From: a virus
Lineage: Duplodnaviria; Caudoviricetes
Reading direction: 5' to 3' (one strand)
Virus record (IMG/VR): IMGVR_UViG_3300033513_000018
Span: 1-44,154 of that record
DNA: 44,154 nt
Under the pieces are notes generated by a model. It was not told where the DNA came from. It searched no databases and saw only the letters and a program-made list of their open reading frames with translations. The first letter of the stretch is position 1, and every line of letters begins with the position of its first letter. A program made the translations under genes and the position numbers. This document shows positions 1 to 44,154 of this stretch, one piece after another.

Positions 1-984
1 GTGGGGGCGATCACGGCCCGCGGCGGGCCAGGGGTGGTGCTGGGGAGTGTGGCGGTTGGCCCGGCGGCGGTGGGGGCGGTGGCGGCGGTGACTGCGCCGG
101 TGGTGGGGTTGGGGAGCCTGGCGATTGGTCCGGCAGTGTCGGTGGCCATTGCGGCGGCGGGGGGCGGAACGGTAGTGCTGGGGAGTCTGGCGCTTGCGCC
201 GGTGGCGGGGGGGGCGATCACGGCCAGCGGCGGGCCGGATGTGATTCTGGGGAGTGTGGCGGTTGGTCCGGCGGCGGTGGGGGCAGTGGCGGCGACGAGT
301 GCGCCGACCGTGGTGTTGGGGAGTATCGCGGTAGAGCCCGGCGCGGTAGGGGCGATTACGGCGACGACGGGGGGGGCGGTGGTGCTGGGGAGTCTGGCGC
401 TGAGCCCAGGTGCGGGAACGGTGGTGGTCAGCGTGGCGGGGCCGGGGGTGGTGCTGGGATCGGTGAGTGTGACGCCGGTGGCCGGGTATGCGGTGGGCAC
501 CAGGTCGGGGCCGGGGGTGGTGCTGGGGAGTCTGGCGCTGAGCCCGACAGCGTCGGTTGCGGTAGTGGCCAGCGCGGGCGGGCTGGTCGTCACATCGAGT
601 GTGTGGATCACGCCAGACGTGGGCACGGTCGTGGCGGGCGTGACAGGGCCGACGGTGGTGCTGGGGAGTCTGGCGCTGAGCCCGGGTGCGGGAACGGTGG
701 TGGCCAGCGTGGCGGGGCCGGGGGTGGTGCTGGGCTCGATCACGATTGCGCCGGCAGCCAGGTCGGCCGTGGCAGTCACAGTCGGGCCGATTGTGGTGCT
801 GAGTGTCCTGGTGGCGGTCACTGGGTACATTGATCGGGAGCGAAGCGTTACGGGGTGTATTGATCAGCAGCGGGCGATTACGGTGTACGTTGATCAGTCG
901 GTGAGTAGAACGGCGTACATCGATCGGCAAGTTGATGAGACGGGGTACATTGATCGGGAGCGGAGTATCACGGGGTACATTTGA
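1..984 (+). CDS. Repetitive Gly/Val/Ala-rich virion structural protein (5'-truncated); ~27-aa GPxVVLGSLAxxP repeats and C-terminal (G/A)YIDxxxxxT repeats
   Basis: ORF open from the window edge, with obvious internal repeats, located among head/neck genes. Confidence 0.6.
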   Translation: MGAITARGGPGVVLGSVAVGPAAVGAVAAVTAPVVGLGSLAIGPAVSVAIAAAGGGTVVLGSLALAPVAGGAITASGGPDVILGSVAVGPAAVGAVAATSAPTVVLGSIAVEPGAVGAITATTGGAVVLGSLALSPGAGTVVVSVAGPGVVLGSVSVTPVAGYAVGTRSGPGVVLGSLALSPTASVAVVASAGGLVVTSSVWITPDVGTVVAGVTGPTVVLGSLALSPGAGTVVASVAGPGVVLGSITIAPAARSAVAVTVGPIVVLSVLVAVTGYIDRERSVTGCIDQQRAITVYVDQSVSRTAYIDRQVDETGYIDRERSITGYI

Positions 985-1292
985 TGGCAGCGAATGAGGT
1001 GCATCTGAATGACGTCGGGACCGTCTTCGTGGTGACGGTCAAAGATGATACGACGGCCGTGGACATCAGCGCCGCGACGACGAAGCAGATCATTTTCATG
1101 GCGCCTGATGGGGGGAAGCTGACGAAGGCGGCGACATTCACGACGAACGGGACGGACGGGAAGATGCAATGGACGACAGTCGCCAATGATCTGGACGAGC
1201 CAGGAACGTGGAAGATCCAGGGGAAGGTTGTTTTGACGGCCGGGACCTGGTACACGGACATCAGTACGTTCGTGGTGGAGGGGAATCTGTAA
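984..1292 (+). CDS. BppU-N-like virion protein
   Basis: Pattern DVGTVFVVTVKD..VDIS..DGKMQW..DLDEPGTWKIQGKV resembles the BppU N-terminal domain; coupled to the upstream stop. Confidence 0.55.
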   Translation: MAANEVHLNDVGTVFVVTVKDDTTAVDISAATTKQIIFMAPDGGKLTKAATFTTNGTDGKMQWTTVANDLDEPGTWKIQGKVVLTAGTWYTDISTFVVEGNL

Positions 1293-2125
1293 TGCCATAC
1301 TGTACGCTGGCAGAGTTGAAGGCGTATTTGGGGACACGGAATTCGGATACGTTCACGGCGAGCGCGACGACGGATGCGTTGACGCTGACGAATCCGAGGA
1401 TTACGTGGACGACGGGGGACGAGGTGGTATTGACCACGACGGGGACATTGCCAGCGGGATTGGCGGTGAGCACCACATACTATGTGATCGTGGTGACGGA
1501 TCTGACGATCAAGTTGGCGGCGACGTCATCGAGCGCGACGGCTGGGACGGCGATTGACATCACGACGGTGGGGACGGGGACGCACACGATCACGCGGGCG
1601 GCGACGGATGAGGATCTGCTGCAGGACGCGATTGACGATGCGGTGTCGTACATTGAGAGCCAGACGGGGAAAACATTCGAGGCCTCGGCATCGACGACCA
1701 GGTACTACCGGCAGGATGCGGTGGATTATCTGACGCTGTACCTGGACAAGGATCTGCTGACGTGCACGAAGCTGGTGGAGGGGGACGCGGACAATACGGA
1801 GATTACGACCGGGAATTATTGGTTGTTGCCACGCAATGAGGGCCCTCCATATCGTAGGATTGAGTTGAAGGCGGATAGCGATTATTCTTTCGATTGGGAG
1901 ACGGATGGGGAGATCGAGGTGACGGGGACGTGGGGATTCAGTACGACGGCGCCGAATGACATCCGGCGGGCGGCGTTGGTGCTGGCGGCGTATCTGTATC
2001 GGCAGAAGGATAGCCAGGTGTGGGATGTGGTGGCGGTGCCAGAGGCGGGGATCATTACGGTGCCGCAGGGGATCCCGGCGACGGTGAAGCGGATCATTGG
2101 GAAGTATCAGAGTCCGATGGAGTGA
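1292..2125 (+). CDS. Head-tail connector (gp6/gp15-like) with inserted beta domain
   Basis: N-terminal MPYCTLAELKAYLG, then DEDLLQDAIDDAVSYIE and VTGTWGF..PNDIRRAALVLAAYLY; TAATG overlap at 1292. Confidence 0.75.
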   Translation: MPYCTLAELKAYLGTRNSDTFTASATTDALTLTNPRITWTTGDEVVLTTTGTLPAGLAVSTTYYVIVVTDLTIKLAATSSSATAGTAIDITTVGTGTHTITRAATDEDLLQDAIDDAVSYIESQTGKTFEASASTTRYYRQDAVDYLTLYLDKDLLTCTKLVEGDADNTEITTGNYWLLPRNEGPPYRRIELKADSDYSFDWETDGEIEVTGTWGFSTTAPNDIRRAALVLAAYLYRQKDSQVWDVVAVPEAGIITVPQGIPATVKRIIGKYQSPME

Positions 2126-2151
2126 GATTCCTCGCCAGGCTCGGAATGACA
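2124..2151. repeat. REP-like palindromic element GAGATTCCTCG-CCAGG-CTCGGAATGACA
   Basis: Reverse complement TGTCATTCCGAG..CGAGGAATCTC resembles a widespread bacterial intergenic repeat; single copy here. Confidence 0.45.
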
Positions 2152-2157
2152 AGCGGG

Positions 2158-2185
2158 GGTTCCGAGTAGGCGGGTTATCGGAAGT
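2158..2185 (+). other. dif-like site 1: GGTTCCGAGTA ggcggg TTATCGGAAGT
   Basis: 11-6-11 imperfect inverted repeat recurring through the window. Confidence 0.75.
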
Positions 2186-2221
2186 GAAACGTGAAGCGTG
2201 AAACGTGAGGGGATGGAGTAG

Positions 2222-2677
2222 GTGGCGACGGAGAAGGAACGGATCATCAAGTTACAGGGAATCAATGCGCTGATTGCGGGGGTGCGATCGGCACCTCCTG
2301 AGATGCCGGGGGCGTTGACATCGGAAATGCTGCCGTGCGCGTTGACGTATCCGGGGCCGGGGACGCATTCGGTGCCGTTCTACTCCGGGAGGCGGACGGA
2401 CCGGATTTACGTGGTGCGGCTCTACGTGCAGCCGGTGGGCCAAGGGGAGGGGGTGGACGCGGGGTTCCAGGTGTGCTTGCCGTTCCTTGATTCGTTCCCG
2501 GATGAGTACCATACGACGACGATCATCGCGCCGGCGGATGAGACGTGGCAGGAGTTGGACTGCGAGAATGACACGGGGGTGCGGGCGGACCTCACGTTGC
2601 ATGGGGCACCTGGTGGTCAGACATATTGGGGAATCGTGTTCTCAGTGCGGATCAAGGTGAAGGCGGCGGTAGTGTGA
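2222..2677 (+). CDS. Putative tail terminator/completion protein
   Basis: 151 aa; lies between the connector and tail tube genes. Confidence 0.5.
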   Translation: MATEKERIIKLQGINALIAGVRSAPPEMPGALTSEMLPCALTYPGPGTHSVPFYSGRRTDRIYVVRLYVQPVGQGEGVDAGFQVCLPFLDSFPDEYHTTTIIAPADETWQELDCENDTGVRADLTLHGAPGGQTYWGIVFSVRIKVKAAVV

Positions 2678-3312
2678 TGAGGGTCCTGGTGTTCTGCCCG
2701 ACCAATGAGTTGTTTGGGGTGACGCTGCAGAGTATTTTTCGGCTGGAGTGGGACGGGCCGCTGGATATTTGGTTCGGGCGGGATAACCCGTACGGGGACC
2801 GAGTCAAGGACATCATTTACAGTTATGAACGCGGCCGGCAGGTGTTCATGGCCGGCGCGTGGGAGGCGATGCTGACGGTGGAGTCAGATATGGTGGTGCC
2901 GCCGAATGCGCTGCGGCGGCTGGTGGAGACGGGGGCGGACGTGGCGTACGGGCTGTATTGCTGGCGGGATCAGCCGGGGTGGAATGCGTATGTGGAGGTG
3001 AGGGAGGAGGGGTGGCCAGGGCATTCGATTACGGAGGAGCCAGATCGAGCGCGGGAGGGGTGGGGCCAGGTTATTGAGGTGACCGGCTTGGGGTTCGGGT
3101 GCACGCTGATCCGGCGGCCGGTGTTGGAGGCGGTGGAGTTCCACCTCGATGATGAGCAGGTGCCCGATTCGATGCTGGCCAGGGAGGCGATCCGACAGGG
3201 TTGGACGCAGAGGTGCGATTTGAATGTGGTATGTGGGCACGTGCAGCGGCCGATGTGGGTGCTGTGGCCGGATCTGATGGCGGAGGGGATGAGGCGGAGG
3301 ACACGGCTTTAA
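2677..3312 (+). CDS. Glycosyltransferase family 2-like protein
   Basis: MRVLVFCPT start, ESD (DxD-like) motif in TVESDMVVPPNAL, and GLGFGCTLIRRPVLE, typical of phage GT-A folds. Confidence 0.7.
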   Translation: MRVLVFCPTNELFGVTLQSIFRLEWDGPLDIWFGRDNPYGDRVKDIIYSYERGRQVFMAGAWEAMLTVESDMVVPPNALRRLVETGADVAYGLYCWRDQPGWNAYVEVREEGWPGHSITEEPDRAREGWGQVIEVTGLGFGCTLIRRPVLEAVEFHLDDEQVPDSMLAREAIRQGWTQRCDLNVVCGHVQRPMWVLWPDLMAEGMRRRTRL

Positions 3313-3335
3313 CCATGGATGGGGAGATACACGAT

Positions 3336-3590
3336 ATGACGAAGCGGCGAAAGGCGATTGCGATGGCGGGGGATGAGGTGCCGGTGATCCCGCAGGATCC
3401 CAGTACGGGACGGGATGTGCAGGCGCTGGTGGGGGTGGCATTCGTGTACGTGGGGCCGGGCTGGGCGCCAGGGGTGCCGGCGCGGAATCTGATGGCGGAG
3501 GAAGTGGAAGGGATCGGGCGGGAGAGGATTCGCAGGCTGCGGAGCCCGCACACGGGGGAGCCGCTATACATTGAGATCAGTGACCAGTGA
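3336..3590 (+). CDS. Hypothetical small protein
   Basis: ORF with GGAG upstream, filling the gap before the tail tube gene. Confidence 0.5.
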   Translation: MTKRRKAIAMAGDEVPVIPQDPSTGRDVQALVGVAFVYVGPGWAPGVPARNLMAEEVEGIGRERIRRLRSPHTGEPLYIEISDQ

Positions 3591-3610
3591 TCAGGGATTA
3601 GGAGGTTGAG

Positions 3611-4642
3611 ATGGCTGGTGAGAGGGTTCTGCACAAGATTCAGTATGGGAAGGAAACGAACCACGGGACGGCGGTGGTGGCGGATACGATGCTGCTGGGC
3701 GAGGTGACGCTGCCTGATTCGGACCGGACGGTCATCATCCCCGGGTTCGGGACGGGGGAACGGATCCCGGGGCAGTTGAACTCGGCGTTCGTGCGGCGGA
3801 TTCTGGCGAACGGGGTGCGGTTCGCGACGCCGGCGGACCGGGGCGGGCTGTATTATCAGTTGTTGCCGCTGATCTGGTCGGCGAGCATCGTGGGGGCTGT
3901 GTCACCGGCGGCGCAGACGTCGGGGCAGAGTGACTATCTGTGGACGCACGCGGTGCCGTTGAGCGCGGTGGAGACGATAGATTCATTCACGCTGGAGGCG
4001 GGCGACGATGCGCGGGCGTACGAGCTGGCGTACTGTATGTGTCCAGAATGGGAGCTGGCCGGGAACGCGGATAGCGGGGAGGTGACGCTATCGGCGACGC
4101 TGTTCGGGGATCAGATTGCGGCGACGACATTCACGAACTCGCTCACAGCGCCGTCAGCCACGTACGTGATTGGGAAGCTGGCAAAACTATACGTCAATGC
4201 ATCGTGGGCAACGCTGGGCAACACGGAATTCGAGGCCACCCTGCTGGACTGGCAGGTGTCGTTCAAGGGCGGGGTACATCCGAAGCTGCGCGGATCGGGG
4301 CAGCGAGTGTTGGACAGCCACGGGCAGGGGGAGGTCGAGGTGACGCTGAGCCTGGGGCTGGAGCGGACGACAGCAGTGGCGGCGGAGGAGGATTATTTTC
4401 TGGCGAGTACGGTGACGCCACGGTTCGTGCGGCTGGAGATTGACAGCGGGATTGACATCGCGGGGACGACCACCCATCACAAGATTACGTTGGATTTCGC
4501 CGGGGCGTGGGTGGCGTGGCAACCGTTCGGGAAGGATCAGGACGGGAATAATTTGAACGTGGCGACGCTGCGGGTGGGGAAGGATGCGACGGGGAGTCAA
4601 TCGTTCACGGCGAAGGTGATTACGAATGTGGCGTCCATTTAA
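3611..4642 (+). CDS. Major tail tube protein
   Basis: 343 aa; KIQYGKETNHGTAV N-terminus, SFTLEAGDD motif, strong RBS; precedes chaperone and tape measure genes. Confidence 0.75.
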   Translation: MAGERVLHKIQYGKETNHGTAVVADTMLLGEVTLPDSDRTVIIPGFGTGERIPGQLNSAFVRRILANGVRFATPADRGGLYYQLLPLIWSASIVGAVSPAAQTSGQSDYLWTHAVPLSAVETIDSFTLEAGDDARAYELAYCMCPEWELAGNADSGEVTLSATLFGDQIAATTFTNSLTAPSATYVIGKLAKLYVNASWATLGNTEFEATLLDWQVSFKGGVHPKLRGSGQRVLDSHGQGEVEVTLSLGLERTTAVAAEEDYFLASTVTPRFVRLEIDSGIDIAGTTTHHKITLDFAGAWVAWQPFGKDQDGNNLNVATLRVGKDATGSQSFTAKVITNVASI

Positions 4643-4708
4643 GAGGAACGCGGATGAACGCGGACAAACGCGGATGAACGCAGATCGGAAGGATTGGAGG
4701 GGGGAGAG

Positions 4709-5176
4709 ATGGATCTGGTTGGACAACTGAGAAGTATCGTGGTGAAAACCACATTGGACCTGTCGGAGCTGGAGGCGTCGTACCGGGGGCCGGAGGGGCC
4801 GCTGATGCTGGAGTTTCGGCTGAATTGGACGCGGGGGCAGAAGGAGAGGCAGCGGGCGCTGCAAGTGGAGACACTGGAGTTGCAGCGGCAGTACGCGCGG
4901 CTGAAGGACCTGGCGGATGATGAGGCGGCGTGGGAGAAGGCGCGCCAAGAGGCGGACGCCAGCAGCGAGGTCAATATGCGGCACTGGGCGGAGTGGTGGG
5001 GGGGGATTCTACTGATCACCACGGAGGAGGTGCTGGCGCTGATGGATGCGATCCCGGAGAACCACTGGACGTGGATCACGATGGAGGTGGCGCGGCGGGC
5101 GATGGAGTATGAGGAGAGCCAGGTAAAAAAAGCAGGCGGGCCGCGTTCACGTATTTCAGAAAAACCTCAAGCGTAG
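4709..5176 (+). CDS. Tail assembly chaperone (G-like)
   Basis: Between tail tube and TMP; A7 slippery tract at 5125-5131. Confidence 0.7.
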   Translation: MDLVGQLRSIVVKTTLDLSELEASYRGPEGPLMLEFRLNWTRGQKERQRALQVETLELQRQYARLKDLADDEAAWEKARQEADASSEVNMRHWAEWWGGILLITTEEVLALMDAIPENHWTWITMEVARRAMEYEESQVKKAGGPRSRISEKPQA

Positions 5177-5334
5177 CGCCGGCGGTGTGGCAGCGGGCAC
5201 GATTGGCGCGGTGGTTGAACGCGGCCTGCGGAACATCGCATTTCCATATCTGGAACGTGGGCGAGGTGCCAGACGTGGACGTGCGATGTTTGATAGAGGC
5301 GATGGAGTTGGAGGGGGAGTTTGGGTTCCGATAA
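5131..5334 (+). CDS. -1 frameshift extension of tail chaperone (GT-like), SRRAAFTYFRK...LEGEFGFR*
   Basis: The -1 frame from A AAA AAA stays open for 67 codons to TAA at 5332-5334 and has no own start or RBS. Confidence 0.65.
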   Translation, partial: SRRAAFTYFRKTSSVAPAVWQRARLARWLNAACGTSHFHIWNVGEVPDVDVRCLIEAMELEGEFGFR

Positions 5335-5351
5335 GGAAGGTAGTGGGAAGT
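5324..5351 (-). other. dif-like site 2 (reverse): GGTTCCGATAA ggaagg TAGTGGGAAGT
   Basis: Matches consensus; contains the stop codon of the frameshift product. Confidence 0.65.
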
Positions 5352-5506
5352 AAATGAGGAATGGGTAGATGAGGAATGGGTAGATGAGGAACGGGAAGGC
5401 GCAATCCGTTGTGCGTGCGATCGAAGGAATGGGACTCAGCTCACTGGCGATCTCCCCGGTTTTGGGGGCGTTTTGCAGGTTTCTATTGTAGGGAACGGGT
5501 CAAACG

Positions 5507-7267
5507 ATGGCGCAGAACGCGGTTGAGATTCTAATCAATCTGAAAAAGAGCGGCACCGGGGCGAAGCAGGCCGACGATGAGCTGCAGGGCGTGCAAAAGA
5601 CTGCGAAGGCTGTAGGGACGGCCTTGGCGGCGATGGCGACGATCGGGACGGTGAAGGCGCTGCACGAATTCGCGCGGTTGGGGGCGGAGAGTATTCGGAC
5701 GCGGAATGCGTTCACGGCGATCAGCGGCGGGGCGGATCAGGCCTCGGCGCGGCTGGAGGCGATGCAGCGGGCAACGCGGGGGGCGATCTCGGAGCAGCAG
5801 GCGATGGCGGTGGCCAGCCGGTTGATGCAGATGGGGCTGGCGTCGAATGCGGGTGAGTTGGAAAAGATCGCGGGGATGGCCGTGCGGCTAGGCTCGGCGA
5901 TGGGGAAGGATGCGGCTGGCAGTATCGAAGAGTTTGCGATGATGCTGGCCAACCAGTCCATCCCCAGGCTGGATACGTTTGGGATCTCATCGAGCAAGGT
6001 GCGCTCGCGAATGGAGGAGTTGCGGGCGACGACGGCGGGGATGACGCGGGAAGCGGCATTCATGGCGGCGGTGACGGAGCAGGGAGCGGCCGCGATGGAG
6101 CGGTTGGGGCCGGCGGTGGAAGATGAGGCGCTGGCATTCGAGAGGCTGGACGCGCAGATTGCGGATTCAAAGGCGGCGCTGGCGGAGCAGTTGGCGCCAG
6201 CGTGGGCGGATTTTCTAGGGCTGATGAATCGGGGGATTGAGGAGGCTGGAGGGTGGGGAACACGGTTAAAGCAATTCTGGGGGGGGCTGGCGGCGGGGGC
6301 ATTGAATATGGTGGGGGCGAAGGATTCAGCGCTGGGGTTGTTGAATTCGATGGGATTGCTGGACCAGGGGATACAGTATGTGACGAGTACGTCTAGGGAC
6401 GCGGGGGCGGCGCTTGATGGGGCGGGGGCGGCGATGGCAAGAAACCAGGCGGCGGCGGACCTGGCGGCCGGTGCGCAGTATAATCTTGCGACGGCGGCGG
6501 GGACGGTGGCCACGAAATTCGGCGAAATGAAGTTCGATGACGAAACCTTGTGGAAGATGGCAGCGGCCAGCGGGGCGTCGTTAGAGTCGCTGGGGCAGTT
6601 GGCCCAAATATTGGGAATTGCGAATCAGGCGGAGATTGAGAGTACGGTCCAGGCATATAAGAATGTGGAGGCGTTTGCGGCGGGGGAAATGAGCGCATAC
6701 GATCTGGCGGCCGGGAACACGGACTTGAGGCTGGCGACAGAAAAAGCGACGGAAGCGGCGAAGAAGGAAGAAAGAGCCAATGCGCTGTTGGGACGGAATT
6801 TGCCAGAGGTTGCGCGGCGAACGCTGGGGTTGGCTCGGAATACGGAGACGCTGGGGACGAATATGGATACGGTGAATCGAATGGGGATAGCGGTGGTTGA
6901 CACTCTGAATTCAATCCCTGAGACTATAACTATCCATATCCGATACGAGACCGAGGGGAATCCTCCCGTCTTCCCAGCTGGCACTGGTGGTGGGGGCACT
7001 GGGGGGGGCGGCCGCAGGCAATGGGGTGGACGGACGTGGGGGGGAGCGGTGTGGCTGGGAGAGGGGGGACCCGAGTTGGCGGTGCTGCCGCGCGGGACGG
7101 AGGTGGTGCCGGCGTGGCGGACGCGGGAGGTGGTGCGACAGAGTGTGGATCAGCGGAGTTGGAGCCGGGGGGGGGATACGTTCGTGCTGCAGGACCCGCT
7201 GGCGGTGGCGATGGTGCTGGAGGAGCGGCGGCGCTCGATTGACCGGCGGCTGAGCCGGGGATTCTGA
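5507..7267 (+). CDS. Tape measure protein
   Basis: 586 aa Ala-rich helical protein with C-terminal GGAVWLGEGGPELAVLPRG motif. Confidence 0.85.
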   Translation: MAQNAVEILINLKKSGTGAKQADDELQGVQKTAKAVGTALAAMATIGTVKALHEFARLGAESIRTRNAFTAISGGADQASARLEAMQRATRGAISEQQAMAVASRLMQMGLASNAGELEKIAGMAVRLGSAMGKDAAGSIEEFAMMLANQSIPRLDTFGISSSKVRSRMEELRATTAGMTREAAFMAAVTEQGAAAMERLGPAVEDEALAFERLDAQIADSKAALAEQLAPAWADFLGLMNRGIEEAGGWGTRLKQFWGGLAAGALNMVGAKDSALGLLNSMGLLDQGIQYVTSTSRDAGAALDGAGAAMARNQAAADLAAGAQYNLATAAGTVATKFGEMKFDDETLWKMAAASGASLESLGQLAQILGIANQAEIESTVQAYKNVEAFAAGEMSAYDLAAGNTDLRLATEKATEAAKKEERANALLGRNLPEVARRTLGLARNTETLGTNMDTVNRMGIAVVDTLNSIPETITIHIRYETEGNPPVFPAGTGGGGTGGGGRRQWGGRTWGGAVWLGEGGPELAVLPRGTEVVPAWRTREVVRQSVDQRSWSRGGDTFVLQDPLAVAMVLEERRRSIDRRLSRGF

Positions 7268-7321
7268 GCGGGAACGCAGAGGAACGCAGACAAACGCAGA
7301 TGAACGCGGATGGATGGGATT

Positions 7322-7349
7322 GGGTCCGAGTATGCTTGTTATCGGAAGT
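7322..7349 (+). other. dif-like site 3: GGGTCCGAGTA tgcttg TTATCGGAAGT
   Basis: Consensus match, intergenic after TMP. Confidence 0.75.
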
Positions 7350-7383
7350 GAAGGAGGATGGGATGGGTGATGGGATGGGTAGG

Positions 7384-7830
7384 ATGAGGGTTTGGTTGTG
7401 TGTGGCGGCGCTGGTGATGGTGGCGGCGGTGCCAGGGTCGGGGGGTGTGGTGCACCAATACGTGGGGGAGGGGGAGGTGGTGGAGGTGTTCGCAACGGCG
7501 GAGGGGGGGGCGGCGATGGTGTTGTTGTTCGACCGATCACCAATCAATATGCGGGAGGTGATGTTGCGGTTGGTGTACGTGGCTGACGGGGGTGTGGTGG
7601 CGCACGAGGTGATGCTGCCATTTGTGAGCCGACCGCAGCAGGTGGTGGCCCGGGCCGGGGGGCTGTACGTGCATGTGGTGGTGCAGTGGCAAGAGACCGT
7701 TGATGGGTTGCCACAGGTGCATTATTACCGGTGGCAGTTGCCGAGCCGGGTGGTGAGGCCGGTATTTTTGCCGTTGGTGGGAGGTGGCAATGGCGCAGGT
7801 ATTGAAGCTGGCGCGGACTGGCTCGAGTGA
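7384..7830 (+). CDS. Secreted protein with signal peptide and VFLPLV motif
   Basis: N-terminal MRVWLCVAALVMVAAVP signal; near-C-terminal VFLPLV as seen in Chloroflexota surface proteins. Confidence 0.55.
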   Translation: MRVWLCVAALVMVAAVPGSGGVVHQYVGEGEVVEVFATAEGGAAMVLLFDRSPINMREVMLRLVYVADGGVVAHEVMLPFVSRPQQVVARAGGLYVHVVVQWQETVDGLPQVHYYRWQLPSRVVRPVFLPLVGGGNGAGIEAGADWLE

Positions 7831-9238
7831 CATCAGCCTGGTGAGCGCCTCGGGATGGTTTCTGACCGACCCGGGCTGGGTGCCCAAGATTGGGGATGAG
7901 TTTGGTTCGCCGTTGGAGGAGGTGCTGCAGATCCAGTCCAATTTTACGTCTCAGGACAACCTGGCGGCGGCGGTGGTGGCGCTGAATAAGGTCCGAACGT
8001 ACGCAGTGCGCTCGCTGAGCGACCGGCAAGAGGAGATTGTCTGGTTTCACGATAAGCTGAATTCGGAGACGGGTGAACGGCGGGCGGCGGCGCGTGCGAT
8101 AGCGCTGAAGCAGTTGGCGGAGGAACATGGGACTGGTGGGGCGGATACGGGGTCCATGATCAGCGCGGATGCGGCCTACGAGCTGGGCATTCAGCGGATG
8201 CCGTACTGGGAGCCGACGTCGGCGAGGAATATGCCGTATCTGGGCGCCGCTGGAAGCCCGGCAGCGGCGGTGGTGTACGATTATACAGCGGCGGGGGCGG
8301 CCGTGACGGCGCACGACATTGTGGGGGACGTGCCGGCGCGGATCGCGGGATTCACGATCACACCAAATAGTAACCTGGGGAAGGTGTGGATCGGGATACG
8401 GAGTGCGCGGAAGCACGGGGCGACGGGGTTGTCGAATTTTGCGCCAGTGTGGGAAATCGAGAACGGGTCGAATGGGACGGATGCGAACGACCAAGCGGAT
8501 GGCGATGCGAGTGGGGACGCGGTGGTGCGGGTAACGCCCGGGACGGCGACGTGGGCATTGCGGGCCACGGTGTATCTGAATGATGTGAGCGCGAATGAGG
8601 CGGATAATTTCGGCACGTATCTGTGGCTGTTGCGGTGCTGGGAGACGGCGGCCGGGAGTTGGGAGGTGCAGTGCCGGTTCGGGTATGGGCCGATGGATTC
8701 TGATGAGATGGTGCGAGGGCCGAAGCGGATCGTGGACTGGGGCACTACGAGTGCAGCGGGACAGTACATTGAGGTGGGAGTAGCATCAATCCCAATGCGT
8801 GACCTGCAAGGGATTACAACGACATTAATCAGCGCCGACGAGGAGAATGTGTGGTGTATTGAGATCTGGGCGAGACGCTTGACGGGGGCCAGCTCGCTAG
8901 ATCTGGATTGTCTGTGCCCTGTGCCGATTGATGAGGGTTGGCTCAAAGTTTGGGATATGGATCTGGCTGGGGGAGCATCAAACGAGTATTTTTATTATGC
9001 GGAAAGCCCTCTGGGGCGGGTGAGTGTGTGCACGGATGAGAGTGGGATGTCGCGGTTTCCGCCATTCGTGGCTCATCAATTCCGGCTACCGCCAGGGGAC
9101 GGGCGGATGATCATCGTGCCACAGGTGCATGACGGCGGGAACATTGATTCGATCAAGGTCAACGCAGGGGCAGGGGCCGGGTCATCGGATGACGGCAGGT
9201 ACTGCGAACGGTGGCTGAGTCTGCGGGGGGCGGAGTGA
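7790..9238 (+). CDS. Minor tail protein (distal tail-like)
   Basis: ~480 aa, beta-rich, downstream of TMP. Confidence 0.6.
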   Translation: MAQVLKLARTGSSDISLVSASGWFLTDPGWVPKIGDEFGSPLEEVLQIQSNFTSQDNLAAAVVALNKVRTYAVRSLSDRQEEIVWFHDKLNSETGERRAAARAIALKQLAEEHGTGGADTGSMISADAAYELGIQRMPYWEPTSARNMPYLGAAGSPAAAVVYDYTAAGAAVTAHDIVGDVPARIAGFTITPNSNLGKVWIGIRSARKHGATGLSNFAPVWEIENGSNGTDANDQADGDASGDAVVRVTPGTATWALRATVYLNDVSANEADNFGTYLWLLRCWETAAGSWEVQCRFGYGPMDSDEMVRGPKRIVDWGTTSAAGQYIEVGVASIPMRDLQGITTTLISADEENVWCIEIWARRLTGASSLDLDCLCPVPIDEGWLKVWDMDLAGGASNEYFYYAESPLGRVSVCTDESGMSRFPPFVAHQFRLPPGDGRMIIVPQVHDGGNIDSIKVNAGAGAGSSDDGRYCERWLSLRGAE

Positions 9239-10662
9239 TTTATAGCCTGGATGTGTATCAGCGGCCGGTGACGACGGGCGGCCACATGGGGAATTATGCG
9301 GACGTGGCGCAGCGCTGGCAGCGTACGATCGCGGCGGTGGGAGGTTATCGGGTCGGATCATTCACGCTGTCAGAGGAGGATCTGACGCTGGCAGAGTTGG
9401 ATTGGTTCTATGACGAATATCTAGGCGGGCAGGTCAAAGAGCAGGCGTACATGCAGCCGACGTGGGAAGGGCTGCTGTATGAGTTTCGCTACGTGAAGGG
9501 GGGCAGGGAATATCGGCGAACGTTGGATCCGGAATGGTGGCACAATCGGGTGAAGGTGGCGTACACGTACCCAGACACGGAAGACACAGAGCAAGGGGCG
9601 TTGACCTATAACCCGGCAGCCAATTCGTTTCAGGATGCGGGGCAAGTTTTCACAGACTGGCAGCGGCTGGCCGGGGATGCGACGTATCAGATCAGTGTGA
9701 CGAATTCGGATGGAACAAATGCGTGGGCGTTTCTGGGGGCGGCGTTCACGACGACGAATGCGAATGATTCGGTGTACGTGTGGACGGACGTGGAATGTGC
9801 GACGGCGGGATGGAATGGGGAGGTGACGGCGAAGACGCCATCCACATATGCGATCAGCGGGGTGGCGACGGCGGGGGCGCGGCAGACGACAGCGTGGAGC
9901 GGAAACACGGATTCATCGGGCGAGTATGGGGAGATGGAGTTCCTGATCACGCTGGGGGGGACGGCACCAGAACTGGCGACGGCGTTGCGGGATAAGGAGC
10001 TGGTAGAGTGCGCGTGGCCCAGGTCGCGGAAGTTGGGGGGAGGCTCAATGGGGGAAGGAAGGGTGGCGCCGGCGACGTTGGAGGTGTCGTGCGTGGGATT
10101 CTGGGCAACGCTGAATTGGCAGTACCGAGAGACGAGCCGGGTGGCGACGGCCTCGGCGCTGCTGACGACATTGATCGGGCTGACGGAGTTCGTGACGGTG
10201 GGGCGGATTGACACGAACAATATGCGGGTGAAGGTGGCGTGTGAGCCGGAGCCGATCCGGCTGGGGGATGCAATTGAGCAGATCATTTTGGCGGGGGATC
10301 TGAGCGGGAACGTGTGGCAGGGGGGAGTGTACGACGGCCGGAAATTCTTCTACGAGGCAGCGCCGACAACGGTGGAGTATTATGAGTTGGAGGATGGGAT
10401 GTTGTGCGACCTGGCGAGGGTGCCGGTGTTGCCACCGTTGATGAGGCCGGGATTTTTGCTGCGGGATCTGAGCGCACCAGGCGGGGGGGAGCCGACGGGG
10501 ACGGCTACGGCGTGGGATGATCCGGCGGTGGCGTACGTGGATGAGGTGAAGTTTATTGCGCCGAATACGTTAGAGTACCACCTCTTGGAGGAGGAGGAGA
10601 GCACAACGGCGCTGGAGCGGATGATCGAGCGGGGCGGGATTATGCCCGGGCCGCATTATTAG
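9235..10662 (+). CDS. Minor tail/baseplate hub protein
   Basis: GTGA overlap with the upstream gene; position in tail tip module. Confidence 0.55.
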   Translation: MIYSLDVYQRPVTTGGHMGNYADVAQRWQRTIAAVGGYRVGSFTLSEEDLTLAELDWFYDEYLGGQVKEQAYMQPTWEGLLYEFRYVKGGREYRRTLDPEWWHNRVKVAYTYPDTEDTEQGALTYNPAANSFQDAGQVFTDWQRLAGDATYQISVTNSDGTNAWAFLGAAFTTTNANDSVYVWTDVECATAGWNGEVTAKTPSTYAISGVATAGARQTTAWSGNTDSSGEYGEMEFLITLGGTAPELATALRDKELVECAWPRSRKLGGGSMGEGRVAPATLEVSCVGFWATLNWQYRETSRVATASALLTTLIGLTEFVTVGRIDTNNMRVKVACEPEPIRLGDAIEQIILAGDLSGNVWQGGVYDGRKFFYEAAPTTVEYYELEDGMLCDLARVPVLPPLMRPGFLLRDLSAPGGGEPTGTATAWDDPAVAYVDEVKFIAPNTLEYHLLEEEESTTALERMIERGGIMPGPHY

Positions 10663-10669
10663 GAGTGTA

Positions 10670-12259
10670 ATGCCAATACGGCAGCGATTCCTGGGACGGA
10701 AAACTCTCGAGGCGGACGTGGGGCCGATCCGCACGTGGATGGGGACGGCGGGCGGGTCGGGGCCGGCGCCGCTGGATGCACAGTACGTGGTGCTGGCGGT
10801 AGATGCGGATTTGACACAGGAGCGGGTGCTGACGGCGGGGGATGGGGTTGATCTGGCGGATACGGGCGCCGGCGGGACGGTGACGGTTTCAGTAGACGTA
10901 ACAGATATTATCGGTATTGGATTGAGTGAGGACATCAGCAACAACCTGGTGCTGGGGACACCGTCGAACTGTACGGCGACGAGCACGAACACGGTCAGCG
11001 GGACGACGCACACGCATGCGATTGATGCGACGCTGGCCAGGTCGGCGATCACGATCACGGCGGGGGCGGGGCTGACAGGCGGGGGGGATCTGACGGCGAA
11101 CCGGACGTTGACGGTGGGGGCGGGGAACGGAATCACGGTGAATGCGGACGATGTGGCACTGACGACGCCAGGGACGTGTACGGTGACGAGCACGAACACG
11201 GCAGCGGGGAATCACACGCATGAGATTACGAGTAGTCCAGCCCCGGGGGCGGCACAGTCGTTGCTGGCCACGACGGCAGCGGGACTCCTGACGTTGCAGA
11301 GTCTGATTGTGACGACGGGGGTCACGATCAATGAAAGTGGGGCAGATAGTGATACGCGGATAGAGAGCGATACGAAGGCGAATATGGTGTTCGTGGACGC
11401 GGGGGCGAACTGCGTCTACATTAACAGTAGTGCCACGGATGCCGAGGCCGTGGCGTTCGACACTGCGATTGGACTGCTGTCATTTGATAACATGGCGGTC
11501 ACGGGCCAGAGCGCAGTAACGGGAGTTACTGTTTTTCATTACTCCAATACAGCCACAGATGTGCCGGCGTTTCGTGTCCGGCGGGCACGCGGCACGCGAG
11601 CAAGTCCCACGGCACCACAGTCGGGGGATAAATTAGGCCGGTTTGGGGCCGGCACGTTCGACGGCACGGATTTTACAGCCAGCGTGGGATTCATTGACTT
11701 TTATGCCACGGAGAATCACGGCGCGGCCGCGCAGGGCACAGATGCGCGGATATTTACTACGCCAGATGGAGCTACGACACCAGTGGAGCGCTTGAGAATT
11801 GCACAGGGTGGTAACATGGGGCTAGGCGAAACAGTCCCATCGTGGGGGGTCGCATCGCCGGAGCGGGCGTTTCACGTGTCGTACAGCGGTGACGGCTATC
11901 CAGCAGTGGTGTTGGAGCGGAAAAGTGCCGTGTCCCACACGAACCAGAAGATGAGTATCTACATTGGTAGTGGGGGGGGGCTCACTATTTATGATAATAC
12001 GAATACTGCCGCCAGGTTAGTTGTACTGGCAGCGGGGAACATCGGGATAGGGAGCACTGCCCCGGACACGAAACTGGACGTGGCCGGGGCGATCACATTC
12101 CGGGAGCTGTCAGCAGATCCTGGCAACCCGGACGAAGGAGCGGCCGTGTTGTGGATGTCAGATGGAACGGGCGCGGGCGATGACGGGGATATTCTGATGA
12201 AGGTGACGGCCGGGGCAGCTACGAAGACAGTAACGCTGGTGGATTTCTCGGCGGTTTAG
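10670..12259 (+). CDS. Tail fibre / receptor-binding protein
   Basis: Thr/Gly-rich; THTHAI/NHTHEI motifs, AGAGLTGGGDLTANRTL, ERLRI..GGNMGLG and GNIGIGSTAPDTKLDVAG fibre motifs. Confidence 0.8.
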   Translation: MPIRQRFLGRKTLEADVGPIRTWMGTAGGSGPAPLDAQYVVLAVDADLTQERVLTAGDGVDLADTGAGGTVTVSVDVTDIIGIGLSEDISNNLVLGTPSNCTATSTNTVSGTTHTHAIDATLARSAITITAGAGLTGGGDLTANRTLTVGAGNGITVNADDVALTTPGTCTVTSTNTAAGNHTHEITSSPAPGAAQSLLATTAAGLLTLQSLIVTTGVTINESGADSDTRIESDTKANMVFVDAGANCVYINSSATDAEAVAFDTAIGLLSFDNMAVTGQSAVTGVTVFHYSNTATDVPAFRVRRARGTRASPTAPQSGDKLGRFGAGTFDGTDFTASVGFIDFYATENHGAAAQGTDARIFTTPDGATTPVERLRIAQGGNMGLGETVPSWGVASPERAFHVSYSGDGYPAVVLERKSAVSHTNQKMSIYIGSGGGLTIYDNTNTAARLVVLAAGNIGIGSTAPDTKLDVAGAITFRELSADPGNPDEGAAVLWMSDGTGAGDDGDILMKVTAGAATKTVTLVDFSAV

Positions 12260-12274
12260 CAAGGGAGGTGGAAC

Positions 12275-12616
12275 GTGGAAATTGAGTTGACGATTTGGCA
12301 GCGGGCGATGCTGATTCAGGTGATCAGCGGGATGCGGGGGGATGTGAAGTTGTTGCGGCAGGCGCTGCGGGCGCTCGAGGCGCTGGATTTTACGGAGGAG
12401 GAGCGGGAGGCGGGAGAAATCGTGGAGGAGGAGGGGCGGATGCTGTGGAGCACGGCGGCCTCGGAGACTGTGTACACAGTCACGCTGGAGAAGCCGGTGG
12501 TGCGGTTCGTGCGCAATGCGGCGGAGGGGTTCCAGGGATGGCCGGTGGGGCAGGCCGCGGAGGTGTTGGACTTGCTGGAGAAGTTGGGGGTGAAGGAGGA
12601 GGAGAACCTCGGATGA
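12275..12616 (+). CDS. Hypothetical protein (possible fibre chaperone)
   Basis: GGAGG RBS; follows the tail fibre gene. Confidence 0.55.
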   Translation: MEIELTIWQRAMLIQVISGMRGDVKLLRQALRALEALDFTEEEREAGEIVEEEGRMLWSTAASETVYTVTLEKPVVRFVRNAAEGFQGWPVGQAAEVLDLLEKLGVKEEENLG

Positions 12617-12660
12617 AGAAATACACGATGAACCTCGGATGAAGAAATACACGATGGGGA

Positions 12661-12688
12661 AGTTCTGAGTAGGTAAGTTATGAGTATT
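12661..12688 (+). other. dif-like site 4 (degenerate right arm): AGTTCTGAGTA ggtaag TTATGAGTATT
   Basis: Left arm and TTAT match; right arm overlaps the methyltransferase start codon. Confidence 0.5.
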
Positions 12689-13237
12689 GAATTCACGGGC
12701 GAGCGGGTGGTACCCTGGCGGATGGGGGTGGGCGCGGCGGGTCTCATGAGAGATCACGCGGCGCGTTATGCGCTTGCGCTGCCGATGGTGGCGGGGCGGA
12801 TGGTGGTGGATCTGGGGTGCGGGACGGGGTACGGGGCATTCATGCTGGCGTGGGTGGCCAGACAGGTGATCGGGATTGATCATTGCGAGGAGGCGTTGGC
12901 CTTTGGGCGGCTGCACTTCGAGGCGGGGAACCTGACGTTCCGCAACGGGAATCTCGAACGGTTGGTGGTGCTGCCGGGGGCGGAGGTATACGTAGCATTC
13001 GAGGTGCTGGAGCATCTGGATAATCCGGTGGCGCTGATCAGGCTGGTGCGCGGGGCGCTGATCTGGTCGGTGCCAGTGGACTGTGCGAGCGAGTTTCACC
13101 GGCAGGTGTACAGCCTGGAGGAGGCGTGCCGGTTGGTGCCAGGGTCGGAGATCTGGTACCAGGCGGAGGGGCAAATTGTGCGCAGGGAGCGGGCTGATTT
13201 TGCGCCAGTGTACGTGTGCGGGGTGAGGCCGGGTTAG
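12680..13237 (+). CDS. Class I SAM-dependent methyltransferase
   Basis: FTGERVVP..HAARY, VVDLGCGTGYG, VAFEVLEHL motifs. Confidence 0.85.
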   Translation: MSIEFTGERVVPWRMGVGAAGLMRDHAARYALALPMVAGRMVVDLGCGTGYGAFMLAWVARQVIGIDHCEEALAFGRLHFEAGNLTFRNGNLERLVVLPGAEVYVAFEVLEHLDNPVALIRLVRGALIWSVPVDCASEFHRQVYSLEEACRLVPGSEIWYQAEGQIVRRERADFAPVYVCGVRPG

Positions 13238-13509
13238 AGTGGGCTAGGACGGGAACGCAGATGAACGCAGACGAACGCGGATGAACGCAGATCGGAAAGA
13301 TGGGGAAGGCACAATCCGTTATGCGCGCGGGCGAGATGATCAGGCTCAGCTGAGTGGTGATCGTGTCGGTTTTGGAGCAATTTTGCCGGTTTCTTTTGCG
13401 CCGGTGTACGTGTGCGGGGTGCGGCCGGGTTAGAGTGGGTTAGGACGGGAACGCAGATGAACGCAGACGAACGCGGATGAACGCAGATCGGAAGGATGGG
13501 GAAGGCACA
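13198..13509 (+). repeat. 116-bp direct repeat (13198-13313 and 13394-13509)
   Basis: Two copies with 4 mismatches, covering the MTase 3' end and a GAACGCAGAT array. Confidence 0.85.
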
Positions 13510-13515
13510 TGCGGG

Positions 13516-14511
13516 CTAGAGGCGCCAGTTGTCCACGGGGCTGGCGCGCTGGTGAGCGTCGGCGCAGTCGGCCTGGACGATGGCCAGGTAGTGGCGGACC
13601 ATCTCCAGGTTGGAGTGGCCGAGTAGGATCTGCAGGGTGAACGGGTCGCCGCCGTTGCGCAGGTAGGTGATGGCGAAAGTGTGGCGGAAGCGGTGGGGGT
13701 GGACGCGGGGGATGCCGGCGCGGTCACCGATGCGCTTGAGAAGGCGGCGGAGGACGTTGGGAGCGAGCGGGCGGGTATCGTCGGCGGGGCCGACGGTGAA
13801 GACAGGTTGATCGGGTTTGGTGCTCTGTAGACGCGGGGTGAGGTAGCGCCAGAGGGCGCGGGCGGTGCGTTTGCCGAAGTAGACGGTTCTCTCCTTTTTC
13901 CCTCTCCCTTTTCCTTTTCCCCTTACTATCAAGGTGTTGGCGGTCAGGTTGACGTCGTCGAAGGTGAGGCCGCAGAGTTCGCTGCGGCGGATGCCGGTGT
14001 CGAGGAGGACGAGGACGATGGCGCGGTCGCGGTCGGCGGTGGCGCGTTTAGAGACGGTGTGGGGGCGGGTCTTCCAAGAGCGGCCGACGTCACAGGCATG
14101 GAGCAGGGCGGTGAGTTCGTCGTGGGTGAAGGGCTCGATGGCGCGGGATTCGTATTCGGGCGCCTCGATGGTGCGGATGAGGTTGGATTTAACATAGCCT
14201 TCATCGGTGGCCCAGGTCCAGAGGGCGGAGAGGGCGGTATGGATATTGTAGACGCTCTTGGGGGCCAGGTGGATCAGGCCGCGGGGGGCGAAGCCGTCGG
14301 GGTCGGTGACGTAGCCATCCTGGAGGTAGGCGAAGAATTCTACCAGTTGCTGGCGGGTGATGGAGGAGATGGGAGGATCGTCGGGGAAGTAGGCGGCGAG
14401 TTTTTTGTAGGCGTTCTGGTAGTCCACGATGGTGGCCGGGGCTTTGCCGGTGGCGGTTTTGTAGAGGAGGCAGCCGGCGGTGGCCTGGGAGAGTGTCAGG
14501 TTGTGGGCCAT
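13516..14511 (-). CDS. int: Tyrosine integrase
   Basis: TGIRRSE (R), GKG..KER (K), HRFRHTFA (HxxR), LGHSNLEMVRHY (H,Y); adjacent to attP. Confidence 0.9.
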   Translation of the reverse strand: MAHNLTLSQATAGCLLYKTATGKAPATIVDYQNAYKKLAAYFPDDPPISSITRQQLVEFFAYLQDGYVTDPDGFAPRGLIHLAPKSVYNIHTALSALWTWATDEGYVKSNLIRTIEAPEYESRAIEPFTHDELTALLHACDVGRSWKTRPHTVSKRATADRDRAIVLVLLDTGIRRSELCGLTFDDVNLTANTLIVRGKGKGRGKKERTVYFGKRTARALWRYLTPRLQSTKPDQPVFTVGPADDTRPLAPNVLRRLLKRIGDRAGIPRVHPHRFRHTFAITYLRNGGDPFTLQILLGHSNLEMVRHYLAIVQADCADAHQRASPVDNWRL

Positions 14512-14532
14512 AAGGTCGCTCCTGTTGGAGTC

Positions 14533-14564
14533 AGTTCCGATAATGTATGTTTCAGTTCCGATAA
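14533..14564. promoter_or_regulatory. Two tandem AGTTCCGATAA half-sites upstream of int
   Basis: 14533-14543 and 14554-14564, identical to the conserved arm of the dif-like sites. Confidence 0.55.
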
Positions 14565-14600
14565 TGGTTCGTTCACTGGGGTGAAGATGGGCGGCGGGGG

Positions 14601-14812
14601 GCCATGAGGTCGGGAGATTGGGGGGGAGGAGGGGAGTGTGGCGCTTATGGGTTGATTTTTCGGGAGGCCATGAGGGCCAAAGTACCCTCGGCAGGATTCG
14701 AACCTGCGGCCTCCTGGTCCGCAGTTAAGGGGTCTGGAGTTTGGGGTGATGACCTCATGGTGGCCGTTTTTCGGGCGCCGTGAGGTCAGTTTGTTTGTGT
14801 TCCCATGAGGGC
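14601..14812. repeat. Putative integrase arm-type/accessory binding sites CCRTGAGG(G/T)C
   Basis: Copies at 14601, 14667, 14751 (inverted), 14777 and 14802, flanking the att core. Confidence 0.65.
14682..14724 (-). other. attP core: 3' half of tRNA-Arg(GCG)
   Basis: Minus strand reads CTGCGGA CCAGG AGGCC GCAGG TTCGAAT CCTGC CGAGGGT AC, i.e. anticodon loop, T-arm and acceptor 3' strand; no 5' half. Confidence 0.85.
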
Positions 14813-14852
14813 AAAATCGGGCCTCCCCCCACCCTGCTGGGGGCGTTTTTTT

Positions 14853-14880
14853 AGTTCCGAGTATCGGTATTATCAGAAGT
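14853..14880 (+). other. dif-like site 5: AGTTCCGAGTA tcggta TTATCAGAAGT
   Basis: Consensus match, 2 bp from the lipoprotein stop. Confidence 0.75.
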
Positions 14881-14882
14881 GA

Positions 14883-15659
14883 TTATTCCAGGCTGATGGT
14901 CCAAGGGCCGATGGCCTGGATCTCTAGGCCAAAGGTGTTCTTGCCAACGAGGACGGTGCCGGTGTAGGGATCAATCTCATTGACGAGCAGGTCTGGGCCG
15001 CGCTCACTCCAGGCGAAGACGGCGAAGAAGTCGCCTACCTCGTTGCCGGTGATGGTTGCCCGTCGGGGCTCTCCATCCAGCACTAAGATGGTATCCCCGT
15101 TGCCTTCAAGCACGCCAGGCACGCTCAGATGCCAGGCGGTGTTAGCCCAGAAGCGGGCGTATGGTAGAATCTCAATGGTCCAGGGGCCAACAGCCTGTAC
15201 CTCGAACATAGCGGTACACTGGCGGTCGAGCCAATCGAGGGGGCGGTATCCATCGTAGGGATCAAGGGTATTGACGAGAAGGTCTATGCTCTCGCCGTTG
15301 GCGTCATAGTTTGTGACGGTAAAGAAATCGCTGTCGGTGTTGCCAGTGATGTGGGCGACGGCGAGGAGGCAGGGCTGGCCGAGGTCCACGACGGAATCTC
15401 CAGAGCCCGTGAGGGTCCAGGGTTCGGGTACGGGTGTGGGGATGGCCGTTGGGCGAGGGGTGTTGGTGGGCCGGGGGGTGTTGGTGGGGCGGGGGGTCGG
15501 TGTGGGGAGAGGGGTGGAGGTGGGCGGGGGCGCGGTGGGCGGGAGGCTGGTGGGGGGAGCAGAGGATGGGACGGCACCAGGTGTGGCGCCGGCGCTGCTG
15601 CAGGCACTGGCCAGGACGAGCAGGACGACAGTGGCGATCAGCAATATAATCCGCATCAT
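14883..15659 (-). CDS. Lipoprotein (possible superinfection exclusion/moron)
   Basis: Signal peptide with LASAC lipobox, PT-rich linker, two tandem similar beta domains (..LLVN..DPY.G); downstream of repressor. Confidence 0.75.
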   Translation of the reverse strand: MMRIILLIATVVLLVLASACSSAGATPGAVPSSAPPTSLPPTAPPPTSTPLPTPTPRPTNTPRPTNTPRPTAIPTPVPEPWTLTGSGDSVVDLGQPCLLAVAHITGNTDSDFFTVTNYDANGESIDLLVNTLDPYDGYRPLDWLDRQCTAMFEVQAVGPWTIEILPYARFWANTAWHLSVPGVLEGNGDTILVLDGEPRRATITGNEVGDFFAVFAWSERGPDLLVNEIDPYTGTVLVGKNTFGLEIQAIGPWTISLE

Positions 15660-16036
15660 GGTCTACCCCCCCCCCCCCCCTTTTTTTTGTCTTGTGTGTG
15701 GTATCCTGCTGAGGCCTCGCGCAGGGCGCGGGCCATGACGAGCAAGGTGTAGCGTTCCTGCCTACTGAGATAATGGAAGCTGTCGAGTAGTTCCTGTTCC
15801 ATTTGACGATCCTCTGGGACGTGCGGCAAGAGCCCAGCGAGGCGGAATATCTTTTCAGGAGGAACCCGTAATGCTGCTGCGATGGCGGAACAAAGGTCGG
15901 GTCCAGCGCCGCGTTGTTGGTTCATCACCATGGAGAGTGTTCCACCGCTGATGTTAGCCCTGCGTGCCAATTCCCCTTGCGACCATCCTCGTTCGTTTAG
16001 CTCGCGATTAAGCCACTCAGCCAGTTCTCTACTCAT
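15656..16036 (-). CDS. XRE/CI-like HTH repressor
   Basis: RGWSQGELARRANISGGTLSMVMNQQRG HTH; divergent from the early operon. Confidence 0.85.
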   Translation of the reverse strand: MSRELAEWLNRELNERGWSQGELARRANISGGTLSMVMNQQRGAGPDLCSAIAAALRVPPEKIFRLAGLLPHVPEDRQMEQELLDSFHYLSRQERYTLLVMARALREASAGYHTQDKKKGGGGGRP

Positions 16037-16100
16037 CTGTGATAACCTAGTTTACTGTAGTGAACGTTCGTTATGGTGATGGAATTGGTCAACTCGGACG

Positions 16101-16124
16101 AACACGTGACAAATGTCACGTGTT
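16101..16124. promoter_or_regulatory. Putative operator palindrome AACACGTGACA-AA-TGTCACGTGTT
   Basis: Perfect 11-bp inverted repeat in the divergent switch region; TTGACA at 16136 and TATAAT at 16166 nearby. Confidence 0.65.
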
Positions 16125-16210
16125 TTATATGACATTTGACACTATATCGGCCTTCTCAAGTGATGTATAATTTCTTCTGTGTGGTGAAAACGGTCTCAGG
16201 AGCGAAAGTG

Positions 16211-16501
16211 ATGGAATACATTCCACAGCGAATTTTCGTAAAGTTGACGGCCCCAGTGAGTCGGGCGCTGGCGGAAGCGGCGCAGCGAGAACGGCGGGAC
16301 CCTCGGGACCAGGCGGCGTTGATTCTGGCGCGGGCGCTGGAGCAGGAGCAGGTGGCCGGGGAGTTGCCGGCGCTGGAGTTTGCGACATTGGTGCAGGTCG
16401 CGAAGGATGAGGGGCTGGACACGCCAGCGGAGGCGATGGGGCTGATCATCCGGGAGTGGGTGGAGTTGAAGCGGGAGCTCTCCCTTTCCGTCGAGGAGTA
16501 G
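16211..16501 (+). CDS. Small DNA-binding protein (Cro-position, RHH-like)
   Basis: RIFVKLT..SRALAEAAQRERRDPRDQAALIL resembles ribbon-helix-helix; first early gene. Confidence 0.5.
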   Translation: MEYIPQRIFVKLTAPVSRALAEAAQRERRDPRDQAALILARALEQEQVAGELPALEFATLVQVAKDEGLDTPAEAMGLIIREWVELKRELSLSVEE

Positions 16502-16528
16502 GGGGAGTTTTTGTTTGGGAGGTGTGAG

Positions 16529-16852
16529 ATGGAGCAGACGATGCTAGTGTACGAGCGTGATCAGCGGACGCAGATGGCCATCTTGCTGACAGCATTGTTG
16601 GAGCAGCATCCAGGTGTGAAGGTCCTCTTGAAGGGGATCGTGGACTTGGCCGCTGCCCGCTGCACGATTCAGGGCTTGATCGTTGAGGATCTGTGCAGGA
16701 TGATCGAGCGATGCCAAGATGGGGAGGAGTTGCGGGATCTGTCGGTGCAGGTGCGCGATCTGATGTTCTCCTACCGGCCGGACGCTTCGCGGGTGGCGCT
16801 GACGGAGAATGAGGCGCGGGTGCTCCATCTGCTGGAGTCGGTGGGAGGATGA
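16529..16852 (+). CDS. Hypothetical protein
   Basis: GGAGG RBS; in operon. Confidence 0.55.
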   Translation: MEQTMLVYERDQRTQMAILLTALLEQHPGVKVLLKGIVDLAAARCTIQGLIVEDLCRMIERCQDGEELRDLSVQVRDLMFSYRPDASRVALTENEARVLHLLESVGG

Positions 16853-16853
16853 G

Positions 16854-17000
16854 ATGGACCTCGGGTTGGCGATTGGGTTGATCATTGCGGCGCTGTTCGT
16901 GGGCGCAATCGTGGGCGCTGGAGCGATGGCGCTATGTGCGTCAGCGAGTTGGGCAGATCGGCATCTTGAGGATGAGAGTGGAGCACCGACAATTGAATAA
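16854..17000 (+). CDS. Small membrane protein
   Basis: GGAGG RBS; single hydrophobic helix. Confidence 0.5.
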   Translation: MDLGLAIGLIIAALFVGAIVGAGAMALCASASWADRHLEDESGAPTIE

Positions 17001-17247
17001 GGGTATGTGGGGATTCACTGTAGGGGCCTCCGGTGGTGCTCTAGGAGGCCCGTCAGGATCGAGGCGGTGGCTGGAGGGGTGCCGGCCAGCGCTGAGGGGT
17101 TGGGGGTATGCTGCGAAGAGCAGCCCGAAAGCCGGCAACGAGGTGAAGGCGGGTGAGGCTGCAGCCGGTTGCTGATGGCCTCCGAAGGTGTGATTCCTTC
17201 CTCTGCCCCCAATCTATGTTAATGTTCTTTCATAAGGATACCAGATT

Positions 17248-17589
17248 ATGAATCTGCAGAGATGTTTCCCGTACATTCTGGCACTGATTTGGGGGGGGAT
17301 TTGGGCGCTGTTTCTGCAACGGAGCCAGTTGGGCCAGTTTCTGGCGCAGAAGCGGACGTGGGTCACGGTGGTCGTGGGGGTAGGCGTGGACCTCGTGCTG
17401 ATCCTAGTTGTGATTCCCCTGGATCTCTGGTTGCGGGTGTGCATGGTGGTTGTGTTGTCGTCGCTGTGTATCATTGCCAGGTCGCTGATCAACGAGTGGC
17501 GGGAATTGCGAGATTTGACGGAGGGGTTACGTGGCCACCAGGTTAGCGAACAAGACGATTTGGGCGCTGGAGGACATGATCGCGTTTAG
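17248..17589 (+). CDS. Membrane protein (3 TM)
   Basis: Hydrophobic segments; AAGGA RBS. Confidence 0.55.
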   Translation: MNLQRCFPYILALIWGGIWALFLQRSQLGQFLAQKRTWVTVVVGVGVDLVLILVVIPLDLWLRVCMVVVLSSLCIIARSLINEWRELRDLTEGLRGHQVSEQDDLGAGGHDRV

Positions 17590-17782
17590 CCGGACTGCTC
17601 GCTCAGCCTGGCAGGCGACGATGGAGCGGGCCGAGCGGCGGATGGATCCGGTAATGATGGTTTCATTGGCACGGCTGAGGGATTGTATCGCGGAGATCGA
17701 GAGGCTGGCCAGGGATGCGCGAGATGGGAGATATGAGCAACACCAGGTCGTGGGTGGACGAAAGACCGATACGAGTGATTGA
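17531..17782 (+). CDS. Hypothetical protein
   Basis: GAGGGG RBS; phage-like codon usage. Confidence 0.5.
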   Translation: MATRLANKTIWALEDMIAFSRTARSAWQATMERAERRMDPVMMVSLARLRDCIAEIERLARDARDGRYEQHQVVGGRKTDTSD

Positions 17783-18836
17783 GGTCGAGCCGGTGGCGGT
17801 GGAGCCGCTGACGGTGTATGTGGCCGGGGAGAATGTGCCCAGCCGGCCGGGTGAGCGGCAGACGCTGGCGGGCTCGGGGGCGCTGGTGCCAGTGCGGGAG
17901 CCAACGATCGAGGAGATGCTGGCAGCATTCGAGGCGTGGATGCGGCTGGACGTGGCGGAGGGGAATGGGTCGCCGCAGACGCTGCGGGCGTATTTCGGCG
18001 ATGTGAAGCAGCATCTGGAATGGTTGGCGGAGCAGGGGTTGCGGCCGGCGCAAGCGGGCGAGGAAGACCTGAAAGCATTCCGCGCACACCTGGTGGACGG
18101 GTATGCGGTGACGACGGCGGGGCGGAAGCTGGCCAGCGTGCGGCGGTTCTATGAGATGGCCAGGGCGCGGGGGCTGATCACGCAGAACCCGGTGGCGGGG
18201 CTGAAGGCGCCGTCGGATAGGACGGCGCGGGAGGAGCGGATCAAGTACTTGACGCTGGAGCAGGCGCGGCGGGTGCTGGCGCTGCCCAATGTGAATACGC
18301 CGAAGGGGATCAGGGATAAGACAATCTTAGTGCTGATGGCGTTGCACGGGCTGCGGGTAATTGAGGTTCATCGGCTGTCGTTGGAGGATGTGGACCTGGA
18401 GGCGGAGGAGGCGGGGACGCTGCGGCTGTTCGGGAAGGGGAATAAGCATCGCACGATTCTGTTGACGGTGGAGACGCGGGAGATTATGGAGCGGTGGCTG
18501 GCGGCACGGGCGTTGACGCGCTCGGACTCGCCGGCCGTTTTCGTGACGATGCATTGGACGGATGCCGCGGTAGAGCCCGGGCAGCGGATCAGTACACGGG
18601 GGATCCGGCAGATGGTGGATGGGTATCTGCGGGCGGCGGGGGTGAAGAAGCCGAGGGTATCGTGCCACTCGTTGCGGCACTCGTATGCGACGCTGAGTTT
18701 AGCGGCGGGAGCGTCGCTGTTGGCGATCAGTGGGAGCCTGGGGCATTCGTCGGTGACGACGACGCAGGTGTACGCGAAGATCGTGGATAAGGCGCGGAGT
18801 AACCCGGCGAAGTTGCTCGTCGGGTTGTTGGATTAG
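17733..18836 (+). CDS. XerC/D-like tyrosine recombinase (second recombinase)
   Basis: SPQTLRAY N-domain; GLRVIE, GKGNKHR, HSLRHSYA, LGHSSVTTTQVY with a full catalytic set. Confidence 0.9.
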   Translation: MSNTRSWVDERPIRVIEVEPVAVEPLTVYVAGENVPSRPGERQTLAGSGALVPVREPTIEEMLAAFEAWMRLDVAEGNGSPQTLRAYFGDVKQHLEWLAEQGLRPAQAGEEDLKAFRAHLVDGYAVTTAGRKLASVRRFYEMARARGLITQNPVAGLKAPSDRTAREERIKYLTLEQARRVLALPNVNTPKGIRDKTILVLMALHGLRVIEVHRLSLEDVDLEAEEAGTLRLFGKGNKHRTILLTVETREIMERWLAARALTRSDSPAVFVTMHWTDAAVEPGQRISTRGIRQMVDGYLRAAGVKKPRVSCHSLRHSYATLSLAAGASLLAISGSLGHSSVTTTQVYAKIVDKARSNPAKLLVGLLD

Positions 18837-18856
18837 TTCACATAGGAGGTCGGGAG

Positions 18857-19684
18857 ATGGACGAGCAAGCGAAGGTGATCGCGAGGATGCGGGAGGAGTT
18901 GGCGGCCAGGGAGCGGGAGCGGGCCGCGCGGGAAGCAGAAGGGCGGCTAGCTGTGGAACTGGAAGAGCAAGTCCAGAGGGCTCAGCGCATCCTTGAGATG
19001 CGGGATGTGTGCGAGAAGGTCCTGGGGCGGGAGGTACTGGAGGCGCTGGGGATTGAGATCCTGTCAGGAGGGGTCAAGTTCGTGTACCGGGGTCGGGAGA
19101 CCATGTGGCAGATCCACAAGCTTCACGTGGGAGATCCTGAGTACAGGAAGACGGTGGAGGCCGCCATCGTCAAGTTCTGCGATGAAACTGACGAGTTACG
19201 GGCAAAGGCGGACGCTTTGATAGCGGGGTTCCAGGCTGTGCAGACATTGGCGGAATATCGGGCGTTTGATGATGAGGTGCCGTGGAATCTGCAGGACTAT
19301 GTTGCTGAGGCGGCGCGGATCGCCTGGGAACGGGTGGAGGAGGCGGAGGCGGAACGGGAAGCGCAGCGGGTGGCGTTGGAGGAGGAGGCGTTCTATCCGT
19401 TCGTGTACTATCGGGTTTACAATGCGATGGTGGCCAACAGCGACGATGGCGAGCACTTCATAGACTATCATGTGTTGGACTCGCTGACCGGTCATTGTGT
19501 CCCAGGAGGCTGGTGGGTATCGGCACATTGCTATGATCTGCAGCGTCCAACGGAACTAAAAAACGTCTACAAGGTGGAACGTGTTGAGGTGTGTACTGTG
19601 GAGGAGTTGCCGGCCTGGTGTCCGAAGCAGGAAACGGCGTTCGGGCAGATCCGGATCCCGCCGGCGGGGGCGGAACGGCTGTGA
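18857..19684 (+). CDS. Hypothetical protein (coiled-coil N-terminus)
   Basis: 275-aa ORF with GGAGG RBS. Confidence 0.65.
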   Translation: MDEQAKVIARMREELAARERERAAREAEGRLAVELEEQVQRAQRILEMRDVCEKVLGREVLEALGIEILSGGVKFVYRGRETMWQIHKLHVGDPEYRKTVEAAIVKFCDETDELRAKADALIAGFQAVQTLAEYRAFDDEVPWNLQDYVAEAARIAWERVEEAEAEREAQRVALEEEAFYPFVYYRVYNAMVANSDDGEHFIDYHVLDSLTGHCVPGGWWVSAHCYDLQRPTELKNVYKVERVEVCTVEELPAWCPKQETAFGQIRIPPAGAERL

Positions 19685-19688
19685 GAGA

Positions 19689-19716
19689 GGTTCCGATAAG
19701 AGGTGTACTAGGAAGA
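19689..19716 (-). other. dif-like site 6 (reverse): GGTTCCGATAA gaggtg TACTAGGAAGA
   Basis: Consensus match, 4 bp after a stop codon. Confidence 0.75.
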
Positions 19717-19754
19717 CAACAACGGATTAGGAAAACAACGGATGGGAGGTTGCG

Positions 19755-20117
19755 GTGGACGAGTTTTGCGGGACGATGGGAGAGGAAGCGCGGTACGAGT
19801 TGGGGGATGCGATTTCGCTGGAGGAGTTGCGGGTGGCGGCGGAGGCGGCGACGGGGCGACAGGCGCTGCTGCTCCAGGCGTGTCACCCGAGCCCAGGTAC
19901 CCGGCTTGCGGTGGTGAGACCTCGGATGGAGAAGGCCAAGTTGGAGGAGGTCATTGAGCGGGCGCTGCGGAACTGGATCGGGATCTGCCACAGTGAGGCG
20001 TGTATAGCCCGGATGCAGCGGGCGAGGCAAAGGGTGATTGAGCAGTGCGACGCTGATTATGAGGATGCGCTGCAGGCGTACCGGCAGATCGTGGGCAAGG
20101 AGCCAACGACGCAATGA
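19755..20117 (+). CDS. Hypothetical protein
   Basis: GGAGG RBS. Confidence 0.55.
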   Translation: MDEFCGTMGEEARYELGDAISLEELRVAAEAATGRQALLLQACHPSPGTRLAVVRPRMEKAKLEEVIERALRNWIGICHSEACIARMQRARQRVIEQCDADYEDALQAYRQIVGKEPTTQ

Positions 20118-20365
20118 TCAACTGTCGATGCTGGATAGAGACGGAGTTCAAGGACCCGGGGAGAGGGGGTGAGGTGATGCGGGAGTTGTGGGAGACGATG
20201 CGGGATGCATGGCGGGAGGGGGATTGGATCGGGCACCTGCGCGCGTGGTGGGCGGTCGCAGTGGGACGGGTGACGGCTGAGACGCGGGCGGGGTGGCCGG
20301 TGGGATTCGGGACGCAGTGGATAACATCGGCTGATGAGGAGTGCCCAGACTGCCTGAGCGAGTAA
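20114..20365 (+). CDS. Hypothetical protein (start uncertain)
   Basis: ATGA overlap; alternative start near 20177. Confidence 0.4.
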   Translation: MINCRCWIETEFKDPGRGGEVMRELWETMRDAWREGDWIGHLRAWWAVAVGRVTAETRAGWPVGFGTQWITSADEECPDCLSE

Positions 20366-20370
20366 CGGTC

Positions 20371-20400
20371 CGGGGCCGGCCTGTGGGCAGGCCGGCCCCG
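20371..20400 (+). terminator. GC-rich hairpin CGGGGCCGGCCTG-TGGG-CAGGCCGGCCCCG
   Basis: Perfect 13-bp stem after a stop; no U-tract. Confidence 0.5.
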
Positions 20401-20476
20401 TGGGTGGGTCGGGAGTAAAGGGACCCTGTCAGTATTATACGCGGTTTTTTAAGAATTGCAAGAGGGGGTGGAGGAA

Positions 20477-21448
20477 ATGAACATCGGTGTGAACGTGGGG
20501 TACAGTGCGGTCAAGGCGGTGTGTGGGGAGCGGCGGGTGACGTTTCCCTCGGTGGTGGGGACTCCAGATAAGGCGGCATTCAGTCTGAACGGGGATTCGG
20601 CGCTGGTGCTGGTTCAGCCGGCGCATGTGCTGGTGGGGGACGAGGCAGTGGAGCAAAGCCGCTTCATTTATCCTCGTGAGGATAGGGCCTGGATCGAGAG
20701 CGAGGAGTGGACCTATCTGTTCGTGACGGCGTTGACGGAACTGTCCAGCACGCCACACGATTCGGCGGTGCGCGTGGTCACGGGGCTGCCGGTGGCGTTC
20801 TATAGTGACGCGGAGAAGTTGGCTGGTCGGTTGTTGGGTGACCATCGGGTGCAGCGGGAGGGGCGTCAGGCGCAATTGTTCCACATTGCAGATGTGCGCG
20901 TAGTGCCAGAGGCGTTTGGGACGGTCTTTGCGGCAGCGTTCAACGATCAGGGCAAGGCGGTGGATCAGGCTCTGCTGACGGGAACGGTGGGTGTGATTGA
21001 CCTCGGCGGGAAAACGACGAATCTGTTGAGTGTGAGACGGTGCTCACAGGTCAACCGTGAGACGGCCAGTGTGAACGTGGGAGCCTGGGCAGCAGTTCGA
21101 GCGGTACAGGCGGAATTGGCGCAAAGGTTCCCAGGACTGGAGGAACTGCGGGCGCACCAGGTGATGGACGCGGTCATCGCGCGTAAGGTGCGGTATTACG
21201 GTGATGACGTAGATCTGCGGGGGATAGTGGAGGATACGCTGAGGCCACTAGCCAAGCAGGTGTTGGCTGAGGCAACGAGACTATGGAACGGCGGGGCCAC
21301 GTTGGACAGGATCCTGGTAGCGGGCGGGGGGGCGTTGCTGTTGGGATCGTATATTGAGGAGCATTTCCCTCACGCTCAGGTGATCCCGGATCCGGTTTTT
21401 GCGAATGCGCTCGGGTTCTGGCGGTTCGGGCAGCGTGTATGGCGGTAG
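20477..21448 (+). CDS. parM: ParM/StbA actin-like partition ATPase
   Basis: IGVNVGYSAVK (phosphate 1), VVPEAFG, VIDLGGKTTN (phosphate 2), VAGGGA, PVFANALGF. Confidence 0.9.
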   Translation: MNIGVNVGYSAVKAVCGERRVTFPSVVGTPDKAAFSLNGDSALVLVQPAHVLVGDEAVEQSRFIYPREDRAWIESEEWTYLFVTALTELSSTPHDSAVRVVTGLPVAFYSDAEKLAGRLLGDHRVQREGRQAQLFHIADVRVVPEAFGTVFAAAFNDQGKAVDQALLTGTVGVIDLGGKTTNLLSVRRCSQVNRETASVNVGAWAAVRAVQAELAQRFPGLEELRAHQVMDAVIARKVRYYGDDVDLRGIVEDTLRPLAKQVLAEATRLWNGGATLDRILVAGGGALLLGSYIEEHFPHAQVIPDPVFANALGFWRFGQRVWR

Positions 21449-21481
21449 TTGTTAGAAGTTAACAACCAAAAGTTAACAACT
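21447..21481. promoter_or_regulatory. AT-rich AAGTTAACAAC direct repeats (candidate parC/operator)
   Basis: Copies at 21456-21466 and 21470-21480 plus a partial inverted copy, between parM and the parR-like gene. Confidence 0.5.
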
Positions 21482-21769
21482 ATGGCAAGCAAGACGTACG
21501 TGACGATTTCGTTCAATACGGAAGGGGACCGGGACATTCTGCGCTGGTTGGAGCGGCAGGAGAATCGCAGCGCGGCAGTGCGGGATGTGATCCGGGAGCA
21601 CTTGGGGCAGGGCGGGGTGACGATTGGCCACGTGTACCGAGCGATTCAGGACCTAGAACGGAAGTTGCAAGCGGGGCTGGTGGTCAGGCCGGGCGATGAC
21701 GGGGGGAAGTTGGATTCGGATGTGCCGGCGGATATAGCGGCGGCGCTGGATGCGCTGGGAAAGGTGTAG
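21482..21769 (+). CDS. ParR-like ribbon-helix-helix adaptor
   Basis: VTISFNTEGDRDILRWLERQENRSAAVRDVIRE with acidic C-tail; directly after parM. Confidence 0.7.
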   Translation: MASKTYVTISFNTEGDRDILRWLERQENRSAAVRDVIREHLGQGGVTIGHVYRAIQDLERKLQAGLVVRPGDDGGKLDSDVPADIAAALDALGKV

Positions 21770-21776
21770 GTGGAAG

Positions 21777-21980
21777 ATGGCGCTGTTGGTGGGAGCGGTG
21801 GAAATGGTGATGGTGGAGGCGGGGGAATTGGCGCGGCTGCGGCTGATCGAGGCGGCGGCGCGGGCGGCGGCAGAGGCGGCGCGTTGGGCGCTGGCGGATG
21901 AGCCGGGGAAGCGGGTGTTTGAGGCGCGGATGGTGCTGCTGCTAGAGGTGGCCGGGCAGGGCACGGATGCGCAGGATTAA
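21777..21980 (+). CDS. Hypothetical protein
   Basis: Short ORF in operon. Confidence 0.4.
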   Translation: MALLVGAVEMVMVEAGELARLRLIEAAARAAAEAARWALADEPGKRVFEARMVLLLEVAGQGTDAQD

Positions 21981-22002
21981 CGGATAGGAGGAGGGAGCGG
22001 CA

Positions 22003-22587
22003 ATGGATGCGAAAGAACTGAGAGAGAGACTGGAGCGGTGGCTGGCGCAGAACTCGGGGTATGAGGAGCGGTCATATCTCGGGATGAGCCAGATTTTTCA
22101 ATGTCCCGCCAATCTGTATGATCAGGTGGTGGATGGGCGGGAGGAGTTTCAGGGGCGCGCAGCCCGCATGTGCTACGAGGGATATTTGCATGAGCGGGAT
22201 ATGATCGCGCGGCTGGTGGACTGCGGGCTGTACGAGGAGGCGGGGGAATTGGTGGCGCCGTGGGACGAGCGGTTCAGGGGGCATCCGGATGGGCAGGTGG
22301 ATGGGGATGTGCTGGAGGTGAAGTCGGTGACGGCCGCCAAGTTCGAGGAGGTGCGGAAGTCGAACCGGGCCTTGCAACACCATTACGAGCAGGTTCAAAT
22401 CTATCTGCTGTATGGGCGGTGGGAGCGGGGGGTGATCGTTTATAAGTGCCGGGAGACGGGGGAGATCAGGCCGATCGTAGTGTGGCCTCATCCTCCAACG
22501 CAGGCACGGTTGGAGGAGAAGGCGAAGGCGGTGCTGGCGGCGGTGGATGCGGGGGTGCGGCCGAAGTGTGAGTGTGGGCGGCACTAG
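22003..22587 (+). CDS. Cas4-like PD-(D/E)XK exonuclease
   Basis: SQIFQCP, GYLHE, GHPDG..LEVKS, QVQIY, C-terminal CECG. Confidence 0.8.
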   Translation: MDAKELRERLERWLAQNSGYEERSYLGMSQIFQCPANLYDQVVDGREEFQGRAARMCYEGYLHERDMIARLVDCGLYEEAGELVAPWDERFRGHPDGQVDGDVLEVKSVTAAKFEEVRKSNRALQHHYEQVQIYLLYGRWERGVIVYKCRETGEIRPIVVWPHPPTQARLEEKAKAVLAAVDAGVRPKCECGRH

Positions 22588-22680
22588 GACGGGAACGTGG
22601 AAGGACGGGAACGCGGATGAACGCAGACAACCGCAGATGAACGCGGATGGAACCACGGATAGGGAAATACACGATGGGAT

Positions 22681-22708
22681 GGTTCCGAGTAGAGGGGTTA
22701 TCGGAAGT
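22681..22708 (+). other. dif-like site 7: GGTTCCGAGTA gagggg TTATCGGAAGT
   Basis: Best consensus copy. Confidence 0.8.
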
Positions 22709-22741
22709 GAAACGTGAAGGGTGAAACGTGGGGGAGCAACG

Positions 22742-24013
22742 ATGATTCCAGAGGCTGATCAGATTCAGGCGATTGGGAATGCGGTAGCCGGCTATGGGCT
22801 GGTGACGTCGCTGTCGTCGGAGTATGAGCGGGTGTGGCGGGCGCGCGATTTTAGTGCGCCGTGGAAGAAGCTGGCGCTGGCGGTGCTGGAGGCGGAGCCG
22901 GGGGAGGAACGGGCCTGGTTGGAAGCGGCAGCAGCGGAGTTGACGGGTGGCCAGGCGCTGCTGGAGCGGGTCCTGGCGGTGGCGCCGCCGGTGCGGTTCC
23001 CGTCCTTGGAGGAGGTGGCCGAGCGGCTACGGCCGATTGAGTGGTTGTGGCCGGAGTGGATCCCGCTGGGGATGATCAGTCTGTTGGGGGCAGTGCCGGG
23101 GGCGGGGAAGTCGTTCCTGGCGCTCGACCTGGCACGGAGGATCATTGCGAATGAGGGGTTCCCAGATGGGGCGGTGGTCCCGGCCCCGTCGGCGCGGGTG
23201 ATTTATGTGGACGCGGAGGCGGTGCCGCAGTTGATCAATCAGCGGGTGGAAGCGTGGGGGATGGATAAGAGCCGGTTGTTCCTGATGCTGCCGACGACGG
23301 AGCGGATGTTTATTGATTTTTCGGAGGAGGAGGATCGAGAGCACTTGATGACGATGGCGACACGGCTGGCACCGGGCCTGGTGGTGATTGATTCGTTGTC
23401 GTCCATCAGCAGCAAGGGCGAGAACGACGTGCAGGACGTGCGGGGTATTATGGCATTTTTGAATCTGGTGGCACGGGAGAACCGGTGCGGGCTGCTGCTG
23501 ATCCATCATCTGAAAAAAGCCAACAATCGGGAGCGGGACGGGATGGTGGGGATCGAGGACTTACGGGGGTCGGGGCACATTGTGGCCATTGCCAGGTCGG
23601 TGCTGGGGTTGAGTGTGGTGCAGACGGGGCCGAAGTTCGACAGGAACGGCCCACGGCGGCTGGAGATCATTAAGACGAACTTGACGGGGTACCCGGCGCC
23701 GATTGGGGTGGAGTTTGTGGCGATGGGGGATGGGGTGGAGTTGCGGTATGGGGAGCCTCCAGTGTTGTATAAGCGGCAGACGTTGGGGGAGGAGTGCGAG
23801 GATTGGCTGTTGCAGTATCTGGAGGAGATGGGGGAGGTCAGGCCGAAGGTGATCGTAGTGGCAGGTAGAGAGAAGGGATTCAGCCGGGCGATGATTTACC
23901 GGGCACGTGAGGATTTGGGAGCTGCGATTGGGGATTCTCTTGGCTGTCAAAACCCAAAAAACTGTTGGAGATTGACGGAGATGGATGGGGATGAAGAGGG
24001 GGACGAGGGCTAA
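22742..24013 (+). CDS. RepA/AAA_25 RecA-family replicative helicase
   Basis: IEWLWPEWIPLG, Walker A GVPGAGKS-type (GAVPGAGKS), VIYVDAE, LVVIDS, IHHLKK, LRGSG. Confidence 0.85.
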   Translation: MIPEADQIQAIGNAVAGYGLVTSLSSEYERVWRARDFSAPWKKLALAVLEAEPGEERAWLEAAAAELTGGQALLERVLAVAPPVRFPSLEEVAERLRPIEWLWPEWIPLGMISLLGAVPGAGKSFLALDLARRIIANEGFPDGAVVPAPSARVIYVDAEAVPQLINQRVEAWGMDKSRLFLMLPTTERMFIDFSEEEDREHLMTMATRLAPGLVVIDSLSSISSKGENDVQDVRGIMAFLNLVARENRCGLLLIHHLKKANNRERDGMVGIEDLRGSGHIVAIARSVLGLSVVQTGPKFDRNGPRRLEIIKTNLTGYPAPIGVEFVAMGDGVELRYGEPPVLYKRQTLGEECEDWLLQYLEEMGEVRPKVIVVAGREKGFSRAMIYRAREDLGAAIGDSLGCQNPKNCWRLTEMDGDEEGDEG

Positions 24014-24114
24014 CTGTCTCACTGTTGCAACTGTATCACTGTCTCACGGGGGAATTGGGGGGGGTGTCAAAAACAGTGAGACAGTTGAGATAGTGAGACA
24101 GTTGAGATAGTTGA
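24012..24114. repeat. Inverted iteron-like arrays (putative replication origin)
   Basis: ACTGTCTC-type repeats at 24012-24046 facing TGAGA(C/T)AGT repeats at 24077-24114, immediately after the helicase. Confidence 0.65.
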
Positions 24115-24120
24115 GCACGG

Positions 24121-25431
24121 ATGGGGGAGGATCGGCAGATGGTGAATCTGGAGATGATCGGGCGGGGGATGCGGTGGCACGATCTGACGCTGGAGCAGGC
24201 GAAGCCGCTTGAGTATAAGATGAAGTGGGCGACGGAGGCGATCGAGACGGCGTTGGCGGTGGGGCAACGGCCGGCGCTGGCGTTTTCGGGCGGGAAAGAT
24301 TCGACGGTATTATTGCATCTGCTGCTGATGCGGTTTCGGAGTCAGGCGCAGGAGATGCCGATTATCTACGGCAACACGGGGATGGAGTTCGCGGAGTGTA
24401 TTCAGTTCGTGCGGCGGATGGCGGATGAGTGGAGGTTGGATCTGCACGAGGCCCGGCCGGGGAAGACGGAGGAGGCGGGGTTCAAGTACACGGCGCAGCG
24501 GCGGATCTGGGAGCGCCTGGTGCAGTGCGGGCGGATACAGAGAGTGTTGAAGCCGGATGGGAAGTTAAAGTCCACCCGGCACCTGGAGTTGGAATGCCCG
24601 GTGGACCTGCGGCGGCAGTTGGAGGAGGAGCGGTTGGTATGGCCGGCGGGGACGCGGCAGTCGTATTGGTGGTGTGCGGATCAGTACGGGTGGCCACTGT
24701 TGGGGAAGGCGTGGTCGCGGTTGACGGCGCACCGAATCAATATAGATACGTTCCTGAGATTTTCGGCGAGCCAGAGCCAGGACGAGACGCTGCTGGCGTA
24801 TTATGACGTCTTGCGGCAGGTGAAGATTTCGCAGCATTGTTGCGAGGCGCTGAAGAAGGAACCGGCGCGACGGATGCAGCGGGAGTTGGGGGTGGATCTG
24901 ATCTTCAAGGGGCTGATGGCCTCGGAGAGCAGGTCGCGGGCGAAGAATTTCCTGTCGCGCGGGTATGTGTTTGAGGGGGCGAAGCAAGATTATCTGGGTG
25001 AGCGGGCGTTCTTTCATTGCCAGCCGTTGGCGATCTGGACAGAAAAGAATATCTGGGACTATATCGAGCGGTACCAGGTGCCGTACGCGCCGCTGTATGA
25101 TATGGAGTACGTGGCGCTGGATGGGAGCCGGCAGCACATTCGGCGGAATGGGTGCATCGGTTGCGGGACGGATTTTGGATTCAAGAACAATCACTTGTAC
25201 GTGCTCCGCCAGACGCACCGACGGGCATGGGAGACGATTATGCGGGCGGGGATGGCGCGGGAGATCCGGAATTTGCAGCGGGCGATGCGAGCGAATCAGT
25301 TGACACTATGGGATGCGTTCGAGCCAGAGGAGCTGATCGAGGCGCAGCCGTGTGTGCTGGATGATCTGGATGGCCTCGGGGGGCGGGATGGGGGACTGGA
25401 GTTGGCGTACGATGCGGAGGTGGAGGGATGA
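24121..25431 (+). CDS. PAPS reductase family protein (PP-loop)
   Basis: AFSGGKDSTVL, NTGMEF, HCCEALKKEP, PLAIWT..IWDYI, RNGCIGC. Confidence 0.85.
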   Translation: MGEDRQMVNLEMIGRGMRWHDLTLEQAKPLEYKMKWATEAIETALAVGQRPALAFSGGKDSTVLLHLLLMRFRSQAQEMPIIYGNTGMEFAECIQFVRRMADEWRLDLHEARPGKTEEAGFKYTAQRRIWERLVQCGRIQRVLKPDGKLKSTRHLELECPVDLRRQLEEERLVWPAGTRQSYWWCADQYGWPLLGKAWSRLTAHRINIDTFLRFSASQSQDETLLAYYDVLRQVKISQHCCEALKKEPARRMQRELGVDLIFKGLMASESRSRAKNFLSRGYVFEGAKQDYLGERAFFHCQPLAIWTEKNIWDYIERYQVPYAPLYDMEYVALDGSRQHIRRNGCIGCGTDFGFKNNHLYVLRQTHRRAWETIMRAGMAREIRNLQRAMRANQLTLWDAFEPEELIEAQPCVLDDLDGLGGRDGGLELAYDAEVEG

Positions 25432-26021
25432 AGCTGGAGCAGATGCGGCTGGTGGGGATGAGGGTGGTGGAGGCGATGGCGCCGGGGTGTGAGCGGATCA
25501 GTATCGCCGGGTCGGTGAGGCGGCGGAAGGCGGAGCCGAAGGACCTGGAGATCGTGTACATCGCTCAGATGGTGGAGCGGCGGAAGGATCTGTTTACGGC
25601 GGAGGTGGTGCCGGCGACGGAGGGGCTGGTTATTGAGTTGATGGCCAGCGGGTTCTGGCGGCTGGATACAGAAGTGAAGCGGAATGGGCCGCTATATAAG
25701 CGGATGGTGATGCGGGCGAGTTCTCGCGGACCGGATGAGGTGGTGGTGGAGTTGTTCCGGGCGGAGGTGGGGAACTGGGGGCTGCAGTTGGCGCTGCGGA
25801 CGGGGCCGGCGGAGTTCAACCATTTGTTGGTGACGCCGCGGAGCCAGAGGGGGGCGATGCCGGCGGGGATGAGGATGGCGGGGGGATGGCTGTGGAGGGG
25901 GGAGGAGCGGTTGGAGAGTGGGACGGAGGAGGAGTTTTTCGGGCAGGTGGGGGTGCCGTGCTGGGAGCCGGGGGAGAGGTCGGAGGAGAGGTTAGAGGAA
26001 TGGTTGCGGGAACAGCGGTGA
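25428..26021 (+). CDS. DNA polymerase X family (truncated palm/thumb) nucleotidyltransferase
   Basis: IAGSVRRRK..KDLEIV, LRTGPAEFN, TEEEFF..P.ER. Confidence 0.8.
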   Translation: MKLEQMRLVGMRVVEAMAPGCERISIAGSVRRRKAEPKDLEIVYIAQMVERRKDLFTAEVVPATEGLVIELMASGFWRLDTEVKRNGPLYKRMVMRASSRGPDEVVVELFRAEVGNWGLQLALRTGPAEFNHLLVTPRSQRGAMPAGMRMAGGWLWRGEERLESGTEEEFFGQVGVPCWEPGERSEERLEEWLREQR

Positions 26022-26965
26022 CGGCGATTCAGATGTGTTGCGGGGCGGGAGGCAGCACATTGGGATTCGAGAGAGCGGGGATCGAGACTGTATTGGCGTT
26101 CGATGTGGATCCTATGATGATCGAGATGCACAGAGCGAACTTTCCAGCTCAGCGGAGTGAGATACTGGACATTCGGGCGGTACATCATTGTAGGTTGCCA
26201 GAGGCAAACATCTGGGTATGCGGAATCCCGTGTGAGCCCTTCAGTGCGGCGGGTTTGCGGTTAGGGCACTCTGACGCACGGGATATTTCGTTCGAGGTGG
26301 TTCGGCTGATCGGCGAGATCGCTGATCATCCACAGCCCGACTATATCTTCCTCGAAAATGTTCCATTGTTTCGGGGATCGAGGGCAGCGGCGCAGATCAG
26401 GACGGCGCTGGTGGATGTAGGATTCACTCACGTATTAGAAGCGATTTTTCTCTACGCGGATTATGGGATATGCCAGATGCGCCGGCGGTGGCACATTATC
26501 GCCAGCAGGCGGGCACCTACGCCCACACCTGAGCCGACGCACAGTGAGAATGCGGACTTATTCGGCCGGCTGCCCTGGATTCGGTTCGGGCAGATTCGGG
26601 ATGGGACGGGGAGCCAATATGCGAGCGCGAAGGCGCTCAAGGGGATATTCAGGAGTGCGTACTCGCCACAGATTGTGGACGATGACGATATGTTGCCGAC
26701 CGTGGTGTCGGCCTGGCGGGCGCGGATCAATGGAACAGCGCCGCTGATTTATTGTGACGGTAAATTGAGGCCACCTACGCTGCTAGAGGCGGCGCGGGCG
26801 CAAGGGTTTCCAGAAGGGTTTGTTTTACTAGGAGATCTGACTACACGCTGGAAGGCCGTGGGGCAGGCGATGGCGCCAGCGTTCGTGGAGGCCGTGGGGA
26901 AGGCTATCAGCAGTTCTGATAAGAGGGCTACTGGGAACGAGAAGTTGGGGGTGGAGGATGAGTAG
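26018..26965 (+). CDS. C5 cytosine DNA methyltransferase
   Basis: MCCGAGG (motif I variant), GIPCEPFS, FLENV, Q.RRR, EAARAQGFP. Confidence 0.9.
   Translation: MTAIQMCCGAGGSTLGFERAGIETVLAFDVDPMMIEMHRANFPAQRSEILDIRAVHHCRLPEANIWVCGIPCEPFSAAGLRLGHSDARDISFEVVRLIGEIADHPQPDYIFLENVPLFRGSRAAAQIRTALVDVGFTHVLEAIFLYADYGICQMRRRWHIIASRRAPTPTPEPTHSENADLFGRLPWIRFGQIRDGTGSQYASAKALKGIFRSAYSPQIVDDDDMLPTVVSAWRARINGTAPLIYCDGKLRPPTLLEAARAQGFPEGFVLLGDLTTRWKAVGQAMAPAFVEAVGKAISSSDKRATGNEKLGVEDE
26912..26939 (-). other. dif-like site 8 (reverse): AGTTCTGATAA gagggc TACTGGGAACG
   Basis: Consensus match in the non-conserved C-tail of the MTase, just before ftsK. Confidence 0.7.
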
Positions 26966-28286
26966 TAGGAAGGAGTTGGAGTGGCAGGCGGATCGGATCG
27001 AGGCGGTGCTGACGCTGCATAAGGTGCCGGCGCGGGTGACGGGCGGGACGGTGACGCCGCGCTGGGTGCGATTCCAGGTGTTGCCGGCGCTGGGGGCGAA
27101 GATTGCTCAGGTGAAGGGCCTGAGTGAGGAGTTGGCAGCAGCGCTGGACGTGGCCAGTTGCCGGGTGTCGCGGCGAGGGGCAGCGGTGGCGGTGGAGGTG
27201 CCACGGGACGACCCACAGCCGGTGCGTCTGATGCCGCTGATGCATCAGCTCGGTGAGGCGGGTGATATTCCGTCGGTGACGGCGGTGTTGGGCCTGGCGG
27301 AAGATGGTGCGCCGCTGCTGATCCGGCTGCCGAGCCCGGACGTGGCGCACATTCTGGTGGCGGGGACGACGGGATCGGGGAAGACGGTGCTGTTGCAGGC
27401 GATGTGTCTCAGTCTGGCACTGGCGAATCGGCCGGAGGAGGTGGCGCAGGTGCTGGTGGATCCGAAGGGGACGGCATTCCAGGGATTCGCGGGGCTGCCG
27501 CACCTGGCGCGGCCGGTGATCGGGAGGATGGAGGAGGCGGTGGAGGCGCTGCAGAGCCTGGTGCGGCTGCTGGAGCGGCGTGGGGGGGATTTGGACGGGC
27601 CGCGGGTGGTGGTGGTGATTGACGAGCTGGTGGATCTGTTGATGGTGGGAGGGGAGCCGGTGCAGTGGGCGTTGACGCGGCTGACGCAACGGGGACGGGA
27701 GGCGGGGATCCACGTAGTGGCGGCCACTCAAAAGCCGACGGCGGCGGTGTTGGGGCCGCTGGTGAAGGCGAACTTTCCGGTACGGCTCGTGGGGCACGTA
27801 ATGGGGATGGACGATGCTCGCACGGCGACGGGTTGGGGAGGGACGGGGGCGGAGCGGCTGATGGGGAAGGGGGATTTCCTGGCGGTGGCGGAGGGGCGGG
27901 TGATACGGTTCCAGGCGGCGCACGTGGCGGTGGAGGAGATTCGGGAGGCGGTATATGTGGCAGTGCAGCGGTTCTCGAGCCAGGGTGGGGCAGCGCCGAG
28001 GCCGGTGCAGATGCAAGTGCCGAGGCAGGTGCAGCGGTTGATTGAGGTGCTGGAGCCGGGGCTGGTGTTGCCAGTGGAGGTCCAGGCGGAGGCGAGCGAG
28101 ATGGATGTGATGGTGGAGCGGCTGTTGAATGCGGGGTGGGCGAATGGGTCGTACCGGAGCGCATGCCGGTTGCTGGGAGAGGCGGAGGGTGGGCGGCGGT
28201 TCCAGTTGGTGCAGGCGGCAGTGGATCGGTTGAATGCTACCGCTACCGCTACCAAAGACGGGAATGGGGGGAACGGGAACGGTTAG
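26958..28286 (+). CDS. FtsK/SpoIIIE (TraB-like) DNA translocase
   Basis: FtsK-alpha-like N-terminus, HILVAGTTGSGKT, VVVIDE, GREAGIHVVAATQKP, GAERLMGKGDFL. Confidence 0.9.
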   Translation: MSSRKELEWQADRIEAVLTLHKVPARVTGGTVTPRWVRFQVLPALGAKIAQVKGLSEELAAALDVASCRVSRRGAAVAVEVPRDDPQPVRLMPLMHQLGEAGDIPSVTAVLGLAEDGAPLLIRLPSPDVAHILVAGTTGSGKTVLLQAMCLSLALANRPEEVAQVLVDPKGTAFQGFAGLPHLARPVIGRMEEAVEALQSLVRLLERRGGDLDGPRVVVVIDELVDLLMVGGEPVQWALTRLTQRGREAGIHVVAATQKPTAAVLGPLVKANFPVRLVGHVMGMDDARTATGWGGTGAERLMGKGDFLAVAEGRVIRFQAAHVAVEEIREAVYVAVQRFSSQGGAAPRPVQMQVPRQVQRLIEVLEPGLVLPVEVQAEASEMDVMVERLLNAGWANGSYRSACRLLGEAEGGRRFQLVQAAVDRLNATATATKDGNGGNGNG

Positions 28287-28319
28287 GGGTTGTTTGGGCG
28301 GTAGCGGTAGCACGGTAGC
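28236..28319. repeat. (GCTACC)3 ... (GGTAGC)3 inverted hexamer arrays at ftsK 3' end
   Basis: Read directly from the sequence. Confidence 0.7.
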
Positions 28320-28332
28320 AGGGAGGCGAGAT

Positions 28333-28761
28333 ATGCAACAAGGGTATTTTGTTCCAGTGGAGTCCCCCACTCCACCGGCGCCGAGGAAGCGGAAGGTTGG
28401 CGCTGTAGAGATGGTGGCGGCGCTGGCGGTGTTGGTGGTAATTGGGGTGAGCACATATGTGATGCTGAACCGGCTATCGGAGCAGGTTCTCACGATAATT
28501 GCTACGATTGGGTGCGCGGCGGGGGTGGCGGTGCCGGGGGTGCTTGTGGCGCTGTTGGTGATGGTGAAGCGGGCGGAGGGGAGCGGGAGGCGGGAGGTTG
28601 TACCACAGCAGCAACCGCAGATGACGCAACCAATGATTATGATGGTGCCGCCAATGGCGATGCCGCAGATGCAGGGGCCGCAGCCGGCGGTGTGGGATAG
28701 TAGGCCGGTGGAGCGGAGGTTTACGGTGGTGGGAGGAGGGGACGGGGAGTGGGGGGAGTGA
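28333..28761 (+). CDS. Two-TM membrane protein with Pro/Gln/Met-rich tail
   Basis: GGAGG RBS; two hydrophobic helices. Confidence 0.6.
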   Translation: MQQGYFVPVESPTPPAPRKRKVGAVEMVAALAVLVVIGVSTYVMLNRLSEQVLTIIATIGCAAGVAVPGVLVALLVMVKRAEGSGRREVVPQQQPQMTQPMIMMVPPMAMPQMQGPQPAVWDSRPVERRFTVVGGGDGEWGE

Positions 28762-29084
28762 TAGATAGGCAGTTAGTGCTCCCGCTGTTTCAGATGCGGA
28801 CGGGATTCCCGCCAACATGCCCGATCCTCGGATGGACGCCGAATGGATTGCGCTGTTATGGCTGTAAATTCCGTATCTACTCGGCAGATGGCACATCCTC
28901 GTGTCGGCATGCGGGCTACCAGGATGCGCCGGGGGTTCATTTTTGCTTGGGCTGTGGGATTGAACTGGGGCCGTGGGCTGAGGCACACGGGTGGGAGTAT
29001 TGTGGCGGGCCGGTAGGCCAGTGTTTGCATGTGGTGTATGCTGGAATGGAGGGGGATCATGGATCTCGAGGAGTTGGTGAGTAG
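28758..29084 (+). CDS. Cys-rich hypothetical protein
   Basis: GTGA overlap; several CxxC motifs. Confidence 0.45.
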   Translation: MIDRQLVLPLFQMRTGFPPTCPILGWTPNGLRCYGCKFRIYSADGTSSCRHAGYQDAPGVHFCLGCGIELGPWAEAHGWEYCGGPVGQCLHVVYAGMEGDHGSRGVGE

Positions 29085-29232
29085 GGGGGCGGGGATCGTG
29101 GGGCTGGTGGCGATTATTGTGCTGGCGGTGGGGGAAGGGGATACGGCGCTGTGGCTGGCAGTAGTGGCGCTGGGGCTGGCGGCGTGGGCGTTCGTGATGA
29201 GGGGGGATCGGCCGATCAGGTGGAGGAAGTGA
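29059..29232 (+). CDS. Small two-TM protein
   Basis: GGAGG RBS; hydrophobic. Confidence 0.5.
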   Translation: MDLEELVSRGAGIVGLVAIIVLAVGEGDTALWLAVVALGLAAWAFVMRGDRPIRWRK

Positions 29233-29268
29233 ACCACGGATGACACCACGGATGAAGAAATACACGAT

Positions 29269-29297
29269 GGTTCCGAGTAAGGAATCTTATAGGGAGT
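29269..29297 (+). other. dif-like site 9 (degenerate, 7-bp spacer): GGTTCCGAGTA aggaatc TTATAGGGAGT
   Basis: Perfect left arm; preceded by the same TACACGAT motif as other sites. Confidence 0.55.
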
Positions 29298-29411
29298 AAT
29301 GCGTAATTCATAATGCGTAAGGGATAATTGGCCACTACGTGGGTTGTACACGGTAGCAGATAGGATGAGCATCCGCTACCGTGTAGTTTTGGGCGAAAAG
29401 GGGCCAAATGC

Positions 29412-29448
29412 TTGACAAGTCAATTGAATTGTACTATAATTCAATTGA
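29412..29448 (+). promoter_or_regulatory. Consensus sigma70 promoter TTGACA-17-TATAAT with overlapping palindromic operator
   Basis: TTGACA 29412-29417, TATAAT 29435-29440; TCAATTGAATT-N7-AATTCAATTGA at 29420-29448. Confidence 0.85.
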
Positions 29449-29493
29449 ACGTAGGATAAACCAGAACGAACTAGGATAGAAAGGAGCACGGAA

Positions 29494-30126
29494 ATGGAAA
29501 ACAGGAACGATATCAGCAAGTTGACCGCAGCAGGGGTTCCCGCCACCACTACCGATTTTTCCTGTGGCTGGTGGGGGAAGCATCTGCCTCCCCAGATCGT
29601 TGAAGGCCAGATCACCATCGCGGTTGGCCAGGGCTACCGCAGCAATAAGCACGTTCACGGCCAGAACGTCTATGTCGTGGAGACCGGCGAGCGGGTCGCG
29701 CTGATCGAGATGCGCAAGTACGGCGATCTGTACGGCTCAGGGATGTGGCACTATCTGGTTGGGGTGGATGGGGCCGCGTTCGTGGCGCAGGTGCCGAACA
29801 CGATTGACAGTCTGGCCGAGGCGCTTGAGTATTTGAAGCCGGTCGAGGTCAAGCGAGCGGAGGAGGCCGGGCTGAAGGTGCAGCGGCAGGGAGATTGGTA
29901 CTTTGTGCCCCTGGCCCGCACGCCGCGCGGTGAGGTCGAGCTCAATCAGGCGCTGGACGATGATCACATCGCCGCGATCAGCATCCGCACGAAGACGGTT
30001 ACCTATGTGCAGGGAGCGGTGGCGCATGGGCAGCATCCGCCAGTGTACCTGGATACCTGGCACAAGGCGATTCGGAACAAGGCAATCCGCACGGGCCGGT
30101 TGGCCCAAGGCGGCGGGGCGGACTAG
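29494..30126 (+). CDS. Hypothetical protein with RQGD...H..H motif
   Basis: AGGAG RBS; VQRQGDWYFVP..HIA..HGQH. Confidence 0.65.
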   Translation: MENRNDISKLTAAGVPATTTDFSCGWWGKHLPPQIVEGQITIAVGQGYRSNKHVHGQNVYVVETGERVALIEMRKYGDLYGSGMWHYLVGVDGAAFVAQVPNTIDSLAEALEYLKPVEVKRAEEAGLKVQRQGDWYFVPLARTPRGEVELNQALDDDHIAAISIRTKTVTYVQGAVAHGQHPPVYLDTWHKAIRNKAIRTGRLAQGGGAD

Positions 30127-30139
30127 ATGGCCATCACTA

Positions 30140-30174
30140 TCCCGGCCGGGATGTGCTCTCGCTCCCGGCCGGGA
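30140..30174 (+). terminator. Hairpin TCCCGGCCGGGA-N11-TCCCGGCCGGGA
   Basis: Two self-palindromic 12-mers that can also pair with each other. Confidence 0.45.
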
Positions 30175-30197
30175 ATCTATGATGAGGAGATGCAACG

Positions 30198-30794
30198 ATG
30201 ATTCAGATACCAGAGCGATACGAGGAGACGGTCAGGCGATTCATCCGGGAGTATGCCAACCGGAGGACCTGGGAGATTGAGCAGGCGTTCCTGGGGATAC
30301 AAGTGGGGATGATCACGGACGAGCTGGCGTTCGGATCGGCGCTGGCGGATCAGTTGGCGGAGATTGCGCGGGCAGCCGATGGGCAGATGGAGCACACGGA
30401 GAATGGGTGGACGGAGGGTGTGCTGTACGAGGGGGTCCAGGATCTGATGGAGCGGCTGTTCTGTCCGCCAGGGCTGGGAACGGCCTACGATATTCCAGCG
30501 CGATTCTGGGAGACGGACCTGGGGCAGATGGTGGCCCGGGCGATGCTGTGGATGCGGGGGGATGAGCTGATTACGATCCGTGAGGCTGCCGAACTGCGTG
30601 GGGTCTCAGTGCAGGCGATCAGTCAGGCAATCGCGGCCGGGAAACTGCGGCGGTACGTGGATCCTGATGCGCCAGCGCGGCAGGGGCGGGTGTTGGTTAG
30701 CCGACGGGAGGTGATGGAGGATGGGTCTGGAGTTGCAGACAGCGAAGCGGTTGCGGACGACACGGCGGCAGTGGCTGAAGAAGTTGACGCATAA
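30198..30794 (+). CDS. Protein with C-terminal excisionase-type HTH
   Basis: LITIREAAELRGVSVQAISQAIAAGKL. Confidence 0.7.
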   Translation: MIQIPERYEETVRRFIREYANRRTWEIEQAFLGIQVGMITDELAFGSALADQLAEIARAADGQMEHTENGWTEGVLYEGVQDLMERLFCPPGLGTAYDIPARFWETDLGQMVARAMLWMRGDELITIREAAELRGVSVQAISQAIAAGKLRRYVDPDAPARQGRVLVSRREVMEDGSGVADSEAVADDTAAVAEEVDA

Positions 30795-30951
30795 CCGGGA
30801 GGTGATGAAACGCCACGAGGCGGGGACGCCGTGGCACACGCGGGCCAGACTGGACGCGGAGTCATACGCAGCGAAGATCGGGCGGATCGAGGCGGAGTTG
30901 AGGAGGCGGGGGGAGGCGCTGGAGTTGCCAAATGAGGCACAAAGGAGGTAA
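30721..30951 (+). CDS. Hypothetical basic protein
   Basis: GGAGG RBS; overlaps the upstream gene tail. Confidence 0.45.
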   Translation: MGLELQTAKRLRTTRRQWLKKLTHNREVMKRHEAGTPWHTRARLDAESYAAKIGRIEAELRRRGEALELPNEAQRR

Positions 30952-30954
30952 CGA

Positions 30955-31179
30955 ATGAAACTGTACACGTTCAATCCACCACCCAAAACACGCAAGCCGT
31001 GGAAACTCGTCGTTAGAGTGAAACCACCACACAAACCCAGCTATATGTGGACCACGAATCACCGCAGTCGGGCAGATGCCCTCCACTGGCTAGAGATCAA
31101 TAAGGGTCTTTACGCCGTTGCGGGCCACAAAATCAAGAAAATCAGTCTGAAAGAGGTCGCCGATGAGAAAACCAAATAA
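30955..31179 (+). CDS. Hypothetical basic protein
   Basis: AGGAGG RBS; atypical C/A-rich composition. Confidence 0.55.
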   Translation: MKLYTFNPPPKTRKPWKLVVRVKPPHKPSYMWTTNHRSRADALHWLEINKGLYAVAGHKIKKISLKEVADEKTK

Positions 31180-31351
31180 ATCAGCTCCGTGGACTCTCCG
31201 CACAGCCTTTGACGCACCAGGCTGCGCCCGCCAATATGAGACGACTATCCACTCCTCCAAGAGGGCCGCGCTCGCCTGGCTCAAGCATAAGCAATGGCAA
31301 GCCCGCCGAATGGGATGCCGAATCATCCGCGAGAGCCTGCATCGGCAATAA
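31163..31351 (+). CDS. Hypothetical basic protein (similar to upstream gene)
   Basis: GAGG RBS; shares the PW.L...H.S...AL.WL pattern. Confidence 0.5.
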   Translation: MRKPNKSAPWTLRTAFDAPGCARQYETTIHSSKRAALAWLKHKQWQARRMGCRIIRESLHRQ

Positions 31352-31396
31352 GGTCTAGGGGGTGAGAATTTCTAGGAATTCTTGACCTCATGGCTG

Positions 31397-31425
31397 TTGA
31401 CACGAGGCGCAATTTGTGTTATACT
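31397..31425 (+). promoter_or_regulatory. Sigma70 promoter TTGACA-17-TATACT (putative late promoter)
   Basis: Near-consensus hexamers with 17-bp spacing upstream of lysis/packaging genes. Confidence 0.75.
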
Positions 31426-31442
31426 GACTGGCGGGAGCTAGA

Positions 31443-31640
31443 ATGCGGATACAAATGCAGGATGGTTCTCGGGACATTGAGGTGACAGGCCGTGTGGCGG
31501 TGCTGGTGCGTTGGCTGGCAGCCAATGTGGGAAGGGTCACGCGGCCGGATAGGGTGCAGGTGACTTTCGACTGCGCCGGGTCTACGGTTCACGCGACTGT
31601 GAAGGAGAGTGAGCCAGTGGAGCCGGCGCAGTTGCGTTAG
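31443..31640 (+). CDS. Hypothetical leader protein
   Basis: GGGAG RBS; first ORF after the promoter. Confidence 0.5.
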   Translation: MRIQMQDGSRDIEVTGRVAVLVRWLAANVGRVTRPDRVQVTFDCAGSTVHATVKESEPVEPAQLR

Positions 31641-31652
31641 TTAAGGTGAATA

Positions 31653-31736
31653 ACCTTCCCGAAAGCCGGGAGCTTTCGGGAAGGTAGGGCGTTAGCGTAA
31701 GAAGCGCGCCACCCAGTGAATGGGTGGCGCGTTTCT
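31653..31736 (+). terminator. Two tandem strong hairpins (attenuator/terminator)
   Basis: ACCTTCCCGAAAGC/GCTTTCGGGAAGGT and GCGCGCCACCCA/TGGGTGGCGCGT followed by TTCTCGTT. Confidence 0.6.
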
Positions 31737-31741
31737 CGTTG

Positions 31742-31769
31742 GGTTCCGGGTAGCATTGTTATCGGAATG
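31742..31769 (+). other. dif-like site 10: GGTTCCGGGTA gcattg TTATCGGAATG
   Basis: Consensus match before the lysis module. Confidence 0.75.
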
Positions 31770-31799
31770 TAATCTCAAGAATCTATAGGAGGTGTGGAG

Positions 31800-32087
31800 A
31801 TGATTACGGCTGAGGAGTTGTGCGCGATCGCGGGTGCGGTGTTGTCGCTGTTGTTCTCGTATGTGCCGAGGCTATCGGAATGGTACGATGCCCTGGCGCC
31901 AACGATGAAGCGGCTGCTGATGGCGGCGTTGCTGATCGTCGTGGCGGCAGCGATTTTCGGCCTGTCATGCTGGGGGGTCCTGGCCCGGGTGGAATGCACG
32001 CAGGCGGGGGCGCTGGGCCTCGTCAAGGTGCTGATCGCGGCGCTGGTGGCCAATCAGGCAACGTATCTGATCTCGCCTAAGAAGTAG
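31800..32087 (+). CDS. Putative holin
   Basis: 3 TM helices with basic C-terminus; upstream of peptidase. Confidence 0.7.
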   Translation: MITAEELCAIAGAVLSLLFSYVPRLSEWYDALAPTMKRLLMAALLIVVAAAIFGLSCWGVLARVECTQAGALGLVKVLIAALVANQATYLISPKK

Positions 32088-32088
32088 C

Positions 32089-32451
32089 GTGGATTCGACT
32101 GTCGCGGTGATCGTGGCGCTGGCTGGGGTGGTGACGGGGGTCGGCGGGCTGTTCGCGTCCTGGCGGACGTCGCGGGCGTCGGCGCGGAAGGACGAGGTTG
32201 ACGCGCTGCGGGGGATCATCGAGGAGTTGCGCCGGCACGATGACGCGCAGTCGAAGGAGATGACGAAGCAGGCGCGGCAGTTGGGGCGGCTGGCGGCAGA
32301 GGTCCGCACATGGAAGCGGAGATTTGAGCGGGTGTGTGAGCGGTTCGGGGTAAATCCGAATCAGATGATCACGGGGAGGCTGGGGCCGCTGCCAGAGGGG
32401 GAGGATGGGATCGGAAGTGGAACGCAGATGAACGCGGACGAACGCAGATGA
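32089..32451 (+). CDS. N-terminal TM + coiled-coil protein (lysis accessory)
   Basis: TM then heptad-rich region, within the lysis cassette. Confidence 0.55.
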   Translation: MDSTVAVIVALAGVVTGVGGLFASWRTSRASARKDEVDALRGIIEELRRHDDAQSKEMTKQARQLGRLAAEVRTWKRRFERVCERFGVNPNQMITGRLGPLPEGEDGIGSGTQMNADERR

Positions 32452-32478
32452 ACGCAGATTGGAGGGGAGGAGACTGGG

Positions 32479-33114
32479 GTGGGTGAGTTGGAGCGGGTGG
32501 TGGGGACGGCGATCCCAGCGCTGCGGGAGTTGGCGATGGTGTTGGAGGAGGCGGCCAGTGAGCAGCCGGCCAGCGGCGGGCTGCCCCTGGCCGTGAGTTT
32601 CCGGCTGCCGCTGGGGAACCTTGATCGGCGCTGGTATGAAGGCACGCGGCGATACGGGCCGTACAATTATCACCCAGAGCGATGTGAGGATTGGAATCTG
32701 GAGAGTGGGGGAAATACGGACGTGGGGGAGCCGGTGGTGGCACCGTTCGCGGGACTGGTGACGAGCGCACGGACGTGGGGGGCATCGGTGGGACGGGCGG
32801 TGCAACTCCTCGGGCTCACGCCGGCGGGTGAGGTGGTGGTATGGGTGGGATGGCACCTGCAACGAAGTGACGTCGCGGCAGGGGCAATCGTGCGGATGGG
32901 GGATCCGGTCGGGGCGATTGGAAACGCGGATGGGTATTATGCGGGGGCGCATCTCCACGAGCAAATTTGCCTCTTGAATGAGTTGGGGGTGCCGTCGTCG
33001 GGGCTATTCGCGGGGGCGGACGGGCGATATCGCTGGCAACAGCCGAGCCGGTTCTACGTGGAGCGGGGAGTAGACGCGGAGTTGGTGCAGCGGTGCGCGG
33101 GGTGGAGGGAGTAG
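32479..33114 (+). CDS. M23 family peptidase (putative endolysin)
   Basis: H..(CE)DWN, GEPVVAPFAGLV, WHL..V..G..V.MGDPVGAIG, AHLH. Confidence 0.75.
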   Translation: MGELERVVGTAIPALRELAMVLEEAASEQPASGGLPLAVSFRLPLGNLDRRWYEGTRRYGPYNYHPERCEDWNLESGGNTDVGEPVVAPFAGLVTSARTWGASVGRAVQLLGLTPAGEVVVWVGWHLQRSDVAAGAIVRMGDPVGAIGNADGYYAGAHLHEQICLLNELGVPSSGLFAGADGRYRWQQPSRFYVERGVDAELVQRCAGWRE

Positions 33115-33125
33115 GGGGCAAGGGG

Positions 33126-33350
33126 ATGGATGATAAGCAGCGGGAGTTGGCGCGGAATGTGGCGCAGGCAGCGCGAATACGCGCCAGACGGCGGATGGCG
33201 TTCGAGGTACGGTGGCTACGGTGGGCATTGGATGAGTTGAATCAAAGATGTGATCGCCTGACGCAAATCGTGGCTACGTGGGAGTTGGCGAACGGGGTGG
33301 AGAAGATAGCAAATGAGAGTGGCGAGGACGGGGGCGAAAAAGGGCTGTAG
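33126..33350 (+). CDS. Hypothetical protein
   Basis: Short ORF in operon. Confidence 0.45.
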   Translation: MDDKQRELARNVAQAARIRARRRMAFEVRWLRWALDELNQRCDRLTQIVATWELANGVEKIANESGEDGGEKGL

Positions 33351-33582
33351 CCCGACCTGGTACGTGGCAGCGTTGGGGGTGGAGGAGCAGACGGCGGTGT
33401 TGGCAGGCTTGTTGACGGACCGGTCGCCGGATGCGGGGTACCGGTTTGCGTTGGTGTGGGGATTGGGGAGTAAGGCGGCGGCGGCGAAGGCGCTGGAGGC
33501 GATGAGGCCAGAGGTGGAGGCGGCGGTGGAGAAGGTGCGGGGATGGCTGGCGCAGGAGCCGAGGCGGTTTGGTGCGGGATGA
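33313..33582 (+). CDS. Hypothetical protein
   Basis: Short ORF with phage-like codon usage. Confidence 0.45.
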   Translation: MRVARTGAKKGCSPTWYVAALGVEEQTAVLAGLLTDRSPDAGYRFALVWGLGSKAAAAKALEAMRPEVEAAVEKVRGWLAQEPRRFGAG

Positions 33583-33696
33583 CGGGAAGGTTTCGCGTAG
33601 CGATGGCTTAGAATGCCTGGGTGAGGTGGGGTTACACTGCCCTGCCCCACCTCGCCCGGCTCTGAAGTAAGCAGAGTAGATGATAGGGTTTCGATA

Positions 33697-34518
33697 GTGA
33701 AGGGGATTGGGTGGGCGACTGAGGAACTACGCCAGGCGCTGGTCGGGCTGAGCGGGCAGCAGATCGGCGGGATTGTGCGGCTGGTGCAGGCGGAGCTGGA
33801 CGGCCGGACGTTGACATCGCTGCTGGAGGGGTCGAATAAGATTTGCACCTCAGCGACGTTCTATGGGCGGGGGAAGCGGAGGGGTTGGCGCAGCCAGCCG
33901 GGATTCGTGCGGGCGCTCGACCTGGCACGGCGGGATTATCGGGCGTGGCTGCTGGAGCACTCGACGGGGGAGGCGCTGACGGTGCTGGCCAGCACGGCGC
34001 CAGAGGCGGCGCGGGCGCTGCGGCAGCAGGTGATAGGAAATGAGGTAGCCGTCGCGGCGCTGGAGACGATGCTGTGTACACAGGATGCGGATCTGCGGCG
34101 ACGCGCGGCGGAGGGGTTGGGGAGGACGGGGCTGGCCCGGGTGGCGGAGCCGCTGAGGCGGGCGCTGGAGCGGGAGCGGGATCCCGAGGCGCTGGCAGCG
34201 CTGGTGGAGGCGCTGGGCCACGTGGCGGGTTCCCGGGACGGGGACCGGCGAACGGCGGCGGTGGCGGTGCTGGATCGGGCGGATATTCGGACGGCGGGGA
34301 AGGCGGCGGCGTCGCTGAACCAGGATGAGTATCTGGACCCGCTGGGGCACTTGTCGGATGAGGAGTTGGAGCAGGTGATCGCGAACCTGATGGTCGTACA
34401 GGCGGGCGCGGCCGGGGGGGAGTGTCATAATCACTACACGCAAACGGATGGAACCACGGATGGGGAAATACACGATGGGAACGGGGCTAGTTCCGATAAG
34501 GATCGAACTGGGAAGTAA
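33697..34518 (+). CDS. HEAT-repeat protein, probable terminase small subunit
   Basis: N-terminal TFY...W..QPGF HTH-like segment, HEAT repeats (RRRAAEGLG, ALVEALG), C-terminal LSDEELEQ; upstream of TerL. Confidence 0.6.
   Translation: MKGIGWATEELRQALVGLSGQQIGGIVRLVQAELDGRTLTSLLEGSNKICTSATFYGRGKRRGWRSQPGFVRALDLARRDYRAWLLEHSTGEALTVLASTAPEAARALRQQVIGNEVAVAALETMLCTQDADLRRRAAEGLGRTGLARVAEPLRRALERERDPEALAALVEALGHVAGSRDGDRRTAAVAVLDRADIRTAGKAAASLNQDEYLDPLGHLSDEELEQVIANLMVVQAGAAGGECHNHYTQTDGTTDGEIHDGNGASSDKDRTGK
34489..34516 (-). other. dif-like site 11 (reverse): AGTTCCGATAA ggatcg AACTGGGAAGT
   Basis: Consensus match at a gene boundary. Confidence 0.7.
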
Positions 34519-34546
34519 ATGAGGAATGGGTAGATGAGGAATGGGG

Positions 34547-35311
34547 ATGAATCCGATTCTGGCGATGATCAGGGCGGGGGTGCGGCGGACCGGGTTCGAC
34601 GTGGTGCGGTACCGGCGTGTGCCGCTGCCACCGGCCGATCTTGATGCACGCGACGTAGCGATTTGGAACAGGGTGCGGGATTATACGATGACCAGTCCCG
34701 AACGGGTGGCGGCGCTGGCCAGGGCGGTGCGGTACGTTGTGCGGGCGGAGATTCCAGGGGCAATCGTGGAGTGCGGGGTGGCGTGGGGTGGCAGCATAAT
34801 GGCGGCGGCGCTGGCGCTCTTGGAATGTGGGGTGAGGGATCGGGAATTATGGCTGTACGATACGTTCGAGGGAATGACACCTCCTGGGCCGGAGGATGTG
34901 ACGGGCGCGGGGGTGACAGGTACTGAGTTGTTCGAGCAATACACGCTTCACGGCCGGCGCGCCTGGTATGCGGTGGCGGTGGATGAGGTGGGCCGGAATG
35001 TGTGGAGCACGGGGTATCCGATGGACCAGGTGCACATGGTGAAGGGGCGCGTGGAGGATAGGCTGCCGGGGGTGATGCCGGCGAAGATGGCGCTCTTACG
35101 GCTGGATACCGATTGGTATCAGAGCACGAAGCACGAGCTCGTGCATCTGTATCCATTATTGTCGCCCGGCGGGGTGCTGCTCCTCGATGATTACGGCGGC
35201 TGGCGCGGCAGCCGTAAGGCGGCAGATGAGTATCTGCCGGGGGATGTGCTGTTGTGCCGGATTGATCAGCGTGGGTGCATAGCGGTGAAACCCGCGAGGG
35301 GGGGGGAGTGA
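34547..35311 (+). CDS. TylF/MycF/NovP-type O-methyltransferase
   Basis: YTMTSPER, IPGAIVECGVAWGGS, LYDTFEGM, LLRLDTDWYQST, LDDYG. Confidence 0.9.
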   Translation: MNPILAMIRAGVRRTGFDVVRYRRVPLPPADLDARDVAIWNRVRDYTMTSPERVAALARAVRYVVRAEIPGAIVECGVAWGGSIMAAALALLECGVRDRELWLYDTFEGMTPPGPEDVTGAGVTGTELFEQYTLHGRRAWYAVAVDEVGRNVWSTGYPMDQVHMVKGRVEDRLPGVMPAKMALLRLDTDWYQSTKHELVHLYPLLSPGGVLLLDDYGGWRGSRKAADEYLPGDVLLCRIDQRGCIAVKPARGGE

Positions 35312-37008
35312 TAGGTACGCTGCCGGGGGCGGTGAATGGGAGGCGGGGGCTGGCGGCGGCGCTGGCGGAGCGGGCGCGGCGATACCACGGATTGGGAAAT
35401 ACACGATACGAATCGGGAGAGGCACGATTGGATCTGTTGATGTGGACGATTACGCGGCGGCCGCTGCTGAAGGTCGGGGCGGCATTCGACCTAGTGAGGC
35501 ATCCGTACCTAGTGGATCTGTACCGGGAGCAGGCGAAGGTGGTAGTGGTGTTCAAAGCGTCGCAGATGGGGGCCTCGGAGTGGGCGATTTCGTATGCGTT
35601 GCACGCGGCGGATGAACGGGGGATGACGATGCTGTACGTGTTCCCCACCGACGTGCACGTCTCGGATTTCTCGGCGGCGCGGATTGGGCCGGCAATCGAG
35701 GCCTCGCCGTATCTGGACGGGATCATTGTTGAAGGCGGCGCGGGGGAGGGGAAGCGGGGGGCGGACCGGGTGACGCTGAAGCGGGTGCGGGACCGGTTCG
35801 TGTATCTGCGGGGGGCGAAGGTGGCGCCGGATGGGAAGGCGCCTCAACTAAAGGCGATTGATGCGGATGGATTGATCCTGGATGAGGTGGACGAGATGGA
35901 TCCACGGGCGGCGGCAATCGCGGTGAAGCGGTTGGGCCATTCGGAGGTGGCGGAGGAGCGGTGGATTTCGACGCCGACGTACGCGGGAGTCGGGATCCAC
36001 GCGAAGTGGGGGGAGAGCGACCAACGAGAGTGGTTTGTCAGGTGTATGTGTGGGGAATGGCAGGGGTTGAGCATCCATCAGGTCGTGACGGAGTGGGATC
36101 AGTTGGAACGGCCGGTGGAGTGGCACGGGAAGGAGGAGGGGCGGGCGTGGGTGGCGTGCCAGAAGTGCGGGGCGGAAGTCAACCGGTTGGGAGCGGGGGA
36201 GTGGGTGGCGGGGTGGCCGGGGCGCGACGTCGTTGGGTATCATTTGTCGAAGTTGTTCAGCCCGGCGGTGACGGTGCTGCAGTTGGTGACGGGCCTGCAG
36301 ACGGTGGATGAGACGAAGCGGCGGGAGGCGTTCAATCAGGACCTGGGGCAGCCGTACACGCCGCGGGGCGGGCGGTTGAATGAGGAGGTGCTGGATAAAT
36401 GCCGGCGGGAGTACGGGCACGGACCGGTGGAAGGGGAGCGGCCGGTGATGGGGGTGGATGTCGGGCGGGTGATGTACGGAGTGATCAGGTCGCAGGCGGA
36501 TGAGGAGACGGGGGAACGGGTGCAGAGATGGGCGGGGGAGATCGAATCGTGGGAGGGGCTGGCACACCTGGTGAAGCAATACGATGTAGCGACGCTGGTG
36601 ATTGATGCGCTGCCAGAAACATCGAAGGCGCGGGAGTTGCAGGCGGCGTTTTCACGAGGGCGCGTGTATCTGGCCTATTACGTGACGCAGAAGGTGGGTA
36701 GCAAGCGGGCGGAGCCGATGCAATGGGATGAGGACCAGGGGGTCGTCAACCTGGATCGGACGAGGGCGCTCGATCTGACGATGGCCAGGTTCTTTGGAGG
36801 GGAGAATACGCTGCCGCTATATGCGCGGGATGTGGCGGGGTACTATGAGATGATGCAGGCGGTGGTGCGGGTGATCGAGGACGGGCCGGGGGGGGAGAAA
36901 GTGGCGCGGTACGTGGAGGCGGGGCCGGATCACTTTTGCCATGCGGAGAATTATTGTGCGGTGGCGAGTCTGGCGCCGGAGGTGTGGGATGGGCTGGGGT
37001 GGGCGTAG
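35308..37008 (+). CDS. Terminase large subunit (lambda gpA-like)
   Basis: FKASQMGASE Walker A, LILDEVD Walker B, ISTPT, SDQREWFVRC, GVDVG, DHFCHA. Confidence 0.9.
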   Translation: MIGTLPGAVNGRRGLAAALAERARRYHGLGNTRYESGEARLDLLMWTITRRPLLKVGAAFDLVRHPYLVDLYREQAKVVVVFKASQMGASEWAISYALHAADERGMTMLYVFPTDVHVSDFSAARIGPAIEASPYLDGIIVEGGAGEGKRGADRVTLKRVRDRFVYLRGAKVAPDGKAPQLKAIDADGLILDEVDEMDPRAAAIAVKRLGHSEVAEERWISTPTYAGVGIHAKWGESDQREWFVRCMCGEWQGLSIHQVVTEWDQLERPVEWHGKEEGRAWVACQKCGAEVNRLGAGEWVAGWPGRDVVGYHLSKLFSPAVTVLQLVTGLQTVDETKRREAFNQDLGQPYTPRGGRLNEEVLDKCRREYGHGPVEGERPVMGVDVGRVMYGVIRSQADEETGERVQRWAGEIESWEGLAHLVKQYDVATLVIDALPETSKARELQAAFSRGRVYLAYYVTQKVGSKRAEPMQWDEDQGVVNLDRTRALDLTMARFFGGENTLPLYARDVAGYYEMMQAVVRVIEDGPGGEKVARYVEAGPDHFCHAENYCAVASLAPEVWDGLGWA

Positions 37009-37099
37009 AACACGGATGTGCAGGATTGGCGGATCGGAAAAGGAACGCAGATGAACGCAGATGAACGCGGATAAACGCTGATCGGAAGAGCTGGCAATC

Positions 37100-37127
37100 A
37101 GTTCCGATAAGTTGTCTACTAGGAATC
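37100..37127 (-). other. dif-like site 12 (reverse): AGTTCCGATAA gttgtc TACTAGGAATC
   Basis: Consensus match 3 bp before the portal start. Confidence 0.75.
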
Positions 37128-37130
37128 ATT

Positions 37131-39230
37131 ATGCCGTTTTGGAGTAGGTGGCTGGACCGGGCGGTGCAGGGGCTCGGGTATATGAAGGCGGAGCAGGTGC
37201 TGCCGGTGGGGACGGTGCTGACGGGTGAGGCACCGGTCCAGGCTGGATTGGACTTTGACAATTATACGGATGAGCAGCGGGAGCGGCTGGCGCTGACGCT
37301 GAGTTGGGTGTTCTCGGACATCAATCTGATTGCGGGGATCTGCGCGCAGGCGGAGTTGGGGATCCACGAGCGGCAGGGAGAGCGGATGGTGGAGGTGTAC
37401 GATCATCCGTTCGAGCAGTTGATGCAGCAGCCGTTCCGGTTCTGGCCGAAGGCGTTCACGCTGTGGTATACGGTGTCGTGGTGGCTGCTCCGAGGGGAGG
37501 CATACTGGTGGAAGGTGTTCGACCAGGGGGGAGAGTTGGCGGGGCTGCTGCCGGTGCCGGCGGGGCGGATGGAGCCGATCCCGGACGCTGAGAAATACAT
37601 CAGCGGGTTCTCGTACAAGCCGCTGTATGGGCGGCCGGCACAGCGAATCCCGGCCGAGCAGGTGGTGTTTTTCAGGTTCCCGAACCCGTTCGACTTTCAC
37701 CGGGGGCTGAGCCCGAGGACGGGATACCAGTTGGCGCTCGAGACGGACGTGGCGGCACAGAGGTGGAACCGGGATACGTTCACGAAGGAGGCGACGCTGC
37801 GGACGCTGATCAGCCTGCCGGCTGACCTGGACCCAAAGGTGTATAAGCAGGCGAAAGAAGAGATCTTGCGGGAACTGGTGGAGCTGGGGCGGCGGTATAT
37901 GGTGGCCAGGGGCGGGCAGCTGACGGCGGAAACGCTGGGGATGAGCCACAAGGATTTGGAGTTTCTGGAGGGGAGGGAGTTCACGCGGGAGGAGATTGAT
38001 CGGGTGTTCGGGGTGCCGGCCGGGTTCTGGGCGAAAGACGCGACACGGGCGAACGCGGAGGCGGCCCGGGCGACGCTGATCGAGAATACGATATGGCCAT
38101 TGTTGACGCTGATGCACGATGGGATCACTGAACAGGTAGTAATCCCTCACTACGGTGAAGGCTTTCGGGCACGGTTCGAGGACATCCGGCCGCGGGACCG
38201 ACGACTGGTGATTGATGAGCGGAAGCAGAACTGGCTGGTACTGACGGTAGATGAGGCACGGGCGGAGTTGGGTAAAGACCCGTTGGAGGATGAGGCGACG
38301 GGGGCGATGCTGGTGCCAGCAGCAGGGGCGGCGGGGAGGGCGATGGGGATGGGTTTCGGGGCCCCGGGGCCCGCGAGCCCGCGAGGTGGGGAGACGGCGG
38401 GGAAGGCAGTACGGGAGGAGTTGAAGCGGTGGCAGTCGGTGGCGAAACGGCGAGGGGCCGGGTATGTGTTCGAGAGTGAGGTGATCCCGGCGGCGTTCGC
38501 TGATGTGATCAAAGCGCTTCTTGCAGTGAACGTGGAGGGGGCGTTCCGGTTTCTGAAGGCGGTACCGGATGCGCGGGATGAGATCGAGGCGCGGGTGTTG
38601 GAGATCGTGGGGCAGGTGCTGGGGCGGCACGGGTCGAGATTCGCGCAGCAGATCGAGCAGATCCGGGGGGAGCCGGATTACGGGCCGCTGACGGCGGATT
38701 TGACGGCGGCACTGGAGCCTGAGCTGACGGCGGTGGCCACTGAGGTGGCGCTGCGGACGGCGATGGAGGTGGGGGTCGAGTTCGACATTGCGGTGATCAA
38801 TGCGGCGGCGCTGGCCTGGGCCAGGACGTACACGTTCGAGCTGATCGGCGGGCTGACGGCGACGACGAAGCAGGTGGTGAGCGGGGCAGTCAGCCAGTTC
38901 ATCCGTATGGCGGGGATGACGCGGGAGCAGTTGGAGGCGCTGTTGCAGCCGGCGTTCGGGGACGTGCGGGCCTCGATGATTGCGGTGACGGAGGTGACGC
39001 GGGCATATTCGGCGGCGACGCGGATGTATGAGAATCTGCTGGAGACGGCAGGGATCAGGATGGATGGGTACTGGCAGACGCGGGCGGATGAGTTGGTGTG
39101 CCCGATCTGTGGGCCGCTGAACAATAAGCCAGAGGCGGTGTGGAAGGATGCATTCAGGGACGGGCCGCCGGCGCATGTGAACTGCAGATGCTGGGTGGTG
39201 TTGAGGTATGGCGGACGAGGGAGGAGTTGA
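37131..39230 (+). CDS. Portal protein (HK97-type) fused to Mu gpF-like head morphogenesis domain
   Basis: LLRGEAYW, FHRGLSP, EIDRVFGVP, LTVDEAR; C-terminal RASMIAVTE..CPICGPLN..PPAHVNCRC. Confidence 0.88.
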   Translation: MPFWSRWLDRAVQGLGYMKAEQVLPVGTVLTGEAPVQAGLDFDNYTDEQRERLALTLSWVFSDINLIAGICAQAELGIHERQGERMVEVYDHPFEQLMQQPFRFWPKAFTLWYTVSWWLLRGEAYWWKVFDQGGELAGLLPVPAGRMEPIPDAEKYISGFSYKPLYGRPAQRIPAEQVVFFRFPNPFDFHRGLSPRTGYQLALETDVAAQRWNRDTFTKEATLRTLISLPADLDPKVYKQAKEEILRELVELGRRYMVARGGQLTAETLGMSHKDLEFLEGREFTREEIDRVFGVPAGFWAKDATRANAEAARATLIENTIWPLLTLMHDGITEQVVIPHYGEGFRARFEDIRPRDRRLVIDERKQNWLVLTVDEARAELGKDPLEDEATGAMLVPAAGAAGRAMGMGFGAPGPASPRGGETAGKAVREELKRWQSVAKRRGAGYVFESEVIPAAFADVIKALLAVNVEGAFRFLKAVPDARDEIEARVLEIVGQVLGRHGSRFAQQIEQIRGEPDYGPLTADLTAALEPELTAVATEVALRTAMEVGVEFDIAVINAAALAWARTYTFELIGGLTATTKQVVSGAVSQFIRMAGMTREQLEALLQPAFGDVRASMIAVTEVTRAYSAATRMYENLLETAGIRMDGYWQTRADELVCPICGPLNNKPEAVWKDAFRDGPPAHVNCRCWVVLRYGGRGRS

Positions 39231-39687
39231 GGTTGAAGGGCTGGCGGAGGTTCAGAAGATGCTCCGAGCAGAGATCGCCGGGGCGATCCGAGCCGCGGCG
39301 CTGGCGGTGGGTGAACAAATCCGAGGCCGGATTGCCGTTTACCCGGCGCAACGGGCACCGACGAATCCGAATCATTGGTATGAGAGGGGATACGGGTCAA
39401 AGTGGAGGAGGAAGGACGGGAGCGTCAAGGGGCGGGCGACGTCGGAGCAGTTGGGGCAGAAGTGGACGGTGGCTGCGCGGGGTGATGGGGCGGTGGTGGG
39501 AAACCCTGCGTCGTATGCTCCATTTGTCCAATCGGAGGACGAGCAGGCGGCGGCCCACGCGGCGACGGGGTGGGTGACGGATGAGCAGGCGGTGGAGGCG
39601 GTGATGGAGAGCGGGGTAGTCGAGCAGATCGTAGTGGACGCGGTGGTGAAGGCGATGCAGAATATCGCGGCGGGGGGTTCCGGGTAG
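39208..39687 (+). CDS. HK97 gp10-like neck/morphogenesis protein
   Basis: VEVEGLAEV start; VGNPASYAPFV. Confidence 0.65.
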   Translation: MADEGGVEVEGLAEVQKMLRAEIAGAIRAAALAVGEQIRGRIAVYPAQRAPTNPNHWYERGYGSKWRRKDGSVKGRATSEQLGQKWTVAARGDGAVVGNPASYAPFVQSEDEQAAAHAATGWVTDEQAVEAVMESGVVEQIVVDAVVKAMQNIAAGGSG

Positions 39688-39703
39688 TGAGATTATCGGA
39701 AGT
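39676..39703 (+). other. dif-like site 13: GGTTCCGGGTA gtgaga TTATCGGAAGT
   Basis: Consensus match overlapping a stop codon. Confidence 0.75.
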
Positions 39704-39735
39704 GAAACGTGAGACGTGAAACGTGAGGGGATGAG

Positions 39736-41103
39736 ATGCCGTATCCGAGTGAGCACAGTTGTCGTCTGCATGAGCCGGGGTTGTACGACGAGGATTCATT
39801 TCGGCGCATTAAGCGCGGGAATCTGGTGCTGATCATTGGGAAGAAGAAGGGGAAGACGGAGACAGAGGCGCAGGCGTACCGGTATCCGGTAGGGGATTGG
39901 GAGGAGGCCGAGGCGCGGGCGCATTGCAAGAAGGCGGGTGGGGAGTTCGAGCCCGCCAGTGAGGAGGATAAGGCGATGCCAGTAGGATTCGAGGATTGGG
40001 TGATGGCGGCGCAGGATGAGTCTGTGCTAGATTTCGAGATGAAGTTTCACGGGTCGCCCAGGAGCCCGTACGGGACGCATTCGAGCAAGGGGTATCCAGG
40101 CGGGCGGGCAGGATGGCAGAAGGCGTGGCGGGTGTATTTGAGCGGGATCCCGCAGGGGCCGATCCAGGGGACGATACGGCGGGTCTCAATGATCGCGGCG
40201 GGGATGAAGTGCTCAATTCCAGAGATGAGCGCGGAGGACCTGGGGCCACGGCCGGGCGGGGAGGGGAAGCTGGAGGGGAAGTTGTACGAGACGCCAGACG
40301 ATTATGGGCTGGACAAGTGGAAGACGCCAGGGGATGACGATCTGAACCAGGAGGACATTCAGTTGACGTGCCAGGACCTGGAGGATTTGAAGCGGCTGTG
40401 TCTGCAGGAGATCGCGGCCCGGCAGAAGGCGCGGGAGAAGGAGGAGGGGGAGAAGGGGCTACGGCTTCGGGAACTGGAGCAGGAAATAGGGGCCGAGGAT
40501 TTTATGATCGGGTTCGGGGGGGAGATCAAGGCGGTTGATTCTACCTCGGGGAAGGTGGGAGGGTATCTGGTGCGGTTCTCGATAGCGGGGGAGCGGGATC
40601 TGACGGGGGTGGATTATTTCGCGGAGGATACGTATTACGGGCCGCGTGATGGGGATGGGGCGGATACGATGGTGCATCACGGGATGGCGCTGAAGGCGGG
40701 GCTGGAGGGGCTGGCCACGCGGATTCTGGCGCCGATCAAGACGCGCCGCGATGCGGTGGGGATCTGGGCGGAGACGGTGCTGGACCTGGCCGATGAGTAC
40801 GAGAAGGTGATTTATGAGATGGTGCAGGCGGGGAAGTTGAAGTGGAGTTCGGGGACTGCTGCGCGGTTGGCGCGGCGGGAGACGGATGGGAAGATCAGCC
40901 GGTGGCCGATCGTCGAGGGGAGTCTGACGCCCACTCCGATGGAGCCGAGGTTGCCGGCGGTGATGCCGCTGAAAGCCTACCTGGTGCTCGAGGCCGGGAC
41001 TGCGGAGCCGGGTGCTGGCGCGGGGGCGCTGGGCCTGGAAGTGGTCAAGGCAAGGGCGCGGGTGGAGATGCTGTTGGCGGATGTGGAGAACGCGGGGTCG
41101 TAG
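39736..41103 (+). CDS. Prohead protease with N-terminal accessory domains
   Basis: C-half VGGYLVRFS..DLTG.DYF, VHHG, GIWAE, KWSSG, WPIVEGSLTPTP; precedes MCP. Confidence 0.75.
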   Translation: MPYPSEHSCRLHEPGLYDEDSFRRIKRGNLVLIIGKKKGKTETEAQAYRYPVGDWEEAEARAHCKKAGGEFEPASEEDKAMPVGFEDWVMAAQDESVLDFEMKFHGSPRSPYGTHSSKGYPGGRAGWQKAWRVYLSGIPQGPIQGTIRRVSMIAAGMKCSIPEMSAEDLGPRPGGEGKLEGKLYETPDDYGLDKWKTPGDDDLNQEDIQLTCQDLEDLKRLCLQEIAARQKAREKEEGEKGLRLRELEQEIGAEDFMIGFGGEIKAVDSTSGKVGGYLVRFSIAGERDLTGVDYFAEDTYYGPRDGDGADTMVHHGMALKAGLEGLATRILAPIKTRRDAVGIWAETVLDLADEYEKVIYEMVQAGKLKWSSGTAARLARRETDGKISRWPIVEGSLTPTPMEPRLPAVMPLKAYLVLEAGTAEPGAGAGALGLEVVKARARVEMLLADVENAGS

Positions 41104-41130
41104 GATTAACGGATAAGAGGAGGTTGAGCG

Positions 41131-42513
41131 ATGGATATCAAGGAGCGAATTCGGCAGTTGATGGCTGCCGCACGGGAGAAGGCGAAGGAGGCAAAGGCGC
41201 TACTGGTGCTGGAGGTGCCCGAGACTGAGAAGGCGAACGCGCTGTTGAAGGAGGCGGAGAGCCTGCGGGACCAGGCCAGCGCTCTGAAGAGCGCACAGGC
41301 AATCGAGGACCAGGTGGGGGAGCCGGTGCTGCCGGGGGTGCTGCCGATGGGCACAGAGCCCGGGGCGCTGCCGGGGGCGGCGGCCGATGTGCTGGGGAAG
41401 GCGATCAACGATCTGCGGTTCGGGCCAATGGACGATCCGGCCAGCGTGGTGATGCGGGAGATCTATGGCGCGGACTACAGGCAACTGGTGTTCGACCAGA
41501 CGAAGGCATTCGCGCGGTATCTGCGGACGGGGCAGCCGGACCGGATTCTCAGCCGGCAGGTGTGGGGGCTGGACGACGTCAAGGCAATGCTGCGGGATGG
41601 GCTGACGGTCCAGGAGATCAAGACGACGATGGTGGAAGGGCAGGACACGCTCGGCGGGTATGCGGTCCCTCCCCAGCAGGCGGCCGACATTCTGAAGCGG
41701 ATACCGGGGATGACGTGCGTGCGAGCCGGTGGGGCGACGGTGGTCCAGACGGCGTCGAATATGATCGAGTGGCTGAGCCTGACCGGGGGCAGTTCGCGGT
41801 ACCCGACGGCGCTGCGCGGGGCGTGGGGGACGGAGGTCCAGAGCCCGAGCGAGAAGAACTTGACACTTGGCCTGGAACAGATCAATGTGCACACCTACAC
41901 CTACAAGGTGCCCATGTCGCAGAGCCTGGTCGAGGACGCGAGCAACCTGGTGGCTATCTTCAACGACATGGTGGCGGTGACGCTGGCCATAGACGAGGAC
42001 GATGCGTTCCTGATCGGGGATGGGGTCGGGAAGCCGCGCGGGATTCTGCCGAGCAGCGGGAATGCGGATGGGATCACGGAGGTGGTGACGACGAACGCGA
42101 GCGCGCTGACGGTGGAGAAGGTGAAGGCGCTGCGGCGCGGGATCAACAGCCAGTACCGGCAGCCGGCGACCAGAGCCTCGTGGATTGCGAACAGTGCGAC
42201 GGCGAGCACCATCGAGGAGATGCAGGACGGCAATGGCAACTTTTACTTCGAGGATCTGATCGTGGGCGAGGCGTTCCTGCGGCATATCTGGCGTGAGTCG
42301 GAGGCGATGCCAGACATCGCTTCGCAGGCGTACCCGATTCTGTTCGGCGATCTCTCGGGGTACATCATCGTGGAGCGCCTGGGGCTGAGCGTGGTGCGGT
42401 TCCAGGACAGCAACACCGGGATCAACAAGGTGGAGTTCCACGTGCGGCGGCGCCTGGGCGGCCGGCTGATGGAGACGTGGAAAATGTGTGTACAGCACTG
42501 CGCGGCGTCGTAA
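41131..42513 (+). CDS. Major capsid protein (HK97 fold with N-terminal delta domain)
   Basis: GGYAVPPQ, MSQSLVED, AFLIGDGVGKPRGIL, ILFGDL. Confidence 0.92.
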   Translation: MDIKERIRQLMAAAREKAKEAKALLVLEVPETEKANALLKEAESLRDQASALKSAQAIEDQVGEPVLPGVLPMGTEPGALPGAAADVLGKAINDLRFGPMDDPASVVMREIYGADYRQLVFDQTKAFARYLRTGQPDRILSRQVWGLDDVKAMLRDGLTVQEIKTTMVEGQDTLGGYAVPPQQAADILKRIPGMTCVRAGGATVVQTASNMIEWLSLTGGSSRYPTALRGAWGTEVQSPSEKNLTLGLEQINVHTYTYKVPMSQSLVEDASNLVAIFNDMVAVTLAIDEDDAFLIGDGVGKPRGILPSSGNADGITEVVTTNASALTVEKVKALRRGINSQYRQPATRASWIANSATASTIEEMQDGNGNFYFEDLIVGEAFLRHIWRESEAMPDIASQAYPILFGDLSGYIIVERLGLSVVRFQDSNTGINKVEFHVRRRLGGRLMETWKMCVQHCAAS

Positions 42514-42560
42514 GAGTGAACGCGGATGAACGCAGATGAGGATGGATAAGGAGGATTGAG

Positions 42561-43031
42561 ATGGCTATGGGACGGAGTGGCGAGATTTTCGCCGATACGT
42601 ACAAGATCGTGAACGGCCAGTCGCTGCCAGAGACGGTGCTGTCATCGGCGGCGTACCCGGCGAGCGGGTCCTACATTGATGTCAGCGGGTGCGAGCGGTT
42701 CCACTGTCTGGTGCACTGGGGGACGATCGCGGGCGGGGATACGCCAGTGGCGACGCTCAAAGAGGCGGATGCGGCGGATGGGACGCTGGACACGATTGAT
42801 GCGACCTATGCGGCGCACACGGGAGCGAACAACGACGACGGGGAGTGGGTGTCGTTCACCGTCGAGGTGGATCAGCTGTCCACGGACCACCACTTCGTGT
42901 CGTGCGTGCTGAGCGGGATCAGCGGGTCAACCTACGGAGAGATCTTCTTCTTGCTGCCGCTGCTGAGCCTGCCAGTGACGCAGACGACGGCGGTACTGCC
43001 GAGCGCGTCGCAGCATGCGCTGGTGGGGTAG
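42561..43031 (+). CDS. Putative capsid cement/decoration protein
   Basis: Follows MCP; YIDVSG motif; GGAGG RBS. Confidence 0.55.
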   Translation: MAMGRSGEIFADTYKIVNGQSLPETVLSSAAYPASGSYIDVSGCERFHCLVHWGTIAGGDTPVATLKEADAADGTLDTIDATYAAHTGANNDDGEWVSFTVEVDQLSTDHHFVSCVLSGISGSTYGEIFFLLPLLSLPVTQTTAVLPSASQHALVG

Positions 43032-43040
43032 AGTGAGGAC

Positions 43041-43068
43041 GGGGAGGGGTGCGGGGGCACTCCTCCCC
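43041..43068 (+). terminator. Hairpin GGGGAGGGGTGC-GGGG-GCACTCCTCCCC
   Basis: 12-bp stem after the head genes; no U-tract. Confidence 0.45.
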
Positions 43069-43101
43069 CTAAACCACGGATGGGGAAGTACACGATAGGA
43101 T

Positions 43102-43129
43102 AGTTCCGAGTAGAACAGTTATCGGAAGT
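43102..43129 (+). other. dif-like site 14: AGTTCCGAGTA gaacag TTATCGGAAGT
   Basis: Consensus match. Confidence 0.8.
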
Positions 43130-43148
43130 GAAATGAGGAGGTGACGCG

Positions 43149-44154
43149 ATGGATGAGCATCGCAGACACACGTATGAGATCGGGTGGCGGCTGCTGGCCG
43201 TAGTGGTGCTGGTGGCGCTGCTGGCACTGGTGACGGCGTGCGGGATCAAGGCGCCGTGGACTGTGCCAGAGGAGGAGCCGGAGGCACGGGCCATCCAGAC
43301 GAAGATTCAGATGGTGAACGGGGGGGACAAGCTGCAAGCGGTCAGCGGCGGGGAGTTCGAGGTGCAGAGTGGCGGGATCATTGATATCCAGGCCGGCGCG
43401 ACGTTCAACATAGGGGGCGACATTGACATCGAGGGAGCAATGGATGTTGGTGGCACGCTCAAGGCGAATGCACTGGTGATCACGACGACGGGGGATTTCG
43501 GTGGCGACGTCATTCTGCAGAATGATGAGAGCATCGGGAACCAGACGAACGGGACGGTGGCCATCACGGCGACGACGGTGTCGGTGATCGGGCAGCTCGA
43601 CGCTGCCACTGAGGACATTCTGCTGGAGAACGAGGAGAGCATCGGAAACCAGACGAATGGGACGGTGGCCATCACGGCGACGACGGTCAGCGCGAATGGG
43701 AATCTGCAGACAACTGGGAGTCTGGATGTACAAGGTGGCAATATCACGCTGCAGAATGACGAGACGATCGCCAACAGCAGCAACGGGGTGATCACGCTGA
43801 CGGCGACGACGGTAGGATTCTCTGATGCCGGGTACGTGAACAAAACGCTGACGGTGGATGGACTGGTCACGGCCAACTCGGGCGCGGTGATCATCGGGAC
43901 GCTGGACGCCAGCACGGAGGACTTTGTGCTGGAGAACGACGAAAGTATCGGGAACCAGACGAACGGGACCGTATACGTCACTGCGACCCAGACCACGGTA
44001 AGCGGAGCGTTCACGGCGAACGGATTGCTGACGGCCAACACGGAGGACATCGCGCTGGAGAATGGGGAGCTGATCGGCAACCAGGTCAACGGGACGGTTG
44101 CAGTGACCCCAACGGCAGCCGGGTCTTTCTACGTGGCCACGGGCAATCTCAAGG
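43149..44154 (+). CDS. Repetitive head-fibre-like protein with lipoprotein signal (3'-truncated; not in ORF track)
   Basis: GGAGG RBS; MDEHRRHTYEIGWRLLAVVVLVALLALVTAC, then LENDESIGNQTNGTV repeats; open to the window end. Confidence 0.7.
   Translation, partial: MDEHRRHTYEIGWRLLAVVVLVALLALVTACGIKAPWTVPEEEPEARAIQTKIQMVNGGDKLQAVSGGEFEVQSGGIIDIQAGATFNIGGDIDIEGAMDVGGTLKANALVITTTGDFGGDVILQNDESIGNQTNGTVAITATTVSVIGQLDAATEDILLENEESIGNQTNGTVAITATTVSANGNLQTTGSLDVQGGNITLQNDETIANSSNGVITLTATTVGFSDAGYVNKTLTVDGLVTANSGAVIIGTLDASTEDFVLENDESIGNQTNGTVYVTATQTTVSGAFTANGLLTANTEDIALENGELIGNQVNGTVAVTPTAAGSFYVATGNLK

Follow-up and report, generated by a model that had tools for sequence, protein, structure and literature searches.

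Evenly spaced dif-like sites and a candidate cognate tyrosine recombinase in a family of phages

Background

Phage P1 carries one loxP site with a 13-8-13 layout, and Cre closes the P1 DNA. The pdif sites of Acinetobacter plasmids have an 11-6-11 layout; a single replicon carries many of them, their centres differing, and they often mark the borders of genes. They are used by the host XerC/D proteins, and around accessory genes their orientation usually alternates. The attP of phage lambda has direct-repeat arm-type sites on both sides of the att core. XerD unloads SMC in Bacillus, where the XerD/XDS sites act as binding sites without recombination, and repressor operators and stoperators are located at the immunity promoter and are polar to transcription. 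As to packaging, the gpA terminase family includes the enzyme of the cos-cutting phage lambda, SPO1-type phages have fixed terminal repeats, and headful series started at pac often permute only part of the genome.

Part of PMC10999674 states that Cre/loxP serves multimer resolution in P1 and that the P1 head holds approximately 112% of the genome. The sections of PMC5357621 concerned with XerS/difSL, XerH/difH and XerA/dif describe one enzyme acting on imperfectly symmetric arms, with its gene adjoining the site. About half of the lambdoid phages lack annealing recombinases, and chi-rich lambdoid phages without a recombinase of their own carry many copies of a recombination motif (portions of PMC3784561). 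Erf of phage P22 has been implicated in circularisation (PMC5499656).

Here we analyze a phage DNA of 44,154 nucleotides (the window) that carries an array of dif-like sites, called a lattice below. No description of such a lattice was found in the open-access literature, most subscription papers lying outside the search.

Results

Inventory and sequence of the sites

A preliminary description of the window had reported 14 dif-like sites of 11-6-11 layout, nine in one orientation and five in the other, approximately 2-5 kb apart and each with its own centre. All positions (Table 1) and the orientation split were confirmed, the measured gaps range from 1998 to 5339 bp and the 14 centres are all different. 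The proposed scan of the window with a position weight matrix (PWM) gave no additional full site. The 13 clean sites score 28-39, against a best score of 20.2 in 100 order-3 Markov simulations (mean of the maxima, 9.0). The 11-6-11 layout holds for 13 sites; site 29269 (GGTTCCGAGTA-AGGAATC-TTATAGGGAGT) has seven bases between its arms and, in a leave-one-out PWM test with a 6-bp gap, scored -5.9 bits compared with 19-38 bits for the others. By its sequence this site looks decayed; without it the gap would be 4830 bp, less than the largest gap of the window.

Arm spacing is strict, with a 5-bp gap in no site and a 7-bp gap in two, and the arms are consistently unlike each other, 102 of 116 sites having the GTA/TTA pattern. 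In the centres, A at position 1 (2/133) and T at position 6 (5/133) are avoided. Two inverted arms of about 11 bp around a variable centre of fixed length form the layout of a tyrosine recombinase core site. Most sites are directly upstream of a gene start, and relative to transcription 59 point one way and 35 the other. The statement that almost all abut or overlap a start or stop codon was too strong: about 8 of the 14 do so, and 13 of the 14 have a called start or stop no more than 40 nt away; such junction counts are approximate because the gene calls came from a simple codon-model script. Outside the full sites, the window holds two single arms immediately upstream of int, overlooked earlier, one stray strong arm and no other single arm.

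Table 1. Positions of the sites and associated genes in the window
Feature	Position	Strand	Remarks
Full site	2158..2185	+	centre GGCGGG
Full site	5324..5351	-	centre CCTTCC
Full site	7322..7349	+	centre TGCTTG
Full site	12661..12688	+	centre GGTAAG; weakest clean site, overlaps start codon
Integrase (int)	13516..14511	-	331 aa, two-domain tyrosine recombinase without N-terminal extension
Single arm	14533..14543	+	AGTTCCGATAA; first copy of a direct-repeat pair, upstream of int
Single arm	14554..14564	+	AGTTCCGATAA; second repeat, 21 bp from the first
tRNA 3'-half	14682..14730	-	candidate attP core, flanked by the single-arm pair and full site 14853
Full site	14853..14880	+	centre TCGGTA; ~345 nt from int start, position kept in relatives
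Xer/Cre-like tyrosine recombinase	17715..18836	+	early operon; 373 aa (367 aa from ATG 17733); candidate cognate enzyme
Full site	19689..19716	-	centre CACCTC; same centre at equivalent place in L288
Full site	22681..22708	+	centre GAGGGG
Full site	26912..26939	-	centre GCCCTC; within last codons of C5 methylase ORF
Apparently decayed site	29269..29297	+	7-bp centre AGGAATC; GGAATC in G001 and G002
Full site	31742..31769	+	centre GCATTG; same centre at equivalent place in L002
Full site	34489..34516	-	centre CGATCC
Large terminase	35275..37008	+	gpA-type Pfam domains, PHROG 675
Full site	37100..37127	-	centre GACAAC
Full site	39676..39703	+	centre GTGAGA
Full site	43102..43129	+	centre GAACAG

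Even spacing in the window and its relatives

Nine more phage records carry lattices of 5-18 sites each, and the sites are multi-copy, on phage and other mobile stretches. The coefficient of variation of the gaps is 0.32 in the window and 0.41, 0.46, 0.19, 0.38 and 0.28 in five other records, where random gene junctions in equal number would give 0.80-0.93. The difference reaches P ≤ 0.0007 in six of the ten records. The largest internal gap in these six evenly spaced records is 3.7-5.5 kb, and any 5.5-kb stretch between their outer sites contains a full site. G005:C3, whose largest gap is 7.0 kb, was a borderline case (P 0.04), and evenness was not significant in G412, in G415 or in G004 counted with six sites; in G004, which is circular and complete, gaps are at most 6.07 kb after the addition of three hand-picked sites of a second type. 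The first 6.0 kb of G003 are without any site. Some sites fall inside long open frames, where only a crossover between a site and its own copy would be harmless.

Link between the Xer/Cre-like recombinase and the sites

The phage had been said to encode an intact Xer-like enzyme, and R214, K241, H318, R321, H344 and Y353 are all present. Its predicted structure (mean pLDDT 86) has the CB and catalytic fold; the top fold match was XerA, and Cre chains were also among the matches, with 15-18% identity in the fold alignments. Profile scores were 166 bits for XerC (cut-off 335) and 165 for XerD (cut-off 330), and the family is also far under the XerA and XerS cut-offs. A XerC/XerD orthologue is excluded by these scores and by the presence of the family in just 8 of 401 genomes in the searched class. 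Neither 50,697 phage records nor the plasmids searched contained a close homologue, the best matches being about 31% and 38%, respectively.

Arm-profile distance followed recombinase distance (rho 0.74, P 0.003) more closely than that of Int (0.50) or CI (0.34). In G413 the Int groups with that of G003, yet the sites follow the clade of G413's own recombinase. Twelve of 18 catalytically intact full-length homologues have a site within 60 nt of the stop codon, and four non-phage stretches (L100, L101, G029:C77 and G034:C6) carry the recombinase gene with one site directly behind it; in the window 853 nt separate the gene from the next site. The R-K-H-R-H-Y set is intact in all full-length homologues that have sites, and three degenerate homologues have none. 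An intact homologue without a lattice within 40 kb was also found (G414). Co-variation, adjacency and intact residues support, at the level of sequence, the earlier reading of the sites as tyrosine recombinase sites tied to the phage's Xer-like enzyme, which is likely their cognate enzyme. Int was rejected for this role on its weaker co-variation, the discordant tree position in G413 and the tRNA-type core beside it. The FtsK-like motor named in the preliminary description is present as an ORF without a gamma-domain match; FtsK was rejected as a general partner, as no match was found in G001, G002, G004, G411 and G412, and a ParM-like protein was rejected for a similarly patchy occurrence.

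The attP region

The integrase likely acts on a tRNA-derived att core rather than on the lattice. With up to three mismatches allowed, the candidate attP core matches tRNA-type ends in 41 of 101 genomes, no match being exact, and a contig break falls at 14695-14724, inside it. A 42-nt att stretch had no match among 301 genomes, Rfam found nothing over 13000-33000 and a low-threshold ARAGORN run gave noise only. The layout of paired single arms upstream of int is conserved among relatives. Since such a pair cannot recombine, binding alone likely has a role at attP, suggesting a second, binding-only job in the control of int or in excision.

Likely hosts and sequencing runs

Comparison of the sites with the host dif, a check proposed earlier, was taken up by a genome scan: with one mismatch allowed, the 11-6-11 pattern occurred in 19 of the 301 genomes scanned from the likely host class and its reversed control in 25 genomes, and 11 of the 30 pattern matches were in a single MAG (G007), on lattice-bearing contigs. 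With matches at control level in these genomes, the reading of the sites as the chromosomal dif of the likely hosts was rejected. The Kono 2011 table gives Dehalococcoides only. A search of 121 genomes with the canonical XerD arm gave 172 matches against about 108 for the control, an excess that -35 boxes may account for, their complement likewise reading TTATGTCAA. JetD_C was found in 6 of 121 genomes of this class, and G006, G007 and G009 each encode several tyrosine recombinases.

Contigs of run X1, possibly the run from which the window DNA derives (about 36% of the run covered), cross sites 7322, 14853 and 37100 unbroken, and no joint was listed in 1-20000, contigs being a form of data that drops rare inversion or excision variants. 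Joints at sites in runs X2-X4 were rejected as coming from other strains with the same short flanking repeats.

Packaging and annealing proteins

Lattice phages have four terminase classes, 25-51% identical to those of cultured phages. The terminase of the window has gpA domains, six relatives have Terminase_6 domains and none of nine tested has Terminase_1. The nearest cultured matches of the window enzyme (25-27%) are mostly SPO1-like and related large phages of Bacillus, Vibrio and Lactobacillus; no solved structure matched. No RecT, ERF or Rad52-type match was found in any of five records tested, nor a Sak4-type match above the cut-off, four of the five being rated incomplete. In G414 no annealing protein was found among 27 ORFs scanned. 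Contig depth in run X1 was 23 near the terminase and 13 near int, in a handful of contigs, too few for a headful gradient.

Centres and mosaic breaks

Within records, 0 of 642 pairs of centres were identical compared with 0.68 expected; all-different centres alone are thus not beyond chance, and selection for unique centres was not shown. From one relative to another, most centres have drifted. The 12 equivalent pairs of G001 and G002 share 75% identity, 4 of the 12 being identical (P=0.15 under plain drift); when the window is compared with its closest relatives, 2 of 7 are identical. Three centres (CGGCAG, GGAATC and GCGGCA) are identical at equivalent G001/G002 loci with both flanks unrelated; CGGCAG and GGAATC flank a primase module in one of these records and a helicase module in the other, and window site 29269 has GGAATC plus one extra A. 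Between records there were 43 identical pairs where 16 would be expected, near-duplicate strains accounting for many of them. Centres rich in G (TGGGGA, for example), possibly ribosome-binding sites, recur in unrelated records.

The suggestion that mosaic breaks fall at the sites was borne out only in part. In G001/G002 the recombinase gene and the tail block align from site to site, and gene order is kept at 0/7 and 1/9 site junctions compared with 15/25 and 14/22 other junctions. Over all pairs, leaving out G414 (no site) and L004 (one site), enrichment was weak, with break rates per junction of 0.85 for the 81 at sites and 0.75 for the remaining 255 (P 0.06; wide gaps only, P 0.10), and the DNA-level test gave P 0.47 and 0.12.

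Discussion

From the observed sites, their evenness and presence in a phage family, an intact enzyme, and the way in which enzyme and sites co-vary and adjoin each other, we propose that the lattice and the phage enzyme close a permuted, terminally redundant chromosome, as Cre/loxP does in P1; we put this at slightly short of an even chance. The 17715-18836 enzyme would bind and cut the lattice sites, and exchange would require identical centres, each site pairing only with its own second copy, a rule that would block deletions and inversions inside one genome. Virion DNA would be permuted with an end repeat of about 5-6 kb (10-14%); as the largest gap is about 5.5 kb, every repeat would contain at least one site. 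The two copies of one genome position would then cross over and circularise the incoming chromosome without host help, the lattice would replace annealing of the Erf/Red/Sak type, and swaps with relatives still sharing a centre would be a by-product. The gpA-type terminase of the window, of a family that includes cos-cutting lambda, counts against closure, as does G414 with its intact homologue, no lattice and no annealing protein found. The mostly SPO1-like nearest matches of that terminase, the four terminase classes among lattice phages and the records in which evenness was borderline or not significant weigh on the same side. In favour are the sites inside open frames, the drift of the centres and the annealing proteins missing from five records, although half of the lambdoid phages lack such proteins as well. 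Uniform site cover would not be needed in a pac-started series, since these often permute only part of the genome.

The enzyme might instead only occupy the sites, as a roadblock or organiser against loop extrusion by SMC or Wadjet or against processive nucleases, with catalysis at one site or none. Such a binding function, raised in the preliminary description, would account for evenness equally well, has a precedent in Bacillus XerD and agrees with the likely use of binding alone at the attP arms. We consider it unlikely, because the lattice is built of complete sites, two arms separated by a constant 6-bp gap, single arms are nearly absent from the window outside attP, catalytic residues are intact where sites exist and lost where they are absent and, for Wadjet, JetD_C is rare in the likely host class. 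The same lattice and enzyme could also act between replicated sister circles or damaged siblings, in concatemers, dimer resolution or rescue after nuclease cuts. Centre identity would then be needed only between copies, which fits the drift, the intact catalysis and the missing annealing proteins and is independent of terminase class, but one site suffices for dimer resolution and concatemers, as in single-site elements, and only the repair version asks for even cover, without a sharp upper limit near 10-14% of genome length; this we regard as decidedly unlikely. Programmed mosaicism as a selected function, with the centres as population-wide addresses for module swaps, was also advanced earlier. 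The three shared centres with unrelated flanks, two of them bracketing different modules, the site-to-site alignments and gene-order breaks of G001/G002 and the excess of identical centres between records (many from near-duplicate strains) favour it, whereas the marginal break tests, the differing centres at 8 of 12 and 5 of 7 equivalent loci and the recurrence of G-rich centres in unrelated records speak against it; it also leaves the even spacing and the sites inside genes unexplained, and appears quite unlikely.

Use by host XerC/D, as dif copies or pdif-like cassette borders, would suit the dif-like layout, the unlike arms (which two proteins could share) and the several tyrosine recombinases of G006, G007 and G009. 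It is nevertheless very improbable, as the pattern is no more frequent than its control in genomes of the likely host class, the arm sequence follows the phage enzyme and the orientations do not alternate. That the sites are stoperator-like operators of the CI-like repressor is extremely improbable: most are directly upstream of a gene start, but they are neither placed at the immunity promoter nor polar to transcription, the CI-cro interval has no site and has palindromes of its own, CI showed the weakest co-variation of the three proteins, and some stretches in which CI had no match have a single site next to the recombinase gene.

A more inclusive proposal is that, in a family of Chloroflexota phages, a lattice of orthogonal addresses spaced just under end-repeat length replaces homologous recombination, closing permuted chromosomes and channelling mosaic exchange to shared addresses, with the same enzyme as attP arm-binding factor for an Int without an arm domain; taken as a whole it is tentative and rather doubtful. 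If true, it would add a third route for temperate phage recombination, beside an annealing protein or recruited host machinery, site spacing would directly predict the length of the virion end repeat, and the lattice would be a concrete source of mosaic borders at gene boundaries. In this family nature also provides over 100 centres and several arm clades for one recombinase, a panel for orthogonality tests and genetic tools.

Comparison with known systems

Like Cre/loxP, the lattice family combines a two-domain tyrosine recombinase encoded by the phage with a core-only site that is likely its own, the partner being set by centre identity if the proposed mechanism applies. Unlike Cre/loxP, there are up to 18 sites per record, of 11-6-11 layout, with different centres and evenly spaced, and the phage has a separate integrase; with 14 sites in the window in place of a single lox site, the system resembles Cre/loxP at most and is not a member of it. 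A single enzyme, arms of imperfect symmetry and the adjacency of gene and site are shared with the XerS, XerH and XerA modules, but these are chromosomal and single-copy, whereas the lattice family has multiple copies on mobile DNA and not one chromosomal site near the terminus. In contrast to pdif, arm sequence in the lattice follows the phage enzyme, and the sites extend at even distances across the core head and tail genes, with same-orientation runs in all nine records listed. Lattice phages resemble chi-rich lambdoid phages in having no annealing protein found and many copies of a recombination motif; chi, however, works by recruiting RecBCD of the host and is concentrated between the origin and the packaging site, whereas the lattice consists of two-arm sites for a phage enzyme, evenly spread. 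As in lambda attP, direct-repeat arms flank the att core on both sides, about 130-160 bp off, but here Int has no N-terminal extension and the attP arms are lattice arms, so that a second recombinase would supply the arm binding at attP.

The site array in the window and in related phages

The preliminary description had claimed 14 sites of 11-6-11 layout, that is, two 11-bp arms around a 6-bp centre. All 14 were recovered in place in the window, nine in one orientation and five in the opposite one, and 13 have this layout; site 29269 carries seven bases between its arms and a poor right arm. In common orientation the sites read (G/A)(G/C)TTCC(G/C/T)AGTA-N6-TTATC(G/A)GAA(G/C)T. Thirteen scored 28-39 bits, against a top score of 20.2 in 100 order-3 Markov simulations, and the scoring scan found no further full site in the window.

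Pattern and protein scans of related phage records revealed 15 sites in the 48.4 kb of G001, 18 in the 53.5 kb of G002, 8 in G003, 11 each in G411 and G413, 7 in G415, 5 in G005:C3, 6 in G004 (plus 3 chosen by eye) and 11 in G412 (9 passing the arm scan), with 0-3 matches in shuffled controls. Arrays also occur on contigs of the Thermoflexales MAG G007, which have two tail-region genes in common with the window. The array is real and family-wide. The Xer-like recombinase was present in 8 of 401 genomes searched of the class of this MAG, suggesting that the hosts are likely Anaerolineae.

The 44,154-bp window, a whole virus record, lacks end repeats and has a CheckV completeness estimate of 38%; the same protein sequence as the window's is also found on a record from a 47,828-bp contig. 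Matches among the 60 scanned ORFs included terminase, portal, capsid, a CI-like HTH protein, a ParM-like protein, a helicase and an FtsK-like ATPase. The + strand shows strong, uniform G skew (+0.16 to +0.44) across the whole window, minus-strand genes included. A 125-bp direct repeat, 94% identical (13189-13313 and 13385-13509), directly follows the int stop codon, and the short tandem repeats AACGCAGATG, ACCACGGAT and GAAACGTGA often adjoin sites; contigs of the sequencing run break there.

Coordinates of features in the window and in related sequences
Feature	Position	Strand	Remark
Integrase (Int)	13516-14511	-	ORF scan match
Second tyrosine recombinase (Xer-like enzyme)	17715-18836	+	ORF scan match
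Short tandem repeats	4647, 7283, 13254, 13450, 22610, 32421, 37044, 42519; 22652, 29233, 34453, 35384, 43073; 2186, 22709, 39704	+	window
Single arms, direct repeats	14533, 14554		upstream of int
tRNA 3'-half	~14682-14730		upstream of int
Full site	14853		upstream of int, beyond tRNA 3'-half (layout region 14533-14880)
Degenerate-residue homologues without sites	G275:C23, G294:C15, G194:C58		one clade
Second-type sites, G412 (L395-L398)	9138, 26768, 37495, 45343, 53169, 64085
Second-type sites, G004	13076, 25374, 39380

Other arrangements were seen around such sites. In the otherwise unrelated virus record L060, two sites 2813 bp apart (9999 and 12812) share both orientation and the centre GTCAAC, as the ends of an excisable cassette would. 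Single near-matches ATTTCCGAGTA-N6-TTATCGGAA occur in Legionellales and other gammaproteobacterial MAGs (L092, L093, L096, L108, L110, L113, L120), and no phage-enzyme homologue lies close to them. A G001 reverse transcriptase (PHROG 1423, L227:18202-19278), absent from G002, lies next to lattice sites, in a block flanked by head and terminase genes, and might, at a guess, belong to a diversity-generating retroelement. The G001 terminase block (42812-45213) is inverted relative to the remaining late genes. A small gene of the head region occurs twice (22493-22819 and 31639-31962), each copy lying behind a site.

Even spacing of the sites

Spacing was compared with random draws of an equal number of gene junctions. 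The coefficient of variation (CV) of the window gaps was 0.32 versus 0.85 for this null (P 0.0001), and 0.19-0.46 in G001, G002, G003, G411 and G413 (P<=0.0007). In these six records mean gaps were 3.0-3.7 kb and internal maximum gaps 3.7-5.5 kb; maximum gaps amount to 10-15% of record length. Evenness was borderline in G005:C3 and not significant in G412, G415 and six-site G004; with the three eye-chosen second-type sites added, the gaps of the complete circular G004 number nine and range from 1.3 to 6.1 kb (P 0.0004). Some sites lie inside long open frames (e.g. G001:15457, G411:19951, G413:10480), and loss of the decayed site 29269 leaves the window maximum gap unchanged.

The Xer-like enzyme

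The phage had been said to encode its own intact Xer-like enzyme, and this was borne out: among 40 aligned homologues R214, H318, R321 and Y353 never vary, and K241 and H344 hardly do. The protein scores well under XerC, XerD, XerA and XerS cut-offs, and its structure model (mean pLDDT 86) matches the folds of XerA, an integron integrase, XerD, XerH and Cre. In 12 of 18 intact full-length homologues the recombinase stop codon has a site no more than 60 nt away, and each of four non-phage stretches carries just this gene with a single site. Arm profiles co-vary with the enzyme (rho 0.74; P 0.003 and 0.0008 in two sets of eight records) more strongly than with Int (rho 0.50) or CI (rho 0.34). 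In a quick IQ-TREE search the recombinases of G004, G413 and G415, which have arms TTAGCGG/TTAACGG in common, formed one clade, whereas the Int of G413 groups with that of G003, a record with window-type arms. No sites were found near three homologues with degenerate catalytic residues, a clade of possibly repurposed DNA binders. Adjacency, co-variation and loss thus agree and point to the Xer-like enzyme as candidate reader of the sites. G414 is an exception, having an intact homologue but no array across 40 kb. Since the two arms consistently differ (GTA|TTA in 102 of 116 sites), a partner protein may act beside the enzyme.

G004 and G412 each have a second recombinase clade. With it come longer palindromic sites of the form AAAAC..CCGTTAA-N6-TTAACGG..GTTTT; a single arm frequently lies 65-85 nt off, with the motif ACGCGCGTAATCA in between.

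The layout at attP is conserved: two single arms, the tRNA 3'-half and, ~345 nt away from where int starts, a full site or arm. Of 12 relatives examined, 7 (G001, G002, G003, G004, G412, L275, L277) have two arms at +22 to +50, as does L300, making 8 in total; 10 of the 12 have an arm at ~+310 to +357. Lambda attP has arm-type sites, which the window arms recall; unlike there, the window Int has core-binding and catalytic domains only. From this arrangement we infer a further role for the Xer-like enzyme at attP, that of a binder in excision or in the control of int.

Possible functions of the lattice

The centres had been proposed as unique addresses for module swaps between relatives. They do all differ, but uniqueness alone is at chance level: the 642 within-record pairs from 133 sites included no identical centres, where 0.68 were expected. 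The edges of the centres are constrained, 2 of the 133 having A at position 1 and 5 having T at position 6. At three equivalent G001/G002 loci the centres are identical and the flanks unrelated. Between two of these centres, CGGCAG and GGAATC, one phage has a primase module and the other a helicase module; site 29269 of the window has GGAATC with an extra A as its centre. Exchange at shared centres probably happens. On the other hand, 8 of 12 equivalent G001/G002 centres differ, within plain drift (P 0.15). Mosaic breaks at sites, also predicted, appeared in G001/G002 as loss of gene order: order was kept across 0/7 and 1/9 site junctions versus 15/25 and 14/22 others. Pooled counts of kept order, which are non-independent, were 36/220 versus 160/599 (P 0.002), but the per-junction break fraction showed a small excess (0.85 versus 0.75, P 0.06) and the DNA-level test was not significant. 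These data fail to show population-wide addresses, and module exchange as the selected function is doubtful.

Known systems with repeated sites or Xer action include stoperators, XerD unloading of SMC and pdif modules. Repressor operators are the least probable reading: co-variation with CI is the weakest, and the CI-cro interval (16036-16208) contains its own palindromes, CACGTGACAAATGTCACGTG and GAACGTTC, likely the real CI operators. The sites were rejected as chromosomal dif of the likely hosts, one-mismatch matches being at control level (19 of 301 genomes versus 25 for the reversed control), which leaves host Xer sites very improbable; Kono 2011 (PMC3025954) gives no Anaerolineae dif. 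A lattice bound by Xer protein and never recombined, the other earlier proposal, is unlikely, and crossover between sister copies serving other ends somewhat more so than module exchange.

Efficient strand exchange by tyrosine recombinases of this type requires identical centres, so a lattice of different centres would be inert inside a single genome copy but active where two copies of a given position meet. The reading we favour, tentatively and at somewhat under even chances, is that lattice and enzyme close permuted, terminally redundant virion DNA into a circle, as Cre does for P1 DNA. Every molecule would need one site within its end repeat, and it is this use that would cap the gap length. 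P1 packages ~112% of its genome, according to the account in PMC10999674, and P22 is reported in PMC5499656 to use Erf in circularisation. No RecT, ERF, Rad52-type or Sak4-type protein scored over cut-off in five records, and PHROG scans found no annealing protein; half of lambdoid phages, however, lack such proteins anyway (PMC3784561). Also against closure are the gpA-type window terminase, the long or unanchored headful series that uniform cover requires, and G414 without a lattice in 40 kb.

Comparison with known systems

Searches of an open-access library turned up no account of such a lattice; the array appears to be a new form of phage site-specific recombination with a putative, testable mechanism. 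It has neither the host enzyme nor the alternating orientation of pdif arrays. Its build is like that of the gene-plus-site single-recombinase modules outlined in PMC5357621, without their single site, and it would work most like Cre/loxP, again with many sites in place of one.
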